Positions 1 to 64,000 of a stretch of DNA of 64,000 bases are shown one piece after another. The stretch is from contig JAQUAK010000001.1 in the NCBI GenBank assembly GCA_028687275.1, positions 228,213 through 292,212 of the forward strand, written 5' to 3'. The position numbers and the translations under genes were made by a program. This stretch comes from Patescibacteria group bacterium (GTDB lineage: Bacteria; Patescibacteriota; Patescibacteriia; Patescibacteriales; UBA12465). Below the pieces are notes generated by a model, which had not been told where the DNA came from, did no database searches, and saw only the letters and a program-made list of their open reading frames with translations. Positions within the stretch are counted from its first letter, which is position 1. Each line of letters starts with the position of its first letter.

Positions 1-2387
1 ATAAAGATTATCGTTCAATGCATATCTGTCCTCGTTGTGAGACAACTTTATCACAATCAGAGGTGACTGAAGGTTATAAAGATATTAAAGACTTATCAAC
101 TATTGCCAAGTTTGAATTAGTTGAAGAGCCGGGAACTTTTATTTTGGCTTGGACAACTACTCCTTGGACGCTTATTGGCAATGTTGCTTTAGCAGTAGGA
201 AGCGAAATTGATTATGTTAAGGTAAAAACTGAGGAAGGAATTTTTATTATGGCTAAAGAGCGCATGGTTGATGTTCTTAAAGAAAGAGCAGCTGAGGTTG
301 TGGCTGAAATTAAAGGCTCTGATTTAGTGGGCAAAGCTTATAAGCCTCTTTTTAATTATTATTCTGATGATAAGAATTTAGAAAATAAAGAGAATGCTTG
401 GAAAATATATATAGCTGATTTTGTAACCACTGATGAAGGCACGGGTGTGGTTCATATTGCTCCAGCTTTTGGTGAGGATGATATGAAATTGGGTAAAGAT
501 AACAATTTGCCTTTTATTCAACATGTGGGCATGGATGGAGTTTTTAAGGCGGAGGTCAAAGATTTTCCAGGACTTCATGTTAAACCGCTTGAAGATCATA
601 TGGCCACTGATATTCAGATTATTAAATATTTAGCCGCTAATAGTCTATTATTCCATAAAGAAAAATATGAGCATAGCTATCCTCATTGCTGGCGCTGCGA
701 TACTCCTTTAATTAATTATGCGACTTCTTCTTGGTTTGTGGGGGTTACAAAAATTAAAGATAAGCTTTTAGAAACAGCTAAGGAAATTAATTGGTCGCCA
801 GAGTATATTAAAAATGGACGCTTTGGCAATTGGCTAGAAGGAGCACGTGATTGGTCTATTTCTCGTCAGCGTTTTTGGGCGAGTGCTATTCCAATTTGGG
901 AGTGTGAAAATGGTCATCGTCATGTAGTTTCTTCAGTGGCCGAGTTAGAACAATTAACGGGCACTAAGATTACTGATATTCATAAAGATAAGGTAGATGG
1001 TTTAACTTTTGCTTGCTTAGAATGCCAGTCTAAGATGACTCGTATTAGTGATGTGATTGATTGTTGGTTTGAGTCGGGTTCTATGCCTTACGCGCAAATG
1101 CACTATCCTTATGAGAATAAAGATAAAATGGAGGCTAGTTTTCCAGCTCAATTTATTGCTGAGGGCGCTGACCAAACCAGAGCTTGGTTCTATTATTTAC
1201 ACGTTATTTCTGGGGGCATTAAAGACAGTCACGCCTTTCAAAATGTAATTGTTAATGGCATTGTTTTAGCTGAGGATGGCAAGAAGATGGCTAAGAAGTT
1301 AAAGAATTATCCAGACCCATCATTAGTAATGGAAAAATATGGCGCTGATGCTTTGCGGGCCTATTTATTATCTTCACCGGTAATGCAGGAAGAGAATTTA
1401 AATTTTGCTGAGGCTGGTGTGCAGGAATCATTACGTAAGAATGTAATGACACTATGGAATGTTTATCGCTTCTATGAAACTTATGCTCCAGAATATGATG
1501 GTCGGGAAGTAGAGACAGAAAATAGTTTAGATAGTTGGATCTTAGCTAAATTTAAATTGTTGTTAATAGAGGTAACGGCAGCAATGGAGAAATATAATCT
1601 ACCCAAAGCAATGCGTCCGATTACGGAATTTATTGATGAATTATCAACTTGGTATTTACGTCGTAGTCGTGACCGTTTTAAGAGTGATGATGAAAATGAT
1701 AAGCAGAGAGCTTTAGCTATGAGCCGTTTTGTTTTATTAGAATTAGCTAAAGTAATGGCACCGTTTATGCCATATACCGCAGAACGTCTATGGCAGGAAG
1801 TTTCTGGTAATAAATTTACTAATCGTGATAAATCCGTTCATTTAGAGGCTTGGTCTAGTTTAGGTCTTCTAAATAAGGATGAAGAAAAAGTTTTGACGCA
1901 AATGGAAATATTGCGCAGAGCGGTTGAGGCAGCCTTGGCCACTCGTGATGGGGCCGGTATTAAGATTAGACAAATGTTAAACTCGGTTGAATTTAATGGT
2001 GGCGGGGAATTAGAAAATAGTTATTACCCTCTGTTAGTTGATGAGCTAAATGTACGTGAAGTTATTTGGCGGGGCGGTGAAGGTAATATTGTGGTTAATT
2101 TGGATACAGTTATTACTCCGGAGTTACAGTTAGAAGGAAATAAGCGCGAATTAATCAGAACAGTTAACGCTTTGCGTAAAGATGCTGGCTTTAGTGTGGC
2201 CGACAATATTAATATTTATATTGAGGGCAGTGAGGAAGCTACTAATTGGTTAGTAGCTGCTACCGCAGATATTAAGAAGGCAACCATTGCCCTTAACTTA
2301 AGCATGTCTAAGTTAAATGGTGAAGGCAAAGAAAAGAAACTTAAATTGGAGACGGGTGAATTAGTGATACAAATAGCAAAAGCTTAG
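1..2387 (+). CDS. ileS: isoleucyl-tRNA synthetase, 5' end truncated by window edge
   Basis: Frame stays open from nt 3 upstream of the track Met; GTGVVHIAPAFGEDD, DWSISRQRFWASAIPIW and KMAKK (KMSKS-type) class I/IleRS signatures. Confidence 0.93.
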   Translation, partial: KDYRSMHICPRCETTLSQSEVTEGYKDIKDLSTIAKFELVEEPGTFILAWTTTPWTLIGNVALAVGSEIDYVKVKTEEGIFIMAKERMVDVLKERAAEVVAEIKGSDLVGKAYKPLFNYYSDDKNLENKENAWKIYIADFVTTDEGTGVVHIAPAFGEDDMKLGKDNNLPFIQHVGMDGVFKAEVKDFPGLHVKPLEDHMATDIQIIKYLAANSLLFHKEKYEHSYPHCWRCDTPLINYATSSWFVGVTKIKDKLLETAKEINWSPEYIKNGRFGNWLEGARDWSISRQRFWASAIPIWECENGHRHVVSSVAELEQLTGTKITDIHKDKVDGLTFACLECQSKMTRISDVIDCWFESGSMPYAQMHYPYENKDKMEASFPAQFIAEGADQTRAWFYYLHVISGGIKDSHAFQNVIVNGIVLAEDGKKMAKKLKNYPDPSLVMEKYGADALRAYLLSSPVMQEENLNFAEAGVQESLRKNVMTLWNVYRFYETYAPEYDGREVETENSLDSWILAKFKLLLIEVTAAMEKYNLPKAMRPITEFIDELSTWYLRRSRDRFKSDDENDKQRALAMSRFVLLELAKVMAPFMPYTAERLWQEVSGNKFTNRDKSVHLEAWSSLGLLNKDEEKVLTQMEILRRAVEAALATRDGAGIKIRQMLNSVEFNGGGELENSYYPLLVDELNVREVIWRGGEGNIVVNLDTVITPELQLEGNKRELIRTVNALRKDAGFSVADNINIYIEGSEEATNWLVAATADIKKATIALNLSMSKLNGEGKEKKLKLETGELVIQIAKA

Positions 2388-2413
2388 TTTTTATGGACAA
2401 AATCACAAAAATT

Positions 2414-2422
2414 TGTTATAAT
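2414..2422 (+). promoter_or_regulatory. extended -10 element TGTTATAAT upstream of lemA
   Basis: TGnTATAAT match in ileS-lemA spacer, 58 nt before the lemA ATG; sequence match only. Confidence 0.4.
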
Positions 2423-2479
2423 AAGCTTGTTAATTAATTAAAAAACTCCTCAAAAAATTTGTAGGAGCTATATAAAAAT

Positions 2480-3040
2480 ATGACTACTCCTTGGATAATC
2501 GCTGCCATTGTCATCATCTTAGCTTTTGTTTTAATGGGCATGTATAATGCTCTGGTTCGCTCTAAAAATAGAGTGGATGAAGCTTGGAGTGATATCGATG
2601 TGCAGTTAAAACGTCGCCATGATTTAATTCCTAATCTGGTAGAAACTGTAAAGGGCTATGCTAGCCATGAACAGGAAACTTTGACGAAGGTAGTTGATGC
2701 TCGTAATGCCGCGATGTCCGCTCAGTCAAGTAATAATTCAGAAGAGCTCTTAAAAGCTGAAAATAATTTAAGTACGGCTTTAAAATCCATTTTTGCTTTA
2801 GCGGAAAGTTATCCGGACTTAAAAGCTAATCAGAATTTCTTAGAATTGCAGAGAGATTTAACTGATACTGAAGATAAAATTATGGCTTCTCGCCGTTTCT
2901 ACAATGCTAACGTACGTGACTTTAATACTAAGTTACAAGTTTTTCCAACCAATATTTTTGGTCGCATGCTCGGTTTTAAAGCTTATAACTTCTTCGAAGC
3001 TATTGAAGCAGAGAAAGAAACAGTGGCCGTTAAGTTCTAG
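2480..3040 (+). CDS. lemA: LemA family membrane protein
   Basis: N-terminal TM helix then LemA-like helical domain (RRHDLIPNLV, SRRFYNANVRDFN). Confidence 0.85.
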   Translation: MTTPWIIAAIVIILAFVLMGMYNALVRSKNRVDEAWSDIDVQLKRRHDLIPNLVETVKGYASHEQETLTKVVDARNAAMSAQSSNNSEELLKAENNLSTALKSIFALAESYPDLKANQNFLELQRDLTDTEDKIMASRRFYNANVRDFNTKLQVFPTNIFGRMLGFKAYNFFEAIEAEKETVAVKF

Positions 3041-3066
3041 TATTTAATTTTTTAATTTATAACTTT

Positions 3067-3825
3067 ATGTGGATTTACATTTTGATTGTTATTGGTATCA
3101 TCTTGTTAGGTTTCTTAAAACAGGTGAATCAATATGAAAGAGGCGTCGTCTTTACCATGGGGCGCTATTCCTATGTCATGCAACCGGGTTGGCGTCTGCT
3201 TATTCCTATTTTTCAATCTTTTCGTAAGGTTGATATTCGCGTGAAAGCAGTGGATGTGCCCGATCAAAAAGCAATTACCCGTGATAACGTACCCGTGATT
3301 GTTAACGCCGTTATTTATTACAAAGTAGCTGCGGCCGAAAAAGCTATTATTGAGGTTGAAAATTTTCAATATGCTATTTCTCAATACGCTCAAACAACCA
3401 TGCGTAATATCGTGGGCGAAGCAACTTTAGATGAATTGCTTGGACAACGTGAAAAGATTGCTGATCGTATTCGTGAAATTGTTGATGCTGAAACTGATGA
3501 GTGGGGAATTAAAGTTAATAATGTAGAATTAAAAGATGTGTCTTTGCCGGAGTCAATGGAGAGAACTATTGCTAAGCAGGCTGAAGCGGAGAGAGAAAAG
3601 AGGGCGGTTATTATTAATTCGGAAGGTGAATTAGCTGCTTCCGCTAATATTGCTGCTGCCGCTAAAACCTTATCTGAAACTCCTGGCGCCTTACACTTAC
3701 GCACCTTACAATCAATTAATGATATCTCTTCTGATCAGTCTAATACTATTGTCTTTATGACACCTCTAGAAGTGCTTAAAGCTTTTGATGGTTTTGCGAA
3801 TAAGATGAATGGTGAAAATAAATAA
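3067..3825 (+). CDS. SPFH/band-7 (stomatin/prohibitin-like) membrane protein
   Basis: N-terminal TM, YERGVVFTMGRY, ITRDNVPV, AEAEREKRA coiled segment typical of SPFH domain proteins. Confidence 0.9.
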   Translation: MWIYILIVIGIILLGFLKQVNQYERGVVFTMGRYSYVMQPGWRLLIPIFQSFRKVDIRVKAVDVPDQKAITRDNVPVIVNAVIYYKVAAAEKAIIEVENFQYAISQYAQTTMRNIVGEATLDELLGQREKIADRIREIVDAETDEWGIKVNNVELKDVSLPESMERTIAKQAEAEREKRAVIINSEGELAASANIAAAAKTLSETPGALHLRTLQSINDISSDQSNTIVFMTPLEVLKAFDGFANKMNGENK

Positions 3826-3842
3826 ATTGTTGTTTTAGATTT

Positions 3843-4751
3843 ATGTCTAATCTCTATAATTACAGCGCTGTTAATAAGAGAAAAACCTGGTTTTTAATGA
3901 CCGGGTTTTTCGTCTTTATTATAATCGTGGGCTATATTTTTTCTATGGCCATGGATATCCCGCAAATACTGCCAATAGCTGTTATTATTAGTATTGGCAT
4001 GGCTTTTGTTAGTTATTGGTATAGTGATAAAATTGTTTTATCAATGTCTAAAGCTAAGGAAGTTGATAAGGATAATGGGCGTGAACTCTATCGCTTAGTA
4101 GAAAATCTTTGTATCACTGCTGGCCTGCCTTTGCCTAAGATTTATATTATTGAAGATGCCTCACCTAATGCCTTTGCTACTGGTCGTGATCCCAAACATG
4201 CTGCCATTGCTGTTACCTCTGGTCTTTTAGGTAAACTAGAAAAGGCGGAATTAGAAGGTGTGATTGCCCATGAATTATCACATATTGGTAATCGTGATAT
4301 CTTAATCTCCACTATTGCTACTGTTTTGGTGGGTATAGTGGTTCTATTAGCTGATTGGTTTCGTCATTGGTCATTCTTTGGTGGGCGTAGCCGTAATAAT
4401 GATAATAACAATGGCCAATTAGGGATGATTATTGCTATTGTGGCGATTGTGCTAGCTATTTTAGCGCCCTTTTTTGCTCAGTTATTAAACTTAGCTGTTT
4501 CGAGGAAACGTGAGTTTGCGGCTGATGCCGATGCTGCCCTTTTAACTCGTTATCCTGAGGGACTGGCGCGTGCTTTAGAAAAAATTAGCTATAATCAACC
4601 ATCGCTAAAATCAGTTAATCGTGCCACCGCTCATATGTTTATCGTTTCACCTTTGCAAGGAAAGAAAACAGGGGGCTCACTTAGTTGGTTTGCAAAAATA
4701 ATGATGACTCATCCCCCGGTAGAAGAGCGTATTAAAAAATTAAGAGGATAA
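3843..4751 (+). CDS. htpX: M48 zinc metalloprotease HtpX
   Basis: Four TM segments, HELSHIGNRD zinc motif, NAFATG motif. Confidence 0.9.
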   Translation: MSNLYNYSAVNKRKTWFLMTGFFVFIIIVGYIFSMAMDIPQILPIAVIISIGMAFVSYWYSDKIVLSMSKAKEVDKDNGRELYRLVENLCITAGLPLPKIYIIEDASPNAFATGRDPKHAAIAVTSGLLGKLEKAELEGVIAHELSHIGNRDILISTIATVLVGIVVLLADWFRHWSFFGGRSRNNDNNNGQLGMIIAIVAIVLAILAPFFAQLLNLAVSRKREFAADADAALLTRYPEGLARALEKISYNQPSLKSVNRATAHMFIVSPLQGKKTGGSLSWFAKIMMTHPPVEERIKKLRG

Positions 4752-4756
4752 AAAAT

Positions 4757-5707
4757 ATGACAACACAAGAAATATATCAGTTGGCCATTACTACTGGCAT
4801 TAAGCATGATTTAAGGGGCAAATCCTATGTAGGGCGTTCTACAGACAAGTTGAAGAAAAAATATGAAGAGATGAGTGAAAAAGAAAAACAATCTTTTGAT
4901 CTTGAATCTTTAAACAACCCCTATGCCGATTCACGAATTTTAAATTCAGATGGAAAGAAAGTTATAAAAAAAGTTTTAGTTGGTATTGATATTGAAGGCA
5001 CCGAATTATTATATGCCGATAAGAGAGGTGATATTGATTTAGTTATTGCCCACCATCCAGAAGGTTTAGCTTTGGCTGGTTTAGCAGAAGTAATGCATCT
5101 ACAGGCCGAAGTTCTAGCTCAGTATGGTGTCCCAATTAATATTGCTGAGTCTATTATTCAGCCCAGAATTTCTGAGGTAACCCGTGGTATTAGCCCGGTC
5201 AATCATCAGCGTTCGGTTGATTTAGCGCGTCTGCTCGGTTTAGAATTTATGTGTCTCCATACACCGGCCGACAATCTATCAGCTCAGTTTGTGATTGAGG
5301 CAATTAAAAATGAGGGTGATAAATTAGAAACAGTGGGCGAAATGATGGATTTTCTAAAGACTATTCCTGAATATGCTGCCGCCGAAAAAATGAAGTCTGG
5401 CCCGAAAATATTTGCCGGAACACCGGAGCGCAGTTTAGGCAAAGTGGTGGTGACAGAATTTACTGGTGGCACTAGTGGCTCTAAAGATATTTATGAAAAG
5501 ATGGCTCAATATGGCATTGGCACTGTTATTGGCATGCATATGAGCGAAGAGCATCGCAAAGAAGCAGAGAAGTATCATATCAATGTTATCATTGCCGGTC
5601 ATATGTCTTCTGATTCTTTAGGGATGAATTTAATGTTGGATGAAATTGAAAAACAGGGCATAGAAGTTGTGCCAATTTCCGGCTTAATTAGAGTCAAGCG
5701 TTTCTAA
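4757..5707 (+). CDS. NIF3/DUF34 family (GTP cyclohydrolase 1 type 2 homolog) protein
   Basis: DLVIAHHPEG and IIAGHMSSD metal-ligand-like motifs and overall length typical of NIF3 family. Confidence 0.7.
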   Translation: MTTQEIYQLAITTGIKHDLRGKSYVGRSTDKLKKKYEEMSEKEKQSFDLESLNNPYADSRILNSDGKKVIKKVLVGIDIEGTELLYADKRGDIDLVIAHHPEGLALAGLAEVMHLQAEVLAQYGVPINIAESIIQPRISEVTRGISPVNHQRSVDLARLLGLEFMCLHTPADNLSAQFVIEAIKNEGDKLETVGEMMDFLKTIPEYAAAEKMKSGPKIFAGTPERSLGKVVVTEFTGGTSGSKDIYEKMAQYGIGTVIGMHMSEEHRKEAEKYHINVIIAGHMSSDSLGMNLMLDEIEKQGIEVVPISGLIRVKRF

Positions 5708-5775
5708 GTAAAGACAAGACTTGGTTTATCTGTCAAGATTTTATTAAATCTTCAGATAGATTATACTAAAAGCAT

Positions 5776-6366
5776 ATGCTCGCCTACTTATCAGGAAAAG
5801 TGATTGCTAAAAATAATAATTACCTAATATTAAAGGTAAATAATGTTGGCTATCAAATTTTTGTTGGCGAGTCTTTGTTATCTTCAATGAACAAGGGAGA
5901 GGAGAGGGAATTATACCTATCTCATCAAGTACGAGAAGATGCTTCTGATCTCTATGGTTTTAAAAATTTAGAAGATTTAGCTTTATTTGAATTATTATTA
6001 TCTGTTTCTGGTGTTGGTCCAAAATCAGCCCTCGGCGTACTCTCAATTGCTTCCGCTGATGATATTCGTGAAGCCGTTATTCGTAATGATGCTAGCTTAT
6101 TAATGAAGGTTTCTGGAATTGGTAAAAAAACAGCGGAGCGAGTGGTCTTAGAGTTAAAGAATAAGATTACTAAGATTATTGGTGGCAGTAGTTTAAATGG
6201 TGAGAGCAGTCTTTCGGCTGGCTTCGGCGATGAGTTGGATGCTTTGATGTCACTTGGTTATTCTTTACCCGACGCCCGTTTAGCCTTAGAAGGATTAGGC
6301 GTTGATTTAAAAGATAGTGGCGAAAGAGTAAAAGCGGCTTTAAAGAAATTAAGTAAAAAAATATAG
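5776..6366 (+). CDS. ruvA: Holliday junction DNA helicase subunit RuvA
   Basis: MLAYLSGKV...VGYQIFV OB domain, two HhH motifs (VSGVGPKSAL, VSGIGKKTAERV), C-terminal domain III. Confidence 0.9.
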   Translation: MLAYLSGKVIAKNNNYLILKVNNVGYQIFVGESLLSSMNKGEERELYLSHQVREDASDLYGFKNLEDLALFELLLSVSGVGPKSALGVLSIASADDIREAVIRNDASLLMKVSGIGKKTAERVVLELKNKITKIIGGSSLNGESSLSAGFGDELDALMSLGYSLPDARLALEGLGVDLKDSGERVKAALKKLSKKI

Positions 6367-6398
6367 CTTTATATAAAGATTAAGTATAGATTAATTAT

Positions 6399-7625
6399 AT
6401 GAAACAATCCCATTTATTTACCCGCACACTGAAGGAATTACCAAAAGACGAGACAAGCTATAATGCGCAAACACTTTTGCGCGCTGGTTTTATTGATAAG
6501 GTGGCGGCTGGTGTTTATTCTTTCCTACCTTTGGGTTGTTTAGTAATGGATAAGATTAGACAGATCATTAAAGAAGAAATGTTATCAGTTGGCGGTCAAG
6601 AAGTGAGCATGCCTGCTTTTGCGCCCAAAGAAAATTGGGAAGCGACTGGGCGTTGGGATGACTTGGATGTTTTATTTAAAATTTCTGCTTCTGATAAAAA
6701 AGAATATGCCTTAAATCCCACCCATGAAGAGGTGGTGACGCCGCTGGCTAAAAAGTTTATATATTCATATCGTGAATTGCCTTTTTCGGTCTTTCAAATA
6801 CAGACTAAGTTTCGTAACGAAAAAAGAGCTAAGGCCGGCTTATTGCGTGGTCGCGAATTTTTAATGAAAGATTTATATTCCTTTCATACTGATCAGGCAG
6901 ACTTAGATAGATATTATGAAGAAGTGAGTACGGCTTATGAGCGAATTTTTAATCGCGTTGGCCTTGGCGATAAAACTTATTTAACTTTTGCCTCAGGTGG
7001 AACTTTTGCTAAGTATTCACATGAATTTCAGACTCTAACTGAATCAGGCGAAGATTTAATCTATATTTGTGATAAGTGTCGTCTGGCGGTAAATAAAGAA
7101 ATTATTGCCGACCAATCAACTTGTCCTAAATGTGGCAGTAAAGATTTACGAGAAGAGAAGGCGGTGGAAGTTGGCAATATTTTTAAATTAGGTACTAAGT
7201 ATTCAGCTCCTTTTGATTTAAGTTATAGTACTCAGGAGGGGAAGAAGGAATTAGTGGTGATGGGCTGCTATGGTATGGGCTTAAGTCGTGTTATGGGAAC
7301 AGTGGTAGAGGCTTGTCATGATGATAAAGGAATTGTATGGCCAGAAAATATTGCCCCTTTTAAGGTTCATTTAGTTTCGTTAAAAGAGAATGAAGCGGCC
7401 GAGAAAATTTATCAAACCTTACAGGCGGCTGGTGTTGAAGTTTTATATGATGATCGTGATTTATCGGCTGGTGAAAAATTTGCTGATGCTGATTTAATTG
7501 GTTGCCCTTATCGCATATTAGTAAGTAAAAAAACCCTAGCTCTTGATAGCATAGAATTAAAGAAGAGAAACGAAGAAGAATCACAAATTGTAAAAATTAA
7601 AGATATATTATCTTATGTTCAATAA
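6399..7625 (+). CDS. proS: prolyl-tRNA synthetase, bacterial type, no INS editing domain
   Basis: Class II motif 2 FRNEKRAKAGLLRGREFLMKDLYSFH, motif 3 GCYGMGLSRV, C-terminal anticodon-binding domain; CDKC...CPKC mini zinc ribbon where INS normally sits. Confidence 0.9.
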   Translation: MKQSHLFTRTLKELPKDETSYNAQTLLRAGFIDKVAAGVYSFLPLGCLVMDKIRQIIKEEMLSVGGQEVSMPAFAPKENWEATGRWDDLDVLFKISASDKKEYALNPTHEEVVTPLAKKFIYSYRELPFSVFQIQTKFRNEKRAKAGLLRGREFLMKDLYSFHTDQADLDRYYEEVSTAYERIFNRVGLGDKTYLTFASGGTFAKYSHEFQTLTESGEDLIYICDKCRLAVNKEIIADQSTCPKCGSKDLREEKAVEVGNIFKLGTKYSAPFDLSYSTQEGKKELVVMGCYGMGLSRVMGTVVEACHDDKGIVWPENIAPFKVHLVSLKENEAAEKIYQTLQAAGVEVLYDDRDLSAGEKFADADLIGCPYRILVSKKTLALDSIELKKRNEEESQIVKIKDILSYVQ

Positions 7626-8661
7626 ACTTATAGGAAAATTTAGTCATGACCTCGGTATTGATCTTGGTACTAAAAATACCTTGGTGGTGATGAGCGATAA
7701 GGGTTTAGTCATTAATGAGCCCTCCGTGGTGGCTATTAATAAGCGCACCAATGAAATTCTAGAAGTTGGTTTGGCTGCTAAAAAGATGGTTGGTAAAACG
7801 CCGGCCCATATTGAGGCCATTAAACCTTTAGTTGATGGAGTAATTTCTGACTTTGAAGTAACAGAGAAGATGTTGAAGTATTTTCTAAATAAAGTACATC
7901 AAGAACACTTTGCTTTAATTCCTCGTCCGCGGGTTGTTATTGGTATTCCTCTTGATTTAACTGAAGTGGAGAAGAAAGCGGTGGGGGACGCTGCTCGTTC
8001 TGCTGGTGCTCGTAAAGTTTATTTAGTGGAGGAGGCGATGGCTTCGGCTGTTGGTGCTCATTTGCCAGTAACAGAGGCGACGGCAACGATGATAGTCGAT
8101 ATTGGTGGTGGGAGTACTGAAATTGCAGTTATTTCTTTAGGGGGCGTTGTGACTTGGAAGTCTTTGCGTTTAGCTGGCAATGAATTTGATAATAACATTA
8201 CCGAATACATTCGTGAAGAATTTAATATCTTGATTGGTGAGCAATTAGCCGAAGAAATCAAGATTAATATTGCCTCGGCTATTCCTGGGGAAGAAACGCA
8301 AGAGATGGAGGTAAGGGGTAGGGACTTGATTAATGGCCTTCCTAAGGCAATTATTGTTAACGATAAACAAATAAGAGAGGCTATTAGCCGAACGGTTATT
8401 AAAATTACGGATAATATTAAAACTATTTTGGAAACAACTCCGCCTGAGTTAGTGGCTGATATTTATGAGCGGGGAATTTATTTGTCTGGGGGTGGAGCTT
8501 TGCTGCGTGGATTAGACCAGGCTATTTCTTTGGCAGCCAAGATTCCGGTAAAAATTGTTGATGATCCACTAACTTGCGTCGTTCGTGGTACCGGTATTTT
8601 AATTAGTGATCCTGAATTACTAGGCAAAGTTACTTTAGGTAATATTACTTTTGATAAATAA
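7615..8661 (+). CDS. mreB: rod-shape actin homolog MreB (copy 1, next to mreCD)
   Basis: GIDLGTKNTLV, VDIGGGSTEIAVISLGG, YLSGGGALLRGLD actin-fold phosphate/adenosine motifs; overlaps proS end by 11 nt. Confidence 0.9.
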   Translation: MFNKLIGKFSHDLGIDLGTKNTLVVMSDKGLVINEPSVVAINKRTNEILEVGLAAKKMVGKTPAHIEAIKPLVDGVISDFEVTEKMLKYFLNKVHQEHFALIPRPRVVIGIPLDLTEVEKKAVGDAARSAGARKVYLVEEAMASAVGAHLPVTEATATMIVDIGGGSTEIAVISLGGVVTWKSLRLAGNEFDNNITEYIREEFNILIGEQLAEEIKINIASAIPGEETQEMEVRGRDLINGLPKAIIVNDKQIREAISRTVIKITDNIKTILETTPPELVADIYERGIYLSGGGALLRGLDQAISLAAKIPVKIVDDPLTCVVRGTGILISDPELLGKVTLGNITFDK

Positions 8662-8663
8662 TT

Positions 8664-9476
8664 ATGCTTTTATTTTGGAAGCAAAGAAATTATTGGCGTT
8701 GGTTTGGAGTCATCCTCTTGATTCTAATATTACATTGGGTTGGCTTATTGCGTCCCATAGAAAATTATTTATCTAAGGTTGTTAGACCAGTTGATCATTA
8801 TTTGTATAGTATTGGTTCTTGGTTTAAGGGTGCTCCTTACGATGATTTATCAATAGAAGGTTTAGAGCTTAAGTTAGAGCAGGCGCAAACAGAATTAGCT
8901 CTTGCTACTATTGATCAAGCAAAACTTGAGCTTCTGACTGAAGAAAATGATAAATTGCGTCAGCAGTTAAATTTTTTAGATAACAATCACTATGAAGCGG
9001 TGGGAGCTAATATTGTTTCTCGACAGGATTTATTCAATACTGCCGATAATGCCCAAGATATTATTTTAGATAAAGGAGCTAGAGACGGTTTACGTCCGGG
9101 CTTAGGAGTTATTAATGAGTCAGGTATAATTATCGGAAAAATTATTGAGGTTAAAGATTATAGTGCTCGCGCTTGTTTAACTACGGGCTCTGATTGTCAA
9201 TTAGCGGCTGCTCTTTTAAACGATTCTAAAACTGTTGGCTTGTCTGAAGGGGAATTAGGCTTAACGATCAAGATGAATTTTATTCCGCAGATGGAAGAAA
9301 TTAAAACCAATGATATCTTAATTACCTCTGGTTTGGGTGATGATATTCCGCGGGGTTTAGTAATTGGTCGTGTGGCGCAGGTTAATAATCAAAGTAATGA
9401 AATTTGGCAGGATGTAACGATTGAGCCACTCGCTTCTTTACATAATTTAACTGTAGTTTCAGTCATTATTCCTTGA
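8664..9476 (+). CDS. mreC: rod shape-determining protein MreC
   Basis: N-terminal TM, coiled coil (LELKLEQAQTEL...LRQQL), C-terminal beta domain with IPRGLVIGRV; position after mreB; ends with TGA. Confidence 0.8.
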   Translation: MLLFWKQRNYWRWFGVILLILILHWVGLLRPIENYLSKVVRPVDHYLYSIGSWFKGAPYDDLSIEGLELKLEQAQTELALATIDQAKLELLTEENDKLRQQLNFLDNNHYEAVGANIVSRQDLFNTADNAQDIILDKGARDGLRPGLGVINESGIIIGKIIEVKDYSARACLTTGSDCQLAAALLNDSKTVGLSEGELGLTIKMNFIPQMEEIKTNDILITSGLGDDIPRGLVIGRVAQVNNQSNEIWQDVTIEPLASLHNLTVVSVIIP

Positions 9477-9480
9477 GCCT

Positions 9481-10020
9481 ATGTCTAAGCAAATAATAAA
9501 ATACGTATTATTGCTTACCGGCGTCGCTATTTTAGCTTTGTTACAGTTTTCTTTTATTAGCGCCCTACCTTGGCCTATTAATAATTTTAACTTAAGCTTG
9601 GTGGCGATTATTTTTTCTCTTTTATTTTTAGATAAAAAGGACTCTTGGGTAATTGCTATCTCTCTGGGCTTTTTTACAGATGCTTGGTTGTTTCATCCTT
9701 ATGGCACTGCCATCTTATCTTTCTTTTTAACAGCGGTGGCCCTTTACTTAATTTTAGAAAATCTATTAACTAATCGCTCACTTTATTCTTTCTTGCTACT
9801 TACCATTATAGCCGTATTGATTGACACCATCTTTACTCGTGTTTTTTTAATAATATTTGACTGGTCAGGAGCGGGTGCTAGTCATTTTTTAGTTAGTAAT
9901 TTATTTTGGGGCTCGTTGATGTGGAATTTAATTTTGAGTTTGTTGGTAGTGGGTTTTATCTTTAGTGTTTTGGCTATTTTAAGCAGAAGATTAAAGCCAT
10001 TCTTTTTGAAAAGACGTTAA
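9481..10020 (+). CDS. mreD: rod shape-determining protein MreD (polytopic membrane protein)
   Basis: About 5 TM helices, size and position directly after mreC. Confidence 0.6.
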   Translation: MSKQIIKYVLLLTGVAILALLQFSFISALPWPINNFNLSLVAIIFSLLFLDKKDSWVIAISLGFFTDAWLFHPYGTAILSFFLTAVALYLILENLLTNRSLYSFLLLTIIAVLIDTIFTRVFLIIFDWSGAGASHFLVSNLFWGSLMWNLILSLLVVGFIFSVLAILSRRLKPFFLKRR

Positions 10021-10053
10021 TTTATGTTATTATATTAATTAAATAGTTAAATT

Positions 10054-11040
10054 ATGCTATACGATGTAATTACAATTGGAGGAGCAACTCGGGATATTAG
10101 TTTTTTAACGGATGAGGGAATTTTAATTGATAATCCTCGTGATTTATTGCGTCAAAAATTATTAGCCTTTGAATATGGAGCTAAATTAAAAGTTGATCAT
10201 TTTTATAATCTTTTTGGTGGTGGCGCTGCTAATGCCGCTGTTAATTTTGCTAATTCAGGTTTTAAAACAGCTTGTTTAGCGAGAGTAGGGAATGATAATA
10301 ATGGTCGTGATATTATTAATAATTTGCGTCAGCGTGGGGTGGACATACAGATGACACGTAGTGATGATAAGGCTTCGACTGGTGTTTCTTTTATTCTGGT
10401 GACTGGTAGCGGCGAAAGAATTATCTTTACTAATCGTTCGGCTAATAATGATTTAGTGATTAGAGCTGGAGAAATAAAAGCGATTAGACAGGCAAAAAAT
10501 TTATATATTGCTTCTTTGTCTGGAAATTGGCAGGCTGTCTTGCGCTCAGTCTTTAAAAACAGTTCGGCTCGTATTGCTTGGAATCCTGGTTCTTCTCAAT
10601 ATCAGGCAGGCTTAAAAAGATTAGCTCCATTTTTAAAAAAAACTGATGTTTTTTGTGTTAATAAAGATGAGGCGATTGAGCTGGTGCTCAGTGATGTCCG
10701 CTATAAGGGGAAAAAACCAGCTTTTTTAAATAATGTTAATAACTTATTGTCAGCTCTGCATGAGTTTGGCCCACGCTTAGTGTTGATTACTAGTGGCGTG
10801 GAAGGGGCCGATGTTTATGATGGAAAAAAATTCTATCATCAGGATGTTTTAAAAGAGAAAAAACGTGTAGATATCACTGGTGTAGGAGATGCTTTTAATT
10901 CATCTTTTGTGGCTGCTTTAGAATTGAGTAAGGGGGATATTAAGCAAGCATTATATGCTGGTGCTAAAAATACGGCGGCTAAAATTGCTTATTTTGGTGC
11001 CCAAAGTGGTTTGTTGGATTTGAGAAAAATAATTAAATAA
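10054..11040 (+). CDS. pfkB/ribokinase-family carbohydrate kinase
   Basis: N-terminal ITIGGATRD, GGGAANAA, C-terminal pfkB signature DITGVGDAFNSSF. Confidence 0.8.
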   Translation: MLYDVITIGGATRDISFLTDEGILIDNPRDLLRQKLLAFEYGAKLKVDHFYNLFGGGAANAAVNFANSGFKTACLARVGNDNNGRDIINNLRQRGVDIQMTRSDDKASTGVSFILVTGSGERIIFTNRSANNDLVIRAGEIKAIRQAKNLYIASLSGNWQAVLRSVFKNSSARIAWNPGSSQYQAGLKRLAPFLKKTDVFCVNKDEAIELVLSDVRYKGKKPAFLNNVNNLLSALHEFGPRLVLITSGVEGADVYDGKKFYHQDVLKEKKRVDITGVGDAFNSSFVAALELSKGDIKQALYAGAKNTAAKIAYFGAQSGLLDLRKIIK

Positions 11041-11045
11041 ATTAT

Positions 11046-11495
11046 ATGATTGAAGGAGTTATTATTAAAGAATTAAAAAAGTTTAGTGATGATCGGGGCT
11101 GGTTAACGGAGATATATCGTCGGGATGAGGTTGATTTATCACCAGCGATGTCCTATGTTAGCCTAACTTTACCTGGTGTAGCCCGTGGACCCCATGAACA
11201 TGTTTATCAGAGTGATTTTTTTATTTTCATTGGTCCCGGCACTTTTCGTTTACATCTTTGGGATAGACGTGTCGGCTCTAAAACTAAAGGTGAAAAAATA
11301 GAAATTGAAGTTGGGATTGATAATCCTTGTACAGTTTTAGTGCCACCAGGGGTAGTGCATGGCTATCAATGCATTTCTGATGAGCCGGCTTTATCAATTA
11401 ATTTTCCGGATAAGTTGTATAAGGGTATTATGAAGCAAGATGAAATTGATGAGATTCGCTGGGAACAGGATGAAAATTCTCCTTATAAAATATAA
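11046..11495 (+). CDS. dTDP-4-dehydrorhamnose 3,5-epimerase-like cupin
   Basis: F.DDRGWLTE, RGPHEH, VPPGVVHGY cupin motifs resembling the RmlC family; short (149 aa). Confidence 0.6.
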   Translation: MIEGVIIKELKKFSDDRGWLTEIYRRDEVDLSPAMSYVSLTLPGVARGPHEHVYQSDFFIFIGPGTFRLHLWDRRVGSKTKGEKIEIEVGIDNPCTVLVPPGVVHGYQCISDEPALSINFPDKLYKGIMKQDEIDEIRWEQDENSPYKI

Positions 11496-11498
11496 TTT

Positions 11499-11894
11499 AT
11501 GTGTATTTTTTGTAAAATTATTGCCGGTGAAATTCCAGCTCATAAAGTCTATGAGGATGATAAGGTTTTAGCCTTTTTAGATATTAAACCAGTTCATCCT
11601 GGACACATTTTGGTTTTGCCTAAGAAGCACGCTGCTAATATTGAGGAAGTTGAGGAAGTTGAATTATCAGCTATTATTCTTGCCGTGAAGAAAATGGGAG
11701 CCCTGCTTAAAGATAGACTTGGCTATGAGGCTTATAATATTTACCAAAATAATGGCCCAGTAGCTGGACAGACGGTGATGCATCTGCATTTTCATATAAT
11801 ACCGCGTGTTGCTAATGATAATTTAAATCATTGGCCTGTGCGTGATTATACTCCAGGTGAAGCGGAGGAAGTATTAAAAAAATTAACGGCTTAG
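11499..11894 (+). CDS. HIT-family (Hint-like) nucleotide hydrolase
   Basis: MCIFCKII start, HPGHILVLPKKH, histidine triad HLHFHIIP. Confidence 0.85.
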   Translation: MCIFCKIIAGEIPAHKVYEDDKVLAFLDIKPVHPGHILVLPKKHAANIEEVEEVELSAIILAVKKMGALLKDRLGYEAYNIYQNNGPVAGQTVMHLHFHIIPRVANDNLNHWPVRDYTPGEAEEVLKKLTA

Positions 11895-11897
11895 TTT

Positions 11898-12884
11898 ATG
11901 AAACTACTTGTTACCGGTGGGGCTGGCTTTATCGGCTCTAACTTTATTCATTATTGGTTAGCAAATCACCCTGAAGATTATATTGTTAATCTTGATGTTT
12001 TGACTTATGCGGGCAATCTGGCTAGTTTAAAAGATTTAGAAGCTAGCTCCCACTATTCTTTTGTTAAAGGTGATATTACAGACTTTGCTTTAGTTGATAG
12101 TTTATTGGGTGATATTGATGTTATTATTCACTTTGCTGCAGAAAGTCACGTTGATCGCTCTATTTTGAATAGTGCCGATTTTGTGCGTACTAATGTCGAA
12201 GGGACACGAGTTTTGTTAGATGCCGCTAAGCGTCATGGAGGTATACGTTTTCACCATGTTTCTACTGATGAAGTTTTTGGTGCTTTAACGATGGATGGCG
12301 GAAAATTTTCTGAAAAGACTCCCTACGATCCACGCTCTCCTTATAGCGCCTCCAAGGCTGCCTCCGATCATTTAGTTAGAGCTTATTTTCATACTCATAA
12401 TTTACCAATTACAATCTCTAATTGTTCCAATAATTATGGCCCTTATCAGTATCCGGAAAAGTTAATTCCTTTATTTATTACTAATTTAATTGATAATCAG
12501 CCTGTGCCCGTTTATGGGCAGGGAACAAATGTTCGTGATTGGATTCATGTTGATGATCATAATCGAGGAATTGAACTAATATTAAGCAAGGGTAGACTAG
12601 GGGAGACCTATTGTTTAGGGGGTGATAGTGAACAAAGCAATTTACAAATAACCAGAAACATACTATCTTTAATGGACAAAAGCGAGAAAATGATAGAGTA
12701 TGTAGATGATCGCCCTGGTCATGACTTGCGTTATGCGATTGATTTTAGTAAAGCCAAGCAAGAATTAGGCTGGGAACCGCAAGTTAATTTTAATGAGGGC
12801 TTAGCCAAGACAGCTACCTGGTATCAAGAGAACGAAGCTTGGTGGCGACCACTAAAAAATAGTGACACAAAGATTCATAAATAA
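11898..12884 (+). CDS. rfbB: dTDP-glucose 4,6-dehydratase
   Basis: TGGAGFIGSNF Rossmann motif, HFAAESHVDRS, YSASKAASDHLVRAY catalytic YxxxK, extended SDR fold. Confidence 0.9.
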   Translation: MKLLVTGGAGFIGSNFIHYWLANHPEDYIVNLDVLTYAGNLASLKDLEASSHYSFVKGDITDFALVDSLLGDIDVIIHFAAESHVDRSILNSADFVRTNVEGTRVLLDAAKRHGGIRFHHVSTDEVFGALTMDGGKFSEKTPYDPRSPYSASKAASDHLVRAYFHTHNLPITISNCSNNYGPYQYPEKLIPLFITNLIDNQPVPVYGQGTNVRDWIHVDDHNRGIELILSKGRLGETYCLGGDSEQSNLQITRNILSLMDKSEKMIEYVDDRPGHDLRYAIDFSKAKQELGWEPQVNFNEGLAKTATWYQENEAWWRPLKNSDTKIHK

Positions 12885-12902
12885 AATAATTAATATAAAA
12901 CT

Positions 12903-13331
12903 ATGTCTGAGCAAAAAATTTTTATTTTAGAGGACGATGTAAATATCCTTTATGGTTTAGAATCACAACTTAGTGCTGCCGATTTCGTGGTTGAATCTAG
13001 TGAAGGCGAAGAAGATATTGAAGAATTGTTGGACAATATTCGTCAGTTTGCTCCAGATTATTTAATTTTAGATTTAATTTTACCTAAACTTGACGGTTTT
13101 GATGTAATTAAAAGAATTAAAGCTGATGATGAGTTAAGTGATTTGAAAATTTTTATTTTTACAGACCTAAGCGACGAAGATAGCAAACGTCGCAGTTTAG
13201 ATATTGGTGCTGAGTATTATTTTATTAAAGAGGAGTTTGATACTTATGAATTTGCAGAAAAGGTTAGAAAAATTATTACTAATCAGGAAAAGGGATCCAA
13301 GGAGGATGGCCTAGAACTGTACGATGAATAG
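12903..13331 (+). CDS. stand-alone response-regulator receiver (CheY-like) protein
   Basis: EDD acidic pocket, phospho-acceptor D in YLILDLILP, T in IFIFTD, K in YYFIKE; no output domain. Confidence 0.8.
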   Translation: MSEQKIFILEDDVNILYGLESQLSAADFVVESSEGEEDIEELLDNIRQFAPDYLILDLILPKLDGFDVIKRIKADDELSDLKIFIFTDLSDEDSKRRSLDIGAEYYFIKEEFDTYEFAEKVRKIITNQEKGSKEDGLELYDE

Positions 13332-13408
13332 AGCCTATTATTGTTGTTTGTTAGATTTATTAATATTTCTTAACTCTGATTAATTTTTTTGTTTGATTTT
13401 TAAATTTT

Positions 13409-14416
13409 ATGTTTATTAAACGTATCGGTATCGATTTGGGAACAGCTTATACTTTAGTATATCTGCCTCGTCGCGGTATTGTTATCAATGAGCCTTCGGT
13501 GGTGGCAATTTCCATTGATGATAATAAAATATTAGCAGTGGGTAATGAGGCCAAGGATATGCTTGGGCGTACACCCGATACAATCGTGGCCGCAAGACCG
13601 CTTAAAGATGGGGTTATTGCTGATTATCGTACGACTGAAGCAATGATTCGTTATTTTATTAATAAAACTTTGGGGGGTATTCGTTTATTCCGGCCAGAGG
13701 TTATGGTGGCGGTGCCGGCAGGTATTTCTTCGACAGAACGTCGCGCGGTGATTGAAGCTACTATCGCTGCTGGCGCTAAGGCAGCTTATATTATTAAAGA
13801 GCCGATTGCGGCTGCAATTGGCGCCGATATTCCAATTGGTTCAGCTACCGGGCACATGATTATTGATATTGGTGGTGGCACTGCTGAAATGGCTGTTATT
13901 TCTTTAGGCGGAATTGTAGCCTCTACTTCAGTTAGGGTTGGCGGTAATAAATTTGATGCTGCTATTGTTGAGCATATTCGTAAAAAGTATAATTTAGCTA
14001 TCGGTGAAAGGACGGCTGAAGAAATTAAGATTAATATTGGCTCAGCTTTGTATATTGAAGATAAATTGCACATGGAAATAAGGGGCCGCGATATTGTTAC
14101 GGGCTTACCTAGAAGTATTACAGTTTCTAGTGATGATGTTACCGAAGCTATCCAAAATGAGCTAGAAGCCATTATTGCCGCCGCTAAAAAAGTATTACAA
14201 AAAACCCCACCGGAATTAGCGGCTGATATCATGGATAAGGGGATTATTATGTCTGGGGGGAGTTCTTTGTTAAGAAATATTGATCAATTAGTGTCTCGCA
14301 CCACTGGCGTGCCAGCCTATGTGGCTGACGATGCTTTGCTTTGCGTTGCTAAGGGAACAGGAATTGCTTTAGAAAATCTTGATTCCTATAAACGCAGTAT
14401 TCTGGCTACTAAATAA
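13409..14416 (+). CDS. mreB: MreB/Mbl actin homolog (copy 2)
   Basis: GIDLGTAYTLVY, GVIADY, IIDIGGGTAEMAVISLGG, MSGGSSLLRNID; more canonical-looking than copy 1. Confidence 0.9.
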   Translation: MFIKRIGIDLGTAYTLVYLPRRGIVINEPSVVAISIDDNKILAVGNEAKDMLGRTPDTIVAARPLKDGVIADYRTTEAMIRYFINKTLGGIRLFRPEVMVAVPAGISSTERRAVIEATIAAGAKAAYIIKEPIAAAIGADIPIGSATGHMIIDIGGGTAEMAVISLGGIVASTSVRVGGNKFDAAIVEHIRKKYNLAIGERTAEEIKINIGSALYIEDKLHMEIRGRDIVTGLPRSITVSSDDVTEAIQNELEAIIAAAKKVLQKTPPELAADIMDKGIIMSGGSSLLRNIDQLVSRTTGVPAYVADDALLCVAKGTGIALENLDSYKRSILATK

Positions 14417-14420
14417 ATTT

Positions 14421-15635
14421 ATGATTATTGGTATCGACGCTTCTCGCGCCAACAAATCTTTACGAACAGGAACAGAATGGTATTCCTTTTATATCATTCA
14501 GTCTTTATTGGAAATTGATCGCGATAACACTTATATTCTTTATCTCGATAGAGAGCCGGCTGTAGATTTAGCGACCGCTTTAGCGCCCTACACTAATTTT
14601 AGTTTTAAAATATTAAAATGGCCCTTAAAATACTTCTGGACACTAGGGCGTCTTAGTTGGGAAATGCTTTGGCATCGTCCACAGGTTTTATTTGTACCCG
14701 CACATTCTTTGCCCTTGGTGCGTCCTCATCGTACTATTAATACTATTCACGACATTGCTTTCATGCGTGAAGGTAATCTCTACCAGAAGAGAAAAGTGCA
14801 TCTACATAGTCGTTTTCTTAAGGTCTTATTAGGCTTTTTTGCCCGCCTACTAACGCGTTGGCATTATCAGCTTAACTCTTTGGATTATTTAAAATGGTCA
14901 ACTGTTTATTCTTTAAAACACTCACAACGGATTATTGCTGTTTCTGAGTTCACTAAACAAGAATTATTGGATACTTATAAAAAAGTTGATGCTCAGAAAA
15001 TATCAGTTGTGCATAATGGTTACCCAAAACAGATTTATCGACCCATTGAAGATAGTCAGACCAGAAGAGATTGCTTAAGTAAATATGGATTGCAAGAACC
15101 TTTTTTTCTTTATGTCGGTCGTCTAGAAAAGAAAAAGAACACTCATACTTTAGTTGAAGCCTTTGCGATTTATAAAGAATCTCACCCAGAGTCTGATTTA
15201 CAATTAGTTTTAATTGGTAATGCTGGCTATGGTTATGATGAAATTAAATACATTATAGAAGAGTATAACTTGGCGCGCGTGGTTATTATGCCTGGCTGGG
15301 TGCCAGAAGAAGAATTACCTTTTATTTTTAGCGCTGCCACTGCTTTTGTTTTTCCTACTTTGCATGAAGGTTTTGGCATCCCGGTTATTCAGGCAATGGC
15401 CTGTGCTTTACCGACTTTGATTTCAGATATTGCTGTGCTACATGAGATTGCAGGTGAGGCGACTCTATTTTTTAATCCCAACGATCTCCTTGGTTTAACT
15501 AAGGCTATGAATATAATCGCAACGGATATTGATTTACGGGAAGACTTAAAGATTAAAGGTTTGAAGCAGGCGGCTAAGTTTAGTTGGGAAAAATCAGCTC
15601 AAGAAACCTTAAGTGTTCTAACTGCTAAGAAGTAA
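14421..15635 (+). CDS. GT4-family glycosyltransferase
   Basis: Start moved to MIIGIDASR (ATG 14421, after mreB stop); C-terminal GT-B motif FPTLHEGFGIPVIQAMACALP. Confidence 0.8.
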   Translation: MIIGIDASRANKSLRTGTEWYSFYIIQSLLEIDRDNTYILYLDREPAVDLATALAPYTNFSFKILKWPLKYFWTLGRLSWEMLWHRPQVLFVPAHSLPLVRPHRTINTIHDIAFMREGNLYQKRKVHLHSRFLKVLLGFFARLLTRWHYQLNSLDYLKWSTVYSLKHSQRIIAVSEFTKQELLDTYKKVDAQKISVVHNGYPKQIYRPIEDSQTRRDCLSKYGLQEPFFLYVGRLEKKKNTHTLVEAFAIYKESHPESDLQLVLIGNAGYGYDEIKYIIEEYNLARVVIMPGWVPEEELPFIFSAATAFVFPTLHEGFGIPVIQAMACALPTLISDIAVLHEIAGEATLFFNPNDLLGLTKAMNIIATDIDLREDLKIKGLKQAAKFSWEKSAQETLSVLTAKK

Positions 15636-15664
15636 AGTCTGGCATTTATTAAAGCAATTAAATA

Positions 15665-15673
15665 TGTTATGAT
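15665..15673 (+). promoter_or_regulatory. extended -10 element TGTTATGAT upstream of S8 protease gene
   Basis: TGnTAnnAT match ending 9 nt before ATG 15683; sequence match only. Confidence 0.35.
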
Positions 15674-15682
15674 AAAGGTGTT

Positions 15683-17725
15683 ATGAAAAAATTCGTGACA
15701 TCTTTTTTAGCAATATTTTTTCTGATGGCCCCAGCTATGGGTGCTAGTTTTTTGCCAAATGACACTTTCTACGGCTATCAATGGTATTTGACACGAATTC
15801 AAGCCCCAGCGGCCTGGGAAAAAGTGAATACTAGCCCCGATATTACTATCGCCGTTATTGATGCTGGCGTTGAAATTAATCACCCCGATTTAAAGGATAA
15901 TATTTGGATTAATGTTAAAGAAATCCCTGATAACAAAATCGATGATGATGCCAATGGTTTTATTGATGATGTTAATGGTTGGGACTTTGTAGAAAATATA
16001 CCTGACCCTTCACCTAAATTTGATGAAGGTTGGACCGAGTCTGGCGTTTCTCATGGCACGACTGTGGCTGGTATTATCGCCGCTACTGGCAATAATCGTC
16101 AGGGTATAGCCGGAGTGACTTGGAGGGCTAAATTAATGCCTTTACGAGCCTTAAATGATAAGGGTGAAGGTAAGATGAGCTCTGTGGTTAGGGCTATTGA
16201 CTACGCTATTCATAATGGCGCTGATATTATTAATTTAAGTTTTGTTGGGTTTAGTTATAGTCAGGCTTTACAGGATTCCATTCAACGTGCTTATGACGCT
16301 GGCGTGATTGTAGTTGCTGCTGCTGGTAATGAACAAACAGATGGAGAGGGGTATAATAGTGATCTTAATCCAATTTATCCTGCTTGTTATGACGGTCAAA
16401 ACGGTGAGAATATGGTTATTGGTGTAGCGGCTACTGATGCCCTAGATCAGAAAGCCGATTTTTCTAGTTATGGTTTTAAATGCGTCGACATTACGGCACC
16501 GGGTCTCAGTTTTTTTGGTGCTATTACTCCTGGGGGAAATCCGCTTGATTCTGGTAAAGAATATGATGGTTTTTGGTCCGGCACTTCAATGGCAGCTCCT
16601 GTCGTTAGCGGCTCTTTAGCTTTAATTGCAGAGACAAATCCACAATTGCGTTCACGTGAAATTGTTGATATTTTATTTCAATCAGCTGATAATATTAGTC
16701 GTTTAAACCCAGATTATTTAGGGCAATTGGGTAGTGGTAGGGTAAATGTAGATCGTGCTGTTAATATTGCTAAAGAACGTTTGTATTCACGCTTAGGTAA
16801 GTTAATGTTGATTCCAAACACGCCTTCGAGCAATATTGCTAGCAGCTCTGCTTTAGAAATTAGAGATAAGAGCGGAGTTATTTTAGAGGATATAATTTTA
16901 GCTGAAGCTGCTGGCGGGCAAGGATTAGCTTCAGGAGATGTTGATGCTAATGGAGAGGATGAAATTGTGGTTGGTAGTCCGGTCGGAAGTGATCCTTATA
17001 TTAATATTTACGGACCAAAAGGTGACTTAAGAGGGCGTTTTCTAGTGTATGGTCTTAATTTTAAAGGTGGCTTTAGTGTGGCTGTAGCTGATATTAATGA
17101 CGATGGTAAGGCGGAGATAATTGTTGGTGCTGGAGCCGGTGGCGGTCCACATGTTCGCATTTTTGATCATAAGGGTATTTTGAAGGGTCAATTCTTTGCC
17201 TATGAAGATAGTTTTCGTGGTGGAGTGAATGTCGCGGCTGGTAACATTGATGGTCGTGGAGCTGCTGAAATTATTACCGCTCGTGGTCAGGGCGGAGAAC
17301 CGGAGATTAAAATATTTGATCGTCATGCTAATTTACAGGGTCAATTCTTTGCCTATGAAAGAAGCTTTAAGGGTGGCGTTCAAATAGCTATCGCTAACAC
17401 CGATGGTCGTAATGATAATAATAAAGATGAAATTATTGTTTCCCCGGGGCCAGGCAGAGAGCCTTTGATTAAAGTATTTTCTAATAAAGCGGTTTTAAAA
17501 AAATCATTCCTAGCCTATGGCCGTAACTGGCAAGGCGGAGTAAATGTAGCCTCTACTGATTTAGATAATGATGGCCGGGCTGATATTGTTACCGGCGCTA
17601 TGTCGGGGGCAGCCCCACATGTCCGTGTCTTTAGTGGTCAAGGTGAGTTAGTAGAATCATTTTACGCCTATGCCGATACTTTTATTGGTGGGGTGAAAGT
17701 AGCAGTAATAAATATTATTAATTAA
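15683..17725 (+). CDS. secreted subtilisin-like (S8) serine protease with C-terminal FG-GAP repeat region
   Basis: Signal peptide (AMGAS), catalytic D (AVIDAG), H (HGTTVAG), S (GTSMAAP); at least 5 about 60-aa repeats with D.D.DG..EI..G calcium-loop motifs (FG-GAP/VCBS-like). Confidence 0.85.
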   Translation: MKKFVTSFLAIFFLMAPAMGASFLPNDTFYGYQWYLTRIQAPAAWEKVNTSPDITIAVIDAGVEINHPDLKDNIWINVKEIPDNKIDDDANGFIDDVNGWDFVENIPDPSPKFDEGWTESGVSHGTTVAGIIAATGNNRQGIAGVTWRAKLMPLRALNDKGEGKMSSVVRAIDYAIHNGADIINLSFVGFSYSQALQDSIQRAYDAGVIVVAAAGNEQTDGEGYNSDLNPIYPACYDGQNGENMVIGVAATDALDQKADFSSYGFKCVDITAPGLSFFGAITPGGNPLDSGKEYDGFWSGTSMAAPVVSGSLALIAETNPQLRSREIVDILFQSADNISRLNPDYLGQLGSGRVNVDRAVNIAKERLYSRLGKLMLIPNTPSSNIASSSALEIRDKSGVILEDIILAEAAGGQGLASGDVDANGEDEIVVGSPVGSDPYINIYGPKGDLRGRFLVYGLNFKGGFSVAVADINDDGKAEIIVGAGAGGGPHVRIFDHKGILKGQFFAYEDSFRGGVNVAAGNIDGRGAAEIITARGQGGEPEIKIFDRHANLQGQFFAYERSFKGGVQIAIANTDGRNDNNKDEIIVSPGPGREPLIKVFSNKAVLKKSFLAYGRNWQGGVNVASTDLDNDGRADIVTGAMSGAAPHVRVFSGQGELVESFYAYADTFIGGVKVAVINIIN

Positions 17726-17729
17726 AAAT

Positions 17730-18755
17730 ATGGCTAAGCAAGTAATTTTTGAGAAAAAAAATGTCTTCGTTGCGGGCGGGGCTGGTTTTATTGGCTCTCA
17801 TCTTTGTGATGAACTTTTAAAAACTAGTAAAGTGATTTGTGTAGATAATTTTTCTAGCAGCACGGAGCTCAATATTGATCACCTGCTCTCTAACCCAGAT
17901 TTTCTTTTTATTAAACATGATTTAGCTAAACCGCTCGACTGGGTAAATTTACCTGATTTAAAAAAGTTTAAAATAGAATTTCAAGGTATTCAAGAAATAT
18001 ATAATTTAGCCTGTCCGATGTCGCCTCTTCATTTCTTAGATAATCGCTTAGGCGTATTAGAAGCAAATTCAGCCGTGGTTAAAAATTTACTAGAATTAGC
18101 AGTGGCCTTTAAGGCTAAATTTATGCATTTTTCTTCTTCAGTTATCTATGGCCCTCGTCGTCCGGAAGAAGCTGGCATTAAAGTCGATGAAAATTTTATG
18201 GGCCAGGTTGATTTACTCTCAGTGCGTAGCTCCTATGATGAAGGTAAGCGTTTTGCTGAGACCATGGTGGCTAATTATAGGGACATATATTCTTTAGACG
18301 CTAAAATAATTCGCTTATTCCGTACCTATGGGCCAAGAATGGAATTAAATGATGATCAAATGATTCCAGATATGATTAATAATGCTTTAGACGGGAAGGA
18401 TGTGGCTATTTTTGGTGATGAACGTTTTTCTTCTTCCTTCTGTTATATTGATGATGCTATTGATGCTATTGTTAAGTTTATGTCTTCTTCTTATCAGGGG
18501 CCAGTAAATGTTGGCTCAGATGTCAGTGTGAATTTAACTGACTTAGCAATGATGATTATTAAAGCAACAAATTCAGATTCAAACATAATTTATCAAGGCG
18601 GGCACATATTTTTTAGTGAGCTATCTTTACCAGATATTAAGAAGGTGAAAGATGAGTTGGGCTGGATGCCGGTTGTTACTTTGGAAAACGGTTTAAAGAA
18701 AACTATTTTTTCCTTACAAGCACAGAAGCGTTTGCATGGATTTAATAAAAGCTAA
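17730..18755 (+). CDS. NAD-dependent epimerase/dehydratase, UDP-glucuronate decarboxylase (UXS)-like
   Basis: AGGAGFIGSHLCDELL, VICVDNFSS, SSYDEGKRFAETM (YxxxK). Confidence 0.75.
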   Translation: MAKQVIFEKKNVFVAGGAGFIGSHLCDELLKTSKVICVDNFSSSTELNIDHLLSNPDFLFIKHDLAKPLDWVNLPDLKKFKIEFQGIQEIYNLACPMSPLHFLDNRLGVLEANSAVVKNLLELAVAFKAKFMHFSSSVIYGPRRPEEAGIKVDENFMGQVDLLSVRSSYDEGKRFAETMVANYRDIYSLDAKIIRLFRTYGPRMELNDDQMIPDMINNALDGKDVAIFGDERFSSSFCYIDDAIDAIVKFMSSSYQGPVNVGSDVSVNLTDLAMMIIKATNSDSNIIYQGGHIFFSELSLPDIKKVKDELGWMPVVTLENGLKKTIFSLQAQKRLHGFNKS

Positions 18756-18779
18756 GTTTAAATATATCATTTAACTTTT

Positions 18780-18812
18780 AAAAAACTAGACTTAATTAAG
18801 TCTAGTTTTTTT
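18780..18812. terminator. bidirectional intrinsic terminator between convergent genes
   Basis: Perfect palindrome CTAGACTTAATTAAGTCTAG (18786-18805) flanked by A6 and T7 runs. Confidence 0.7.
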
Positions 18813-18823
18813 GCTGCTAATTT

Positions 18824-19873
18824 TTATTTACTAATATCTATTATTGCTTGCGTTAGGGCTTGACTATCGTTAGGAGTTATTAATTTTAAGTCTAAATAAT
18901 CTTTTAGTTCCGGTATGCCCCCAATGTCTGAAGCAATAGCGTGGAGGCCATGTTTGGCCGCTTCCCAGAGGCTGGTGGGAGAGTTTTCATAAACTAAGGA
19001 GGGTAGGATCATCACCTCTGCCCCTTGCAAAAATTTATCCATCTCTCCGTTGCTAAGATGTCCAACATAATCTAAATTATTAATCATTTTGCATTTGTTT
19101 TGTACAACATCAAGTAGTGAGCCTCCACCGGCAATGCTTAGATATGCCAGTTCTGGTTTTAAATCTGCTTTTTCCCAGGCATCAAGTAAAATATCAATAC
19201 CCTTATGCTTTTCTAGTTGGCCGGAAAAAATAAAATGAATTGGCTTGCTTATCTTTTTTGGTATTTGTTTGGTGATGTTAAAGTTGGGCCGAACTATCGT
19301 TTTTTGATTTTTAAAAAAACCATGTTGTAGGTGTAAATCTAGTAGCCATTGTGAAGGTGAAATAATTTGCTGAGCACTGCTTAGTTTTTTTTTGCTAAAA
19401 AATTGATAGAAATTAGCTAGTGGGGAAGTAATAATATTTTCTTTACCAAAATACATTAGACCAGATGGATGTAGTAACTGAATATCATGAAGTACGTGTC
19501 GATGAGGTATTTTTAAATCTTTAAGTAGTTTAGGTAGATAAAAACCTAGGCCAATTAAATTATGAGTTACTACTAAATCAACTTTTTGTGAACTTAATAT
19601 TTTTTTTAACTTCTGTTTGTGTAGAGGCAAGATTAACTGTCCGAGGTGCCAAAATAGTTTTTGCCCAATAGGCCAGTTACTTAGTTGGCTGTAGGCTGAA
19701 TTTAAAAAATATATATTTTCGGTGTCTGTTTGTTCGTCCTTGAAAGTAGTGGTGATAATAAAAATATCATGCCCGGCCTTTTTTAAATCGGTGGCCATTT
19801 TGGCGGCGATAATCTCCGCGCCACTATTGCGGCCGTAAGGAGGATATAAGTTATTGACGATACCAATGCGCAT
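18824..19873 (-). CDS. GT4-family glycosyltransferase
   Basis: MRIGIVNNLYPPYGRNSGAE N-terminus, C-terminal PSLVYENSPTSLWEAAKHGL GT-B motif. Confidence 0.8.
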   Translation of the reverse strand: MRIGIVNNLYPPYGRNSGAEIIAAKMATDLKKAGHDIFIITTTFKDEQTDTENIYFLNSAYSQLSNWPIGQKLFWHLGQLILPLHKQKLKKILSSQKVDLVVTHNLIGLGFYLPKLLKDLKIPHRHVLHDIQLLHPSGLMYFGKENIITSPLANFYQFFSKKKLSSAQQIISPSQWLLDLHLQHGFFKNQKTIVRPNFNITKQIPKKISKPIHFIFSGQLEKHKGIDILLDAWEKADLKPELAYLSIAGGGSLLDVVQNKCKMINNLDYVGHLSNGEMDKFLQGAEVMILPSLVYENSPTSLWEAAKHGLHAIASDIGGIPELKDYLDLKLITPNDSQALTQAIIDISK

Positions 19874-19879
19874 AAAATA

Positions 19880-21055
19880 TTAGTTAGTAGAGAATTCATC
19901 TAAAATTTGATCGGCTACTTTTTCCCAAGCATATTTTTCTTCAACTAGTTTGCGGGCAGCCCGAGACATTTCTAGTCTCTTGCCCTCATCGGAAATTAGG
20001 CTCAGTATTTTTTCATTTAAATCTTTAACCTTACCTGGCTCACAAATCAGTCCTTCTCGGCCATTAGTAAACACGCTGCGGACTCCAATCAGATTGCTGG
20101 CAATAACCGGCAAGCCACAAGCCATAGCTTCAATCAGCACAAGGCCAAAAGCTTCGTGGCTATTTATAGAAGGTAGGAGTAGAACATCAGCATTTTGATA
20201 CTGTCTAATTAACTCCTCCTCACTCACTCGGCCCAAAAAATTAACCTTTTTATTCAAATTAAATTTAGCTACTTGTTGTTGATATTGTTTTTTTAAATCT
20301 CCATCGCCGATGATATTTAAGCTGAAGGGCAGACTAATGGTGGAGATTGCTTCTATGAGTATATTTAGCCCTTTAAAATAATGAGCACTATCAAGACCAC
20401 CAACAAAGAGCAAGGTGTGTCCGCCACGTTTAATAAAGCGACGATTAACAAAATTAACGATATCGGTCGCTAGTCTTTGTTTAGCTTCTTTATCGGCCGT
20501 AATTTTTGGTTTAAAAACATCACTTTCTACGCCAAAGGGTATGATTTTAATTTTTTCGGGGAATTCTTGATAAATTTTAGAGAGCTTGCCATTTTCAGCA
20601 TAATCACGACTGCCAACAATAATTTTTTCCGCCCTTTTCATCAATTTTTTAAAGATGAGTCGGGAGGGTATAGACAGCATTTTTTTATTACCAGGCAGGG
20701 CAGGTGTATCCATGTGGTAATGGATGAATAAGCGTTTCTTTTTAAAAACAGAGCAAAATAATAAGATTAAGGCGTCGGTGCCAAAAAAAGGATAATGTAA
20801 ATAAATTATTTCACTAGGGAAAAGCTTAAGTAATAAAGAAAAAGGTAGAGCGCCATGGCCTGACCTTAAATTTGGACGCAGAAAGTGGACTCTCTGGTTA
20901 TAGCTGGTTTTAGGAGGAGTTTTTTCATTACTAGGAATCAGAGTAAAAGTGTTAACTTGATGTTCACGGCTTAATATTTCACCTAAACGATAAGCACTTT
21001 GGCCAATGCCTCCAGCGTAAGGAGGGAAGGCGCAGACGATTTGGGAAATTTTCAT
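19880..21055 (-). CDS. GT4-family glycosyltransferase
   Basis: FPPYAGGIGQSAYRL N-terminus, LLLPSINSHEAFGLVLIEAMACGLPVIAS E-x7-E region. Confidence 0.8.
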   Translation of the reverse strand: MKISQIVCAFPPYAGGIGQSAYRLGEILSREHQVNTFTLIPSNEKTPPKTSYNQRVHFLRPNLRSGHGALPFSLLLKLFPSEIIYLHYPFFGTDALILLFCSVFKKKRLFIHYHMDTPALPGNKKMLSIPSRLIFKKLMKRAEKIIVGSRDYAENGKLSKIYQEFPEKIKIIPFGVESDVFKPKITADKEAKQRLATDIVNFVNRRFIKRGGHTLLFVGGLDSAHYFKGLNILIEAISTISLPFSLNIIGDGDLKKQYQQQVAKFNLNKKVNFLGRVSEEELIRQYQNADVLLLPSINSHEAFGLVLIEAMACGLPVIASNLIGVRSVFTNGREGLICEPGKVKDLNEKILSLISDEGKRLEMSRAARKLVEEKYAWEKVADQILDEFSTN

Positions 21056-21072
21056 AATTTAATGCTTGAAGT

Positions 21073-21390
21073 TTATTTTAAAGTAATTTCTCTAACTAGA
21101 TCGGTAAGATTTTTTTCCATTTTACTTAACTTAAGACGTAACTTAAAAACAAAGTAGAATAGACTCATCACTGCTAAATATAATAAAAAATTTATACCGG
21201 AACCAGAGAAGCCAAGGTTAACCAATAATTTGTCTAGGCTGCGTATAAATATTATTGCTAAGGCGCCCAGTAGCCAAAAACTTAGCCAGAGAATAAATTC
21301 ATTAGTGCCTATTTGCTGTCTTTTTTTCTGTTCAGCTAGTCGCCAGATAAAAATGGCGATGAAAACTAAAGCGATTACTTGTTGTAACAT
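21073..21390 (-). CDS. DUF2304-like small membrane protein
   Basis: Three to four TM helices plus C-terminal amphipathic helix; resembles DUF2304 proteins that accompany GT2 genes. Confidence 0.6.
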   Translation of the reverse strand: MLQQVIALVFIAIFIWRLAEQKKRQQIGTNEFILWLSFWLLGALAIIFIRSLDKLLVNLGFSGSGINFLLYLAVMSLFYFVFKLRLKLSKMEKNLTDLVREITLK

Positions 21391-21447
21391 ATTATTGACA
21401 AAAATTAATTATCGTCCTAAGATGATATGAATCATTATTGTGGTTCT

Positions 21448-21476
21448 TTGAAAAATTACTCACCCAAATATATACT
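21448..21476 (+). promoter_or_regulatory. sigma70-like promoter TTGAAA-17-TATACT
   Basis: -35 21448-21453, 17-nt spacer, -10 21471-21476; -10 ends only 5 nt before ATG 21482 (leaderless candidate). A second TTGACA-17-TAAGAT lies at 21395-21423. Confidence 0.4.
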
Positions 21477-21481
21477 ATCTT

Positions 21482-22000
21482 ATGAAAAAGTTTTTTTCTG
21501 GCCAGACGAAAGGGCTCGTTTGGTTTATATTAATCTACGCCCTAGTAAGAATCTTCCTGTCTAACCCTGAAATTGCTATTCAGGGCAAAGAAACATTTGC
21601 AATAGCCTTAGGTAGCCTTGCTTTTCTTTGGCTTCTTTTTCCAAAAATCATGGGAGAAAATAGCTTGGCTCTAAGTTTAAGTTTTTTCTCTCTGTCTGGC
21701 TATTCTTTATTGACCTGGACAAAATTTGATTTTGGACTTTTTTCGTCTAGCTGGTTTAGTGACATCGGTTCCAATGACGACAAGGTTGCAGTATTAATTG
21801 CTTTTTTAATATTGGTAATGTCAATTATCATGGTTATTACTGACATCGTCATGGCTCTAAGGGAGACTAGCAAAAAGGGACAAGTTTGGTGGCCGGCACC
21901 AGTGTGGTTGCTGATTGTGACAGTGGTAATTGTTGCTTTCGACATCTTGCTACCAAAATTATTTACTATGTTTAGTACATCCAATTTTTTGGGACAATAA
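21482..22000 (+). CDS. hypothetical polytopic membrane protein
   Basis: 172-aa ORF with about 5 hydrophobic helices, own promoter and terminator; no recognisable family. Confidence 0.6.
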   Translation: MKKFFSGQTKGLVWFILIYALVRIFLSNPEIAIQGKETFAIALGSLAFLWLLFPKIMGENSLALSLSFFSLSGYSLLTWTKFDFGLFSSSWFSDIGSNDDKVAVLIAFLILVMSIIMVITDIVMALRETSKKGQVWWPAPVWLLIVTVVIVAFDILLPKLFTMFSTSNFLGQ

Positions 22001-22024
22001 TTACATACAAAATATGTGATTATG

Positions 22025-22051
22025 GAGGTGGGCTTTGGTTCACCTCTTTTT
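22025..22051 (+). terminator. intrinsic terminator
   Basis: GAGGTG-10 nt loop-CACCTC stem followed by TTTTT. Confidence 0.6.
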
Positions 22052-22709
22052 ATTTGCCAATTTGTGAAATAAATAAATCTTTTAGGATGCGGAAGCCACC
22101 AGAAAATTTTTGGCCATATTCATGATAGGTAACTGTGATTGGAACTTCTTTAATACGCCAATGACTATGGCTGAGCTTAATTAAGATTTCACTACAGTGC
22201 GCCATGCCGTTATTTTCAATACGAAAACTATTAGCCACTTCCTTGGTATAAGCACGGAAGCCGCTCTGAGGGTCACTAGTGTGGGCTCCCAGCAAATGAT
22301 TGATTAAACGACCTAAAGGGAGGATAATGTATTTTTTGCTGTATGGCAAGGCAGATTTTTTTTCTAAAAAACGAGAGCCAAAAACAATATCAGCTTCATT
22401 ATTTATAATTGGAGCAGTAATATCTTTAATTTCTTCGGCTGAGAATTGATCGTCGGCATCAAAATGAACTATAATATCAGCTCCCATTTTTAAAGCTTGA
22501 TCGGTACCGGTTTGCAGGGCTGCGCCTTGACCGCGGTTAATCGGGTGTCTTAAGGCAAGAGCACCAGCTTCTTGGGCTAGTCTATAAGTATCATCGGTCG
22601 AGTGGTCGTCCACGACAATAACTTGGTCAACTTTATTCTTAACCTTTTCTACCACCTGAACAATGTGCTTAGCTTCATTCCATGCTGGTATGACACAGAT
22701 TATTTTCAT
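22050..22709 (-). CDS. GT2-family glycosyltransferase (polyprenyl-phosphate sugar synthase-like)
   Basis: Start moved to MKIICVIPAWNE (ATG 22709); VVDDHSTDDT, DADDQ (DxD); ATGA overlap with the stop of the upstream gene. Confidence 0.85.
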   Translation of the reverse strand: MKIICVIPAWNEAKHIVQVVEKVKNKVDQVIVVDDHSTDDTYRLAQEAGALALRHPINRGQGAALQTGTDQALKMGADIIVHFDADDQFSAEEIKDITAPIINNEADIVFGSRFLEKKSALPYSKKYIILPLGRLINHLLGAHTSDPQSGFRAYTKEVANSFRIENNGMAHCSEILIKLSHSHWRIKEVPITVTYHEYGQKFSGGFRILKDLFISQIGK

Positions 22710-23815
22710 AGTTTTGTATCTGTTTGAGCCCAAGCAGCAATATCTTCGATATCAATCAGGCCAATAGCAGTTTTATCTAGGGCTTCTTTAATTAAGGGTT
22801 GATAGCCTTTTTGTAAGCGCCCATCACTTAAAAAGCTCATGATTTCAAAAATAGCTGTTTTTTGTTTAGTATTATTTTTTTGGCAATAGGCACAACCGCG
22901 TTGACGGTAGAATTTTTTAGGCCAATATTGTTTAGCAATTGGCCAAGCTTTAAGTATTATCTTTTTTATTTCACTGCCAGGATCAAATATTTGTGAGCAA
23001 CGGGAGCAGGGGCGTTTGAATAACTTCTGAGCACTAATAAAAATAATTTGTTGAGCAATGTCAGCTGAACTAATGCCAGATTTTTTCAGTAATTTTAAGG
23101 TAGCAGCTGCACTAATGGTGGGGAGTGTTAGAATAACTAGGCGTCCGGAGACAGAGGCCCGCCAAATAGCTTTAAGGTCATTAGCGTTTACATTAGCATC
23201 AATAGCAATTACCTCACTATCTAATGTCATTAATTTTTCTATAATTTGGCCTACCTTTTGTTTATTGCTAGTGCGGATTGTATTGATGTTGTCTATTTTG
23301 TGTAAAGGAAAATCTTCGATAGAATAAGCGCTGCGTTTGGTAGCGGCGTTTTTTAATAGAGAGTAGTAGCTACTACTAGCACCGTTTTCTTCATTAGCGC
23401 TAACAATAATAATGCCGCTTTTTCTATTTAAAGACTGACGGAAAATTGCTTGCTGATTCTTGTTTAAGCCTAATCCTGAAAAACGAAAAATTTTAGGATG
23501 CTCATTACTTAGGCTAATTAGTAGCTTTTCTCCAGTGCCAGCTGGTAGTAGGGAGGCGCGGCCTTTAATTATTTCGTTATCGTCAGCGATTTTAAAACGT
23601 TGGTTATTAAATAAATCATTTTCATTAGCCCCCACCAGCCTTCTAAATGTGGCCTTAATATTTAACTCGGTTTCGGGGTCGAGTTGCAAGTAATTAGCTT
23701 TACCGCCATGACCGCAAGTGCAAAGCAAATTATCATTTTTTTCTTCCAAGCTAAAATGATTGTGTCCATGGTCACTGGTGTAGCGACAAATTGTTTTGAT
23801 TATTTTTTCTGGCAT
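22706..23815 (-). CDS. PilB/GspE-like (T2SS/T4P ATPase family) protein with degenerate catalytic motifs
   Basis: Collinear by eye with GspE N2+CTD (GEKLLISL, SIEDFP, CSRC...CAYC tetracysteine) but Walker A is SANEENGAS, Walker B region AIDANVN, His box TLPTI. Confidence 0.75.
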   Translation of the reverse strand: MPEKIIKTICRYTSDHGHNHFSLEEKNDNLLCTCGHGGKANYLQLDPETELNIKATFRRLVGANENDLFNNQRFKIADDNEIIKGRASLLPAGTGEKLLISLSNEHPKIFRFSGLGLNKNQQAIFRQSLNRKSGIIIVSANEENGASSSYYSLLKNAATKRSAYSIEDFPLHKIDNINTIRTSNKQKVGQIIEKLMTLDSEVIAIDANVNANDLKAIWRASVSGRLVILTLPTISAAATLKLLKKSGISSADIAQQIIFISAQKLFKRPCSRCSQIFDPGSEIKKIILKAWPIAKQYWPKKFYRQRGCAYCQKNNTKQKTAIFEIMSFLSDGRLQKGYQPLIKEALDKTAIGLIDIEDIAAWAQTDTKL

Positions 23816-23838
23816 ATGTTTATTATATCATTATCTGC

Positions 23839-23867
23839 TTGATTTTTAAAATGCTTAATAATATGAT
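23839..23867 (+). promoter_or_regulatory. sigma70-like promoter TTGATT-17-TATGAT for the mraY block
   Basis: -35 23839-23844, 17-nt spacer, -10 23862-23867 in the divergent intergenic region. Confidence 0.45.
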
Positions 23868-23919
23868 ACAATAAGGTCAAAACTTAGTAAGAGAAAGCAA
23901 ATTTACTTGTCTTAATATT

Positions 23920-24336
23920 ATGGGTTATTCATTTATTAATAGTCGCTGGTATGCGCTTAGAAGTCGCTTAGCTTTAGTGTTTAGTGCTTATTGGCGTTAT
24001 AAGCCTAATCGTTGGTATTTGTTAGTGGGATTGTTAATTCAAGCCCTAATTTGGTTTTTGGCTAACAATATTTTTAAGACCCTAGGTAATGACTTGCTAG
24101 TTTTCCACTACAATGTTGATTTTGGTATTGATGCGATTGCCCAGCCAAGAGCAATTTTTCAAATTCCATTATTTGCTTTAGCGGCTATGCTATTAAATGG
24201 CTTAATGCTTACCCTTTTTGTGAAACGGATTCATTTCCATTTTTTAGCTAATGCTTCTGGTATTGCCAGTATCTTAATTCAGTTATTAGCGGTGCTAGCT
24301 TTAATGTCTTTGTATTTAATAAATTTTCTTGCTTAA
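23920..24336 (+). CDS. hypothetical membrane protein
   Basis: 138-aa ORF, 4 predicted TM helices, 6 nt upstream of mraY. Confidence 0.55.
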   Translation: MGYSFINSRWYALRSRLALVFSAYWRYKPNRWYLLVGLLIQALIWFLANNIFKTLGNDLLVFHYNVDFGIDAIAQPRAIFQIPLFALAAMLLNGLMLTLFVKRIHFHFLANASGIASILIQLLAVLALMSLYLINFLA

Positions 24337-24342
24337 CTTCCT

Positions 24343-25392
24343 ATGATTGTTTTTTATATTGTTAAGATTCTTCTATTATCGACCCTAGCTTTTATTTTTG
24401 CCTTTGCCTTTACTCCAGTTTTAACTAACTTTTTATACAAGTATAAGCTAGGTAAGCAGATTAGAAATAGCGGTAACACGCCAATTTTTAGTAGTTTGCA
24501 CGCACATAAAGTAGGAACGCCAACTATGGGCGGAATTTTGATTTGGGGGACAGTCTTAGTTTTCATGGTTTTGTTTTCTTTCTTGGCCGATATTTTTCCT
24601 GGAGAAATTTTTCAATACTTAAACTTCTTTTCTCGTTCAGAAACTTTATTGCCTCTGGGAGTTTTAATTGCTAGCGCTTTAATTGGGCTGATTGATGATT
24701 GGTTGGATGTTAGTTCTAAGGGTGTATTTGGTGGTGGCGGCCTTAAATTAAAGCATCGCTTATTAATTTATGCTTTAATAGCTGCTGCGGGTGCACTTTG
24801 GTTTTACTTCAAATTAGATTGGACAATTTTTCATATTCCATTTTTGGGTAATTTCGAAATTTCTTGGTGGTATATACCAGTATTTATTTTTATTATTGTC
24901 TCTACTTCATTTTCTGTGAATGAAAGCGATGGTCTCGATGGTTTAGCTGGAGGGTCTTTAATTATGGCTTTTATAGCCTACTGTATTATTGCCTTTGTTT
25001 TGGGTTGGTATCAGTTGGCAGCTTTTTGTGGGGTTATTATCGGAGCTTTATTGGCCTTTTTGTGGTTTAATATTCCGCCAGCCCGTTTCTACATGGGAGA
25101 TACTGGAGCTATGAGCTTAGGGGTAACCCTTGGTGTTATTGCCATGCTGACCAACAGTGCTTTGCTCCTACCTTTAATTGGTTTAATTTTTTTAATTGAG
25201 TCCGTGTCTGTTATTATTCAAATGCTTTCTAAGAAATTCAGACACAAGAAAGTATTTTTATCTGCTCCAATTCATCATCATTTTCAAGCTTTGGGTTGGC
25301 CAGAATCAAAAATAGTCATGCGCTTTTGGGTGATTGCAGCTCTGGGCAATGTTTTAGGTCTAATTATTTTTTTGGCTGATAGGTTATGGTAG
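24343..25392 (+). CDS. mraY: phospho-N-acetylmuramoyl-pentapeptide transferase
   Basis: GTPTMGG, NESDGLDGLAGG, PIHHHF motifs, 10 TM topology. Confidence 0.95.
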   Translation: MIVFYIVKILLLSTLAFIFAFAFTPVLTNFLYKYKLGKQIRNSGNTPIFSSLHAHKVGTPTMGGILIWGTVLVFMVLFSFLADIFPGEIFQYLNFFSRSETLLPLGVLIASALIGLIDDWLDVSSKGVFGGGGLKLKHRLLIYALIAAAGALWFYFKLDWTIFHIPFLGNFEISWWYIPVFIFIIVSTSFSVNESDGLDGLAGGSLIMAFIAYCIIAFVLGWYQLAAFCGVIIGALLAFLWFNIPPARFYMGDTGAMSLGVTLGVIAMLTNSALLLPLIGLIFLIESVSVIIQMLSKKFRHKKVFLSAPIHHHFQALGWPESKIVMRFWVIAALGNVLGLIIFLADRLW

Positions 25393-25398
25393 GATTTT

Positions 25399-26553
25399 AT
25401 GAAAGTATCAAGGAGTATTAAAAAACTATTACGTGTAGATAAAAACGATGAGGCTCACTTAGCTGATCGCTGGTTTTTATTAGCGGTAGGGGCTTTATCT
25501 ATTGTGGGCTTAGTGATGCTTTCTAGTGCTTCAGCGGTTGTCTCTTATGCCAAATTTGGTAATACTTCTCATTATTTTTTACATCAATTAATCGCCGTTG
25601 GTATTGGTGCGGTTTTGTTTTATATTTTTTCCAAACAAGATTATCGTTTATGGCGGCGTTATGCCTTGTGGGCTCTAATTGCTTCAATTTTATTATTAAT
25701 TTTAGTTTTTATTCCTGGATTAAGAGCTGAACATGGCACTGCTCGTAGTTGGATCATCATTTTTGGTCAGTCTTTTCAGCCCTCAGAATTAGTGAAATTA
25801 AGTTTTCTTATTTATTTAGCTACCTGGCTAGAGGCTAAGAAGGATCATTTAAAAGAGGCTACCAGTGGTATTATTCCCTTACTTGGCAGTTTGGTTATTA
25901 TTGGCGGGCTAATGCTTGCTCAGCCAGATTTCGGGACCTTGTTTATTATTTTATTTGCTTCTTTTGTAGCTTTTTTTGTGGCGGGGGGCAAATTATCTCA
26001 TATAATTATTACCATTTTGTTAGGCGTACTTGCTCTTGGTTTAATGTTCTATGCTAGCTCCTCTTATCAAAACGATCGCTTTCGTTGTTATCAAAACCCT
26101 TCTTATGATTCACAGGATGAATGCTATCAAATTAGTCAGTCTCTAATTGCAGTTGGTTCTGGTGGTTGGATGGGCAGAGGCTTAGGGCAGAGTCGACAAA
26201 AATTTATGTATTTGCCAGAGGTATGGGGTGACTCAATCTTTCCGATTGTAGCTGAAGAAATTGGTTTTGTTTTTAGCTCTTTGTTTGTTTGTTTGTATGG
26301 CTTATTATTTTATCGTGGTATAAAAATTGCTCGAGCTGCCCCTGATGTCTATGGCAGCACTTTAGCCGTGGGGGTGATTGCGTGGTTGGCGGTACAAACC
26401 TTTTTAAATATTGGTGGTATGGTTAATTTAATTCCAATGACGGGGGTGCCTTTGCCTTTTGTGTCCGCGGGGGGCTCATCCATTATTGCAACCTTAATGG
26501 CCATGGGTATTTTAGTAAATATTAGTAAGCATTCTAAAAATGAACGTAGATAA
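25399..26553 (+). CDS. ftsW: SEDS-family peptidoglycan polymerase FtsW/RodA
   Basis: QPSELVKL, PDFGT, LIPMTGVPLPFVSAGGSS motifs. Confidence 0.9.
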   Translation: MKVSRSIKKLLRVDKNDEAHLADRWFLLAVGALSIVGLVMLSSASAVVSYAKFGNTSHYFLHQLIAVGIGAVLFYIFSKQDYRLWRRYALWALIASILLLILVFIPGLRAEHGTARSWIIIFGQSFQPSELVKLSFLIYLATWLEAKKDHLKEATSGIIPLLGSLVIIGGLMLAQPDFGTLFIILFASFVAFFVAGGKLSHIIITILLGVLALGLMFYASSSYQNDRFRCYQNPSYDSQDECYQISQSLIAVGSGGWMGRGLGQSRQKFMYLPEVWGDSIFPIVAEEIGFVFSSLFVCLYGLLFYRGIKIARAAPDVYGSTLAVGVIAWLAVQTFLNIGGMVNLIPMTGVPLPFVSAGGSSIIATLMAMGILVNISKHSKNERR

Positions 26554-27640
26554 AAGAAAACTTATCGTTATTTCCGGCGGTGGTACAGGTGGACCAAGTA
26601 TGGCTCCTTTGGCTTTGGCGGCAGCTTATTATAAGCTTAACCCTGAGGCTCGCTTTGTTTTTTTTGGTAATGATGAAGAATTAGATCAGAGCTTGTTTGC
26701 TCATAATTTAAAACAACTAAAGGCTGATTATTTTTCTTTTCCCTCAGGTAAATTACGTCGTTATTTTTCTTGGCATAATTTTTCTGATGTGATAAAAATT
26801 ATCTTTGCTTTTTTTAGAGCACGTAGAATATTAAAAAAATTAAAACCAGATTTAATTATTTCGGCTGGCTCTTTTGCTAGTGTGCCGGTTATTTGGGCTG
26901 GGCGCACTTTAGCTATCAAATCATTAGTACATCAACAGGATATTCGTGCGGGCTTGGCTAATCGCCTCATGGCCCCAGTGGCTAGCAAAATTAGCGTTTG
27001 CTTTGATAGTTCTTTAGATGATTACGGTCAGAAGGCAGTTTTAATTGGTAATCCTAGCGAGGCTATGGAAGTAACTGAAGATATGAAGGTGGCGGTTAGA
27101 GATAAATTTAAATTGAGAGCTCACCAGCCTTTATTATTAATTACAGGTGGAGCTACCGGCGCTCTAGCTATTAATGAGTTAATTTTTGCGGCTCTGCCTT
27201 ATTTAAATGAGAATTTACAAATCCTTCATTTAGCCGGACAGGGTAAGTATGAAGAAGCGCCAGTAAAAGAAAATTATCAAGTCTATGCTCAAGCTACACA
27301 CAGTGATTTTCTGGCCTTAATAGCTTGCTCGGATATAGTTGTCTCTCGGGCTGGTTTAGGAGCCTTGACCTTACTGTCACATCTGGGTAAGCCAAGTATT
27401 ATTATCCCTATGCCCAACTCTCACCAAGAACTCAATGCTAATTATTTTCAAGCTAAACAAGCGGCTGTTATTCTTGCTCAAGAAAGTTTGGACGCTATTA
27501 AATTAGCAGAGGCAATCAACTCTCTAGAAGATAACTTAGAACAACAAAAAATCTTAATTAAAAATATTAGTGCAGTCTTGCCAAGAGACGCAGCGTTAAG
27601 AGGTTCAAAAATAATGGCTGCTATGTTAGCAGAGAAATAG
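26540..27640 (+). CDS. murG: UDP-GlcNAc:lipid I GlcNAc transferase MurG (GT28)
   Basis: SGGGTGGP N-terminal G-loop, C-terminal SRAGLGALTLL...HQELNANYF; overlaps ftsW by 14 nt. Confidence 0.85.
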   Translation: MNVDKRKLIVISGGGTGGPSMAPLALAAAYYKLNPEARFVFFGNDEELDQSLFAHNLKQLKADYFSFPSGKLRRYFSWHNFSDVIKIIFAFFRARRILKKLKPDLIISAGSFASVPVIWAGRTLAIKSLVHQQDIRAGLANRLMAPVASKISVCFDSSLDDYGQKAVLIGNPSEAMEVTEDMKVAVRDKFKLRAHQPLLLITGGATGALAINELIFAALPYLNENLQILHLAGQGKYEEAPVKENYQVYAQATHSDFLALIACSDIVVSRAGLGALTLLSHLGKPSIIIPMPNSHQELNANYFQAKQAAVILAQESLDAIKLAEAINSLEDNLEQQKILIKNISAVLPRDAALRGSKIMAAMLAEK

Positions 27641-27641
27641 T

Positions 27642-29042
27642 ATGGATTTATTGAAATATAAAAAATTCTATTTAATTGGGATCAAAGGGGTGGGCATGAC
27701 TATGTTAGCTCAGTTTTTGCATGCTAAAGGGAAAGAGGTGAGTGGGGTTGATATCGCTGATACTTTTATGACCGATGCAGTTTTGCGTCGTGAAAAGATT
27801 CAGGTTTTAGTTAATTTTAAGCTCGAGCAAACCCCTAAAGACGCTGTTATTATTTATAGCAGTGCTTATAATGAAAAGAATAATGTTGAGTTGGCGGCTA
27901 TAAGCAAATTAAAGAGAGATTCTAAGTTTCCGCTTTTAAATTATGCTCAAGCAATTGGCGCTTTATTTAGTTCTTATCAGGGCATAGCTGTCTGTGGTAG
28001 TCATGGTAAGACTACCAGTACCGCTTGGTTGGGTTTTGTGCTTCAACAATTAGGCTTAGAGCCTAATGTTTTAGTAGGGGCCCGTGTTCCTCAGTTTAAG
28101 GGCAGTGCTATTATTGGTAAGTCTAATTATTTTGTGGCCGAAGCGGATGAATATCAAAATAAATTACAATACTTTCAACCTCAGGGCATCGTTTTAAATA
28201 ATATTGACTTTGATCATCCTGATTATTTTAAAAACAAAAAAGCTTATTTCCAAGTATTTCAAGACTTTGTTTTGAAATTGAAAAAGTCAGGTTTTTTGGT
28301 TGCGAATGCTGCCGATAAACAGATTCAGGCTCTGTTGCCTTTGGTTAAATCTCCAGTTTATAGTTATGCCTTAGCGGATAAAATTAAGGATAGTAAAATA
28401 AAAGTAAACCTACTTGGGCATAGCCCGCGTTATGATAAGGGTTGGCAGTATTTTCAAGTTAATGACTGGGGTGAATTTAAAATTAGATTATATGGTCACC
28501 ATAATTTAGAGAACGCTTTGGCTGTTCTAGCTACAGGTCTAGCTTTAGGTATTAACCCGATCTTAATGAAAAAAGCTTTAGCAGCTTTTCGTGGCACTGC
28601 TCGTCGGGCAGAATTATTGGGTAGATATAAAACTGTGCCTGTTTTTGATGATTATGCTCATCATCCCACTGAAGTTAAGGCAACTATTGCTGCCTTTAAA
28701 GAAGTCTACCCAAATTCTCGTTTAGTGGTTTTATTTCATCCCCATACTTTTACCCGCACTAAAGCTTTATTTCAAGATTTTGTTAACAGTTTTAGTGGCG
28801 TTGCCTTATTGGGGTTAATGGAAATATATGGTTCAGCTCGAGAAAAGCAGGGAGGAGTTTCAAGTCATGATTTAGCTTTAGCTTTAAAAAATAAAAATTC
28901 CAAGCAATCAGTGCGGTATCTTAAAGATTTTGAACAGGCCCTTGTTTGGTTACAGAAAAATTTAAAGATAGGAGATGTTTTAGTTCTAATGGGTGCCGGT
29001 GATATTTTTAGGGTAGGCGAGAGCTTGTTGAAGAAGAAATAA
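27642..29042 (+). CDS. murC: UDP-N-acetylmuramate--L-alanine ligase
   Basis: GIKGVGMTMLAQ, CGSHGKTTSTAW P-loop, DDYAHHPTE. Confidence 0.93.
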   Translation: MDLLKYKKFYLIGIKGVGMTMLAQFLHAKGKEVSGVDIADTFMTDAVLRREKIQVLVNFKLEQTPKDAVIIYSSAYNEKNNVELAAISKLKRDSKFPLLNYAQAIGALFSSYQGIAVCGSHGKTTSTAWLGFVLQQLGLEPNVLVGARVPQFKGSAIIGKSNYFVAEADEYQNKLQYFQPQGIVLNNIDFDHPDYFKNKKAYFQVFQDFVLKLKKSGFLVANAADKQIQALLPLVKSPVYSYALADKIKDSKIKVNLLGHSPRYDKGWQYFQVNDWGEFKIRLYGHHNLENALAVLATGLALGINPILMKKALAAFRGTARRAELLGRYKTVPVFDDYAHHPTEVKATIAAFKEVYPNSRLVVLFHPHTFTRTKALFQDFVNSFSGVALLGLMEIYGSAREKQGGVSSHDLALALKNKNSKQSVRYLKDFEQALVWLQKNLKIGDVLVLMGAGDIFRVGESLLKKK

Positions 29043-29066
29043 AAAATCCGGCTTTTAGGGCCGGAT
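29041..29066 (-). terminator. intrinsic terminator of the minus-strand orphan
   Basis: On the minus strand AUCCGGC-7 nt-GCCGGAU followed by U6; overlaps the murC stop codon. Confidence 0.65.
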
Positions 29067-29099
29067 TGAGTGGAAATGAAAGCTGTTTTTTACAGTTTT

Positions 29100-29525
29100 T
29101 TATTCCATCTTTTTTAGTATGATTTTAGCAATTTCAATTCTCCAAGCCTCTAAACTAGCTTGAAAAAAAATCGCTAACTCAGAGCAGCCTGTTGCAATAT
29201 CACTAATTATTAGTGATTTTGCCCAGATTCTCATTGTTTTAATAGCAGCCACTGTTGGCCAAATTGGTAGAATGTCTGCCTTTTCATTGTATAGGGCTGC
29301 ATATACCTCTTTTCCTTTACTGCTGGAAGAAATATAGTATATCAGGTGATGCCAATTTTTTTGGCAGAATTGCTGATTTACTGGCGACATATAGTTTCGG
29401 CCGTGATTTGCCCTGGAAAACATTTTTATTTTTCCAGCCAAGTTGGAGTTATTAAACTCACTTTGAATTTGCTGTAAGCTTAACTTTTCAGCGCTCATTT
29501 TTGTTTTAGATTTTGTCTTTAGCAT
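29100..29525 (-). CDS. hypothetical protein (orphan, helical, no family recognised)
   Basis: 141-aa ORF (or 132 aa from Met10) with its own terminator, antisense to flanking genes; start context lacks the usual -1 T. Confidence 0.5.
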   Translation of the reverse strand: MLKTKSKTKMSAEKLSLQQIQSEFNNSNLAGKIKMFSRANHGRNYMSPVNQQFCQKNWHHLIYYISSSSKGKEVYAALYNEKADILPIWPTVAAIKTMRIWAKSLIISDIATGCSELAIFFQASLEAWRIEIAKIILKKME

Positions 29526-29677
29526 TGCTGTTCTTTTTTGTATAAATGATTATTATTATGTAAGGTACAAGCTTATTTTTATTACATATTTGGACTAATG
29601 TCAAATTTTTGGACAGATTAAAGAAAAAGAGTTAGTATAAATTATGGTCTTTATTAGGCTTATTTTAATTAATTTTC

Positions 29678-31471
29678 ATGTCTAAAAAAGTGAAAAATAA
29701 AGAGAATCAGGCTCCAAGTATAGCTTGGTCTGAATTTTGGCGAGAGCTATGGCTTTTATTAAAGCCTTTTCGTCGTTTAATGTTCTGGATTTTGCTGGTT
29801 ATTTTTGTGGCCGGTATTTTTGATTTGGCTAAGCCTTATATCCTGAAGTTAGTGATTGATAGTTTATATAATTTTCAATCACTTGATTTTCGTTTTTTAG
29901 CCTGGCTAATAGCTTTATATCTCGGCTCTGATCAATTACGTTCTTTAGTGCAATACTTTGGTGATCGCTCTATCTTATCTTTACTAGTAAAGCTAGAATA
30001 TCATTTGGGTTTACAGGCTCAGTCAAAGCTACTCGATTTAAGTTTAGCTTATCATGAACAAGAAAATACTGGTTCTAAGATTGTAAAAATTGAGCGCGGT
30101 ATTGATCGTATTTCTCAACTTATAAATAGCATTGGTTGGGAGGTAGCGCCGACTTTTATTCAGCTCTTGTTTACGATACCAGCTCTATTTTGGGCCGATT
30201 GGCGGATTGGTTTGTCATTTATGTTTTTTACACCGCTCTTTATTGCCACTACTTATTGGTCTAATCAGAAAATGTATCCGGTACGAAAAAAGATTTATAA
30301 GTCCTATGAAGTTGCCTCCGGCAAGATGACGCAGTCAATCTTAAACATTAATGCTGTTCAATCTTTTGTTCAGGAGGATAGGGAGTTGTCAGATTTTGAT
30401 GCCATTAAGGCTGAAGTACGGGATAATGAAGATAAGCAGTGGGGTTGGATGATGAAAGTCGGTTTAGGCAGGAATTTGATTGTTGATATTGGGCGGGCAA
30501 CTGTTTTATTTTTAGGTGCCTATTTAGTTTATCAAGGACAAATGAGTGTTGGTACTTTAATTTTTGCTTTTACTCTAAGTGAAAAAGCTTATGCCTCCAC
30601 CTATCGCCTATCTCGTTTTTATGATCGCATGGAAGAGGGTCGAGAAGGGGTGAGCCGTTTATTGCTTTTATTTAATGCTAAAAGTGAGGTTAGAAATGTA
30701 AAAAATGCATTAGTGCCAAAAAATATTAAAGGTTCGATTGAATTTAAAAAGGCTTCTTTTAAGTATAAAAACACTCGAGCGATTGCCTTAAAAGATGCTA
30801 GCTTTAAGATTAAGGCTGGCCAGACAGTGGCGCTGGTGGGTCCTTCTGGTGGTGGTAAAACTACTATTGCTCGTTTAATTTATCGTCACTATGATCCTAG
30901 CTCAGGTCAGGTTTTAGTGGATGGACATGATATTAGTCAGTTAGACCTATTTGCTTATCGTCGCTTTTTAGCGATTGTGCCACAAGAAGTGGAGATATTT
31001 GATTTGAGCGTTAGAGACAATATTGCTTATGCTAATCCAGGGGCCAGCCAGCAAGAAATTGAGGAGGCCGCTCATATTGCTAATGCGGAAGAGTTTATTA
31101 TTAAACTTGATCAAGGTTATAATACCTTAGTTGGTGAACGGGGATTAAAGTTATCTGGCGGACAACGTCAGCGCTTGGGTATCGCTCGAGCAATTTTGGC
31201 TAATCCAAAGATATTGATTTTTGATGAAGCGACCTCTAGCTTAGATAGTCAGAGTGAACGCTTAATTCAGTTGGCTTTAGATCGTTTGACGAAAAACAGG
31301 ACTGTTATTATCATTGCTCACCGCTTGAGTACAATTAAGAAGGCTGATGAAATCATTGTTTTAGAAAATGGGGCAGTGGTCGAACGGGGTAGTCATGACA
31401 CCTTATCTCATGTCAGTGGTGGCTTATATGCTAAACTATTACGCCTACAAGCAGTGGGAGAGATTGAGTAG
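29678..31471 (+). CDS. ABC exporter, fused TMD-NBD half transporter (MsbA/multidrug-like)
   Basis: Six N-terminal TM helices; Walker A GPSGGGKTT, signature LSGGQRQRLGIARA, Walker B ILIFDEATS. Confidence 0.9.
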   Translation: MSKKVKNKENQAPSIAWSEFWRELWLLLKPFRRLMFWILLVIFVAGIFDLAKPYILKLVIDSLYNFQSLDFRFLAWLIALYLGSDQLRSLVQYFGDRSILSLLVKLEYHLGLQAQSKLLDLSLAYHEQENTGSKIVKIERGIDRISQLINSIGWEVAPTFIQLLFTIPALFWADWRIGLSFMFFTPLFIATTYWSNQKMYPVRKKIYKSYEVASGKMTQSILNINAVQSFVQEDRELSDFDAIKAEVRDNEDKQWGWMMKVGLGRNLIVDIGRATVLFLGAYLVYQGQMSVGTLIFAFTLSEKAYASTYRLSRFYDRMEEGREGVSRLLLLFNAKSEVRNVKNALVPKNIKGSIEFKKASFKYKNTRAIALKDASFKIKAGQTVALVGPSGGGKTTIARLIYRHYDPSSGQVLVDGHDISQLDLFAYRRFLAIVPQEVEIFDLSVRDNIAYANPGASQQEIEEAAHIANAEEFIIKLDQGYNTLVGERGLKLSGGQRQRLGIARAILANPKILIFDEATSSLDSQSERLIQLALDRLTKNRTVIIIAHRLSTIKKADEIIVLENGAVVERGSHDTLSHVSGGLYAKLLRLQAVGEIE

Positions 31472-31767
31472 AGGTTTTTATCTGTTTATCTAAGATTTTT
31501 CTTTATTTATGAGTTAATTTATCGTATAATTAATTACCTTAGAATATACAGAAAATATAGATAAGATGATGTTTTGGATATTGAAAAAATGAATTAATCT
31601 GTTGTGTGGCATATTCTTTTAAGTCTTAGTTATAAGTTTTGTAAGATAAAATTTATGAGTGATCAAGAAATAAAAAAGTTGATGATGCGGATAATCAACA
31701 ATTAGTGCAAACAGATAGCTCTTCATTTATTGCTTAGCCAACCTATCATTTGCTTATATATTTAGGT

Positions 31768-31773
31768 TATAAT
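31768..31773 (+). promoter_or_regulatory. -10 box TATAAT 6 nt upstream of murB ATG
   Basis: Consensus hexamer; predicted start site coincides with A of ATG 31780 (leaderless candidate). Confidence 0.35.
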
Positions 31774-31779
31774 GTTTAT

Positions 31780-32802
31780 ATGTTAAAAATAGAAAAACAA
31801 GTTGATTTGACTTCTTATACTAGTCTTAAAATCGGTGCTAAAGCTGCTTATTTTGCTGTTATCTCTGTAGAATCAGATTTATTCGAGGCTTACCAATGGG
31901 CGCGGGCGCATAAATTAAGTATCTTTGTTTTAGGCGGTGGTTCTAATATGTTAATTAGCAAGCCTCTAAAAGCTTTAGTGTTGAAAAATGAATTAAAAGG
32001 AATAAGAGTGGTTAAAGAAACTACAGCTTCAGCCTGGGTAGAGTCTCGTTCGGGTGAATGGTGGAGCACTTTAGTTAATTTTGCGGTGGAACGTAATTGG
32101 GGCGGGATTGAAAACCTCTACTATGTTCCCGGCACTGTGGGCGCCGCGCCAGTGCAAAATATTGGGGCTTACGGGGTGGAATTAAAAGATTCTTTTGTTT
32201 CTTTAAGAGCTTATGATTTACAAGCGGGCAAAGAAAAAATATTTACTGCCGCTGAGTGTAAATTCGCTTACCGTGATAGTATTTTTAAAGGAAAGTATAA
32301 AGGACGTTATTTTATTTTAAGTGTGACGCTTAAGTTGAGCAAGAGGCCAAAATTAAAATTAGATTATGGCGATATTCAAACAAAATTGAATGAACAGGGA
32401 ATTAAGAAGCCAAACATTAGACAGTTGGCCGATATTATCCGTCAAATTAGAGATAGTAAGTTGCCTAACCCAGCTCAATTGGCTAATGCTGGCTCTTTCT
32501 TTAAAAACCCAGAAATTAGTAATAACGCTTTTAAGAAATTACAAGGCAAGTTTCCAGATATTAAATTTTTTCCAGCCTCTAAGAAAGGCTTAGTTAAAGT
32601 GCCGGCTGGCTGGTTAATTGAGCAGACGGGCTTTAAGGGTAAACACTATGGTAAGGTTGGTATGTATGAAAAACAAGCTTTAATTTTAGTAAACTACGGT
32701 GGGGCTAGTTCTAAACAGGCGCTTGCCCATATTGCTAGAGTGCAAAAAGCAGTGATAAAAAAGTTTGGCATTAAGATTGAGCCCGAAGTAAATATTATTT
32801 AA
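31780..32802 (+). CDS. murB: UDP-N-acetylenolpyruvoylglucosamine reductase
   Basis: Start moved to MLKIEKQ; FAD-binding GGGSNML, GIENL..VPGTVGAAPVQNIGAYG, AGSFFKNP. Confidence 0.9.
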   Translation: MLKIEKQVDLTSYTSLKIGAKAAYFAVISVESDLFEAYQWARAHKLSIFVLGGGSNMLISKPLKALVLKNELKGIRVVKETTASAWVESRSGEWWSTLVNFAVERNWGGIENLYYVPGTVGAAPVQNIGAYGVELKDSFVSLRAYDLQAGKEKIFTAAECKFAYRDSIFKGKYKGRYFILSVTLKLSKRPKLKLDYGDIQTKLNEQGIKKPNIRQLADIIRQIRDSKLPNPAQLANAGSFFKNPEISNNAFKKLQGKFPDIKFFPASKKGLVKVPAGWLIEQTGFKGKHYGKVGMYEKQALILVNYGGASSKQALAHIARVQKAVIKKFGIKIEPEVNII

Positions 32803-32811
32803 TTTCTTATT

Positions 32812-33249
32812 ATGAAAATAGTGATTTGTGGCAGTGTTAATTTTACTCCTGAAATTATTAAGTCAGCGACTGAATTAGAATCATTAGGACATCAAGTACA
32901 AGTTCCTCGTTTAAGTGAAAAAATTAGAGCAGGCGAAATTGCCTTTGCTGATTTTTTAGAAGAAAAAGAGGCTAAGGGTGACGCCGCTTTTCGCGCTCAA
33001 GAACCGGGCAGTTTAATTCGTCGTTATTACCATTTGATTGAGCAGGCAGACGCTATTTTAGTCGTTAATGCTACTAAGAATGGAGTTGAGGGTTATATTG
33101 GTGTCAACACTTTTTTAGAAATTGGCTTTGCTCACGCTTTAGAAAAGAAAATTTATTTACTAAATCCTTGGGCGGAAGCTAATTATAGTGATGAAATTAA
33201 AGAAATTAGCCCAGTGATTATTAGAGGTGATTTAAGTTTAATTAAATAA
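32812..33249 (+). CDS. hypothetical protein, possibly nucleoside 2-deoxyribosyltransferase-like fold
   Basis: MKIVICGS N-terminus and LEIGFAHALEKKIY near the C-terminus resemble the NDT-like superfamily; weak call. Confidence 0.5.
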   Translation: MKIVICGSVNFTPEIIKSATELESLGHQVQVPRLSEKIRAGEIAFADFLEEKEAKGDAAFRAQEPGSLIRRYYHLIEQADAILVVNATKNGVEGYIGVNTFLEIGFAHALEKKIYLLNPWAEANYSDEIKEISPVIIRGDLSLIK

Positions 33250-33259
33250 TAATTTATAT

Positions 33260-35074
33260 ATGACAGCTCAAGAATTAAGACAAAAATATTTAGATTTTTT
33301 TGCCCGTAGAGGTCATCAGATTATTTCTAGTGCTTCTTTGCTGCCAGAGAATGATCCCACAGTCTTGTTTACCACTGCTGGTATGCATCCACTCGTTCCT
33401 TATTTAATGGGTGATGCTCATCCAGTTGGCACTCGCTTAGTTAATGCTCAAAAATGTGTACGTACTGATGATATTGATGAGGTTGGTGACGCCACTCATC
33501 ACACCTTCTTTGAAATGATGGGTAATTGGTCCTTAGGTGATTATTTTAAAACGGAATCAATCACTTGGAGTTGGGAGTTTTTGACTTCAGCTGAGGGTTT
33601 AAATTTGAATCCTAAATTATTGGCAGTTTCTGTCTTTGCTGGTGATAGTGATGCTCCTTTTGATGAGGAATCATATAATCTGTGGTTACAAGTGGGTGTT
33701 CCCGCTGAAAGAATTGCTAAGCTGCCTAAGAAAAATAATTGGTGGGGACCAGCCGGGCAAACTGGGCCCTGTGGAGCGGATACAGAAATTTTCTATTGGT
33801 CGGGTAATTTGGAAGATGTGCCAGCAAGCTTTAATGATGATAATGACCTGTGGGTAGAAATTTGGAATAATGTCTTTATGCAATATTTTAAAAATATTGA
33901 TGGTAATTTTGAAGCTTTAAAACAAAAAAATGTTGATACTGGTCTTGGCTTAGAAAGAGTGACGTCGATTTTAAATCACTGTGATAATTATCAAACGGAT
34001 TTATTCTTGCCGATTATTAACAAGATTGAAGATTTGTCTAATGAAAAATATTTAAGCGATAAAAGCATAACTCGTTCTATGCGTATTATCGCTGATCATA
34101 TTAAGGCGGCGGTATTTATTATTGGTGACCCTAAAGGGGTGACACCATCTAATGTCGGTCAGGGTTATGTGGTGCGTCGTTTATTGCGTCGAGCAATTGT
34201 GCAGGCTGGTCGTTTAGGTATCGCCATTAAGACAAGCTCAGCTTGGTTAGAAGAAATTGTTGGCGTTGTAATTAATATTTACGCGTCTGTTTATCCAGAA
34301 TTAATTGAAAATAAAATTTTTATTACACAGGCAATTACGCAAGAGGCTGATAAATTTCAGCGCACTTTAGAAAATGGTTTAAAGGAGTTTGATAAATTGA
34401 ATGTAGAAAATAATTTAGTGCGGGGAAATGATGTTTTTAATCTTTTCCAGAGTTATGGCTTTCCTTGGGAATTGAGTGAGGAGTTGGCGCTTGAACGTGG
34501 TTGGAAAATTGATCGGGCTGGTTTTGAGGCTGAGTTGGAAAAACATCAGGCTTTATCTCGTACAGCCTCGGCAGGCAAGTTTAAGGGTGGTTTGGCTGAT
34601 AATAGTGAAGCCACAACTCAATTACACACTGCCGCTCATTTATTACTAGCAGCCTTACGTCAAGTTTTAGGTGATCATGTTAATCAAAAGGGCAGTAATA
34701 TCACCGCAGAGCGCTTACGTTTTGATTTTTCTCATCCTGAGAAAGTTAGTCCTGAACAAATAGCTAAGATTGAAAACTTAGTTAATGAGGCGATTGGGAA
34801 AAGCCTAGATGTAGTTTATGAAGAACTTCCCCTAGAGGAAGCGAAAAGCAGTGGCGCGACCGGAGTTTTTGATTCTAAATATGGCGAAAGGGTAAAAGTT
34901 TATACTGTAGGGAGAAATAATGATAAAATACCAAGAGAATGGGATGATATTTTTTCTCGTGAAATTTGTGGCGGCCCTCATGTTGATAGTTTGAAAGATT
35001 TAGGTAGTTTTAAGATTACAAAAGAGGAAGCTTCGTCAGCTGGAGTTCGCCGTATTAAAGCAATATTAGAGTAA
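33260..35074 (+). CDS. alaS: alanyl-tRNA synthetase, short form lacking the C-Ala domain
   Basis: Class II catalytic core (FTTAGMHP, FFEMMGNWSLGDYFK), editing domain HTAAHLL..H and CGGPHV; ends right after GVRRIKAILE. Confidence 0.93.
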   Translation: MTAQELRQKYLDFFARRGHQIISSASLLPENDPTVLFTTAGMHPLVPYLMGDAHPVGTRLVNAQKCVRTDDIDEVGDATHHTFFEMMGNWSLGDYFKTESITWSWEFLTSAEGLNLNPKLLAVSVFAGDSDAPFDEESYNLWLQVGVPAERIAKLPKKNNWWGPAGQTGPCGADTEIFYWSGNLEDVPASFNDDNDLWVEIWNNVFMQYFKNIDGNFEALKQKNVDTGLGLERVTSILNHCDNYQTDLFLPIINKIEDLSNEKYLSDKSITRSMRIIADHIKAAVFIIGDPKGVTPSNVGQGYVVRRLLRRAIVQAGRLGIAIKTSSAWLEEIVGVVINIYASVYPELIENKIFITQAITQEADKFQRTLENGLKEFDKLNVENNLVRGNDVFNLFQSYGFPWELSEELALERGWKIDRAGFEAELEKHQALSRTASAGKFKGGLADNSEATTQLHTAAHLLLAALRQVLGDHVNQKGSNITAERLRFDFSHPEKVSPEQIAKIENLVNEAIGKSLDVVYEELPLEEAKSSGATGVFDSKYGERVKVYTVGRNNDKIPREWDDIFSREICGGPHVDSLKDLGSFKITKEEASSAGVRRIKAILE

Positions 35075-35140
35075 TATTAACATTGTAGTTCAGCTTATAA
35101 ATAGCCTTCCTTAAGTAATAGAGCTTTCACTGATTAAGTA

Positions 35141-35169
35141 TTGACAATTTTTACGCTTGTCTATATACT
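35141..35169 (+). promoter_or_regulatory. sigma70-like promoter TTGACA-17-TATACT upstream of infA block
   Basis: Consensus -35 at 35141-35146, 17-nt spacer, -10 35164-35169. Confidence 0.5.
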
Positions 35170-35262
35170 ATTTTCATTGAGAGTGATTATAAGATTAAAT
35201 AGGAATATTTCTAAAAAATTTTGATAAGACTGAACTCTGTCTTTATCAAATTTTTTGTGTTA

Positions 35263-35520
35263 ATGTCAAAATTAAAACATAAAAATCAAGAAACAGCGGA
35301 GACTTTGAATGCCAAAGATTTTTTGGACATGCAAGGCGAAGTGTTAGAATTAATGCCAGCAGCAACCTTTAGGGTAAAGCTTGATACTGGTCATGAAATT
35401 TTGGCTCATCTTTCCGGTAAGATGCGTATGCACCGTATTCGCATTCTTCCTGGCGATCGTGTCCGTTTAGAGATCAGTCCTTACGATTTAAGTAAGGGCA
35501 GGATCGTGTTCCGCCTCTAA
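35263..35520 (+). CDS. infA: translation initiation factor IF-1
   Basis: Start moved to ATG 35263; [18 protein letters not shown]...[14 protein letters not shown]1-like OB fold. Confidence 0.9.
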
Positions 35521-35569
35521 TCACTGAATAATCACCATTTTAACCATTTTATTTACTTTTTACTATTAT

Positions 35570-35683
35570 ATGAAAGTACGAGCGAGTGCCAAGAAAATTT
35601 GTAAAGATTGCAAAACTGTCCGTCGGAAGGGTCGCGTTTATGTAATCTGTAAAAATCCTAAGCATAAGCAAAGACAAGGATAA
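35570..35683 (+). CDS. rpmJ: 50S ribosomal protein L36
   Basis: Not in ORF track (37 aa): [37 protein letters not shown], CxxC...CxxxxH zinc ribbon; canonical position infA-rpmJ-rpsM. Confidence 0.9.
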
Positions 35684-35690
35684 TTAAGCA

Positions 35691-35716
35691 TTTAGATGCC
35701 GTCAGCGGTATCTAAA
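35691..35716 (+). other. 11-bp hairpin with tetraloop in rpmJ-rpsM spacer
   Basis: TTTAGATGCCG-TCAG-CGGTATCTAAA (one G-U pair); no U tract, so processing or regulatory rather than terminator. Confidence 0.5.
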
Positions 35717-35730
35717 GTATTTATATAACT

Positions 35731-36123
35731 ATGGCTATTAGAATTGCGGGCGTAAGCATCCCTAACGACAAAAGAGTTGATATTTCAATCACTTATATCT
35801 TCGGAATCGGCAACAGCCGGGCGAAGAAAATTTTAGCAGATTTAGAGATTAATCCTGCCACTAAGGTTAAGGATTTAACTGAAGATGAGGCTAATAAATT
35901 ACGTGAACAAATTGAAAAGAAACACTTGGTTGAAGGCGATTTACGTCGTGAAGTTAATGGAAACATTAAACGCTTAAAAGAAATTGCTTGTTATCGTGGT
36001 TTACGTCATACTCGTAACTTGCCAGTTCGTGGTCAACGTACCAAAACAAACAGTCGTACTGTTCGCGGTAATAAACGCCTAACTATGGGCAGCGGTCGTG
36101 CTAAGTCCGGCTTAAAGACCTAA
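35731..36123 (+). CDS. rpsM: 30S ribosomal protein S13
   Basis: [31 protein letters not shown]. Confidence 0.95.
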
Positions 36124-36163
36124 GCTAGGGGAGCTATAAGATTAATTATTAAGTATTCTTACT

Positions 36164-36784
36164 ATGTCAGAGGAAAAGAATTTAAATACTAAAGAAGAAG
36201 AGGTGGCGGCTGTAGTCACTGAGACTAAAAAAGCTGTTACTAAAGAAGCGGAGGCTGCTAAGGTGACACCCGCTAAAGAGGTGGCTGAGGACGATCATGA
36301 AGATCGCGCTTTTTCTCTTGATTCTTCTGCTGATGATGAACTTCCTGATGAAATTAAACAGAAATTAGAGAAGAATAAACAGGCTCGTGCTAAGAAAAAA
36401 TTAGTCAAGAAGCGTAAAAAAAGAACTGCTAGAACAGTTAAGATTGGTAATGCTTATATCAATGCCACTTACAATAACACCATGGTCACTTTAGCCGATA
36501 CTAATGGCGATGTAATTGCTTGGGCTAGTGCTGGTGTAGCTGGTTTTAAGGGTGCTAAGAAAGCCACTCCTTATGCTTCTCAGATTATTACTAAAATTGC
36601 TGTTCAGAAAGCTAAAGAAGAATATGGATTGCAAGAAGTGAGTGTTTTCGTTTCTGGCGTTGGCACTGGCCGTGAAGCCGCTATTCGTGCTTTAAATGCT
36701 AATGGTTTAGAGGTCTCTTCTATTAAGGACACCACTTCGGTTCCTCATAATGGTTGTCGCCCTAAGAAACCACGTCGAGTATAA
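36164..36784 (+). CDS. rpsK: 30S ribosomal protein S11 with about 85-aa N-terminal K/E/A-rich extension
   Basis: Core AYINATYNNTMVTLAD...GFKGAKKATPYA...PHNGCRPKKPRRV; no alternative Met before the core. Confidence 0.93.
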   Translation: MSEEKNLNTKEEEVAAVVTETKKAVTKEAEAAKVTPAKEVAEDDHEDRAFSLDSSADDELPDEIKQKLEKNKQARAKKKLVKKRKKRTARTVKIGNAYINATYNNTMVTLADTNGDVIAWASAGVAGFKGAKKATPYASQIITKIAVQKAKEEYGLQEVSVFVSGVGTGREAAIRALNANGLEVSSIKDTTSVPHNGCRPKKPRRV

Positions 36785-36833
36785 AATAATTAATTTGTCA
36801 TCCTGAACCGAAGGGGAGGGAGTATTCAATACT

Positions 36834-37466
36834 ATGGGAAGAAATTTAGACAGTAAATGTTCACAGTGCCGACGTGTTGGCGAAAAACTCTTTTTAAAGG
36901 GTGATCGTTGTAATACGCCTAAATGTGCAATGGTGAAACGTAATTATCCACCTGGATTTCATGGTCCTACTCGTGGACGTCGCAAAATCAGCGACTACGG
37001 CACTCAGTTAATGGAGAAGCAAAAAGCTAAGAAATACTACAACATGATGGAGAAGCAGTTCCGCTTAACTTTTGAAAAAGCTTCAAATAAGCCTGGTGAC
37101 GCTGGTAAGAATTTCTTACGTTTATTAGAAATGCGTTTAGACAATGTAGTTTTCCGCATGGGCATGGCCTCTTCTCGTAATCAGGCGCGTCAATTAGTTA
37201 ACCATGGCCACTTTGCTTTAAATGATGTTAAGACTGACATCCCTTCATGCATCGTTAAGCCTGGGCAAATAATTAGTGTAAGAAAATCAAGCACTAAGAG
37301 TCCTTATTTCAAACAAGTTACTGAGAATCTTAAAAAGGCAGAATTACCAGCTTGGTTAAACCTTCAGAAAGGTGAATTGGCGGCTAAAGTATTACATGAG
37401 CCTACCGATAACGACTTGCCAACCAATTTAAATGTACAAATGATTATTGAATATTATTCAAAATAA
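36834..37466 (+). CDS. rpsD: 30S ribosomal protein S4 (zinc-knuckle type)
   Basis: CSQC...C....C N-terminus, YGTQLMEKQK, S4 domain RLDNVVFRMG; GGAGGGAG SD-like tract upstream. Confidence 0.95.
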   Translation: MGRNLDSKCSQCRRVGEKLFLKGDRCNTPKCAMVKRNYPPGFHGPTRGRRKISDYGTQLMEKQKAKKYYNMMEKQFRLTFEKASNKPGDAGKNFLRLLEMRLDNVVFRMGMASSRNQARQLVNHGHFALNDVKTDIPSCIVKPGQIISVRKSSTKSPYFKQVTENLKKAELPAWLNLQKGELAAKVLHEPTDNDLPTNLNVQMIIEYYSK

Positions 37467-37469
37467 CTT

Positions 37470-37541
37470 GTCACTCGATACACTGAGGAGGCGTTTTCCC
37501 ATCACTATAGTGGGGGAGGCGTAAAACTGTGTGTTGATGAC
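37470..37541 (+). promoter_or_regulatory. structured RNA element in rpsD-rpoA spacer
   Basis: 13-bp long-range helix (37470-37483 with 37529-37541, one bulge, two G-U) enclosing GTTTT/AAAAC helix and CCC.TCAC-TATA-GTGGGGG hairpin; direct repeat GGAGGCGT at 37487 and 37515. Confidence 0.45.
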
Positions 37542-37550
37542 CTATGTTTT

Positions 37551-38360
37551 ATGGAAAATATCGCATTACCAAAAAAAGTAGATTTCCGTGAAGGGAAAAA
37601 TGCTAATGAAGGCGTGATTGTGGTTGAGCCTTTATATCCTGGCTACGGCATGACTTTGGGTAACTCCTTACGTCGCGTTCTATTATCTTCACTACCAGGA
37701 GCAGCTGTTGTGGGTGTAAAGATTAAAGGGGCTAGTCACGAATTTATGACTTTACCCGGGATTCAGGAGGATGTTTTGGAAATCATGTTAAATATCAAAC
37801 AGTTACATCTTAGAATTCATGGTGATGAGGAGGTCCGTTTAGAATTAAAAGTTAAAGGTACAAAGATCGTTACCGCTGCCGATATTAGTAAAGATACACA
37901 AGTTGAAATAAAGAATCCAGAATTAGTTTTAGCTACTTTAACTGAGGATAAGGCTAGTTTAGAAATTGAGATTATTGCTCGCCCTGGACGCGGCTATCGT
38001 ATGAATGAAGGTTCAAAACGTGAAAATTCAGAGTTAGGCTACATCGAAATTGATTCAATTTTTTCACCAGTTCTAGCAGTTAGCCTGGATGTTGAAAATA
38101 CCCGTGTCGGTAAAATGACCAACTGGGATAAATTATTAATTGAATTAAAAACAGACGGAACTTTGAGTCCAATGGAAGCGTTTAATTTGGCCTCTGAAAT
38201 TCTAGTTAATCAATTCAGTGCCCTTTTACCTCGCGACGAAGAGCCTGCCCCGGCTTTAGAAGTGACGGAAGAAGAAGCTAATTTAAATACTGAAGAAGAA
38301 GCGGAAGTCGACGCCGAAAAAGAAGAGAAGAAGCCGGCGAAGAAGAAAAGTAAAAAATAA
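37551..38360 (+). CDS. rpoA: RNA polymerase alpha subunit, N-terminal domain only
   Basis: GNSLRRVLLSSLPG and full NTD; after LVNQFSALL only a 40-aa acidic/basic tail, no alpha-CTD. Confidence 0.92.
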   Translation: MENIALPKKVDFREGKNANEGVIVVEPLYPGYGMTLGNSLRRVLLSSLPGAAVVGVKIKGASHEFMTLPGIQEDVLEIMLNIKQLHLRIHGDEEVRLELKVKGTKIVTAADISKDTQVEIKNPELVLATLTEDKASLEIEIIARPGRGYRMNEGSKRENSELGYIEIDSIFSPVLAVSLDVENTRVGKMTNWDKLLIELKTDGTLSPMEAFNLASEILVNQFSALLPRDEEPAPALEVTEEEANLNTEEEAEVDAEKEEKKPAKKKSKK

Positions 38361-38384
38361 TCGCTTCATCATAATACTTACTAT

Positions 38385-38735
38385 ATGCGTCACAGAAATA
38401 AGAATAAAATTTTAGATCGGAAAAAAGGACCTCGCGAGCTTATGCTTCGCAATTTGGCTTCCAGCATTTTGATTTATGAAAAAGTAAAGACTACCAAGGC
38501 AAAAGCAGAGGCGGTGCGACCTTTAGTTGAGCGCATGATTACTTCAGCCAAGGTAGGTGATTTAAATGCTCGTCGTGGTTTAATTAAGGTGCTGTTACAG
38601 AAAAATGCCGTTAAAAAAGGCATGGAAGTATTAGGTGATCGCTATAAAGACAGAAATGGCGGTTATACTCGTACCACTAAATTAGGTCCTCGCCCTGGCG
38701 ATGGCGCCGAGATGGTTCAAATCGAGCTTGTTTAA
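38385..38735 (+). CDS. rplQ: 50S ribosomal protein L17
   Basis: MRHRNKNKILDR, GGYTRTTKLGPRPGDGA. Confidence 0.95.
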   Translation: MRHRNKNKILDRKKGPRELMLRNLASSILIYEKVKTTKAKAEAVRPLVERMITSAKVGDLNARRGLIKVLLQKNAVKKGMEVLGDRYKDRNGGYTRTTKLGPRPGDGAEMVQIELV

Positions 38736-38752
38736 TTTTTAGCGCAAGAAAT

Positions 38753-39109
38753 ATGAATACAATAGAAAGAAAAATCCATAAATTAGATGCTACTGACCAA
38801 GCTTATGGTCGTTTAGCCAGTCAAATTGCGCTTATTCTTCGTGGTAAGAACAAGCCAGAATATTTACCTCATGTAGACGGTGGTGATATTGTTGAAGTTG
38901 TCAATATCGAAAAAATGTCTTTCAGTGGTAAAAAACTTTTACAAAAGAAATATTTTCATTATTCCGGTTTCCTAAGTGGTTTAAAGACTCGAAGAATGTC
39001 TGAAATTTTCAGTAAAGATCCGGGTGAAATATTACGTCGTGCCGTGAAACAAATGCTTCCGCCGACTAAGTTGCGAGATGCGCAGATGAAGCGCTTAATT
39101 ATTAGATAA
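38753..39109 (+). CDS. rplM: 50S ribosomal protein L13 (short, 118 aa)
   Basis: YGRLASQIALILRGKNKPEY, HYSGF..GLK. Confidence 0.93.
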   Translation: MNTIERKIHKLDATDQAYGRLASQIALILRGKNKPEYLPHVDGGDIVEVVNIEKMSFSGKKLLQKKYFHYSGFLSGLKTRRMSEIFSKDPGEILRRAVKQMLPPTKLRDAQMKRLIIR

Positions 39110-39121
39110 TTTCATTGCTCT

Positions 39122-39694
39122 ATGGAAACTAAACAAAAAAAAGTAAAAGAGAAAAAGGCTTCTGCTCCAGCAGCGGTTAAGGCAAAAAAAGCTACGGCAA
39201 CTGCTAAAGAAAAAGATATGCCAGTAGTTGAAGAAGATGCTGAGGCCAAATTAGAGGCTGAAGAAGCGGCTAAAGAATTACCAATCACGGAAATGGTTGA
39301 ATTTAGTGGTGAATATATTAAATCGGTTGGACGTCGCAAAACCTCTGTTGCCCAAGTACGTATGTATAAGGATGGTAAAGGGGCGGTTGTTATTAATGGC
39401 AAACGCGGTTCTCAGTTTTTTGTTGGCGATGGTATTGCTATTGTTACTCAACCATTAAAAGCAACTGGGCATGTCCGTGATTTAAATTTTTCCATCATTG
39501 TTAAGGGCGGTGGCGTAACTGGTCAGATTGAAGCTTGCCGTCATGGTATTGCTCGTGCCTTATTATTACTTGACCCACTGCTTAAGGATTCTTTAAAGGT
39601 AAATGGATTTTTAACTCGTGATCCTCGTAAGAAAGAAAGAAAGAAACCGGGCTTAAGAGGTGCTCGTAAAGCTCCTCAGTGGTCAAAGCGTTAA
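39122..39694 (+). CDS. rpsI: 30S ribosomal protein S9 with about 58-aa N-terminal K/E/A-rich extension
   Basis: Core GRRKTSVAQVRM...TRDPRKKERKKPGLRGARKAPQWSKR; a canonical-length start (MVEFSG) exists, but the upstream 58 codons are stop-free from an ATG 12 nt after the rplM stop. Confidence 0.9.
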   Translation: METKQKKVKEKKASAPAAVKAKKATATAKEKDMPVVEEDAEAKLEAEEAAKELPITEMVEFSGEYIKSVGRRKTSVAQVRMYKDGKGAVVINGKRGSQFFVGDGIAIVTQPLKATGHVRDLNFSIIVKGGGVTGQIEACRHGIARALLLLDPLLKDSLKVNGFLTRDPRKKERKKPGLRGARKAPQWSKR

Positions 39695-39724
39695 TCTCTT
39701 ATATTTTATTGAATATATACAAAA

Positions 39725-39751
39725 AACTTCCCAGTATTGGGGAGTTTTTTT
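39725..39751 (+). terminator. intrinsic terminator ending the infA-rpsI block
   Basis: AACTTCCC-AGTATT-GGGGAGTT stem followed by T-run; preceded by A-run. Confidence 0.7.
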
Positions 39752-39777
39752 GTTATCTATATTTCAAATATTTTTTA

Positions 39778-39786
39778 TGCTAAGAT
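39778..39786 (+). promoter_or_regulatory. extended -10 element TGCTAAGAT upstream of prfB
   Basis: Ends 7 nt before ATG 39794 (leaderless candidate). Confidence 0.4.
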
Positions 39787-39793
39787 AGCTTAT

Positions 39794-40900
39794 ATGGAAA
39801 ATCTCGATAGTTTAGCCAAAACATTAATGGAATTAGACGCTCGTCGGGCTGAATTGACGGCTACTTTTGATATGGCTAAATTACAGCAAGAAGAAAATGA
39901 ATTACGCTTACAGATGGAAGCGGCTGATTTTTGGCAAGATCAGATAAGGGCAATTAAGATTAGTCGTAGGGCAGAATTACTACATAAAGATATTAGTCGG
40001 TGGCAGGAGTTAGCGTCTGCTTTTCAAGAGGGCAAGGAATTATTAGAATTATCCAAAAGTGATGAAGACGAAGCTTTGATTCCAGAATTAAGTCAGAAAA
40101 TAGAGCGCTGGCAGGAAGATTTGGAGTCCTTAGAGACTACAGCCTTATACTCTGGACCACATGATGATAAAGATGTGATTTTAAGTATTAAAACAGGAAC
40201 TGGTGGTGTTGATGCTCAAGATTGGACACAAATGTTAGAGCGCATGTACTTACGTTTAGCAGAGAGACAAGAGTGGAAGGTAGAGATTTTAGATCGTTTA
40301 GCTGCCACTGAGGCGGGCATAAAGAGCGTGATGATGCGAATTAGTGGTATCAGACCCTATGGTAATTTAAAGAGCGAAAATGGTACTCATCGCTTATTAC
40401 GCAATTCACCTTTTAATGCTGATGGACTACGTCAAACTTCTTTTTCTTCAGTTGAAGTTATTCCTGAATTACCAGAAATAGATATAAATATTAAAGATGA
40501 GGATGTACGTTTGGACGTTTTTCGTTCTAGCGGCCCTGGTGGACAGAGTGTAAACACAACCGATTCGGCCGTGCGTTTAGTGCATATTCCTAGCGGTATT
40601 ACTATTAGTTGTCAGAGTGAGCGTTCACAGCATCAAAATAAAGAAAATGCTTATACAATTTTACGTGCTCGCTTAGTGCAATTGGAGCTCAAAAAAAAGG
40701 AAGAAGCCGAAAATAAATTAAAAGGAGGGATTATTAAAGCGGAATGGGGACAGCAAATTCGTTCTTATTGGTTTTATGGTAATCGTCTAGTTAAGGATCA
40801 TCGTAGTGAATATTCAGATAGTGATGTTGATGGCGTGATGGATGGTAAGTTAGAGAAGTTTATTGCCGCTTATTTACGTTACTTACGTCAGTCCGAATAA
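39794..40900 (+). CDS. prfB: peptide chain release factor 2, single uninterrupted ORF
   Basis: Start moved to MENLDSL; SPF (NSPFNA) and GGQ (GPGGQSVNTT) motifs; no in-frame TGA or frameshift site. Confidence 0.92.
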   Translation: MENLDSLAKTLMELDARRAELTATFDMAKLQQEENELRLQMEAADFWQDQIRAIKISRRAELLHKDISRWQELASAFQEGKELLELSKSDEDEALIPELSQKIERWQEDLESLETTALYSGPHDDKDVILSIKTGTGGVDAQDWTQMLERMYLRLAERQEWKVEILDRLAATEAGIKSVMMRISGIRPYGNLKSENGTHRLLRNSPFNADGLRQTSFSSVEVIPELPEIDINIKDEDVRLDVFRSSGPGGQSVNTTDSAVRLVHIPSGITISCQSERSQHQNKENAYTILRARLVQLELKKKEEAENKLKGGIIKAEWGQQIRSYWFYGNRLVKDHRSEYSDSDVDGVMDGKLEKFIAAYLRYLRQSE

Positions 40901-40946
40901 GACTAAAATTTATTTAGATTTTAATTGACTGGTTTATAATTAAGAG

Positions 40947-42416
40947 ATGGTATCATCTCTTTTTTGGCATTTAGCCGCCTTTTTAACAGGGCTCTTGGGT
41001 TCAAGTTTTATAAACACATCAATTAATTGGTGGTTTTTGTGCTTGTTATTAATATTAAGTTTTATTTTAAGAAAAAGAAAAAATTATTTTCAATTTTTTT
41101 TAATTCTAACTTTTTTATGTTTTGGCCTATGGCGTGGACAGGCACAAGGGGCTGTAGATAAATATCTGCAAGCTTATTTTAACAGGAGTGAGGTTTGGGA
41201 TTTTTGGGTTTGCACTGACCCAGAACCTGATTGGTCCCGACAAATAAGTATTTTGTGCCCCTTGGCGCCTTCATTTAATCAAGGCAGTTATAAGGAAAAA
41301 GTATTAGCTAATTTAGCGCTTTATCCACAAGTTCGTTATGGCGATAGATTAAAGGTTAAATGTCGTTTAGAGTCACCACCGGTTTTTACTGATTTTAATT
41401 ATGCTGCCTATCTGGCCGCTCGTGGAGTTGGTGCTGTTTGTTCTTGGCCGGAAATTGTAGGGATTGAAAAATATGAGGAAGGGAACAGAATTTTAATTAA
41501 ATTATATCAATCAAAGCGTTGGGCTTTAGAGAAAATTAACGCTGCCTTGCCAGAGCCGGAAGCCGGTTTAGCTTCAGCCTTGCTTTTAGGTTATAAAAAA
41601 ACTCTTTATCACTTAGAAGAAGATAATTTTCAAAAGGCTGGCCTTAGTCATATTGTCGCTATTTCTGGGGGTCATATTAGCTTACTACTTAACCTATTAA
41701 TTGTAATTTTGATTTATTTAGGCTTTAGCCGTAATTATGCTATTTGGCCAGCTTTAGCTGGAGCATCTTTGTATGTGCTTCTAACGGGCGTACAGGCCTC
41801 GGCTTGGCGCTCATTGTTGATGGGGGCTATTATGATTTATGCTTGGCGACGGGGACGCTTAACCTCGGCTTGGGCTCCGTTATTACTAGCGGCCTTTATT
41901 ATGTTAATGATTAATCCCGATTTATGGAGAGTTGACTTAGGTTTCCAATTATCATTTTTGGCTATTTCTGGAATGATTAGTTTATATCCTCTATGTATTA
42001 ATTATATAGAAAAAAATATTAATCATCGTTTGCGCAATCTAGCCAAGGCTTTTTGCCTATCTTTATCTGCGCAATTAGCTGTTTGGCCCTTACTAGCCAT
42101 TAAGAGCGGAGGCATTTCTTTAATTGCTCCACTTGCTAATGTTTTTGCCTTTGCTATTTTTGGTCCTCTGGTTTTAAGTTTGCTTTTAGCCTTAGGCTTG
42201 AATCTAATGCTTGGTTTAGTTGATATCTTTTGGTACCCAGCTTATATTTTATTAACTTATTTGATTAGACTTTGCCGTCTATCCGCCTTATTGCCAGGAT
42301 CTTATATGGAGACGCCTAATTTTAAAGTCGAGTATGCTTGGGCCTATTATATTTTCTTAATCTTAATTATTATTTGGTTTAATTATCGAAGACATAAAAA
42401 ATTTAATCATCATTAA
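40947..42416 (+). CDS. comEC: ComEC/Rec2 DNA-uptake channel, no C-terminal metallo-beta-lactamase domain
   Basis: DUF4131-like N-terminal region plus competence domain (AGLSHIVAISGGHISLL), polytopic membrane. Confidence 0.85.
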   Translation: MVSSLFWHLAAFLTGLLGSSFINTSINWWFLCLLLILSFILRKRKNYFQFFLILTFLCFGLWRGQAQGAVDKYLQAYFNRSEVWDFWVCTDPEPDWSRQISILCPLAPSFNQGSYKEKVLANLALYPQVRYGDRLKVKCRLESPPVFTDFNYAAYLAARGVGAVCSWPEIVGIEKYEEGNRILIKLYQSKRWALEKINAALPEPEAGLASALLLGYKKTLYHLEEDNFQKAGLSHIVAISGGHISLLLNLLIVILIYLGFSRNYAIWPALAGASLYVLLTGVQASAWRSLLMGAIMIYAWRRGRLTSAWAPLLLAAFIMLMINPDLWRVDLGFQLSFLAISGMISLYPLCINYIEKNINHRLRNLAKAFCLSLSAQLAVWPLLAIKSGGISLIAPLANVFAFAIFGPLVLSLLLALGLNLMLGLVDIFWYPAYILLTYLIRLCRLSALLPGSYMETPNFKVEYAWAYYIFLILIIIWFNYRRHKKFNHH

Positions 42417-42431
42417 AGTATTTTGGGTAAC

Positions 42432-42458
42432 AAAAAAGCACGGATATTATCCGCGCTT
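42432..42458 (-). terminator. intrinsic terminator of rpmB
   Basis: Minus strand: AAGCGCGGAUA-AUA-UCCGUGCUU followed by U6. Confidence 0.7.
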
Positions 42459-42477
42459 CTAATGATCCAAAGAAAAA

Positions 42478-42666
42478 TTATTTACTTGCCTCTGCTTCAT
42501 GCTTAGCCATGGTGCGCATACAGCTGGTACAAACCTTCAATTTTAAACCATCTACAGTTTTAGTTTGAAGATTAATGCCTTGGCGTTGCAGAGTTTGAAT
42601 TTTAGAATGGGAACGACTGGCTCCTTTAGTGGCGCTGCGTCTACATAGGTCACATCTTTTTGGCAT
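42478..42666 (-). CDS. rpmB: 50S ribosomal protein L28 (zinc-ribbon form)
   Basis: Start moved to MPKRCDLC (ATG 42666); SRSHSKIQT..Q..NLQ L28 core, CDLC...CTSC. Confidence 0.8.
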   Translation of the reverse strand: MPKRCDLCRRSATKGASRSHSKIQTLQRQGINLQTKTVDGLKLKVCTSCMRTMAKHEAEASK

Positions 42667-42781
42667 ATACTTTATGAAACGACCGAGAGGAATGCACCAA
42701 AAAAAGGGCTTTTTTCGGCGGCCGCTGTATTTATAATTTTGATGCTTAAATATTAGCACATTTTTAAAATTAATCAAGTTA

Positions 42782-42790
42782 TGCTAAAAT
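42782..42790 (+). promoter_or_regulatory. extended -10 element TGCTAAAAT upstream of M50 protease gene
   Basis: TGnTAAAAT match 42 nt before ATG 42832. Confidence 0.4.
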
Positions 42791-42831
42791 ATTGTTAATT
42801 ATAAGTAGGATTTAATAAGAATTGATATTTT

Positions 42832-43431
42832 ATGATTATTATATTTCAGATAGTAGTTTTAATTTTTTCAGCGGTTATTCATGAGTATATGCATGGTTGG
42901 ATGGCTGATCGTCTGGGTGATAATACTGCTCGTGTCGCTGGTCGTTTAACTTTAAACCCCCTGGCTCATTTAGAGTGGTTTGGTTCTTTTCTTGTTCCTG
43001 GCTTGATGCTCTTGTCGGGGATGCCTTTTGTGTTTGGTTGGGCTAAACCAGTGCCATATAACCCCTATAATTTGAGCGATCGTCGCTGGGGAGGAGCAAA
43101 AGTGGCTGCGGCTGGTCCTTTAGCTAATTTTGTAATAGCCCTTGTCTTTGCTCTTGTTTGGCGGTTTATGCCTTTTGTTAATATTACCTTTTCTGGTCTG
43201 ATTGCCTTGATTGTTTATATTAACTTGATTTTAATGATTTTTAATTTATTGCCAATTCCGCCACTCGATGGATCTAAGATATTGGCTCCGTTTTTATCAC
43301 CTGAGTTAAGGCAGAAATATTTATCTTTAGAACGTTTTGGCTTTATTTTTGTTATTTTGTTCGCCTGGCTTGGTTTCTCCTATATTTTACCTTTGATTCA
43401 TTTTCTATTTCGTCTGATGGCAGGTGCCTAG
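42832..43431 (+). CDS. M50 (site-2 protease family) membrane metalloprotease
   Basis: HEYMHGWMA zinc motif, NLLPIPPLDG second motif, multiple TM helices. Confidence 0.85.
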   Translation: MIIIFQIVVLIFSAVIHEYMHGWMADRLGDNTARVAGRLTLNPLAHLEWFGSFLVPGLMLLSGMPFVFGWAKPVPYNPYNLSDRRWGGAKVAAAGPLANFVIALVFALVWRFMPFVNITFSGLIALIVYINLILMIFNLLPIPPLDGSKILAPFLSPELRQKYLSLERFGFIFVILFAWLGFSYILPLIHFLFRLMAGA

Positions 43432-43518
43432 GGAATAATAGATGAAAATCAGAGTAGTCTGGTCTCTTATTTATAATAGGCATAATATTAATTCAATAGA
43501 AAGCTAACTATTAATTAT

Positions 43519-44766
43519 ATGAATAAGAAAGTTTTAATAACTTCAGTCATCATGTTTGGTTTAGTAATTTTTTTGTCCGGGTGCGTGATGAGGTCAACAG
43601 AATCTTTAAATGATATTGAAATCTCTGAAGGGGATTTAGATAATGTTGTTGAAGCAAATAATAAGTTCGCTTTTGATCTTTATTCAAAATATAAAACAGA
43701 AGAGGGGAATATATTTTTTTCTCCCTATAGTATATCAACAGCGCTAGCGATGACTTATGAGGGCGCCAGAGGACAAACGGCTGAGGAAATGCAATCGGTT
43801 TTTTATTTTCCAGAAGACGTGACTGCTAGAAGGTCGGGTTATGCTAATTTATATAACGAAATAAACCAAGATAATAAAATATATAAACTTAATACAGCTA
43901 ATGCTTTATGGGCAGAACAGGATTATAAATTTCTAGATGAATATATAAGTTCAATTGATGAATATTATGCGGGCAAGGTTACTAATCTTGATTTTAAAAA
44001 AAATCCAGAAAAATCTCGTGTAACCATTAATGATTGGGTTGAAGATAAGACTAATGACAAAATAAAAGATTTAATTCCTGCTGGCTCAATATCTGATATG
44101 ACTAGATTAGTTCTTACTAACGCTATCTATTTTAAAGGCGAATGGTTAAAGCAATTTAACGAGAACGAAACTAGGGATGATGATTTTAGAATTTCAAAAA
44201 ATAATAGTCTTAAGGTTAAAATGATGAAGAAAACTGGTGAAGAGGCAAACTTTGGTTATAGCGAAAATGACGAATTTCAGATGCTGGAAATGCCATATGT
44301 TGGTGAAAAATTATCGATGTTAGTTCTTCTGCCAAAAGATGATAAAATAGATTCTTTAGAAAATTCTATCACGGCGGAGAATTTGTTAGAGTGGAAAAAG
44401 GGTATTGAGATGCAAAGAGTTAATGTTTATTTACCAAAATTTAAATTTGAAACTAAGTATTTTATGCAAAAGACTTTGTCGGAGATGGGCATGCCTACCG
44501 CCTTTAGAGACGCTGATTTTTCTGGTATGACAGGTGTCCAGGATTTATTTATAGGTGATGTAATTCATCAAGCGTTTATTGATGTCGGTGAAGATGGAAC
44601 TGAAGCTGCTGCTGCTACCGCCGTGGTTATGAAAGTATCCTCAGTTGGTCCTGGTGGTCCAGTAATACCGACATTTAGAGCTGACCATCCCTTTATATTT
44701 ATAATTCAACAAAAGGATTCGGGTAATATTTTATTTATGGGAAGGGTGGCTAATCCAAATAAGTAA
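43519..44766 (+). CDS. serpin, predicted lipoprotein
   Basis: Lipobox FLSGC; FFSPYSISTALAMTYEGARG, inhibitory-type hinge GTEAAAATAVV, C-terminal DHPFIFII. Confidence 0.88.
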   Translation: MNKKVLITSVIMFGLVIFLSGCVMRSTESLNDIEISEGDLDNVVEANNKFAFDLYSKYKTEEGNIFFSPYSISTALAMTYEGARGQTAEEMQSVFYFPEDVTARRSGYANLYNEINQDNKIYKLNTANALWAEQDYKFLDEYISSIDEYYAGKVTNLDFKKNPEKSRVTINDWVEDKTNDKIKDLIPAGSISDMTRLVLTNAIYFKGEWLKQFNENETRDDDFRISKNNSLKVKMMKKTGEEANFGYSENDEFQMLEMPYVGEKLSMLVLLPKDDKIDSLENSITAENLLEWKKGIEMQRVNVYLPKFKFETKYFMQKTLSEMGMPTAFRDADFSGMTGVQDLFIGDVIHQAFIDVGEDGTEAAAATAVVMKVSSVGPGGPVIPTFRADHPFIFIIQQKDSGNILFMGRVANPNK

Positions 44767-44781
44767 TAATATTACTTAATT

Positions 44782-44809
44782 TTACTCAATAGTTTTTACT
44801 CAATAGTTT
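44782..44809. repeat. tandem direct repeat 2 x 14 nt (TTACTCAATAGTTT)
   Basis: Two exact adjacent copies just upstream of the rpsL promoter; a third degenerate copy (ATTACTTAAT) precedes them. Confidence 0.8.
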
Positions 44810-44824
44810 TATTATTGACAAATC

Positions 44825-44853
44825 TTGACTTATTTTTTAGCTTTTGTTAAAGT
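44825..44853 (+). promoter_or_regulatory. sigma70-like promoter TTGACT-17-TAAAGT for the str operon
   Basis: -35 44825-44830, 17-nt spacer, -10 44848-44853; a second TTGACA at 44815. Confidence 0.5.
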
Positions 44854-44870
44854 AAGCAAGTAATAACTCT

Positions 44871-44999
44871 ATCCTGAGAGGTCAGGATATTTTGTTATCA
44901 AAAGAACTTATTTATAGAAAGAGAAGGGCACTTAGGATAATGTTGTCTATTCTCGATTTGGAGCTTGACTTCAAAGTTAACTTATAAAATTATCCTGAG
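44871..44999 (+). promoter_or_regulatory. structured rpsL 5' leader with mutually exclusive pairings
   Basis: Hairpin ATCCTGA-GAGG-TCAGGAT + U-rich (44871-44896); 11-bp long-range stem CTTAGGATAAT (44931-44941)/ATTATCCTGAG (44989-44999); TCAGGATA (44882-44889) can alternatively pair with TATCCTGA (44991-44998). Confidence 0.45.
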
Positions 45000-45023
45000 C
45001 TTTTATTTAATGAAAGAAGCGTT

Positions 45024-45449
45024 ATGCCGACTATTAATCAACTGGTCCGTAAGGGCAGAAAACCAAAAAACAAACGTCAGTCATCTTTGGCTTTGCATAC
45101 TACTTTAGATTCTCTTCATCGCAAGAAGAATGTGAATGCTAAAGGAGCTCCATTCAAGCAAGGTGTTTGTGTTAAAGTTACAACCACTACCCCTAAAAAA
45201 CCTAACTCAGCTTTACGTAAGATTGCTCGTGTCCGTTTATCAAATGGCATGGAAGTAACTGCTTATATTCCAGGCATGGGACACAATTTACAGGAGCACT
45301 CAATTGTGCTTATTAAGGGTGGTAAGACTAAGGATTTATCCGGTGTTCGTTATAAAATTGTTCGTGGTGTTTATGACGCTTCTGGTGTAGAGGCTCGTCG
45401 TCAGGGTCGTAGTGCTTATGGTGCTAAGAAGCCTAAGGCAGCCAAATAA
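45024..45449 (+). CDS. rpsL: 30S ribosomal protein S12
   Basis: [33 protein letters not shown]. Confidence 0.96.
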
Positions 45450-45539
45450 ATTTTCTATTATAGAGAGGTTAATTAACCGCTCTTGCTAATAATATAGGTG
45501 CGCATTAATAATAGCTGATGATGCAGCCTTGCATGAATT

Positions 45540-46007
45540 ATGAGAGGAAAACAAGCCCCCAAGAGAGATATCGCTGGGGATAGTAAATACAACGATAAGA
45601 ATATTACCAAGCTGATCAATTATGTGATGCAAGATGGTAAGAAAACCGTAGCCGAACGTATCGTCTATGGAGCTTTTAATATTATCAAAGAAAAAACCAA
45701 ACAAGACCCTCGTCATGTGTTCAATAAGGCCATGAAGAAAGTTTCTCCTTTAGTTGAAGTGCGTGGTAAGCGTGTTGGTGGCGCCAACTATCAGGTTCCT
45801 TTTCAGGTTCGCGGGGAGCGTCGCTTTTACTTGGGTTGTAACTGGATTATTAAATCGGCTGATGCTCGACGTGGTCATTCAATGGCGGAAAAGATGTCAG
45901 CTGAGATTCTTGATGCTTCTAATGGCGAAGGTGCGGCTGTTAAGAAAAGGGAAGCTGTCCATAAGATGGCTGAGGCTAACAAAGCTTTCGCTCATTTTTC
46001 TAGATAA
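45540..46007 (+). CDS. rpsG: 30S ribosomal protein S7
   Basis: DGKKTVAERIVYGAF, EVRGKRVGGANYQVP. Confidence 0.95.
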   Translation: MRGKQAPKRDIAGDSKYNDKNITKLINYVMQDGKKTVAERIVYGAFNIIKEKTKQDPRHVFNKAMKKVSPLVEVRGKRVGGANYQVPFQVRGERRFYLGCNWIIKSADARRGHSMAEKMSAEILDASNGEGAAVKKREAVHKMAEANKAFAHFSR

Positions 46008-46061
46008 AAGTAAACCCATTATTTTTCAATTTAATAATTGTATAATTTGTAAATAAACTCT

Positions 46062-48143
46062 ATGCCTCGCGAATACTCTCTTGATAAAATTAGAAACATT
46101 GGTATCATGGCCCATATTGACGCAGGTAAAACAACCTTTACCGAGCGTGTTTTGTTTTACACTGGTAAAAAGCACAAGATTGGTGAAGTGCATGAAGGGG
46201 GTGCCGAAATGGATTGGATGGATCAAGAGAAAGAACGTGGTATTACTATTACTTCCGCTGCCACTACTTGTTTTTGGAAAGGCAATAAAATTAATATTAT
46301 TGACACCCCTGGGCACGTTGACTTTACCGTTGAGGTAGAGCGTTCTTTACGTGTACTTGATGGTGCTATAGCTGTGTTTGATGGTCAGGCTGGAGTTGAG
46401 CCACAGTCTGAAACCGTGTGGCGTCAGGCTGATAAATATCATGTACCTCGTCTTTGTTTTATTAATAAGATGGATAAGATGGGAGCTGATTTTTACATGA
46501 GCATGGAGTCCATTAAAAAACGCTTAAGCCCTAAAGCAGTAGCTGTTCAATTGCCTATTGGTGCTGAGGATAATTTAAGCGGCGTCATCGATTTATTAGA
46601 ACGTAAGGCTTATAGTTTTTCTGGAAGCTTTGGTGTAGATATTACAGAAATAGAAATGCCTGCTGATTTAAAGGATAAAGTTGAAGAATTTCGTTCTGAA
46701 TTGGTAGAAAGGGCTGTTGAGTGTGATGAAGCTGTGATGGAAAAATATTTAGGTGGTGAAGAAATTTCAATTGAAGAATTAAAAAGCTCTATTCGTAAGG
46801 GGGTTTTAGATAATGCTATTTATCCTGTTTTATGTGGTACCGCTTTGCAAAATATTGGTGTTCAGTTCGCTCTTGATGCGGTCAATGCCTATTTGCCATC
46901 ACCGTTAGACGTGCCTAAATTAGAGGCCACTGACTTAGATGATGAAGAAAAAAAATATACTGTAGCGGCAGACGACAACGCTCCTTTTGTAGGCTTTGCC
47001 TTTAAGATTGCTACTGACCCTTTTGTGGGTAAATTATGTTTTGTCCGTGTTTATCAGGGAGTTTTAAAAGCTGGTTCATACATAGTTAACTCTTCGACTG
47101 GTAATAAAGAGCGTATTGGACGTTTAGTGCGTATGCATTCTAATCATCGTGAAGAAATTAAAGAGATATATGCTGGTGATATTGCTGCTGTTATTGGTTT
47201 AAAAAATACTACTACTGGTAATACGCTTTGCGAAGAGGATCACCAAATGTTATTAGAATCAATTACTTTTCCAGAACCAGTTATTAAGATTGCGGTTGAG
47301 CCAAAGACAAAGGTTGATCAAGAAAAGATGGGCGTCGCTTTAGCTCGTTTGGCTGAAGAAGATCCAACTTTCCGTGTTGAGACTGATGAAGAAACTAATC
47401 AAGTATTGATTTCTGGCATGGGTGAATTACACTTAGATATTATTGTCGATCGTATGAAACGGGAGTTTGGAGTTGAAGCTAATGTTGGTAATCCTCAGGT
47501 TTCTTATCGTGAGACTATTACTCAAGTGGCTGAAGCAGAGCATAAGTTTATCAAACAGTCTGGTGGACGTGGTCAATATGGTCATTGTTTCTTAAGGGTT
47601 GAACCATCCGGTGAGGGTAAGGGTTATCAGTTCCTGGATGAGGTTAAGGGTGGCGTTATTCCAAAAGAATATATCCCTGCAATTGAAAAGGGTGTTAAGG
47701 AAGGTTTGCTCTCTGGTGTAGTTGCTGGCTATCCAATGGTTGATGTAACGGTTGCAGTTACCTATGGTAGCTATCATGAAGTTGACTCTTCTGAAATCGC
47801 CTTTAAAATGGCTGGTATATTTGCTTTTAAAGATGCTTGTCAGAAAGCCAAACCAATTTTATTAGAGCCAATAATGAAAGTTGAAGTAACCACCCCTGAA
47901 GATTATATGGGTAATATTATTGGTGACTTAAATTCAAAGCGTGGTCAAATTGAAGAAATGGTGGATCGTCCTAATAGTATTAAAGCTATTCAGGCCAAAG
48001 TACCTTTAGCAGAAATGTTTGGTTATGCCACTTCTTTGCGTTCAATGTCTCAGGGTCGCGCTAATTACACCATGGAATTTTTACATTACAGCGAAGTTCC
48101 ACGTAGCGTTCTAGAGCAGATTAAGGAAAAAAGTGGTAAATAG
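46062..48143 (+). CDS. fusA: elongation factor G
   Basis: [22 protein letters not shown]-domain motifs, full five-domain length. Confidence 0.96.
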
Positions 48144-48178
48144 TTGTACTAAAATTAATATAAGGAGGTTTTAAGCTT

Positions 48179-48505
48179 ATGCGTGAACAACTAAAAAAAG
48201 CTTTAAAACTAGCTAGAAAAAGTCATAATGCCGTCATCTTTTTTGACGCTGACAGTCCAGATGATACTTTTGCTATTTTGGACTTAGATTACTATGAAAA
48301 AATAGCAAGTCCTGAAATATTAGATAAAAAAGATGCTGTGTATAAGGCAAATTTGACAGATGAAGATGTAACTGATACAATAAATCGCGAAATCTGTGAC
48401 TGGAAAAATGAAGAAAATGTTGAATTTTTAGCTGAAGAAAGCAAAAGTAGAAAGAATTGGAATATACCCCCCAACATCAAAAATAAGGCAGAGAATAATA
48501 AATAG
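48179..48505 (+). CDS. hypothetical acidic protein inserted between fusA and tuf
   Basis: 108-aa ORF preceded by AAGGAGG (48162-48168); N-terminal AVIFFDADSPDDTFAILDLDYYEKI vaguely Phd/YefM-like; no family recognised. Confidence 0.6.
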   Translation: MREQLKKALKLARKSHNAVIFFDADSPDDTFAILDLDYYEKIASPEILDKKDAVYKANLTDEDVTDTINREICDWKNEENVEFLAEESKSRKNWNIPPNIKNKAENNK

Positions 48506-48536
48506 TTTACAAATTTAATAAATATTAATTAATTTC

Positions 48537-48581
48537 ACGGCTGGTTTCCTCTATAGGAAAGAAACCCCTTAAGGGGGCCGT
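48537..48581 (+). promoter_or_regulatory. compact structured element upstream of tuf
   Basis: Outer stem ACGGC/GCCGT (48537-48541 with 48577-48581) enclosing GGTTTC...GAAACC hairpin and CCCCTTAAGGGG palindrome; 12 nt before the tuf ATG. Confidence 0.4.
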
Positions 48582-48593
48582 AAGCATAAAAAC

Positions 48594-49781
48594 ATGGCAG
48601 AAAAATTTGAAAGAACAAAAACCCATGTCAATGTTGGCACTATCGGTCACGTTGATCATGGGAAAACTACCTTAACCGCAGCAATGCTTGCAGTATTTGG
48701 CGCTAAAGGTATGAAAGCCTCCACAAAAGGAGTCGGTGAAATTGATGCAGCCCCTGAAGAGCGCGAACGTGGTATTACTATCGCGACTGCTCACGTTGAG
48801 TATGAATCAGACAAGCGTCATTATGCTCACGTTGATTGTCCTGGTCACGCTGATTATGTAAAAAACATGATCACTGGTGCTGCTCAAATGGACGGAGCTA
48901 TCTTAGTGGTTTCCGCTACTGATGGACCTATGCCTCAAACTCGCGAGCACATCTTATTAGCTCGTCAGGTTGGTGTACCTCACATTGTTGTTTTCTTAAA
49001 CAAATGTGATATGGTTGAAGATCAAGAATTAATTGATCTAGTTGAAGAGGAAGTTCGTGATTTATTAAAGAAATACGAATTCCCTGGAGACACTACTCCA
49101 ATTATTCGTGGTAGCGCTTTGAAGGCTTTGGAAAATCCAACTGGACCTGATGCTGAACCAATCATGGCTTTAATGAAAGCTGTTGATGAGTTTATTCCAG
49201 ATCCACAACGTGATACAGACTTACCTTTCTTAATGCCAATTGAAGATATTTTTTCTATTGAAGGACGTGGTACTGTGGTAACTGGTCGTATTGAGCGTGG
49301 CGTTATTAAAGTTGGTGAAGAAGTTGAAATTGTTGGTTTAATGGATACTAAGAAGACTACTATTACTGGCGTAGAGATGTTTAACAAATCTTTGGATCGC
49401 GGTGAAGCTGGTGACAATGCTGGTTTATTACTTCGTGGTACTAAGAAGAATGAAGTAGAACGTGGTCAGGTTTTATGTAAACCAGGTAGCGTTACTCCTC
49501 ACACTGAGTTTGAAGCTCAAATCTACGTTTTGTCTAAGGATGAAGGTGGTCGTCACAAACCTTTCTTTAAGGGTTATAAACCACAATTCTATATCAGAAC
49601 AACTGACGTTACTGGTGAAGTAGAATTACCAGCAGGCACAGAGATGGTTATGCCTGGTGATACTGTTACTATCAATGTTAAATTGATTTCCCCAGTTGCT
49701 TTAGAGGAAAAACAACGCTTTGCTATCCGTGAGGGTGGACGCACTGTTGGTGCTGGTGCTGTTGTGAAGATTACTAAATAA
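48594..49781 (+). CDS. tuf: elongation factor Tu
   Basis: [29 protein letters not shown]. Confidence 0.97.
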
Positions 49782-49793
49782 GTTGTCACTTAG

Positions 49794-49822
49794 GTCCGCT
49801 CTTTTTTCTTTAAAGAGCGGAC
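49794..49822 (+). terminator. 11-bp hairpin after tuf (weak/partial terminator or processing site)
   Basis: GTCCGCTCTTT-7 nt-AAAGAGCGGAC; downstream tract only moderately T-rich. Confidence 0.4.
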
Positions 49823-49871
49823 TCGTAGTGTTTATTTATTACACTTTTAAAAAATAACCGTACATTTCTCT

Positions 49872-50210
49872 ATGTCAGAAACTAAGAAAGACGAGAAGGA
49901 TTATAAGCAAAGAATCCGAATTAAGATTAAGGCTTTTGATCACAAGATTATTGATCAGTCCACAAAGACTATCGTTGATACAATTGAACGTAGCGACGCT
50001 AATTTTTTTGGACCAATTCCATTGCCAACTGAAAAAAGGAAGTATACAGTCAACAGCTCTACTTTTGTGCATAAAGATGCTCGTGATCAGTATGAAATGC
50101 GTATTCATAAACGCATCATCGATATCATTGATCCAAGCGGAAAAACCATTGAAGATTTGACAAATTTAAATTTGCCAGCAGGGGTTGACGTGGAGATAAA
50201 AATGCAGTAA
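49872..50210 (+). CDS. rpsJ: 30S ribosomal protein S10
   Basis: [34 protein letters not shown]. Confidence 0.95.
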
Positions 50211-50251
50211 AATAAAATCAAATATTGATTATTGCCTCTTAGGAGTTGACA

Positions 50252-50349
50252 GGTAACTCTCACGGGATATCCCGTAAGAAAGTGCCAGCCGATAAATAAA
50301 AGGCTTAGGGAGAAAACAGCCATAAAAAACAATAAAAATTGAGAGCACC
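50252..50349 (+). ncRNA. candidate structured RNA (leader/attenuator sensor or small RNA) in rpsJ-rplC spacer
   Basis: Long-range helix GGTaaCTCTCA (50252-50262)/TGAGAGcACC (50340-50349) enclosing palindromic hairpin CGGGATATCCCG (50263-50274) and AGCC-11 nt-GGCT (50287-50305); hand-folded only. Confidence 0.4.
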
Positions 50350-50383
50350 GTTTTTGCGCAATTTTTGCTTTTGTTTTGTTATG

Positions 50384-50410
50384 CTGGTAAACTTACCAGT
50401 TTTTTGTTTT
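50384..50410 (+). terminator. intrinsic terminator 6 nt upstream of rplC start
   Basis: CTGGTA-AACT-TACCAG followed by TTTTTTGTTTT. Confidence 0.65.
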
Positions 50411-50416
50411 AAAAAT

Positions 50417-51235
50417 ATGAAATTCACTTTAGGAAAAAAAATGCAGATGACCCAAATTTGGGATAATGATAAAGTACAAGCTGTTACTCCGGTTTTGGCT
50501 GGTCCTTGCGTTATCACTCAGGTTAAAACTGTAAGTAAAGATAAATATTCAGCTTTACAGATTTCTTTTGGCGCTCGTAAAGCTAAGAATATTAAGAAGC
50601 CTCAATTAGGTCATTTTAAGAAAGCTGGTGTTTCACCAATGCATGTTCGTGAATTCCGCACTGATAAAGACTCAGAGGTAAAAGTTGGTGATACTATTTC
50701 TTTAGCTACTTTTGCAGCTGGTGACGTCATTTCTGTGACTGGAACATCTAAGGGTCGCGGTTTCCAGGGCGTAGTTAAACGTCATGGTTTTAAAGGTGGT
50801 CATAAGAGTCATGGTAATAAAGATCAGTTACGTATGCCTGGTTCTATTGGTCCTAAGGGTCCAGCTCATGTTTTTAAAGGTATGAAAATGGGTGGACGTA
50901 TGGGCAATGAACGTATAACCGTAACAAATCTAATTATTAGTTCAGTTGATTTAGAAAATAATATTATTTATGTTAAGGGTGCGGTTCCTGGAGCTATTGA
51001 TGGACTACTCTTAATTAAATCTCAGGGCGAATTAGTAATAACAGCGCCTAAGACAGAGCTTGTAATTGAAGAAAAAATTGAAGCCGCTGAAGAGGTTAAG
51101 GCTGATAATGTCGAGGAAGTAGTTGAAGAAATTAAAGTTGAAGAGTCTAAAGAAGCTGAGCCAGTTGCTAAAACTGTTGAGGCTGAATCTTCAAAAGATA
51201 CTAAAGAAAATAAAGAAGAGGCTCCGGCCGCTTAA
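50417..51235 (+). CDS. rplC: 50S ribosomal protein L3 with about 65-aa acidic C-terminal extension
   Basis: Start moved to MKFTLGKKMQMTQIWD; GTSKGRGFQGVVKRHGF; tail EEKIEAAEEVKADNVEEVVEE... Confidence 0.94.
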   Translation: MKFTLGKKMQMTQIWDNDKVQAVTPVLAGPCVITQVKTVSKDKYSALQISFGARKAKNIKKPQLGHFKKAGVSPMHVREFRTDKDSEVKVGDTISLATFAAGDVISVTGTSKGRGFQGVVKRHGFKGGHKSHGNKDQLRMPGSIGPKGPAHVFKGMKMGGRMGNERITVTNLIISSVDLENNIIYVKGAVPGAIDGLLLIKSQGELVITAPKTELVIEEKIEAAEEVKADNVEEVVEEIKVEESKEAEPVAKTVEAESSKDTKENKEEAPAA

Positions 51236-51260
51236 TCAATATAAGTCCGGTATAAATTAT

Positions 51261-51914
51261 ATGTCCATCAAAGTAAACGTTTATAATCAAAGTGCAGTTA
51301 AGGTGAAAGACCTCGAGCTTTCAGCCAAAGTTTTTGGCATTAAGGCTAATGCTGATCTTTTGCACCAAGCTGTTATCACTCAACAGGCTAATGAACGCCA
51401 AGTGTTAGCACATACGAAAGGGCGTGGCGAGGTCAGAGGTGGTGGTAAAAAACCTTGGAAGCAAAAGGGTACTGGTCGTGCTCGTGTTGGCTCAAGTCGT
51501 TCTCCAATTTGGATTGGTGGTGGTGTAACTTTCGGACCAACTAAAGATCGCAATTTTTCTAAAAAAATGAATAAGAAGATGCGTCAGAAAGCGGTGATGA
51601 TGGCCTTATCTGATAAGGTTGCTCAGTCCAGTTTGGTTGTTATTGATACTTTGAAAATGAAGGAATTTAAAACTAAACAGTTTGTAGCTTTACTTACTTC
51701 TTTTGAAAAAGAAGTTTTACCAGCAAATCGTCGTGGTTTATTGGTAATTAACAGTGAGAAAGATGAAAAGACAAGATATTCTGGACGTAATTTAAAGGAA
51801 GTTACCATCATTAACCCAGAAAATATCAACATTGTTGATTTATTACACTCTCGCCAAATCCTTATCAGTGAAGAGGGTTTAACTGCTTTAGAAAAAAAGT
51901 ATTCTAAAGAATAA
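51261..51914 (+). CDS. rplD: 50S ribosomal protein L4
   Basis: Start moved to MSIKVNVYN; GRGEVRGGGKKPWKQKGTGRARVGSSRSPIW. Confidence 0.95.
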   Translation: MSIKVNVYNQSAVKVKDLELSAKVFGIKANADLLHQAVITQQANERQVLAHTKGRGEVRGGGKKPWKQKGTGRARVGSSRSPIWIGGGVTFGPTKDRNFSKKMNKKMRQKAVMMALSDKVAQSSLVVIDTLKMKEFKTKQFVALLTSFEKEVLPANRRGLLVINSEKDEKTRYSGRNLKEVTIINPENINIVDLLHSRQILISEEGLTALEKKYSKE

Positions 51915-51937
51915 TAATCTAGAATCTATTTAATCAT

Positions 51938-52435
51938 ATGGCTTTATTTGGAGCAAAACAAACTACCGCAAAAAAAACTACTAAAGAGGATTCTAAGAAT
52001 TCTGAGCTTAAAGTTGAGAAACTCGATACTAAAGATTCTAAGAAGGTAGTTGCAAAAGAATCAGAAGCAAGCATGAAAGATTTGTATGCCGCTGAAAACG
52101 CTACTAAGAAAACAGCTAAGGCTGGTAAGTCTGCTAGCACTTCACGTTTTGACGGCGCTTTCCGTGTTTTAGTTAAACCTTTAGTTACAGAAAAGGCTAC
52201 TGATTTAAGCGCGTCTAACAAATATGTCTTTGTCATTACGAAACCCGCTAATAAGATTGAAGTGGCTAAAGCAGTTTATGCTGTCTACGGAGTAAAGCCT
52301 GTTAGTGTTAATATTGTTTCTATGAAAGGAAAAGTAGTTACTCGCGGTCGCATTAAAGGACAGAGAAAAGATTGGAAGAAAGCGATTGTGACTTTAAAAA
52401 AGGGCGATAGCATTAAGATTTACGAAGGAGTTTAA
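51938..52435 (+). CDS. rplW: 50S ribosomal protein L23 with about 70-aa N-terminal K/E/A-rich extension
   Basis: Core LVKPLVTEKAT...KFVF...KKAIVTLKKG; no Met between Met1 and the core except within the low-complexity tract. Confidence 0.92.
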   Translation: MALFGAKQTTAKKTTKEDSKNSELKVEKLDTKDSKKVVAKESEASMKDLYAAENATKKTAKAGKSASTSRFDGAFRVLVKPLVTEKATDLSASNKYVFVITKPANKIEVAKAVYAVYGVKPVSVNIVSMKGKVVTRGRIKGQRKDWKKAIVTLKKGDSIKIYEGV

Positions 52436-52462
52436 TTTCTGTAAAACATTAATTGATTACAT

Positions 52463-53305
52463 ATGGGTATCAAAAAAGTAAGAGCAAATACTCCTGGAAG
52501 ACGCCACGCCACTTTTGATGATTGTGCTGACGTTACTAAAACTATTCCAGAGAAACGCTTGATTGTCATCAAAAAGAAAACCAGCGGCCGTAATAGCCAA
52601 GGTAAAATAACTGTTCGTCATCGTGGTGGTGGAGAAAAGAGATATATTCGTTTAGTTGATTTTAAACGGGATAAATTTGATATTCCAGCTACTGTTGCTT
52701 CGATTGAATATGATCCAAATCGTGGCGCTCGTTTAGCTCTGCTTAATTATGCTGATGGTGAAAAACGTTATATTATTGCTCCGGTTGATTTAGGCGTTGG
52801 TGATAAGATATTAAGTTCTAAGACTTTAATTGAAATAAAGGCTGGTAACGCTATGCCAGTTGAGTTTATCCCTGCCGGTGTAGCTATTAATAATTTAGAA
52901 TTTGAAGCTGGACGCGGAGCTAGAATTGCTCGTGGTGCTGGTAATGCCGTCTTTGTCATGGGTGTTGAAGGTAAGTATGCTCAGGTTAAAATGCCTAGTG
53001 GTGAAATTCGTTTGATTAAGAAAGAATGCATGTGTACAGTTGGACAGGTTAGTAATCCTGATAAACGTCATATCGTTTTAGGTAAAGCTGGTCGTAGTCG
53101 TCACATGGGCATTAGACCAACTGTTCGTGGTAGCGCTATGAACCCGGTTGATCATCCACATGGTGGTGGTGAAGGTAATCAGTCTATTGGTTTAAAACAT
53201 CCAAAGACACCATGGGGCAAGCCAGCCTTAGGCGTAAAGACAAGAAAGAAGAAGAGGTCTTCTTCCAAATTAATTATCAAACGCCGTGCCAAGAAGAGAA
53301 GATAG
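52463..53305 (+). CDS. rplB: 50S ribosomal protein L2
   Basis: GRNSQGKITVRHRGGG, MNPVDHPHGGGEG. Confidence 0.97.
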   Translation: MGIKKVRANTPGRRHATFDDCADVTKTIPEKRLIVIKKKTSGRNSQGKITVRHRGGGEKRYIRLVDFKRDKFDIPATVASIEYDPNRGARLALLNYADGEKRYIIAPVDLGVGDKILSSKTLIEIKAGNAMPVEFIPAGVAINNLEFEAGRGARIARGAGNAVFVMGVEGKYAQVKMPSGEIRLIKKECMCTVGQVSNPDKRHIVLGKAGRSRHMGIRPTVRGSAMNPVDHPHGGGEGNQSIGLKHPKTPWGKPALGVKTRKKKRSSSKLIIKRRAKKRR

Positions 53306-53350
53306 AATTCAGGTGCGTAGACAATAATTTATCCAATTATCTAAAAGTAT

Positions 53351-53638
53351 ATGTCAAGAAGTTTAAAAAAAGGTCCATACGTCAATCCTCGAATCTTAAA
53401 GAAGGTTCAAGAATTGAAACCGGGCGACAAAACAATTATCAAAGTTTGGGATCGTGCTTGCACAGTTGTGCCAGCTATGGTTGGTCTTACCATTGGTGTT
53501 CACAATGGTAGAACTCATTTCCCAGTTTATATTGTTGAAAACATGATTGGTCATCGTTTGGGTGAATTCGCTATGACAAGAAAATTCGTTACTCATGGCG
53601 GTAAGATGGCAAAGGCTCAAGCTAAGGGCACCAAATAA
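53351..53638 (+). CDS. rpsS: 30S ribosomal protein S19
   Basis: [27 protein letters not shown]. Confidence 0.96.
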
Positions 53639-53701
53639 TTAAAATGCGAGACGGATGTGGGCTAAGAATTGCTTGGCCAAATCTGCCGATAAGCGAATCC
53701 T

Positions 53702-54229
53702 ATGGAAATTAAAGCAAATCTAAATCATTTAAGAATGTCTCCACGCAAAGTGCGTTTAGTTATTGATGTTATCCGCAAAATGCCGATAGACAAAGCTTTG
53801 GATCAATTGCAATTTTTAAATAAATTAGCATCCGATCCAGTTAAAAAGCTTTTGGAATCAGCTATTGCTAATGCTGATCATAATTTTAGTATTGAACGGA
53901 GTAATTTATATATTAAAGAAATCAAAGCTGATGAGGCGGTTACCTTAAAGCGTTGGATGCCTAGAGCTCATGGTCGAGCTACAGTCTTGCGCAAAAGAGC
54001 TTGTCACATTGAAGTTACTTTAGCCGAAATTGTTGAAAGCGGTAAGAAAACTGCCCGTAAAAGTAAAATAGAGGCTCCGGTTAAATTAGAACAGGTAGCA
54101 GCTGATGCTGAAAAGAGAGCTAAGAAAGATGTGAAGAAAGAAGATAAAAAGGCTAATGCCAAGGCTAATGCTGATACTTCCGGCAAAGGCTTCACCACTA
54201 AGAATTTTAATCGTAAAAGCGGAGTATAG
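53702..54229 (+). CDS. rplV: 50S ribosomal protein L22 with about 60-aa K/A-rich C-terminal extension
   Basis: LRMSPRKVRLVIDVIR, RAHGRATVLRKRACHIEV. Confidence 0.94.
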   Translation: MEIKANLNHLRMSPRKVRLVIDVIRKMPIDKALDQLQFLNKLASDPVKKLLESAIANADHNFSIERSNLYIKEIKADEAVTLKRWMPRAHGRATVLRKRACHIEVTLAEIVESGKKTARKSKIEAPVKLEQVAADAEKRAKKDVKKEDKKANAKANADTSGKGFTTKNFNRKSGV

Positions 54230-54265
54230 TATTTTTGCTAAAGATTAATACGAAACATAAATAGT

Positions 54266-54952
54266 ATGAGTAAAAAAGTAAATCCAAAAGTAATGCGTTT
54301 AGGCATTACCAAAACCTGGCCATCAATTTGGTTTGAGAGTGGTAATAGCTACATTAAGAATATTCAACAGGATATTGTTATTCGTAAATACCTTATCAAA
54401 ACCATGCGCGAAGCCGGTATTGATCGAGTGGAAATTATTCGCAGTTTGAATAAGATTACGATTGATATTTGGACAGCTAAACCCGGTTTGATTATCGGAC
54501 GTGGTGGTAATGGTGTGGAAGAATTGAAAAAAACTATTCATGATAAATTTTTGAAGAATTTCCGCATGGGTGAAATCAATTTAAACATCAAGGAAGTTAC
54601 TAGACCTCAGTTGAGCTCACAAATTGCCGTTCAATCCGCCATCTTAGACTTAGAAAAACGCATGCCTTTCCGTAAGGTAATGAAACAGATGATTGGACGC
54701 GTTGAAAGAGCTGGTGCTTTAGGTGTTAAGGTTCAGATAAGTGGACGTTTAAATGGCGCTGAAATTGCTCGTACTGAAAAATTAGTTTCTGGTAAAGTCC
54801 CATTACAGACTCTACGTGCCGATATTGATTACGCTCGTGGCTTTGCACAAACAACCTATGGTACAATTGGTATCAAAGTTTGGATCTATAAGGGAGAAGT
54901 TTTTGAAAAAGATAAAGAAACTAAGGGTGAATTAATTACTTCACACAAATAA
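54266..54952 (+). CDS. rpsC: 30S ribosomal protein S3
   Basis: KVNPKVMRLG, KH domain IIGRGG, RLNGAEIAR. Confidence 0.96.
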   Translation: MSKKVNPKVMRLGITKTWPSIWFESGNSYIKNIQQDIVIRKYLIKTMREAGIDRVEIIRSLNKITIDIWTAKPGLIIGRGGNGVEELKKTIHDKFLKNFRMGEINLNIKEVTRPQLSSQIAVQSAILDLEKRMPFRKVMKQMIGRVERAGALGVKVQISGRLNGAEIARTEKLVSGKVPLQTLRADIDYARGFAQTTYGTIGIKVWIYKGEVFEKDKETKGELITSHK

Positions 54953-54976
54953 AAATTTAAAGATTTTCATACCGAT

Positions 54977-55381
54977 ATGTTAATGCCAAAGAAAACTAAA
55001 TATCGTAAAGATCATAAGCGTCGTCGCGGTGGTGTAGCCTCACGTATGCTTGAAGTAAGCTTCGGTAGTTATGGCTTAAAAGCTATTACTGAGCACTGGG
55101 TTACTTCTCGTCAGATTGAATCAGCTCGTCGGGTGATGACTCGTTATACTAAGAAAACTGGTAAAATGTGGATTCGTATTTTTCCTGATAAGCCAGTTAC
55201 CGCTCATGGTGGTGAAATGCCTATGGGTAAAGGTAAGGGTGCGGTTGATCATTACGTCGCTATTGTTAAACCAGGTACAGTTATGTTTGAGATGGAAGGC
55301 ATTGAGGAGTCTGAGGCAAGGGAGGCTATGACTTTAGCTTCTCATAAATTACCTTTAAAGGCTGTTTTCATCAGTAAATAA
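54977..55381 (+). CDS. rplP: 50S ribosomal protein L16
   Basis: MLMPKKTKYRK, IESARRVMTRY, PMGKGKG. Confidence 0.96.
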   Translation: MLMPKKTKYRKDHKRRRGGVASRMLEVSFGSYGLKAITEHWVTSRQIESARRVMTRYTKKTGKMWIRIFPDKPVTAHGGEMPMGKGKGAVDHYVAIVKPGTVMFEMEGIEESEAREAMTLASHKLPLKAVFISK

Positions 55382-55410
55382 GTAGTATTTGAAATATTTT
55401 AATCAATCAT

Positions 55411-55596
55411 ATGGAAATAAAAGAACTTACAAGCAAAACTCCAGCTGAATTACAGAAATTACTGGCTCAATATCGCGAAAAGTTGCGAGAATTGCGTTTT
55501 AAAGATTCTAATCGACAGCTGAAAAATGTCCGTGAAATCAGACAGGTTCGTGAAAATATTGCACGCATCTTCACGGTTCTTAACACTAAAGTTTAA
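55411..55596 (+). CDS. rpmC: 50S ribosomal protein L29
   Basis: 61 aa, LREKLRELRFK helical hairpin, operon position. Confidence 0.92.
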   Translation: MEIKELTSKTPAELQKLLAQYREKLRELRFKDSNRQLKNVREIRQVRENIARIFTVLNTKV

Positions 55597-55608
55597 TTAC
55601 ATTTATAT

Positions 55609-55884
55609 ATGTCAGAACAAAAAATAGAAAAGACAACAACTCCGGTAAAAGAAAAGACTGTTAAACACTTTAGCGGTGTAGTTGTTAATGCTAAAGGTAA
55701 TAAAACTATAGCAGTTGAAGTTGAGGCTGTTAAAATGAATAAAAAATACCGTAAGCGCTACACAGTTAGTCGTAATTATCAGGTTCATGATGAGAAGAAT
55801 GTGTGTAAAGAAGGCGATAAGGTAACTTTTATAGAATGTCGCCCCTTAAGTAAAACTAAGAGATGGCGAGTAACTGATAAATAA
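55609..55884 (+). CDS. rpsQ: 30S ribosomal protein S17
   Basis: GVVVNAKGNKTIAVEVE, HDEKNVCKEGDKV.F.ECRPLSKTKRW. Confidence 0.94.
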   Translation: MSEQKIEKTTTPVKEKTVKHFSGVVVNAKGNKTIAVEVEAVKMNKKYRKRYTVSRNYQVHDEKNVCKEGDKVTFIECRPLSKTKRWRVTDK

Positions 55885-55937
55885 AGTAGCTTGGTTGTTT
55901 GTTTTCATTATTTGAAACAACAACGAACAATACTGGT

Positions 55938-56312
55938 ATGATTCAAGTGCAGACAAAATTAAAAGCAGCCGATAATTCCGGCGCCAAAGAAGTTATGTGT
56001 ATCCGCGTTTTAGGCGGTTATCGCAAACGTTATGCTGGCGTAGGTGATGTTATCGTTGTTACTGTAAAAAGCGTCTCCCCTCACGCTGCTATTAAAAAAA
56101 GTGACGTAGTGAGAGCAGTGGTTGTACGTACAAGCAAAGAAATTAGACGTTCAGATGGTACTTACATTAGATTCGATGATAATGCTTGTGTTATTATGGT
56201 TGATAAAGAAAAAAAGGATCCTAAGGGAACTAGAATTTTTGGCCCGGTGGCCAGAGAAGTGCGCCATGCCGGTTTTGTAAAAATTGCCTCTTTGGCACCT
56301 GAAGTTTTATAA
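55938..56312 (+). CDS. rplN: 50S ribosomal protein L14
   Basis: Start moved to [17 protein letters not shown]; RFDDNA, GPVARE. Confidence 0.96.
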
Positions 56313-56334
56313 TTAAGAGCGCCAAAACGAACAT

Positions 56335-56655
56335 ATGAACATCAAGAAAAATGACAATGTAAAAATATTAGCAGGCAAGGATCGCGGTAAAAACGGCAAA
56401 GTTTTGCAGGTTTTACCAGAAGCGGGACGTGTCAGTGTTGAAGGTTTAAATTTGCTGGTTAAGCACTTACGCCCTAATCGCGAAGGTGAAAAGGGTCAGC
56501 GCATTGAATTTCCAGCCTTTATTAATGCTTCTAATGTCGCTTTAATTTGTCCTTCTTGTGGCAAACAAACTAGGCTAGCAGCCAAAGTAGTTGCCGGTGA
56601 GAAAGGAAACAAAAAATATCGTGTCTGCAAAAAGTGTCAGACTGTAATTGAGTAA
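56335..56655 (+). CDS. rplX: 50S ribosomal protein L24 (with CxxC...CxxC)
   Basis: KOW motif GKDRGKNGKVLQV; CPSCGK...CKKCQ in C-terminal half. Confidence 0.94.
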   Translation: MNIKKNDNVKILAGKDRGKNGKVLQVLPEAGRVSVEGLNLLVKHLRPNREGEKGQRIEFPAFINASNVALICPSCGKQTRLAAKVVAGEKGNKKYRVCKKCQTVIE

Positions 56656-56665
56656 TTCCAATTTT

Positions 56666-57211
56666 ATGAGCTTAAAAGCAAAATATCAAAAAGAAGTAGT
56701 GCCGCAGCTTAAAGAACGTTTCGGCTACAAAAATAACCTTTTAGTTCCACGTTTGCAAAAAGTGGTGATTAATATTGGTTTTGGTAAACACGCTAAAGAA
56801 AAGGAAGCCATCAGTTCTATTGAAAAAGCCTTAACTAAGATTAGTGGTCAAAAACCAGTGATGACTAAGGCCAAGAAATCTGTATCCGCTTTTAAATTGC
56901 GTCAGGGTCAGATTATTGGCTCGGTAGTTACTTTGCGTGGCGAAAGAATGTATGACTTTATTGATAAATTAGTAAATGTTACTTTTCCTAGAGTTCGAGA
57001 TTTCCGCGGTATCAGTGATCATGGGGTTGACCGCACAGGTAATATTACTATTGGTTTTAAAGATTACTCTGCTTTCCCAGAACTTAGACCAGAAGATGTC
57101 GATAATGTGTATGGTTTAGAAATTTCAATTAATACTAACGCGAAAAATCGCGAAGAAGGCTTGGCTTTATTTACAGCTCTTGGCTTTCCTTTCAAAAAGA
57201 ACGAAAAATAA
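56666..57211 (+). CDS. rplE: 50S ribosomal protein L5
   Basis: Start moved to MSLKAKYQ; VVINIG, FPRVRDFRG. Confidence 0.95.
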   Translation: MSLKAKYQKEVVPQLKERFGYKNNLLVPRLQKVVINIGFGKHAKEKEAISSIEKALTKISGQKPVMTKAKKSVSAFKLRQGQIIGSVVTLRGERMYDFIDKLVNVTFPRVRDFRGISDHGVDRTGNITIGFKDYSAFPELRPEDVDNVYGLEISINTNAKNREEGLALFTALGFPFKKNEK

Positions 57212-57223
57212 TTTAATTTATAT

Positions 57224-57409
57224 ATGGCAAGAACAGCTCTAATTGTAAAAGCAAAGCGCAAACCAAAATTCTCGACGCGCAAGATTAATCGTTGCTGGCG
57301 CTGCGGCCGCAACCACGGCTATATGCGTGACTTCGGTTTATGCCGTATTTGCTTCCGTGAATTGGCCGATAATGGCGATTTACCAGGTATTACTAAATCT
57401 AGCTGGTAA
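57224..57409 (+). CDS. rpsN: 30S ribosomal protein S14 type Z
   Basis: 61 aa, CWRCGR...CRICFRE zinc ribbon, C-terminal KSSW. Confidence 0.95.
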
Positions 57410-57447
57410 ATTCCGGCCTCCATATTATCTAAACATTGAATAACAAT

Positions 57448-57858
57448 ATGACAGATCCAATCGCAGACATGTTTACACGCATTCGCAATAACTCTAAGGT
57501 TAAAAAGGCCGAGGTGTTAATGCCGATGAGTAAAATGAAATATAAAATAGCCCAAATTTTAGAAAAAGAGGGCTGGATTACCCGTGCCGAAATTGTGGCT
57601 GGGGGGCTTAATTCTAGACACAATCAGTTTGACCAACTGAAGTTGGTTTTGAAATACCAGAAAAACGGCAGTCCTTATATTAGTGGTATTAAACGTGTCA
57701 GTAAATGTGGTGCCAGAGTTTATGTAGACAAAGGTAATATCCCAACTGTTTTAAATAATTTCGGAATTGCTATTATCTCTACTTCTTCTGGTTTAATGAC
57801 TAATAAGGAAGCTTACCGACAAAGTATTGGCGGTGAGGTTATCGGAGAAGTGTACTAA
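57448..57858 (+). CDS. rpsH: 30S ribosomal protein S8
   Basis: Start moved to MTDPIADMFTRIRN; GGEVIGEVY C-terminus. Confidence 0.95.
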   Translation: MTDPIADMFTRIRNNSKVKKAEVLMPMSKMKYKIAQILEKEGWITRAEIVAGGLNSRHNQFDQLKLVLKYQKNGSPYISGIKRVSKCGARVYVDKGNIPTVLNNFGIAIISTSSGLMTNKEAYRQSIGGEVIGEVY

Positions 57859-57914
57859 CTAATTGTTGCGGGCGAATTTAGCTATTTAGCTATTTTGCGC
57901 CGTGCGAAGAAAAT

Positions 57915-58454
57915 ATGTCTCGTTTAGGAAAAATGCCAATTAATCTCTCAGCTGGAGTTACTGCTAAGTTCGAAAACGGAATTCTAACCGTTAAAGGGCC
58001 GAAGGGTGAATTAGCTAGAGAAATAAAAGCTCCTGCCTTGGTTGAAATCACCACAGAGGCTTTAAAGATAAGCGTTGATTTACAGGCTAAGGATGCTAGT
58101 GCTTATTGGGGTTTATATCGCGCTTTAGCTAATAATATGGTTTTAGGTGTGACGGTTGGCTTTACCAAAAAATTAGAAATCAATGGCGTTGGTTACAGAG
58201 CCGCTTTAAATGGCAAGAAACTTAATTTGAATCTTGGTTATTCTCATCCGATTGAATTTCCATTGCCAGATGGTATTAGCGCTGTAGTTGAAGGTAATGC
58301 TATTACTTTAAGTGGTATTAATAATGAACTTTTGGGTGATACTGCTTATAAGATTAGAAAATTACGTATCCCTGAGCCTTACAAGGGCAAGGGTGTTAAA
58401 TATGCTGAAGAAGTTATTCGCCGTAAAGCCGGTAAAACAGCTGCTAAAAAATAA
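57915..58454 (+). CDS. rplF: 50S ribosomal protein L6
   Basis: MSRLGKMPI, GVGYRA, YKGKGVKY. Confidence 0.95.
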   Translation: MSRLGKMPINLSAGVTAKFENGILTVKGPKGELAREIKAPALVEITTEALKISVDLQAKDASAYWGLYRALANNMVLGVTVGFTKKLEINGVGYRAALNGKKLNLNLGYSHPIEFPLPDGISAVVEGNAITLSGINNELLGDTAYKIRKLRIPEPYKGKGVKYAEEVIRRKAGKTAAKK

Positions 58455-58474
58455 AGCAATTGTGATTTAAATAT

Positions 58475-58834
58475 ATGATCAACAAAATTAAAAAAGATAT
58501 CGCTCGGAAAAATCGCCGTCAAGCTAGAGTAAGGGCTAAAATTAGTGGCACTGCTACTCGTCCACGCTTGAGTGTTTTTCGTTCTAATAAGGGTATGTAT
58601 TTACAGTTAATTGATGATATGGCTGGCAAAACTTTAGTTAGCGCCCATGTGCGTGAATTAAAGGAGAAGAACTTAAAGAAGGTTGAAGCTTCTGCTCTTT
58701 TAGGTAAGCTTTTAGCGGAAAAGGCAATGGCTGTAAATATTAAAGAGATTGTGTTTGATCGCAGTTCTTATCGCTATCATGGTCGTGTTAAAGCAGTTGC
58801 TGATGGCGCTCGTGAGCAGGGATTAATTTTTTAA
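58475..58834 (+). CDS. rplR: 50S ribosomal protein L18
   Basis: [37 protein letters not shown]. Confidence 0.95.
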
Positions 58835-58857
58835 AATACTTTTAATAAGATTTTTAT

Positions 58858-59538
58858 ATGGCTGATGATAACAAAAAAGTAGAAACCAGCAGTTCCAACC
58901 AAAAAGCAGCTGAGGCTGTGGCCAAAACTGTTTACGGTGGTCAGGATAAACGCTCTGGTGGTGGTAGTCGTCCTCCTCGTCGTGATAATCGCGGCAAAAA
59001 TGACGGTGGCCGCGATGAATTCGAGCAACGTATTTTAGAAATTGCTCGTGTTACTCGTGTGATGGCTGGTGGTAAACGTATGAATTTTCGTGCTTGTGTT
59101 GCTATTGGTGACCGCAAAGGTAGCGTTGGTGTTGGTTTGGGCAAGGGGGCTGATGTCACTATCGCTATTAATAAAGCTGTTAACCGCGCGAAGAAGACTT
59201 TAGTTAAAGTTCCAGTTTTAAATGATACTATCCCTCATGCTGTGTTACAGAAAGTAGGGGCCGCTTCTATTATTTTTAAACCAGCCCGACAGGGAAGTGG
59301 TGTGATGTCCGGTGGCGTTGCTCGTGCTATTTTAGAATTATCCGGGATTAAGAATGTTAGTAGTAAAGTATTAGGCAGTAATAACAAAGTAAACAATGCT
59401 CGTTGTACTTTAGCTGCTTTAGCTAGTTTACGTCAGCCTAGTACAAGGCCTGGTTCTAAGGAGAAAAAAGAGGCTAAAAAAGCTGAGACTAATACCGAAG
59501 ATAAGGCTAATGATAAAAAAATAGTCGCTAAGAAATAA
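58858..59538 (+). CDS. rpsE: 30S ribosomal protein S5 with N- and C-terminal low-complexity extensions
   Basis: Core VTRVMAGGKRMNFRACVAIGD...GSGVMSGG; about 50-aa N-extension (GGGSRPPRRDNRG) and about 35-aa K/E-rich tail. Confidence 0.94.
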   Translation: MADDNKKVETSSSNQKAAEAVAKTVYGGQDKRSGGGSRPPRRDNRGKNDGGRDEFEQRILEIARVTRVMAGGKRMNFRACVAIGDRKGSVGVGLGKGADVTIAINKAVNRAKKTLVKVPVLNDTIPHAVLQKVGAASIIFKPARQGSGVMSGGVARAILELSGIKNVSSKVLGSNNKVNNARCTLAALASLRQPSTRPGSKEKKEAKKAETNTEDKANDKKIVAKK

Positions 59539-59565
59539 GCAGATTTAAGATAATTATAAAATTTT

Positions 59566-59982
59566 ATGTTGTCACTGAATAACATTAAGCGCGCTTCTGG
59601 CGCCACCCAAAAAAGAAAGCGTGTCGGACGTGGTAACGCTTCCGGTCATGGTACTTATAGTACTCGTGGACAGAAAGGCCAAAAATCACGTGCCGGTGTT
59701 AGTAATTTAAAACGTCTGGGTATGCGTCAGCAACTGTTACAGACCCCTAAATTACGTGGCTTTCGCTCATTGCAGCCTAAGAATCAGATCGTGGCTGTTA
59801 GTGTGATTAATAAAGAATTTAAGGATGGAGATATTGTTAGTCCCAACACTTTATTCGAGAAAGATTTAATCAAGGATGCCGGTGGTAGAGTTAAAGTTCT
59901 CGGTAAAGAGAAATTAACTGTGAAGGTTAAATTCGAAAAAATGCAAATGAGTGCTTCAGTCAAGGGCCAGATATCCGCTTAG
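59566..59982 (+). CDS. rplO: 50S ribosomal protein L15
   Basis: GRGNASGHGTYSTRGQKGQKSRAG; only 27 nt after rpsE, so no rpmD in between. Confidence 0.95.
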   Translation: MLSLNNIKRASGATQKRKRVGRGNASGHGTYSTRGQKGQKSRAGVSNLKRLGMRQQLLQTPKLRGFRSLQPKNQIVAVSVINKEFKDGDIVSPNTLFEKDLIKDAGGRVKVLGKEKLTVKVKFEKMQMSASVKGQISA

Positions 59983-60022
59983 GATATGTGGTTTTTGCCT
60001 ATAAATCATAATTTAACGACTT

Positions 60023-61294
60023 ATGTTGGAAAAAATACAACAAATTTGGAAAGCTAAGGATTTGCGTCGCAATGTGCTTTTTGTTTTGGGTATGCTAGTC
60101 GTCTTTCGTTTAGCGGCTCATATTCCAGTTCCGGGTGTTGATGCTGTTGCTTTAAAGAATTTATTTAATTCCAACCAAATTTTAGGTCTAATGAACTTAT
60201 TTTCTGGTGGTGGCATGGAGAACTTTTCTATCGTGATGATGGGGATTGCTCCTTATATTACTTCTTCTATTATCTTTCAGCTACTTGGGATGATTTCACC
60301 AAAGATTGAAGAGATGCAGAAAGAAGAGAGTGGACGTCAGAAGATCAATATGTGGACTCGCTGGGCAACTGTCCCTTTAGCTGCGATGCAGGCTTACGGT
60401 ATGATTACCTTATTACAGAGCTCCAATCAGGGTATTTTAGGAGCTATGAGTAGCTTTGATTTCATTGCTATTGTTATTACTATTACCGCTGGCACCATCT
60501 TCTTAATGTGGATTGGTGAGCTAATTTCCGAAAAGAATATTGGCAATGGTATTTCCTTATTGATTTTCGCTGGTATTGTGGCCGCTTTACCTCGGCAGAT
60601 TCAGCAGATTGCTGTTAGTTACGACTCAAGTCAACTTTTTACCATTATTGGCTTTATCGTTATTGCTATTATTACAGTGGTGAGCGTGGTTATTATTAAT
60701 GAAGGTCAACGTAATATTCCTGTGCAATATGCTCGTCAAATTCGTGGACAACGTGCTTTTGGTGGCTCTAGCACCCACTTACCTTTACGTGTGAACATGG
60801 CCGGTGTTATCCCTATTATTTTTGCTATTTCCGTGGTTTTATTTCCACCAATGATTGCTCAGTTTTTCCTCCAAGCTCGTACTAGTTGGATTGCCTCATT
60901 GTCCGCTAAGGTAATCGAAATCTTTAATGATCAATTAATCTACGGTATTATCTACTTTGTGCTTGTTTTTGCCTTTACTTATTTTTATACAGAAGTTGTT
61001 TTTCATCCAGATCGTATTGCTGAAAATTTACAGAAACAAGGTGGTTTTATTCCTGGTATCAGACCGGGTAAATCAACTGTTGATTACTTATCTTATACCA
61101 CTCACCGTATTATTTTCTTTGGTGCTCTATTTTTAAGTTTAATCGCCATTCTACCTTTAATTATGCGTTACTTTACCGGTGCTCAATCTTTAGTGATTGG
61201 TGGTACTAGTTTACTCATCGTTGTGGCTGTAGTTATTGAAACAGTTAAACAGATTGAATCTCAGTTAACTATGAGAGAATATGACGGTCTCTAG
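60023..61294 (+). CDS. secY: preprotein translocase subunit SecY
   Basis: GIAPYITSSIIFQLL, GISLLIFAGI, 10 TM helices. Confidence 0.96.
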   Translation: MLEKIQQIWKAKDLRRNVLFVLGMLVVFRLAAHIPVPGVDAVALKNLFNSNQILGLMNLFSGGGMENFSIVMMGIAPYITSSIIFQLLGMISPKIEEMQKEESGRQKINMWTRWATVPLAAMQAYGMITLLQSSNQGILGAMSSFDFIAIVITITAGTIFLMWIGELISEKNIGNGISLLIFAGIVAALPRQIQQIAVSYDSSQLFTIIGFIVIAIITVVSVVIINEGQRNIPVQYARQIRGQRAFGGSSTHLPLRVNMAGVIPIIFAISVVLFPPMIAQFFLQARTSWIASLSAKVIEIFNDQLIYGIIYFVLVFAFTYFYTEVVFHPDRIAENLQKQGGFIPGIRPGKSTVDYLSYTTHRIIFFGALFLSLIAILPLIMRYFTGAQSLVIGGTSLLIVVAVVIETVKQIESQLTMREYDGL

Positions 61295-61323
61295 AGATAA
61301 TTTTTATAAATATTGAGTGAATA

Positions 61324-61348
61324 AAAATGTAGCGATGGCTACATTTTT
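61324..61348 (+). terminator. intrinsic terminator after secY
   Basis: Perfect 10-bp stem AAAATGTAGC-GATG-GCTACATTTT running into T-rich tract. Confidence 0.7.
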
Positions 61349-61349
61349 A

Positions 61350-61358
61350 TGTTATAAT
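61350..61358 (+). promoter_or_regulatory. extended -10 element TGTTATAAT
   Basis: Immediately after the secY terminator, 22 nt before ATG 61380. Confidence 0.45.
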
Positions 61359-61379
61359 AGAGTTTATAAGTTTAATAAT

Positions 61380-61676
61380 ATGGATTTAAAAGACTTTTTT
61401 AAAGATATAAAAGATCAGCCAAGTTCTAGGATTGAGCGGCGTCTTGATAATTTAGTGCGCACTAATTATCACTTTAAGCACTTAAGCGAAAAAAATAAGG
61501 ATTTAGTTTTATCCTTAGTAATGAAGTATAAGGAAAAGTTAAGAACTGGCATTGGTGTCTCTCAATATGTGATTAATCGTGATATGTATAAACTGTATCA
61601 AAATCGTTATGATGAGGAATTGACTGAAGTTGATCGTGATCATATTCGTGAAATTTTAGAAAATTTCAAGCAATAA
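61380..61676 (+). CDS. hypothetical small protein (98 aa)
   Basis: Start moved to MDLKDFF, because the track N-terminus spans the secY terminator; own promoter and terminator; no family recognised. Confidence 0.55.
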   Translation: MDLKDFFKDIKDQPSSRIERRLDNLVRTNYHFKHLSEKNKDLVLSLVMKYKEKLRTGIGVSQYVINRDMYKLYQNRYDEELTEVDRDHIREILENFKQ

Positions 61677-61686
61677 TTTTCTGCTT

Positions 61687-61722
61687 AAGACTCTCGCGGA
61701 GAGCTCTTAGTTTTTGGTTTTT
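61687..61722 (+). terminator. intrinsic terminator
   Basis: AAGACTCTC-GCG-GAGAG(C)TCTT stem followed by TTTTTGGTTTTT. Confidence 0.6.
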
Positions 61723-62655
61723 ATGTTTTTGCACGCTCTTGTCGTTATTTTCGGTCTCTGTTTATTTGAGATTATTACTAGCGTTGATAATGCTATCATT
61801 AACGCTAATATTTTAAAAACATTAGGAGATAAATATCGTCGTTTTTTCTTGTTTTGGGGTATTTTATTTGCAGTTTTTGTTGTTCGCGGACTTTTGCCTT
61901 TTGCTATTATTTGGTTAGCCGCTCCGGGCTTGTCATTATCTGAGGTATTTACAGTTGCTTTTTCTAATAATGGCGAGGTTACCACTTATTTAAGTTCCTC
62001 CAGACCCCTATTACTAATGGGGGGCGGTATATATTTATTTTTTGTATTTTTAGCTTGGCTCTTCTTGGAGAATAAAAACTTTGCCTTTAAAATTGAGAAG
62101 TTCTTGAAGGGTAAAGTTAAAACTTTTTATTTATTACTTGTCGCCAGTATTGTCCTAATAGCATTCCTTTCCTATCAGCATAATATTAATATGTTGATAG
62201 CCGCTATCATTGGCTTGGTAGTATTTATAGGGGTTAGTGCTCTAAAAAAACACGCAGAGAGAACGGGAAGGAAATTGTTAAATCCAGCTGCTAGCGCCTG
62301 GAGCAAGATAATCTATTTAGAGGTTCTTGATGCTTCTTTTTCAGTTGATGGTGTTATTGGTGCTTTTGCTTTTACTATGAGTGTCCCCTTTATAATCATT
62401 GGTAATGGCTTAGGAGCGGTGGCCGTGCGTCAATTAACGGTTAAAGGTATTAATGTAATTAGCAAGTTTATATATTTGAAAAATGGAGCGATGTATTCTA
62501 TTGGTATTTTAGGGTTAATTATGACTTCAGAGAGTTTTGGGGTAGAATATCCTTTTTGGTTAACGCCGTTAGCTACTGTTGTCCTATTATCGTTATTCTA
62601 TGGTTATTCTGTGAAAGCACGTCGTCTTAAACTTAACGAAGAAAAAAAATTATGA
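61723..62655 (+). CDS. TerC/DUF475-like integral membrane protein
   Basis: Start moved to ATG 61723; about 8 TM helices, EIITSVDNAIINA and VLDASFSVDGVIGAFA motifs typical of the TerC superfamily; TGA stop overlaps the map ATG (ATGA). Confidence 0.65.
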   Translation: MFLHALVVIFGLCLFEIITSVDNAIINANILKTLGDKYRRFFLFWGILFAVFVVRGLLPFAIIWLAAPGLSLSEVFTVAFSNNGEVTTYLSSSRPLLLMGGGIYLFFVFLAWLFLENKNFAFKIEKFLKGKVKTFYLLLVASIVLIAFLSYQHNINMLIAAIIGLVVFIGVSALKKHAERTGRKLLNPAASAWSKIIYLEVLDASFSVDGVIGAFAFTMSVPFIIIGNGLGAVAVRQLTVKGINVISKFIYLKNGAMYSIGILGLIMTSESFGVEYPFWLTPLATVVLLSLFYGYSVKARRLKLNEEKKL

Positions 62656-63485
62656 TTTATATTAAATCTAAAGAAGAAATTGAAGTAATCAGAATGGGCG
62701 GAAAGATTTTAGCTCGTATTTTGCGCACTCTAAAAGAAGCGGTTAGGCCAGGCGTGGATACAGCTGATTTGGAGAAAATTATGTTGAGCATGGTTAAAGA
62801 GGCTGGTGGTAGGCCGGCTTTTAAAGACTATCCCATGGGTGGAGGTATTTTTTTCCCTTCAGCCATTTGTGCCTCTATTAACGATGAGGTAGTGCATGGG
62901 GCTGCTATTCCGGGAAGAATATTAAAGGAAGGGGATATTATTGATCTTGATATTGGCATGGAATGGCCAGTTAAAACAGCCTTAAGAAAGGAATTGGGTC
63001 TGCCTGTTAATTCTCATTCTCCTGCCGGTGGTTTTTATACTGATATGTGCACAACTGTGGCTGTAGGGAGGATTAGTGGTGAAGCACAGAAATTACTGAC
63101 AATTACTAAGGAATGCCTAGATGCTTCCATTAAGAAAGTTCGTCCTGGCGCCCGTATTAATGATATTGGTGGCACTGTTCAAAAGATTGCCGAGGGGGCT
63201 GGATTTGGCGTTGTGCGTGATTTAGTGGGGCATGGGGTTGGCTATCTTGCTCATGAGGACCCTGAGGTTTATCATTTTTTAATTAATGAAAAATCAAGCG
63301 CTAATTTAGAATTAAAGACAGGTATGGTAATTTGCATCGAACCGATGATTAACGCTGGTACGGCTGAGGTAAAAGTGGCTGATGATGGCTTTACCATTTT
63401 AAGTGCTGATAATTCTTTAAGTGCTCATTTTGAACATACTATTGCTGTAACTGAAGATGGTTATGATATTTTAACTTTGGAGTAA
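62652..63485 (+). CDS. map: methionine aminopeptidase type I
   Basis: Metal ligands in DIIDLDIG, GHGVG, ICIEPM, HFEHT; about 20-aa insertion after DLDIG. Confidence 0.92.
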   Translation: MIYIKSKEEIEVIRMGGKILARILRTLKEAVRPGVDTADLEKIMLSMVKEAGGRPAFKDYPMGGGIFFPSAICASINDEVVHGAAIPGRILKEGDIIDLDIGMEWPVKTALRKELGLPVNSHSPAGGFYTDMCTTVAVGRISGEAQKLLTITKECLDASIKKVRPGARINDIGGTVQKIAEGAGFGVVRDLVGHGVGYLAHEDPEVYHFLINEKSSANLELKTGMVICIEPMINAGTAEVKVADDGFTILSADNSLSAHFEHTIAVTEDGYDILTLE

Positions 63486-63486
63486 T

Positions 63487-63876
63487 ATGAATTTAGCTGC
63501 TGAAAATCAATATTTAGGCGTAGACTGGGGCGAAAAACGAATTGGCCTAGCTTTGGCTGAGCCAGAAACAAAAATGGCCCTGCCTTTTAAGACAGTTAAT
63601 AGTCTTAAAGATTTGTTATCAGTTATTATTGAGGAAGAGATTGCTTTAATTATTATTGGCGTGCCTATAAAAATGGCAGGAGAGGCGGCTAATAATCCTT
63701 TATTTTTAAATTTCTTGCAGGAGTTAAAAGCAAAAACGTCAGTACCGGTGGTAGAAATTGATGAACGTTTATCTAGCAAAGCAGCCGATGCCTTAATTGG
63801 TGATAGACGCGATAAGGCTGGTCGTGATGAAATTGCTGCCTCAATTTTTTTGCAAACTTATTTAGATAGAATATAA
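63487..63876 (+). CDS. ruvX: putative pre-16S rRNA nuclease / Holliday junction resolvase-like YqgF
   Basis: YLGVDWGEKRIGLALAEP RNase H-like N-terminus, DERLSS motif. Confidence 0.85.
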   Translation: MNLAAENQYLGVDWGEKRIGLALAEPETKMALPFKTVNSLKDLLSVIIEEEIALIIIGVPIKMAGEAANNPLFLNFLQELKAKTSVPVVEIDERLSSKAADALIGDRRDKAGRDEIAASIFLQTYLDRI

Positions 63877-63881
63877 ATTCT

Positions 63882-64000
63882 ATGGAAGCCACATATCCGA
63901 CATTAGCGATAATTTTAAATAGGCGCGACTACCGCGAGGCTGACCGCCTCGTTTCTGTTTATACTCCTAACCTAGGGCGTTTGAACTTATTAGCTCGTGG
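63882..64000 (+). CDS. recO: DNA repair protein RecO, N-terminal fragment (runs off window)
   Basis: Not in ORF track (no stop): MEATYPTLAIILNRRDYREADRLVSVYTPNLGRLNLLARG matches the RecO OB-fold N-terminus pattern. Confidence 0.6.
   Translation, partial: MEATYPTLAIILNRRDYREADRLVSVYTPNLGRLNLLAR

Follow-up and report, generated by a model that had tools for sequence, protein, structure and literature searches.

Start codons preceded by T suggest a four-base translation start signal in a Patescibacteria bacterium and many relatives

Nearly all genes in a 64,000-nt stretch of DNA (the whole stretch analysed, called the window below) from an uncultured, Falkowbacteria-like bacterium of the Patescibacteria, in the candidate phyla radiation (CPR), start at an ATG immediately preceded by T, and Shine-Dalgarno (SD) tracts are rare upstream of them. 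The data point to a lineage-wide way of marking protein-synthesis starts in this organism and in many of its relatives. Start marking of the TATG type is apparently undescribed so far, and no earlier report of such a rule was found in the literature. The best explanation, which we hold to have slightly better than even chances, is SD-independent initiation at AU-rich, unstructured leaders carrying a four-base UAUG signal, the U of which has A37 of the initiator tRNA as its most plausible reader. The same degree of belief covers, jointly with this explanation as a whole, the view that T(-1) is a selected component of the translation start signal of the lineage.

Start-codon context in the window

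Starts were assigned by a rule blind to the upstream base, taking the first ATG of each long, mutually non-overlapping ORF. T is found at -1 in 70 of the 77 starts so defined (71/78 when rpmJ is included), and precedes 27.6% of the internal in-frame ATGs (n=402) and 29% of all + strand ATGs used as controls. The near-invariant T tallied in the first-pass annotation at 73 of 79 starts is thus confirmed. T does not exceed 49% at any other upstream position, and the binomial p for T(-1) is 6e-32 with a background of 0.276, 4e-21 with 0.40 and 3e-15 with 0.49. Position -1 carries 1.13 bits of information, and none of the positions from -2 to -25 exceeds 0.28 bits. G is underrepresented ahead of the starts, and A is found at -3 in 24/77. 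The position matrix of window starts reveals no preference at -2, a base that might have paired with A38, and this counts against the A37 pairing model. Genes on the minus strand carry T(-1) in their own orientation, and the signal therefore acts on the transcript.

The TATG starts are listed below (coordinates of the four bases, strand, gene).

2479..2482, +, lemA
3066..3069, +, SPFH/Band7
3842..3845, +, M48 peptidase
4756..4759, +, NIF3-like
5775..5778, +, ruvA; Pfam profile position 1 = residue 1
6398..6401, +, class II aminoacyl-tRNA synthetase
7614..7617, +, mreB paralogue 1; 11-nt overlap with upstream gene
8663..8666, +, mreC
9480..9483, +, orf179
10053..10056, +, PfkB kinase
11045..11048, +, sugar epimerase-like
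11498..11501, +, HIT protein
11897..11900, +, NDP-sugar dehydratase
12902..12905, +, response regulator
13408..13411, +, mreB paralogue 2
14420..14423, +, GT4 glycosyltransferase
15682..15685, +, subtilase
17729..17732, +, epimerase
19871..19874, -, GT4
21053..21056, -, GT4
21388..21391, -, DUF2304
21481..21484, +, orf172
22707..22710, -, GT2
23813..23816, -, T2SS/T4P ATPase
23919..23922, +, orf138
24342..24345, +, mraY
25398..25401, +, ftsW
27641..27644, +, murC
31779..31782, +, murB
32811..32814, +, orf145
33259..33262, +, alaS
35569..35572, +, rpmJ (bL36)
35730..35733, +, rpsM
36163..36166, +, rpsK; 94-aa N-terminal extension
36833..36836, +, rpsD
37550..37553, +, rpoA
38384..38387, +, rplQ
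38752..38755, +, rplM
39121..39124, +, rpsI; 69-aa N-terminal extension
39793..39796, +, peptide chain release factor
42664..42667, -, rpmB (bL28)
42831..42834, +, M50 peptidase
43518..43521, +, serpin
45023..45026, +, rpsL
45539..45542, +, rpsG
46061..46064, +, fusA
48178..48181, +, orf108; sole gene with a canonical SD
49871..49874, +, rpsJ
50416..50419, +, rplC
51260..51263, +, rplD
51937..51940, +, rplW
52462..52465, +, rplB
53350..53353, +, rpsS
53701..53704, +, rplV
54265..54268, +, rpsC
54976..54979, +, rplP
55410..55413, +, rpmC
55608..55611, +, rpsQ
55937..55940, +, rplN
56334..56337, +, rplX
56665..56668, +, rplE
57223..57226, +, rpsN
57447..57450, +, rpsH
57914..57917, +, rplF
58474..58477, +, rplR
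58857..58860, +, rpsE
59565..59568, +, rplO; 27 nt after rpsE, L30 gene absent
60022..60025, +, secY
61722..61725, +, TerC/DUF475
62651..62654, +, map; TATGA overlaps upstream stop
63486..63489, +, ruvX; TAA-T-ATG, 1-nt spacer

All 21 genes of the uninterrupted rpsJ-to-secY run start with TATG, as had been stated in the first-pass annotation, and their identities and N-termini are backed by Pfam. Position 1-2 of the Pfam profile aligns with residues 1-6 in uS7, uS19, uL22, uL16, uL29, uL14, uL24, uS8 and bL36. ORF 18-2387, at the left end of the window, is a 5'-truncated IleRS and hence not a start, which corrects the first-pass annotation.

Exceptions to the rule

Starts preceded by other bases, and the alternatives found within the same ORFs, are the following.

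26539..26542, +, murG AATG; start within ftsW
29523..29526, -, orphan orf141 AATG; no Pfam family, internal TATG at 29390
29677..29680, +, ABC exporter CATG; TATG in 6 close relatives
35262..35265, +, first ATG of the infA ORF, AATG; would encode 85 aa, real start probably elsewhere
35304..35307, +, infA T-TTG; 71-aa IF1, T-TTG in 10/10 close relatives
40946..40949, +, comEC GATG; only exception shared by relatives (6 G, 1 C)
48593..48596, +, tuf CATG; TATG in 7 related loci
61334..61337, +, orf113 first ATG, GATG; start in a public gene call, ambiguous
61379..61382, +, orf113 alternative TATG; 15 codons further into this ORF, 98 aa

The six non-T starts noted earlier (murG, A; the orphan at 29525, A; the ABC exporter, C; the infA ATG, A; comEC, G; tuf, C) were all reproduced. 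The context-blind rule adds a seventh, the first orf113 ATG at 61335 (G), for which TATG 61380 had evidently been taken. Not all six hold as exceptions. The true start of infA is most likely the TTG at 35305, the sole non-AUG start found, which is preceded by T in 11/11 genomes. The ABC exporter and murG have TATG in close relatives; in murG these are seven, and the AATG is therefore a private substitution. The orphan orf141 may be no gene at all. Only comEC stands as a conserved exception. The very highly expressed tuf gene has CATG in this genome, an observation that counts against the UAUG model.

T(-1) in relatives and in other lineages

Starts guided by homology were compared in nine relatives with SecY 59-96% identical, where T(-1) is found in 144/149, and in ten closer relatives, where it is found in 152/159, all seven non-T starts being those of comEC. 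Conservation is lacking from -2 to -11 at these orthologous starts. In relatives at 48-54% GC, T(-1) is still found at 75% of the starts, vs about 24% T at flanking positions. AT-richness alone, as already argued in the first-pass annotation, cannot explain the excess of T(-1). A -10 logo is absent in the GC-richer relatives too.

Public gene calls feature T(-1) in Doudnabacteria (24/30), Kerfeldbacteria (29/35), Parcubacteria LiPW_72 (19/24), Gottesmanbacteria (28/37) and in a CPR genome lacking L30 (29/34). The bias is weaker in Moranbacteria (14/22). Saccharibacteria-like CPR loci use SD, and have T(-1) at only 38-40% of the starts. The rule is valid also in lineages using some SD (Gottesmanbacteria and L088). 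Non-CPR control loci, analysed by the same scripts, feature 24-26% T(-1) and a clear SD logo; two Bacteroidetes loci of the control set score 44% and 32%.

Shine-Dalgarno tracts and the anti-SD

Three SD-like tracts reported earlier were found where described.

2463..2467, +, AGGAG, 12 nt upstream of the lemA ATG
36815..36822, +, GGAGGGAG, 11 nt upstream of the rpsD ATG
48162..48168, +, AAGGAGG, 10 nt upstream of the orf108 ATG; sole canonical SD in the window

No SD logo emerges from the position matrix upstream of window starts. A GGAG, GAGG or AGGA 4-mer occurs at -20 to -5 in 8% of them, which by rough estimate is about the yield of an A/T-rich composition; the same script finds these 4-mers in 30-92% of the starts in most of 71 non-CPR loci. 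These figures support the SD-independent initiation proposed in the first-pass annotation. The loss of the 16S anti-SD, which it expected, is by comparison unsupported. GGAGG is strongly avoided inside coding sequences (O/E 0.54, z -7.7; 1.0-1.3 in same-composition controls), which suggests a ribosome still carrying CCUCC. On this sequence evidence the anti-SD is probably retained rather than lost. Genes bearing an SD showed no significantly greater tolerance of a non-T base at -1 (70% vs 82% T, p 0.08).

Gene spacing, folding and avoidance within genes

T(-1) occurs whatever the gap to the previous gene, in 19/20 starts at 10 nt or less (overlaps included), 25/26 at 11-40 nt, 15/17 at 41-100 nt and 5/6 at more than 100 nt, as well as in 8/10 divergent genes. 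Since the signal persists 0-10 nt from the previous gene, T(-1) belongs neither to promoters nor to leaderless transcripts. No positional TANNNT signal was found upstream of window starts, the hexamer occurring at leaderless distance in about 22% of the starts in every spacing class, and no -10 signal appears in the position matrix.

Starts are predicted to fold more weakly than the 245 internal TATGs (MFE -1.8 vs -4.5 kcal/mol, p 1e-14), and upstream GC is 22% vs 40%. Inside genes, T precedes 27% of the in-frame ATGs vs 44.5% of the Ile ATH codons (p 1e-9). The avoidance is also evident in pooled CPR loci (p 4e-14), and was not found in the 71 non-CPR loci (31.2% vs 29.7%). Relative to synonymous-codon shuffles, intragenic TATG has an O/E of 0.87 (z -7.3). 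About 245 TATGs persist within genes all the same, and UAUG alone is therefore insufficient for initiation. The conservation of T at orthologous starts despite drift from -2 to -11, the independence of intergenic distance and the avoidance of TATG inside genes support the earlier proposal that the -1 base is part of an extended four-base start signal.

Proposed mechanism and alternatives

Ribosomes of this lineage would use no SD anchor at most genes. A start would be marked by some 20 upstream nucleotides, AU-rich, G-poor and weakly folded, and by the four bases UAUG (UUUG in one gene). U(-1) would most plausibly add a fourth pair to the three of the codon, its partner being an unmodified A37 directly after the CAU anticodon of the initiator tRNA. 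The codon-anticodon helix in the P site would thereby be stable enough to do without the positional cue that an SD helix normally provides. The presence of A37 in this clade is assumed, and its role as reader is suggested by analogy with E. coli and, more weakly, with chloroplasts. Compensatory mutants at position 37 of E. coli tRNA-fMet show that complementarity to mRNA -1 raises translation (PMC10018350). A similar result, in a single gene context, is that for petA of Chlamydomonas chloroplasts, as discussed in PMC10018350 (Esposito et al. 2003). A37 is near-universal in bacterial initiator tRNAs, and cannot alone explain a rule that tolerates few exceptions here and is weak in other organisms: U(-1) is only a mild enhancer in E. 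coli, and Saccharibacteria-like loci have 38-40% T. The UAUG/A37 model is thus short of a lineage-specific factor, which may be SD pairing that is weak or goes unused, a shortened bS1 or something different.

That U(-1) is a genuine determinant read not by the tRNA but by part of the ribosome (16S nucleotides lining the mRNA channel at the P/E sites, or a small-subunit protein) or by an initiation factor such as IF3 is rather unlikely in our estimate. The statistics that speak for a translational signal would all fit such a reader equally well, and a lineage-specific rule would be accounted for in spite of a universal A37; CPR ribosomes do differ in rRNA segments and proteins (PMC9297842). However, no specific reader is known or was found in this analysis, and the published compensatory mutations implicate the tRNA (PMC10018350).

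An origin in transcription or RNA processing is very improbable. The T would derive from per-gene promoters with pyrimidine at -1 and purine at +1, or from U|A cleavage of polycistronic RNA, yielding leaderless AUG mRNAs. A few first-in-operon genes, such as murB (31780) and the ATPase (23815), do carry a hexamer resembling TATAAT that lies 6-8 nt before the ATG, and promoters of this kind were seen in one unrelated 16S lineage. The reading is contradicted by closely packed and overlapping genes, in which T(-1) is equally common, by the uniform TANNNT frequency and by the lack of a -10 element, GC-richer relatives included; a simple U|AUG nuclease would also cut the internal TATGs. Hardly any credit can be given to an artefact of base composition, of biased start assignment or of stop-start overlap. 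The genome is AT-rich (37% GC), and about a dozen starts had been moved by hand in the first-pass annotation, but the assigned starts agree with Pfam N-termini, with aligned orthologues and with public gene calls made independently, the T excess is confined to one upstream position, and identically processed non-CPR loci lack it. An in-frame stop directly before ATG would leave A or G at -1, never T. This reading was tested and rejected, as T(-1) amounts to 91% under the context-blind rule and the signal is kept at about 50% GC.

Comparison with known systems

Initiation at UAUG resembles leaderless initiation, as outlined for Deinococcus-Thermus, Actinobacteria and archaea in PMC12340547, in lacking SD and in having the start codon as main signal. 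Leaderless genes feature a -10 box at fixed distance and are never operon-internal, whereas here packed internal cistrons obey the rule and there is no -10 logo.

SD-independent initiation occurs also in Bacteroidetes (PMC3155529). The general lack of SD, the low-GC, weakly structured leaders and an anti-SD that is probably retained, judging from sequence, are common traits. Baez et al. in 2019 and Jha et al. in 2021 reportedly found that Bacteroidetes keep an unused anti-SD and have A-rich unstructured leaders in which Kozak-like positions matter. The informative position is U at -1 here, and A at -3/-6/-12 in Bacteroidetes.

A subgroup of the Parcubacteria, in the same superphylum, has been described as having unusual ribosomes that lost the CCUCCU motif (Tsurumaki et al. 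2022, PMC9297842); start-codon context is not given there. In contrast to that subgroup, the TATG rule is found also in lineages with some SD use, and the avoidance of GGAGG argues against anti-SD loss in this clade.

A further likeness is to the U(-1)-A37 quadruplet pairing known from E. coli (Hollerer & Jeschek 2023, PMC10018350) and from Chlamydomonas chloroplasts: position and base are the same, and the effect is independent of folding and acts at the start codon. In E. coli, U(-1) is a modest modulator atop SD-led initiation, and natural genes are not bound to it. Here, with the tRNA partner assumed, T(-1) is almost compulsory, at 91% of window starts and 96-97% of orthologous ones, goes with a lack of SD and is conserved across many candidate phyla.

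Gene content of the window and host organism

The window is densely coding, with 71 of the 78 genes on the plus strand. The GC content is 37%, and every 4-kb bin has a positive GC skew. No tRNA genes and no Rfam matches were found in the 64 kb. The following gene blocks have been identified by Pfam:

Cell-envelope block: two mreB, mreC, glycosyltransferases, mraY-ftsW-murG-murC ... murB
alaS, then infA-rpmJ-rpsM-rpsK-rpsD-rpoA-rplQ-rplM-rpsI
Release factor, comEC, rpmB, rpsL-rpsG-fusA-orf108-tuf
Complete S10-spc cluster from rpsJ to secY, then map and ruvX

The uL30 gene is absent between rpsE and rplO, which are separated by a 27 nt spacer. SecY shares 100% identity with a protein from a metagenome-assembled genome deposited at NCBI as 'Patescibacteria group bacterium', and 80-85% with Falkowbacteria homologs. 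On the grounds of the missing L30 and the SecY matches, the host is, as read from sequence, a bacterium of the candidate phyla radiation (CPR) resembling Falkowbacteria. The window also hosts a serpin gene (43519-44766), whose product has an N-terminus that by eye looks hydrophobic and signal peptide-like, and a gene encoding a 680 aa subtilase with FG-GAP repeats (15683-17725), found here in a small-genome organism. RpoA is just 265-273 aa long and has no match to the alpha C-terminal domain (CTD) in the window (37551-38360) and in the nine relatives reaching rpoA (loci L209-L215, L217 and L218); the RpoA proteins of Gottesmanbacteria (L087) and of locus L088 are 305-310 aa long and keep the CTD. 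From the protein sequences, the alpha-CTD appears to have been lost throughout the clade.

A T residue precedes nearly all start codons

Starts were picked without consulting the upstream base, by taking the first ATG of each long, mutually non-overlapping ORF (first-ATG rule). The residue directly 5' of the start codon, T(-1), was found at 70 of 77 such starts, and at 71 of 78 once rpmJ was added. In the control proposed by the first-pass annotation, T precedes only 27.6% of 402 internal in-frame ATGs. T does not exceed 49% at any other upstream position, and the excess at -1 is significant whichever background is chosen (binomial p from 6e-32 to 3e-15). Position -1 carries 1.13 bits of information, and each of the positions from -2 to -25 at most 0.28 bits. 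Hence U(-1) is enriched at starts relative to non-start AUGs while the neighbouring bases are uninformative, the pattern expected of extended pairing. In many genes the chosen starts match the N-termini of Pfam profiles. The near-invariance of T(-1) described in the first-pass annotation is thus reproduced by a context-blind procedure; the uninterrupted series of 21 TATG starts from rpsJ to secY, the list of non-T exceptions and the coordinates of three GGAGG-like tracts were also found to be right.

The A-rich, Kozak-like context of Bacteroidetes type (-3, -6, -12/-13) was not found in the window, A(-3) being present at 24 of 77 starts. A slight excess of A was seen at -5 and -6 (46/77 and 42/77, at most 0.28 bit), and T(-1) is the only strong position.

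T(-1) was found at 19/20 starts located within 10 nt of the upstream gene, overlaps included, at 25/26 with spacers of 11-40 nt, 15/17 with spacers of 41-100 nt, 5/6 with spacers above 100 nt, and 8/10 in divergent genes. The signal is strand-specific relative to gene orientation. No positional TANNNT (-10-like) signal was detected at leaderless distance in the window start matrix, and about 22% of the starts in each spacing class feature TANNNT at this distance, as by chance. T(-1) is unaffected by gene spacing and is accompanied by no trace of a -10 element; a role as part of a promoter or transcription start is therefore rejected.

Conservation of the signal at orthologous starts

uL14 is too conserved, and the genome scan made with it returned 80 loci, of which 71 are non-CPR and served as negative controls and nine belong to Patescibacteria, Falkowbacteria and Magasanikbacteria included. 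All nine lack L30, and their SecY proteins are 59-96% identical to that of the window. By the first-ATG rule, T(-1) was found at 88% of the starts in low-GC CPR loci (n=147) and at 26% in non-CPR loci (n=1577), where the Shine-Dalgarno (SD) logo is clear. In three CPR loci of 48-54% GC, T(-1) is kept at 75% of the starts (n=79), against about 24% T at neighbouring positions, and AT-richness is insufficient as a cause, as the first-pass annotation had argued. When alignment with the orthologous window gene was the sole basis for setting starts, 144 of 149 had T(-1) and 148 of 149 were ATG; three of the five non-T starts have a TATG one codon upstream. Alignment-set starts in non-CPR loci had T(-1) in 24% of cases. 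Bases from -2 to -11 vary freely among orthologous starts.

Ten syntenic loci of closer relatives were found by exact bL36 look-up. In these, 152 of 159 aligned starts have T(-1), and all seven non-T starts belong to comEC. The murG and ABC exporter genes, non-T in the window, have TATG in the relatives. Departures from the TATG rule include:

comEC, 40946-40949: the only gene with a non-T context kept across relatives (L209-L214, L217), GATG with one CATG
infA (IF1), 35304-35520: apparent UUG start preceded by U, kept in 10 of 10 close relatives, eleven genomes in all
orf141, 29100-29525, minus strand: orphan between murC and the ABC exporter, with no Pfam family

The non-T context of comEC may be a deliberately weak start. 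The T-TTG start of infA yields a canonical 71-aa IF1, the length also annotated in the four relatives called at 71 aa. A weak start on an initiation-factor gene recalls E. coli infC, which has an autoregulated AUU start. The syntenic relatives L209-L213 lack orf141, and it may be a spurious ORF.

In the Magasanikbacteria ribosomal-protein operon (L077), the first-ATG rule wrongly puts starts at an ATG lying within a GC-rich, imperfect palindrome of about 55 nt, gatccctcgctcggtcg...CGACCGCTCGGGATG. This is found in six copies, all ending 14-18 nt 5' of a TATG start, where 0.1 copies are expected by chance:

L077 palindrome copies: 5917-5971, 9543-9597, 9931-9985, 11476-11530, 13881-13935, 14435-14489

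Shine-Dalgarno motifs and the anti-SD tail

A GGAG, GAGG or AGGA 4-mer is found between -20 and -5 at just 8% of the window starts, and an SD match of at least 5 nt at 3 of 79, in line with the near-absence of SD motifs first noticed by eye. The identical script found SD-like 4-mers at 30-92% of the starts in the majority of the 71 control loci from outside the CPR. G is depleted at all positions upstream of the window starts, and therefore no SD logo emerges; the GGAGG-like motif that SD-led initiation would place 5-13 nt upstream of most starts is not found in the window. In a test of whether SD motifs make up for a lack of T(-1), the T frequencies were 70% vs 82% (p 0.08), a trend only, from which no conclusion is drawn. 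A canonical SD occurs just once in the window, as AAGGAGG with a spacer of 10 nt (48162-48505 region), 5' of orf108, which lies between fusA and tuf and encodes a 108-aa protein with no Pfam family.

The state of the anti-SD was assessed by proxy, comparing SD-like words inside coding sequences with synonymous-codon shuffles in the window and nine relatives (L001, L002, L003, L008, L013, L018, L024, L056 and L077). GGAGG is strongly avoided (observed/expected, O/E, 0.54, z -7.7), and AGGAG and GAGGT have O/E values of 0.71 and 0.75. Values for control words were 1.12 (GGTGG), 1.32 (GGCGG), 1.10 (GGAAG) and 1.00 (GAAGG). The intragenic avoidance of GGAGG suggests that the ribosome of this clade still carries the CCUCC tail, unused for most initiation; the loss of the anti-SD, which the first-pass annotation had expected, is unsupported. 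Loss of the anti-SD motif has been reported for another Parcubacteria subgroup (Tsurumaki et al., PMC9297842).

Open leaders and avoidance of TATG inside genes

Sequences upstream of starts have 22% GC, compared to 40% upstream of 245 TATGs found inside genes, and their minimum free energy of folding is -1.8 kcal/mol vs -4.5 (p 1e-14). As starts are AU-rich and unfolded relative to intragenic TATGs, UAUG is insufficient alone and acts jointly with an open leader.

TATG is counter-selected inside genes. In the window, T precedes 27% of in-frame ATGs vs 44.5% of Ile ATH codons (p 1e-9); the same avoidance was found in pooled CPR loci (p 4e-14), and is missing in non-CPR loci (31.2% vs 29.7%). 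Relative to synonymous-codon shuffles, TATG has an O/E of 0.87 (z -7.3).

Extent of the rule across the CPR

SecY profile searches led to named proteins of other candidate phyla, for which starts were those of the collection's own gene calls.

Table. T(-1) at starts in public gene calls
Doudnabacteria: 24/30
Kerfeldbacteria: 29/35
Parcubacteria LiPW_72: 19/24
Moranbacteria: 14/22
Gottesmanbacteria (Microgenomates): 28/37
Another L30-less genome: 29/34

Homology-guided counts concur with the public calls, Moranbacteria being clearly weaker (4/9).

A metagenome scan with the Saccharibacteria 16S primer TM7-580F returned 80 loci. Among these were 16S genes of Saccharibacteria-like type and of a second lineage; the window's clade was not represented. 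ACCUCCUUU is kept in both groups. Saccharibacteria-like 16S 3' ends read GGAUUACCUCCUUUCU, with an intact anti-SD, and flanking genes have 38-40% T(-1) and visible SD use. In the second lineage T(-1) is intermediate (17/32), and the CCUCC of the 3' tail is intact where recovered (L098, L137, L159). Several genes of this lineage (L097, L112, L139, L159) carry TATAAT 6-8 nt ahead of their ATG and look leaderless. From the T(-1) frequencies across the sampled lineages, the rule is therefore strong in Parcubacteria- and Microgenomates-type lineages, weak in Saccharibacteria-like ones and absent in the non-CPR controls.

Within this clade, public gene calls differ widely for the same orthologues, lengths ranging from 63 to 99 aa for IF1, 127 to 215 aa for uS11 and 125 to 164 aa for uS9. 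If the TATG start is used, uS11 (window 36164-36784) and uS9 (39122-39694) are extended at the N-terminus by 94 and 69 aa, respectively.

Reading of the signal

A fourth base pair between U(-1) of the mRNA and A37 of the initiator tRNA has been shown in E. coli by position-37 mutants, in a test spanning about 45,000 mRNA variants, and had earlier been suggested for one chloroplast gene; the effect in E. coli is that of a modest enhancer (PMC10018350). The most likely reading of our data, held with moderate confidence, is that U(-1) is read by A37 of the initiator tRNA in place of the SD: the extra pair would specify the start site where SD pairing has ceased to do so, and a near-obligatory U(-1) joined to absent SD motifs is what such a replacement would be expected to leave. 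No tRNA-fMet gene was found in the window or in the CPR loci examined, which carry tRNA-Leu and tRNA-Lys only. A37 is near-universal in the initiator tRNAs of bacteria, and for the lineage-specific dependence on the pair a further cause is therefore needed. The main rival reading assigns recognition of U(-1) to the ribosome or to an initiation factor, and is regarded as rather unlikely.

Leaderless, promoter and coupling explanations are rejected on the basis of the spacing classes and of the search for -10 elements. A leaderless or RNA-processing origin of T(-1) is largely excluded, and we consider it very improbable. Smaller still, to the point of being negligible, is the chance of an artefact, likewise largely excluded: base composition and annotation have been ruled out as sources by the context-blind rule, the relatives of about 50% GC, the alignment of orthologues and the independent public gene calls.

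Pairing with A37 may be taken further. It is conceivable, and we propose it tentatively, that Patescibacteria of the Parcubacteria and Microgenomates types effectively use a four-base start codon, UAUG or in rare cases UUUG, read by four bases of the initiator-tRNA anticodon loop. In a large fraction of bacterial diversity, start-site choice would then depend primarily on this four-base codon rather than on an SD helix or a 5' end. If so, it would be a further natural mode of start selection in bacteria, and would probably go with a P site, initiator tRNA or initiation factor altered in a lineage-specific way, so that the fourth pair has become obligatory.

Significance and comparison with known systems

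Start finding in SD-less bacteria has been studied so far mainly in Bacteroidetes and leaderless systems. In full-text literature searches covering few subscription journals, and hence provisionally, this start context was found undescribed for CPR, Patescibacteria, Parcubacteria and Microgenomates, and a genome-wide UAUG rule was not found for any bacterium. One nucleotide 91-97% invariant at thousands of starts in many candidate phyla would surpass every proximal start-context signal so far known from bacteria, and the subtle U(-1):A37 effect of E. coli would become a candidate primary mechanism. In practice, the TATG rule settles most of the disagreements among gene calls, and its use would make start annotation and proteome prediction more accurate in the CPR; start contexts may need redesign when CPR genes are expressed in heterologous hosts, or the reverse.

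The finding is placed with extended codon-anticodon pairing, joined to SD-independent initiation, in an unusually strong and phylogenetically broad form. As suggested for the window's clade, Bacteroidetes keep an anti-SD that is mostly unused. In E. coli, U(-1) has a modest effect, whereas in the lineage of the window the same base at the same position is near-obligatory, with SD motifs absent.

Follow-up and report, generated by a model that had tools for sequence, protein, structure and literature searches.

The gene at 22706..23815 on the minus strand of the window, the 64-kb stretch of Patescibacteria DNA analysed here, encodes a 369-aa homologue of PilB/GspE. It has an N2 domain and a C-terminal domain of ATPase fold, no N1 domain, and none of the residues on which catalysis depends. 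Judged from its sequence, it is a clear case of a pilus motor turned non-enzyme, standing as the first gene of a surface sugar operon in uncultured, ultrasmall bacteria. The reading preferred here is that the protein is a retained PilB-derived pseudo-ATPase, probably serving as a scaffold or regulator of the glycan pathway, a reading to which we give a probability of about 0.45. In the literature searched we found no dead paralogue of PilB or GspE described. Among the papers listed that mention PilB, GspE, or PilT, none contains the term "pseudo-ATPase", and in a review of 2024 on PilB with its cofactors the phrase "catalytically inactive" is absent and "degenerate" is used only of GGDEF domains.

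The likeness of the protein to PilB and GspE over the N2 and C-terminal ATPase domains had been proposed in the first-pass annotation; a profile HMM search and a structure prediction, both run here, agree with it. The Pfam T2SSE model (PF00437) matches residues 69–330 with E=3e-24 and 85.8 bits (cut-off 24.9), the best PDB sequence match is EpsE from V. cholerae (1p9r, E=1.2e-17), and the alignment by hhalign with canonical short PilB proteins covers residues 5–360 with a probability of 100% and E=1.3e-41. The AF2 model (pLDDT 77, pTM 0.71) contains the N2 domain and the RecA-like C-terminal domain, and Foldseek relates it to PilF (5oiu), PilB (5tsh and 5zfr), and EpsE (1p9w), with E of about 1e-26 and TM up to 0.80, whereas PilT and DotB are found more weakly, at about 1e-14 only. 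Against the curated NCBIfam equivalogs PilB, GspE, TfpB, and ComGA, the protein scores 48–85 bits for cut-offs of 300–850, and against the PilB and GspE models specifically 82–85 bits for cut-offs of 617–850.

Of the systems already known, the closest include the extension ATPases PilB, GspE, and PilF (5tsh, 1p9r, and 5oiu), with which the protein shares the N2 and C-terminal domains over residues 5–360, the GEK motif, the first arginine finger, the first glutamate of the Asp box, the CxxC...CxxC motif, and the C-terminal helix. It differs from them by the absence of N1/MshEN and by the loss of the Walker A lysine, the catalytic glutamate, the second arginine finger, the second glutamate of the Asp box, and both histidines of the His box. 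Moreover, the gene studied here has no pilus or secretion gene beside it. The protein has no Pfam match to the MshEN/T2SSE_N domain, and the hhalign alignment makes it begin inside N2. Its residues 1–68 pair off, column by column, with the N-terminal half of N2 in canonical proteins, whose ASDIHxEP, RxDG, and PQDGRF correspond to GHNHFSLEE, TCGHG, and NNQRFKI, respectively. The Cys/His-rich segment once annotated as a replacement of N1 is thus the diverged first half of N2, and N1 is missing rather than replaced; an N-terminal zinc module in its place was ruled out because the segment aligns as N2. Among the cysteines and histidines of this segment, C10, C32, and C34 alone reach at least 90% conservation, and only within a narrow clade. 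Canonical PilB-like proteins of 335–406 aa that are short and devoid of N1 also exist (P0078, P0080, and P0082). They have the same N2 domain, C-terminal domain, and tetracysteine, but, unlike the 369-aa protein, they keep GPTGSGKT, GEIRD, and LHT intact.

The state of the motifs was tallied over 20 full-length orthologues of the narrow clade. Every landmark previously named (GEKLLISL, SIEDFP, CSRC...CAYC, SANEENGAS, AIDANV, and TLPT) was located in the protein, and the destruction of the catalytic motifs holds throughout the clade: the Walker A lysine, the catalytic glutamate, and both histidines of the His box are gone in 20/20 orthologues, and an intact P-loop lysine together with the catalytic glutamate occurs in 0/20. 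In the alignment, Walker A GPTGSGKT is replaced by SANEENGASS (residues 139–148; 23372..23401, minus strand). The series A140-N-E-E-N-G145-A146-S147 departs from GxxxxGK[ST], with A146 at the place of the lysine, which no orthologue carries, and E143, N144, G145, and S148 of this remnant are invariant in the clade. The Asp box persists as YSIEDFPL (23303..23326, minus strand), in which E167 is kept and the second glutamate of the canonical EDPxE is L171; this position holds L, V, A, S, or H in all 20 orthologues and, from alignment offsets, would be that of the Mg-coordinating glutamate. The Walker B remnant DSEVIAIDANV (23189..23221, minus strand) aligns in place of DPDVIMVGEIRD. The canonical G-E-I-R-D there reads D206-A207-N-V-N, neither the catalytic glutamate nor the arginine of IRD is found in any of the 20 orthologues, and D199 and D206 do not vary within the clade. 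Finally, the His box GHLVLSTLHT is replaced by GRLVILTLPT (23117..23146, minus strand), where R225 and P232 stand instead of histidine, a residue found in 0/20 orthologues at either position.

The role of the arginine fingers and of the Asp-box glutamate in PilT-like ATPases was defined by McCallum et al., and these residues and the His-box histidines are completely or highly conserved across these enzymes (McCallum et al.). In the clade, the first arginine finger (R86) is retained in 18/20 orthologues, and the second, at position 101, is S, T, or N in all 20. Retention is complete (20/20) for G145, S/T147, E167, D199, D206, and four cysteines; the GEK motif (GEKLLISL) and the C-terminal helix are also retained. 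The four cysteines (C270, C273, C308, and C311; 22883..23008, minus strand) form the CxxC...CxxC tetracysteine zinc motif, which is specific to the PilB/GspE clade and not found in PilT (McCallum et al.); zinc binding by CSRC...CAYC is predicted. From these residues we infer that the protein has probably lost nucleotide binding, and its oligomeric state and zinc binding are likewise predicted.

In the window, the PilB-like gene and the GT2 gene overlap by the stop/start sequence ATGA at 22706..22709 (minus strand), and the overlap that had been annotated is confirmed by the sequence. The same 4-nt overlap between the two genes is present in five related loci (L001, L003, L007, L027, and L029). 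Other neighbouring ORFs on the same strand overlap too, such overlaps being common in this compact genome. Upstream of the PilB-like gene, a promoter-like TTTAAA-17-(TG)TATAAT, identified by consensus match only (23822..23850, minus strand), leaves 6 nt to the ATG. As no Shine-Dalgarno sequence can be seen there, the transcript may be leaderless.

The GT2 protein (219 aa; 22050..22709, minus strand; Glycos_transf_2 E=1.6e-24) is a candidate polyprenyl-phosphate sugar synthase of the PpgS/GacI type. Its best NCBIfam model is PpgS (NF058614), matched over the full length at 162 bits for an equivalog cut-off of 370 bits. A small membrane protein with a DUF2304 domain (105 aa; 21073..21390, minus strand; PF10066 E=5.6e-16), of the GacJ/Rv3632 family, and two GT4 glycosyltransferases of 391 aa (19880..21055, minus strand) and 349 aa (18824..19873, minus strand), both assigned by Pfam/NCBIfam, complete the series. 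All of these genes are indeed on one strand, as first described, but the series is interrupted: the GT2-DUF2304 gap of 659 nt holds a plus-strand ORF for a small membrane protein (172 aa; 21482..22000; ORF list) and a G+C-rich hairpin with a 10-bp stem (22024..22047, plus strand), which precedes a run of T on the plus strand and sits between the converging ends of this ORF and of the GT2 gene. In relatives, the inserted ORF encodes about 140 aa and is lineage-specific and poorly conserved. It is absent from L025, L027, L029, L031, and L032, where the DUF2304 gene directly adjoins the GT2 gene. On the other side of the PilB-like gene, a divergent ORF for a membrane protein of 138 aa (23920..24336, plus strand; ORF list) precedes mraY-ftsW-murG-murC, and it occupies this position in every related locus that is long enough, including those devoid of a PilB-like gene. 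Neither the 138-aa nor the 172-aa protein matches a Pfam or NCBIfam family, even when orthologues from distant loci are used, and as candidate GtrA-like flippases or platform proteins both were set aside for want of such a match. Among the annotated ORFs of the window, no GT-C transferase and no Wzx/GtrA flippase was recognised.

The order PilB-like>GT2>DUF2304 recurs across Falkowbacteria-type Patescibacteria, and the adjacency extends well beyond the genome in which it was noticed. In distant representatives of the PilB-like protein, of about 25–43% identity, the GT2 gene is directly downstream in 9/9, with DUF2304 next wherever the contig reaches. In 57 metagenome loci picked by GT2 similarity alone, an ORF of the PilB family is immediately upstream of the GT2 gene in 49, with the 4-nt overlap in 20 of these 49. 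The mraY-ftsW-murG-murC block and the unit PilB-like>GT2>DUF2304(>GT4>GT4) stand head to head. The remaining eight related loci have GT2-DUF2304 without a PilB-like gene, and five of these eight keep the same layout on the MraY side. The GT2 gene is the sole neighbour that is constant over the whole PilB-like family; no pilus gene is. Genes for an S8 peptidase, an epimerase, and ABC proteins are syntenic too in these broadly collinear genomes. Gene order in genomes of this kind is weak evidence for a physical or functional link between the PilB-like protein, GT2, and DUF2304.

The origin of the gene can be approached from the loci in which its slot is filled differently. L092 and L104 have in this slot a PilB of full length (578 and 575 aa, respectively), with its motifs intact and an MshEN N-terminal domain. 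In L092, the GT4 genes adjoin pilM (E=1e-43) and ORFs weakly similar to pilN and pilO, and this is the only one of the fetched related loci in which PilM was found. Most relatives have half-degenerate short forms, in which the P-loop lysine persists, and many members of the wide family retain GK[ST] and D/E at the catalytic position. A single chromosomal position thus presents an intact PilB, a short form with the P-loop lysine, a fully dead form, and, in eight loci, no gene at all, and since these states share one slot they read as a degeneration series of one locus. Because an intact PilB fills this slot in L092 and L104, the dead protein looks like the in-place descendant of a real PilB gene of a pilus motor rather than a fold taken up for glycan synthesis from elsewhere. 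Scored with an HMM of the short family, the L092 and L104 proteins come second and third among 16 canonical proteins (266 and 249 bits vs 243 for the next); this margin is small, and positional homology is the main argument for a descent from an L092-type gene. Matches of about 1000 aa with two domains proved to be canonical tandem PilB proteins with both halves intact and were judged irrelevant to the dead family, and none of the 120 matches listed in a search with the tandem PilB P0043 was traced to contigs carrying the dead gene.

What the dead protein might do is best framed by two characterised pairs. GacJ, a DUF2304 protein, binds and stimulates GacI, and Rv3632 acts in the same manner on PpgS (Rush et al.). 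As in the window, the GacI-GacJ pair of S. pyogenes and the PpgS-Rv3632 pair of M. tuberculosis, both polyprenyl-phosphate HexNAc synthases, consist of a short GT2 followed by a DUF2304 protein. They differ in having no PilB-like gene, whereas in most members of one Patescibacteria lineage the pair follows a third gene, derived from PilB. After the locus had stopped serving as a pilus motor, the dead protein would have persisted as an oligomer without catalysis, acting as scaffold or regulator. Its target would be the co-translated PpgS/GacI-type GT2 together with its GacJ-type partner, and the supply of polyprenyl-phosphate sugar could in this way be tuned or localised. This sugar would serve to decorate surface glycans, at a locus that adjoins the genes of cell-wall synthesis. 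The acidic EENG of the former P-loop and the first arginine finger R86 may hold the subunit interfaces in a fixed state independent of nucleotide. A bolder version of this model is conceivable although rather unlikely: the ring-forming motor would have become an ATP-independent subunit, structural or regulatory, of a GT2/DUF2304 synthase complex, the EENG loop mimicking bound nucleotide and locking the ring, and the resulting membrane-proximal platform, of a kind not known before, would link the supply of surface-glycan precursor to MraY/FtsW/MurG in Patescibacteria. The PilB-like protein is not an obligate subunit in any case, because eight loci have GT2-DUF2304 alone and the characterised pairs work without it. 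The hairpin and the opposite-strand gene that split GT2 from DUF2304 in this window count against the scaffold model.

An ATP-independent role of a PilB protein in polysaccharide production has a precedent in M. xanthus, whose PilB is a signalling protein for exopolysaccharide production independently of ATP hydrolysis, with the nucleotide-free form proposed as the signalling state. Both cases associate a protein of the PilB family with polysaccharide and, by analogy only, the 369-aa protein would be permanently nucleotide-free in effect. The two differ in that the motor of M. xanthus is active and of full length, has an N-terminal domain that binds c-di-GMP, and acts through the Dif pathway, whereas the 369-aa protein is a dedicated dead paralogue that lacks such a domain and lies in a glycan operon. 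Should the link to GacI/GacJ-type systems be true, the protein would be a new accessory component of a pathway with which Gram-positive pathogens and mycobacteria decorate their cell-wall glycopolymers.

The alternative that survives best is that the dead paralogue still belongs to a type IV pilus system, where it would regulate the real motor, for example by competing for the PilC platform or by entering mixed rings; its place in the operon would be that of a leftover from a pilus locus with genes for pilin or surface glycosylation. Among Patescibacteria, type IV pili are common and matter functionally, and descent from a pilus motor makes a residual role in the pilus no less natural. In keeping with it, the same slot in L092 holds a canonical PilB and the pilM and pilN/pilO-like genes flank the GT4 genes, a 607-aa protein of L029 in the mur block has a weak pilin N_methyl match, and the first arginine finger, GEK motif, tetracysteine, and C-terminal helix have all been retained. 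Yet N1/MshEN, the N-terminal domain of canonical PilB, is gone, the constant neighbour over the family is GT2 and not a pilus gene, and no pilus gene was found in the window or in the other loci fetched except L092. In the window itself, tblastn found no T2SSE paralogue elsewhere in the 64 kb, and of the ORFs run against Pfam, which reach to about 54.3 kb, none matched PilC, PilM, or a pilin. The absence of nearby pilus genes, noted at the outset, therefore stands for the window, but not for L092, with its pilM and its intact PilB in the same slot. Taken together, these points leave a continuing pilus role as a serious but unlikely explanation.

Whether the gene has any function of its own is a separate question, to which its conservation speaks. 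The 20 full-length orthologues share 47–100% identity and are 364–372 aa long, with no frameshifts or truncations. Within the clade, the PilB-like protein is 47–58% identical, about level with MurG (50–56%). The dN/dS values, which rest on the one pair L001-L011 as dS is saturated in most other ortholog pairs, are 0.060 for the PilB-like gene, 0.059 for GT2, 0.064 for MurG, and 0.008 for MraY, and purifying selection on the PilB-like gene is thus as strong as on the adjacent enzymes GT2 and MurG. Within the C-terminal half, the positions of the former ATP site vary less than the others (entropy 0.91 vs 1.25, p~0.003). In the wide family, the PilB-like protein shows 28–43% identity against 70–83% for MraY, and its gene ranks with the fastest-evolving ones of the cluster. 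The degenerate motifs are accordingly conserved in relatives, as the first-pass annotation had suggested they might be, and not drifting. Loss of catalytic residues, purifying selection, constant length, and replacement residues that are themselves invariant are all found together, as expected of a pseudoenzyme.

This pattern bears on the idea that the gene is a slowly dying relic, kept only for the promoter and the translational coupling of GT2. The graded loss series with its eight loci devoid of the gene, the rapid evolution within the cluster, and the commonness of the 4-nt overlap with GT2 would fit such a relic, but its dN/dS equals that of neighbouring enzymes, all 20 orthologues are intact in length and frame, E143, N144, G145, and S148 of the dead P-loop are invariant with the ex-active-site positions conserved above average, and translational coupling would constrain the last few codons only; decay is accordingly improbable. 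That the protein still binds an NTP or another ligand through non-canonical residues is very improbable: D206 would give a classical hhhhD Walker B, D199, D206, E167, and S/T147 are invariant in a pocket more conserved than average, and many members of the wide family keep GK[ST] and D/E at the catalytic position, but no lysine or arginine is left in the P-loop, where two adjacent glutamates would repel phosphates, and the second arginine finger, the Mg-binding glutamate, and both histidines, residues completely or highly conserved across PilT-like ATPases (McCallum et al.), are absent in 20/20 orthologues.

With a pseudo-ATPase of PilB descent as the preferred reading, one chromosomal position presents a natural series of unusual completeness, from an intact motor through a form with Walker A only and a dead form to absence. 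Such a series can show by what course a hexameric motor turns into a pseudoenzyme, and which of its surfaces stay. Public databases name the dead PilB-like proteins "PilB", "TadA", or "T2SS/T4P ATPase", and any pilus or secretion capacity read from these names in Patescibacteria genomes is therefore overstated.

The 369-aa PilB-like protein (22706-23815, minus strand) is securely related to the secretion and pilus ATPases. The sequence landmarks named in the first-pass annotation were all recovered on translation, and the proposed family membership agrees with a significant match to the Pfam T2SSE profile (E=3e-24). Among PDB sequences, V. cholerae EpsE and Thermus PilF match best (E~1e-17), and an hhalign comparison with aligned canonical short PilBs gives a probability of 100% over residues 5-360 (E=1.3e-41). 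Modelling by AF2 from 20 orthologues (pLDDT 77, pTM 0.71) recovers the PilB/GspE fold, its top structural matches being PilF, PilB and EpsE (E~1e-26, TM up to 0.80), with PilT and DotB ranking well below (~1e-14). With the NCBIfam PilB/GspE equivalog models it reaches about 85 bits, where the cut-offs are 617-850. The protein is a family homologue, but one that fails every tested feature defining active members.

McCallum et al. list Walker A and B, the catalytic Glu, two Arg fingers, an Asp-box Glu and a His-box His as residues that PilT-like ATPases conserve completely or to a high degree. These residues were mapped through alignments with canonical proteins and followed in 20 orthologues (47-100% identity, 364-372 aa). 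The catalytic motifs are indeed substituted, as had been proposed: the Walker A Lys (replaced by Ala in 17, Ser in two and Val in one), the catalytic Glu and both His-box His are retained in none of the 20, nor are Arg finger 2 and the second Asp-box Glu. By contrast, G145, S/T147, E167, D199 and the four Cys are invariant, as is D206, a new Asp replacing the Walker B Gly, and the first Arg finger, R86, persists in 18/20. A novel Cys/His-rich module had been thought to replace N1. It is ruled out, since residues 1-68 can be aligned to the beginning of the canonical N2 domain, matching it at the ASDIHxEP, RxDG and PQDGR positions; conservation of C10, C32 and C34 does not extend beyond the clade of these full-length orthologues. 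N1/MshEN is absent, not replaced.

The gene is not decaying, as judged from three measures. In L001-L011, the sole orthologue pair of loci with unsaturated dS, its dN/dS is 0.060, compared with 0.059 for GT2, 0.064 for MurG and 0.008 for MraY. Clade identity, at 47-58%, is close to that of MurG (50-56%), and the former ATP-site positions vary less than the rest of the C-terminal half (entropy 0.91 versus 1.25, p~0.003), a difference that partly reflects core strands. An extended -10 promoter-like site, tgaTATAAT (within 23815-23850, minus strand), ends 6 nt before the ATG, ahead of which no Shine-Dalgarno sequence is visible, and the mRNA may be leaderless.

The window (35-40% G+C) has a gene content for cell envelope and translation such as small-genome Patescibacteria typically show, with mreBCD, sugar-nucleotide enzymes, mraY-ftsW-murG-murC, murB and ribosomal proteins. 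The PilB-like gene is co-oriented with the GT2 gene and usually overlaps it. The 219-aa GT2 has the PpgS model as its best match, full-length and below the equivalog cut-off, and DUF2304 belongs to the GacJ/Rv3632 family. GacJ complexes with the GT2 GacI, decreasing the Km for undecaprenyl phosphate and increasing Vmax, and PpgS is stimulated by Rv3632. Because a PpgS-like GT2 is paired with a GacJ/Rv3632-family partner, the pair most likely acts as a polyprenyl-monophosphate sugar synthase. Next come two GT4 genes, and farther on an epimerase, an S8 peptidase with FG-GAP repeats, another GT4 and a second mreB. The same-strand order of GT2 and DUF2304 holds as first described, but in the window the pair is split by a 172-aa plus-strand ORF (21482-22000) and a strong terminator-like hairpin (22024-22047); in deeper relatives, which lack this insertion, DUF2304 immediately follows GT2. 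The 172-aa ORF encodes a small membrane protein that is lineage-specific and fast-evolving, and has its own promoter-like sites. A conserved 138-aa protein with ~3 TM segments (23920-24336, plus strand), belonging to no Pfam or NCBIfam family, is invariably encoded 5' of mraY in the lineage, with or without the PilB-like gene.

In a GTDB species scan the narrow clade was found at just 10 loci, which bear the labels Patescibacteria or Candidatus Falkowbacteria. A profile search over 1.8 billion representatives uncovered a wider family of roughly 335-390 aa, across which the motif state is graded. Among 22 representatives, the Walker A Lys is present in 14 and an acidic residue occupies the catalytic position in nine, while Arg finger 2, the second (LHT) His-box His and the IRD Arg are each found in none; the tetracysteine is also missing in six. 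The suggested adjacency extends well beyond this genome: GT2 lies directly downstream in 9/9 distant representatives looked up, with DUF2304 next and the mraY block divergently upstream wherever the contig is long enough. As an independent test from the GT2 side, metagenomes were scanned with a GT2 alignment, and a PilB-family ORF immediately precedes GT2 in 49 of the 57 loci whose upstream sequence spans 1.2 kb or more (4-nt overlap in 20/49). In the other eight, no PilB-family gene was found, even by six-frame HMM searches, and in five of them the layout murG<ftsW<mraY<138-aa gene / GT2>DUF2304 is preserved exactly. These eight loci mark the PilB-like protein as an accessory to the synthase and not one of its core components. 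In another related locus (L029:2363-4186, minus strand), murG and murC are separated by the gene for a 607-aa protein that matches pilin N_methyl weakly and also has BNR-like matches.

In two loci, L092 and L104, the place of the short gene is taken by a canonical PilB of full length (578 and 575 aa), with the MshEN N-domain, GPTGSGKTTT, GEIRD and HLVLSTLHT all present and a T2SSE score of 443 bits. Its positional homology with the short gene is clear, and sequence scores weakly favour it as the short family's nearest canonical relative. In the simplest interpretation, a single locus is seen in four states: as an active pilus motor, as N1-less half-degenerate forms, as fully dead forms (that of the window among them), and lost. 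L092 (4247-12008 of contig Ga0265297_10002140) encodes canonical PilB, then GT2-DUF2304-GT4-GT4, and just beyond the GT4 genes a convergent pilM (E=1e-43) with sub-threshold pilN- and pilO-like ORFs; pilM was found in no other compared locus, nor in the window. L104 (1579-4082) is likewise a canonical PilB locus. The nesting of a PpgS/GacI-type glycan module inside the L092 type IV pilus locus hints at pilin or pilus-associated glycosylation.

The 369-aa protein appears to be a PilB descendant that is conserved, under selection and catalytically dead. As an oligomer, and independently of ATP, it may scaffold or regulate the co-expressed lipid-sugar synthase or glycan pathway. A possible parallel is M. 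xanthus PilB, in which the nucleotide-free form acts as a signal for exopolysaccharide production. The main rival is a pilus-regulatory role, which the pilus ancestry of the gene keeps plausible. Source databases name the short proteins as active ATPases. No description of a dead PilB/GspE paralogue was found in the searchable literature. Tandem "double PilB" proteins of ~1000 aa (P0043, P0046, P0051 and about 559 relatives) are widespread in Patescibacteria (Moranbacteria, Paceibacterota, Minisyncoccia), and in the three that were read both halves are complete and motif-intact.

Elsewhere in the window, an MsbA/PglK-type ABC exporter (29678-31471, plus strand; ABC_membrane and ABC_tran in orthologues) is a candidate lipid-linked sugar flippase, and in several relatives it shows synteny with the mur and glycan block. 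Of the two MreB paralogues (7615-8661 and 13409-14416, both plus strand), one accompanies mreC/mreD; the second adjoins a GT4 and the S8 peptidase at the edge of the glycan cluster, an arrangement that recurs in two related loci (L027 and L032). A full-length serpin is encoded at 43519-44766 (plus strand; Pfam Serpin E=6e-126) in this small bacterial genome. Ribosomal proteins S11 (36164-36784), S9 (39122-39694) and L23 (51938-52435), all on the plus strand, carry N-terminal extensions of ~70-95 residues before their Pfam domains.

What the first reader, a model, noticed from the sequence alone, without database searches (positions are those of the whole stretch)
50211..50416. 206-nt structured spacer ending in an intrinsic terminator between rpsJ and rplC (candidate internal S10-operon attenuator or embedded sRNA)
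rplC normally follows rpsJ closely, and every other junction in this r-protein block is about 10-65 nt. Here there are 206 non-coding nt. Hand folding gives a long-range helix, GGTaaCTCTCA (50252-50262) with TGAGAGcACC (50340-50349). It encloses a palindromic hairpin CGGGATATCCCG (50263-50274) and an AGCC...GGCT hairpin (50287-50305). A U-rich tract follows, then a canonical terminator CTGGTA-AACT-TACCAG + TTTTTTGTTTT (50384-50410) that ends 6 nt before the rplC ATG. In E. coli, L4 autoregulates the S10 operon by attenuation in the leader upstream of rpsJ. A terminator placed directly before rplC-rplD suggests an analogous but relocated device, leaving rpsJ outside the control. Alternatively an independent small RNA gene is lodged here.
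Basis: partly seen in the sequence, partly recalled or inferred. Interest (0 to 1): 0.55.

Follow-up and report, generated by a model that had tools for sequence, protein, structure and literature searches.

The report
Conserved rplC leader RNA with attenuator
The long gap between the S10 and L3 ribosomal-protein genes of this Patescibacteria (CPR) genome holds a promoter and a conserved folded leader RNA, absent from Rfam, that can switch between an antiterminator and a terminator hairpin and so probably sets how much of the downstream ribosomal-protein operon is transcribed.

Summary
The 206-nt rpsJ-rplC spacer and its terminator are real. The spacer is not filler. About 105 distinct relatives, all Patescibacteria where the record names a group, carry a homologous element of about 205 nt at the same place. 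It has four parts.

1. A sigma70-like promoter, TTGACG-17 nt-TAnnnT, overlaps the rpsJ stop codon. Its -35 hexamer is held fixed at synonymous codon positions.
2. A three-helix 5' domain (P1-P2-P3) has strong covariation around an invariant internal loop, UAAC/AAGUG.
3. A linker carries an invariant GGAG(G)UAAA.
4. A long A/U hairpin has a base (CAGY:RCUG) that uses the 5' arm of the terminator. It is therefore an antiterminator that excludes the terminator RCUGGU...ACCAGU-U6.

Folding predicts that the antiterminator wins by default.

No Rfam family, tRNA or ORF explains the region.

Best reading: this is a new ribosomal-protein leader that controls an rplC-led operon by transcription attenuation. 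The likely signal is a free ribosomal protein encoded downstream, L4 or L3. The ligand is untested, and the hints of rRNA mimicry are weak.

It is a new member of a known kind, of moderate interest.

The parts
49872..50210 (+). rpsJ (ribosomal protein S10); its last codons carry the -35 element
   Evidence: Pfam PF00338, E 4.9e-32; ORF
50185..50190 (+). -35 hexamer TTGACG, formed by codons Val-Asp-Val of S10
   Evidence: Promoter scan, 10/12 match. Among 105 leaders Val is GTT in 103 and Asp is GAC in 100, while the next Val varies freely: GTG 43, GTA 29, GTC 18, GTT 8.
50208..50213 (+). -10 hexamer TAAAAT (stop codon TAA + AAT); inferred transcription start near 50220
   Evidence: Exactly 17 nt after the -35. 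TTGAC[GT]-17-TAnnnT is present in 101/105 unique leaders, including the clade where S10 is one residue shorter. The start site is inferred, not measured.
50224..50323 (+). Match of covariance model R1 (5' domain plus linker); the only significant match in the window
   Evidence: 55 bits, E 2.3e-9
50234..50304 (+). 5' domain. P1 is 50234-37 : 50301-04, extended by 50239-41 : 50297-99. P2 is 50245-55 : 50283-93. P3 is 50258-60 : 50277-79, with a tip hairpin at 50262-75.
   Evidence: MFE fold. On 67 non-redundant sequences 86.5% of cells pair, against 67% in shuffles and 34-45% when slid; there are 300 double-change cells against 92; the covariation score is 0.467 against 0.175, reached by 0/500 shuffles.
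50254..50284 (+). Invariant internal loop between P2 and P3: 5' strand UAAC(UCU) at 50254-60 and 3' strand (AGA)AAGUG at 50277-84. Candidate ligand or protein-binding site.
   Evidence: ACT and AAAG are invariant, and T-AAC-TC-T and G-AAAG-T are at least 90% conserved, in the 23 spacers found through the L3 protein alone. The U.G and A-U closing pairs hold in 64/67 and 67/67.
50308..50312 (+). Linker word GGGAG (GGAGGUAAA in most relatives), 4-5 nt before the antiterminator strand
   Evidence: GGA is invariant and the next G present in 63 of 64 sequences in alignment A4; the same word aligns in A3. It is complementary to the invariant (UAA)CUCU, but that pairing cannot be tested by covariation.
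50317..50386 (+). Antiterminator: a long A-rich/U-rich hairpin with base CAGC (50317-20) : GCUG (50383-86)
   Evidence: It forms in the MFE of the nascent RNA 50220-50393 and has -16.1 kcal/mol. The four core pairs hold in 84/84 leaders. The fourth pair covaries: C-G 52, U.G 20, U-A 12, C.A 0, Fisher p 2e-6.
50383..50410 (+). Intrinsic terminator: GCUGGUA (50383-89), loop AACU, UACCAGU (50394-400), U-tract to 50410
   Evidence: Terminator scan. CCAGTTTTT is invariant in 23/23 protein-ascertained spacers. 92.6% of cells pair, and the upper stem shows UA/AU/UG exchanges.
50417..51235 (+). rplC (L3), first gene of the controlled unit. It is followed by rplD, rplW, rplB, rpsS and further genes separated by short junctions.
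   Evidence: Pfam hits for L3, L4 and L23; ORF list

Best explanation
The spacer is the promoter and 5' leader of an rplC-led ribosomal-protein operon. It works as a transcription attenuator.

RNA polymerase starts at a promoter that overlaps the end of rpsJ, or reads through from rpsJ. The first ~70 nt of structured leader fold into a P1-P2-P3 rod with an invariant internal loop, UAAC/AAGUG. The next segment folds into a long hairpin whose base (CAGC:GCUG) consumes the 5' arm of the terminator. By default the terminator therefore cannot form, and transcription continues into rplC-rplD and the genes beyond.

When the sensed factor is in excess, it binds the invariant loop and the adjacent GGAG linker and prevents the base of the antiterminator from closing. 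The most likely factor is a free ribosomal protein encoded downstream: L4 by precedent, or L3 as the first gene. GCUGGUA then pairs with UACCAGU, and the hairpin plus U-tract stops transcription near 50405-50411.

Shown here: the conserved promoter, the covarying 5' domain, the mutually exclusive antiterminator and terminator, and the predicted default read-through.

Inferred: the identity of the ligand, the direction of the response, and how binding is coupled to the antiterminator.
For: Conservation. Twenty-three species-level relatives found through the L3 protein alone keep a 172-334 nt spacer with invariant words. A DNA-pattern scan of metagenomes added 120 loci. About 95 of them carry S10 and/or L3 next to the motif in the expected orientation, and CM R1 found nothing significant in the 23 that lack both genes. 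R1 finds 20 of 59 genome loci, always just upstream of rplC.

Structure. P1-P3 covariation is far above the shuffle and slide controls (also on 20 leaders that were all found through the L3 protein alone).

Switch. The CAGY:RCUG pairing holds in 84/84 leaders and covaries at Y:R with p 2e-6. The nascent-RNA MFE contains the antiterminator in 73/84 leaders. The full-length MFE keeps it in 58/84 and shows the terminator in 15/84. In this window the two states are nearly equal in energy, -44.9 against -44.3 kcal/mol.

Promoter. 101/105 leaders have it, with the -35 fixed at synonymous positions.

Read-through is required. Only 6 nt separate the U-tract from the ATG here. The terminator-to-ATG distance ranges from 6 nt here to well over 100 nt in a few relatives, which argues for control of transcription rather than of the ribosome-binding site.

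Strand. U.G and G.U pairs (64/67 in P2, 54/64 in the terminator) would be C.A on the other strand.

Precedent. L4 attenuates the E. coli S10 leader, and L20 attenuates the B. subtilis infC operon through alternative structures (PMC10931766).
Against: No ligand was or could be tested.

The rRNA mimicry is weak. The only two-strand match in E. coli rRNA (23S 430-475, AUACUCC...GGAAAGG) has a chance expectation of 0.2-0.4. H101 shares only the UAAC strand. No rRNA from this clade was available.

I found no conserved anti-antiterminator pairing that links the 5' domain to the antiterminator.

The antiterminator and terminator stems are mostly conserved rather than covarying. On the plain MAFFT alignment the excess over shuffles is small.

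The default-state argument rests on thermodynamic prediction only.

The metagenome set was selected with a pattern containing TAACTCT, GAAAGTG and CCAGTTTTT, so those words are invariant in that set by construction.
Confidence: 0.6

Rival explanations
1. The same leader and switch exist, but the sensed ligand is not a ribosomal protein. It could be a small molecule or ion (a riboswitch, for example for a growth-rate signal) or another trans factor such as a Nus factor.
For: The architecture is that of a riboswitch: a conserved aptamer-like domain followed by an antiterminator/terminator platform. No convincing rRNA mimic was found.
Against: Every locus that could be evaluated pairs the element with an rplC-led ribosomal-protein operon. 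That exclusive association is the hallmark of ribosomal-protein leaders. The conserved part is a rod with one internal loop rather than a junction or pocket. No Rfam riboswitch matches.
Confidence: 0.15
2. It is a constitutive partial terminator and RNA-stability or processing element with no ligand. It would simply set a fixed ratio between rpsJ and downstream expression, or protect the 5' end of the rplC mRNA.
For: In this window the terminator and antiterminator are close in energy, so a fixed fraction of termination is conceivable. A structured 5' domain can stabilise mRNA.
Against: It does not explain about 25 invariant nucleotides in an internal loop and linker across leaders whose helices have diverged completely. 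It also does not explain the preservation of a competing antiterminator with covariation.
Confidence: 0.1
3. It is an independent small RNA gene of about 190 nt, running from the promoter at 50185-50213 to the terminator at 50410, with a function in trans.
For: It has its own conserved promoter and terminator, so a terminated product of about 190 nt would be made in any case.
Against: There is no room for another rplC promoter, since only 6 nt separate the U-tract from the ATG. The conserved antiterminator implies regulated read-through. No known sRNA family matches. There is only one copy in the window, always at this junction.
Confidence: 0.07

Closest known systems
E. coli S10-operon leader (L4-mediated, NusA-assisted attenuation)
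   Same: It is a structured 5' leader ending in a Rho-independent terminator that controls transcription of the rplC-rplD... genes. It is presumed to give autogenous feedback by a protein of the operon (PMC10931766).
   Different: The E. coli leader lies upstream of rpsJ, whereas this one lies downstream, so rpsJ escapes control. There is no detectable sequence or structure similarity. This element has an explicit antiterminator that competes with the terminator. In E. coli, L4 is described as stabilising a NusA-paused complex at the attenuator hairpin. The lineage here is Patescibacteria, not Gammaproteobacteria.
B. subtilis infC-rpmI-rplT leader (L20 leader) and the other Firmicutes ribosomal-protein leaders with terminators (L10, L13, L19, L21)
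   Same: A ribosomal protein chooses between two alternative leader structures, so control acts on transcription termination rather than translation (PMC10931766). This is the closest match in mechanism.
   Different: The RNA family is different: no Rfam hit, although L20_leader and its relatives are in Rfam. The operon and phylum also differ. The ligand here is unknown.
L4-Archaeoglobi candidate ribosomal leader (Eckert and Weinberg 2020, PMC7247131)
   Same: It is a candidate leader directly upstream of rplC-rplD-rplW-rplB, with L4 proposed as ligand by precedent.
   Different: It is archaeal and rated '?' by its authors. This element does not match it in cmscan.
E. coli rpmI-rplT promoter inside the infC coding region
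   Same: The promoter for downstream ribosomal-protein genes is embedded in the preceding gene, which uncouples the regulation of the two (PMC10931766).
   Different: Here the -35 sits in the last codons of rpsJ, the -10 overlaps or abuts its stop codon, and an attenuator follows.

Membership tests
Ribosomal-protein leader (autogenous cis-regulatory RNA; a functional class) | Lies in the 5' untranslated region of a ribosomal-protein operon and is found only there | tested here: met
   Every evaluable locus has rpsJ upstream and rplC downstream. There is one copy in the 64-kb window.
Ribosomal-protein leader (autogenous cis-regulatory RNA; a functional class) | Conserved secondary structure supported by covariation | tested here: met
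   86.5% of cells paired; covariation score 0.467 against 0.175, reached by 0/500 shuffles. One search agrees.
Ribosomal-protein leader (autogenous cis-regulatory RNA; a functional class) | Binds a ribosomal protein encoded in the regulated operon | not testable with these tools
   Needs binding or in vitro transcription assays.
Ribosomal-protein leader (autogenous cis-regulatory RNA; a functional class) | Mimics that protein's rRNA site | tested here: inconclusive
   There is one two-strand match, at E. coli 23S 430-475, with chance expectation 0.2-0.4. H101 shares only the UAAC strand and the architecture. CM R1 does not hit the E. coli rrn operon. No CPR rRNA was in hand.
Transcription attenuator with competing antiterminator and terminator | G+C-containing hairpin followed directly by a U-tract | tested here: met
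   50383-50410. It is nearly invariant in relatives.
Transcription attenuator with competing antiterminator and terminator | An upstream strand can pair with the 5' arm of the terminator, excluding the terminator | tested here: met
   CAGY:RCUG pairs in 84/84 leaders. The Y:R pair covaries and C.A is never seen. The pairing is in the nascent MFE of 73/84 leaders.
Transcription attenuator with competing antiterminator and terminator | Measured, condition-dependent termination | not testable with these tools
   No transcriptome or biochemical data are available.
E. coli S10 leader (L4) | Located upstream of rpsJ, so rpsJ is co-regulated | tested here: not met
   The element lies after the rpsJ stop codon.
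E. coli S10 leader (L4) | Sequence and structure homology | tested here: inconclusive
   No Rfam family matched. I did not verify that Rfam holds a model of the E. coli S10 leader.
L4-Archaeoglobi leader and all other Rfam 15 families | Covariance-model match | tested here: not met
   The window has no hit at gathering thresholds. In the spacer the best E-values are 7.7-8.2. Twelve diverse members gave nothing relevant at E up to 1.
Sigma70-type promoter | -35 and -10 hexamers at 17-nt spacing, conserved in relatives | tested here: met
   101/105 leaders have it. GTT and GAC are fixed while neighbouring synonymous sites vary. The transcription start was not measured.

The most novel reading that the evidence does not exclude
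The leader may sense idle ribosomes rather than a single ribosomal protein. The invariant GGAGGU, a perfect Shine-Dalgarno word, sits 4-5 nt before the antiterminator strand and has no start codon after it. The genome otherwise almost lacks Shine-Dalgarno sequences: 7 of 59 genes have any such word, and none of the ribosomal-protein genes listed. Free 30S subunits, through the 16S 3' end, could bind this word and block closure of the antiterminator. Surplus ribosomes would then directly shut off transcription of ribosomal-protein genes.
Probability: 0.05. Interest if true: 0.85.

Novelty: new member of a known kind. Interest (0 to 1): 0.5.

Why it matters
Feedback control of the large S10-type ribosomal-protein cluster is understood only in Gammaproteobacteria, where L4 acts on a leader upstream of rpsJ. 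How other bacteria regulate it is largely unknown. I found no ribosomal-protein leader described for the Candidate Phyla Radiation.

This element gives a well-defined, strongly covarying RNA of about 190 nt, with more than 100 natural variants and a clear terminator/antiterminator readout. It can be tested entirely in vitro, which matters for organisms that cannot be cultured.

It also shows a different operon logic. S10 (NusE, which also serves as a transcription factor) is kept outside the control by a promoter built into its last codons.

If L3 rather than L4 proves to be the ligand, it would be, to my knowledge, the first L3-based autoregulation.

Tried and rejected
- Known RNA families. 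Rfam found nothing at gathering thresholds over the whole window. Permissive searches of the spacer and of 12 diverse members gave only noise. There are no tRNA or tmRNA genes.
- Protein coding. No + strand ORF lies inside the spacer. The - strand ORFs overlap rpsJ or rplC and are spurious. Indels among relatives do not keep a reading frame.
- Opposite strand. It folds with a better z-score (-4.0 against -2.15). It is rejected because the conserved G.U pairs would become C.A.
- Pattern hits outside the rpsJ-rplC junction. The 23 loci searched with CM R1 gave nothing significant (best L067, E 0.33, in an unrelated context), so I treat them as chance matches.
- A weak second R1 hit inside the L23 gene of L009 (22.6 bits) is treated as chance.
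- rRNA mimicry. R1 did not hit the E. coli rrn operon. Regex and stem searches gave two weak leads only. I could not obtain a CPR 23S rRNA. The key L4 papers are not held.
- Anti-antiterminator. I looked by eye for a conserved pairing between the P1 strands and the antiterminator strand. One exists in some clades (the UAGCUA palindrome) but not in the clade of this window, so it is not claimed.
- GGAGGUA:UAACUCU pseudoknot. The two words are complementary in 6 of 7 positions, but both are invariant, so covariation cannot test the pairing.
- Distant CPR lineages (L017, L019, L020, L027, L031). They have long spacers but no significant R1 match. L019 keeps only the core loop.

Full report
**Observation**

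The window carries a str/S10/spc-type ribosomal-protein block: rpsL, rpsG, fusA, a 108-aa ORF, tuf, rpsJ, rplC, rplD, rplW, rplB and so on. rpsJ ends at 50210. rplC begins at ATG 50417 with the typical L3 N-terminus. This leaves 206 non-coding nt. The following junctions are 23-63 nt. The hairpin GCUGGUA-AACU-UACCAGU (50383-50400, -7.9 kcal/mol) followed by UUUUUUGUUUU is present. The details of the hand-drawn fold are treated below.

**Organism and relatives**

I scanned species-representative genomes with the L3 protein and obtained 59 loci. The 23 closest loci have 55-84% L3 identity. Those whose records name a group are labelled Patescibacteria, Falkowbacteria or Paceibacterota, and several carry an evidently wrong 'Gammaproteobacteria' title. 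All 23 have an rpsJ-rplC spacer of 172-334 nt, mostly 204-215 nt. Actinomycetota, Deltaproteobacteria and Bacilli caught in the same scan mostly have 8-45 nt, with two exceptions of 81 and 558 nt.

The spacers align. Three blocks are conserved:
- TAACTCT-(variable)-AGAAAGTG;
- GGAGGTAAA, or GGGAGAAAACAGC in the clade of this window;
- GCTGGT...ACCAGTTTTTT.

About 95 of them carry S10 and/or L3 next to the motif in the expected orientation. The covariance model found nothing significant in the 23 that lack both genes. In total there are 105 distinct spacers, with a modal length of 205-210 nt.

One caveat applies. The three words are invariant in the metagenome set by construction. Their conservation is independent evidence only in the 23 spacers found through the protein.

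**5' domain**

I aligned 67 non-redundant 5' halves with plain MAFFT, not fitted to any structure (A3). Three stacked helices hold up on this alignment. In window coordinates:
- P1 is GCCU 50234-37 : AGGC 50301-04;
- P2 is 50245-55 : 50283-93;
- P3 is UCU 50258-60 : AGA 50277-79, plus a hairpin of variable length (here 50262-75).

The counts are as follows:
- 86.5% of cells pair, against 67% in column shuffles and 34-45% when the partner is slid by 1-3 columns;
- 300 cells have changes on both sides, against 92 expected;
- the covariation score is 0.467 against 0.175, reached by 0 of 500 shuffles.

RNAalifold on 20 leaders that were all found through the L3 protein alone gave the same P2 helix and the base of P3; for example one pair is GC in 10 and AU in 10.

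Between P2 and P3 lies an invariant internal loop, 5'-UAAC / AAGUG-3'. Its closing pairs are U.G in 64/67 and A-U in 67/67. When the P3 insert is long it always forms a hairpin.

A covariance model of this domain (R1) scores 55 bits (E 2e-9) at 50224-50323, and nowhere else in the window. It finds 20 of the 59 genome loci, each time immediately upstream of rplC.

**Expression platform**

After a linker of about 16 nt that contains the invariant GGAG(G)UAAA comes the word (A/U/C)CAG(C/U). This word is complementary to the 5' arm of the terminator, (G/A)CUGG(U).

In 84 leaders anchored on these words, the four core pairs form in 84/84. The variable pair reads C-G 52, U.G 20, U-A 12 and C.A 0 (Fisher p 2e-6). 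Neighbouring positions extend the helix in a lineage-specific way: CAGUC/GACUG, CAGUU/AACUG, CCGCCAAA/UUUGGCUGG.

The two strands are the base of a long A-rich/U-rich hairpin (-16.1 kcal/mol here). The antiterminator and terminator share GCUG and are therefore mutually exclusive.

Folding the nascent RNA up to the last base before the 3' arm of the terminator gives the antiterminator in 73/84 leaders, including this window. The full-length MFE keeps the antiterminator in 58/84 and shows the terminator in 15/84. In this window the two states differ by 0.6 kcal/mol.

On the unfitted MAFFT alignment A4, both stems are mostly conserved rather than covarying. The terminator pairs in 92.6% of cells, with UA/AU/UG exchanges in the upper stem. 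The antiterminator shows only a small excess over shuffles, partly because some rows are misaligned by one column. The case for the switch therefore rests on perfect complementarity, one clearly covarying position and the folding predictions.

**Promoter**

In 101 of 105 leaders, TTGAC(G/T) lies exactly 17 nt before TAnnnT. The -35 hexamer is made of S10 codons Val-Asp-Val. That Val is GTT in 103/105, and Asp is GAC in 100/105, in a genome of 37% G+C. The next Val uses all four codons.

The -10 hexamer is the stop codon TAA plus AAT in this clade (50208-13). In the other clade it begins right after the TAG stop, where S10 is one residue shorter, so the spacing is preserved.

The element is thus the leader of its own transcription unit, starting near 50220 (inferred), as well as receiving read-through from rpsJ. 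A hairpin after tuf (49793-49823) suggests that rpsJ is transcribed separately.

**What it is not**

- No Rfam 15 family matches the window, the spacer or 12 diverse members.
- There is no tRNA or tmRNA.
- There is no ORF on the + strand of the spacer.
- The minus strand is excluded by the conserved G.U pairs.

**Mechanism**

Only 6 nt separate the U-tract from the rplC ATG, so rplC must be expressed by read-through. The conserved antiterminator, favoured by default, supplies that read-through. The distance from terminator to ATG ranges from 6 nt here to well over 100 nt in a few relatives. This argues for control of transcription, not of the ribosome-binding site.

The invariant loop and linker, in leaders whose helices have otherwise diverged, indicate a specific binding partner. 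Every evaluable copy sits in front of rplC-rplD and the genes after them. By analogy with L4 on the E. coli S10 leader and L20 on the B. subtilis infC leader (PMC10931766), the most likely partner is a free ribosomal protein from the operon. Binding would prevent closure of the antiterminator base 4-5 nt downstream of GGAG, allow the terminator to form, and lower transcription.

My estimates are:
- about 0.85 that this is a cis-acting leader with a terminator/antiterminator switch;
- about 0.6 that a ribosomal protein is the ligand;
- roughly 0.25 for L4 and 0.2 for L3 individually.

The ligand, the sign of the response and the coupling step are all inferred.

**Leads on the ligand**

Both leads are weak.

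1. The only place in E. coli 16S or 23S rRNA that matches both strands of the loop (A[AU]ACYC...GAAAG[UG]) is 23S 430-475, in domain I, the domain that competes for L4 according to the title of a paper cited in that review. The chance expectation is 0.2-0.4.
2. Helix H101 in domain VI reads GUUGAGC-UAAC-CGGU...ACCG-UGAG-GCUUAAC. It shares the UAAC strand and the stem-loop-stem architecture. Domain VI is organised by the globular domain of L3 (PMC9935924).

No rRNA of this clade was available to test either lead.

**Unexplained**

- The function of GGAG(G)UA is unknown. It is complementary to the invariant UAACUCU in 6 of 7 positions.
- Extra GGAG/GAGRG words occur in the hairpin apex of this window's sub-clade.
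- The genome almost lacks Shine-Dalgarno sequences. That makes a perfect GGAGGU with no start codon after it noteworthy. It motivates the low-probability 'ribosome-sensing' reading given as the novel case.

**Comparison and novelty**

In function the element resembles the E. coli S10 leader and, in mechanism, the Firmicutes leaders that carry terminators. It is not a member of any of those families: it has no model match, a different position (after rpsJ) and a different phylum. The archaeal L4-Archaeoglobi candidate is also upstream of rplC but does not match (PMC7247131). Literature searches found no ribosomal leader described for CPR bacteria.

I class it as a new member of a known kind, namely a new ribosomal-leader RNA family. 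Its notable operon logic is a promoter embedded in rpsJ, which excludes S10/NusE from the control.

**Limitations**

- There are no experimental data.
- The metagenome set is biased by how it was selected.
- Covariation shuffles ignore phylogeny.
- E-values from the shortened model calibration are rough.
- The full-length leader was never modelled, because the one covariance model built covers only the 5' domain and linker.

Noticed in passing
window 48179-48505 (+): A 108-aa acidic ORF lies between fusA and tuf. It has no Pfam hit and carries one of the very few strong Shine-Dalgarno sequences in the window (AAGGAGG). tblastn finds it in 80 of the related loci (on the S10/L3 strand upstream of them wherever checked), and the protein database holds 21 clusters of it, labelled 'hypothetical protein' wherever a source names them. 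It is a clade-specific small protein embedded in the str operon.
   Followed up: partly
window, whole; gene starts listed: The genome is almost free of Shine-Dalgarno sequences. Only 7 of 59 + strand genes have any 4-nt SD-like word at -20 to -5, and none of the ribosomal-protein genes listed has one. Start regions are simply A/U-rich.
   Followed up: partly
window 49793-49823 (+): A 12-bp hairpin (GGTCCGCTCTTT...AAAGAGCGGACT) follows tuf directly and has only a weak U-tract. It probably marks the end of the tuf transcript, which would make rpsJ a separate small unit.
   Followed up: no
window 50417-51235 and 51938-52435: L3 carries a Glu/Lys-rich C-terminal tail of about 70 aa. L23 carries an N-terminal extension of about 75 aa: its Pfam domain starts at residue 77 of 165.
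   Followed up: no
L027 2358-2500; L031 2324-2500; L028 1747-2500; L054 1524-2500; L051/L053 ~135-2500: Other CPR lineages (Parcubacteria, Saccharimonadia and others) also have unusually long rpsJ-rplC intervals of 143-2366 nt, but with different content. Some are non-coding stretches rich in hairpins, and some hold small ORFs. None matches model R1.
   Followed up: partly
L002, L005, L007, L008, L012, L013, L018, L058 (record titles): Several public MAG records whose L3 and S10 genes and leader are clearly of the Patescibacteria type are titled 'uncultured Gammaproteobacteria bacterium'. This is probably a labelling error.
   Followed up: no
L009 4201-4292 (+), inside the L23 gene: There is a weak second match to the 5'-domain model: 22.6 bits, E 0.054 in the 291-kb search, with a UAACUCU...AGAAGUUG core. 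It is probably chance.
   Followed up: partly
window 50216-50230: The small hairpin AAUCAA-AUA-UUGAUU just after the rpsJ stop codon is conserved only in this window's sub-clade. It would be cut by the inferred transcription start, so it can exist only in read-through transcripts from rpsJ.
   Followed up: no
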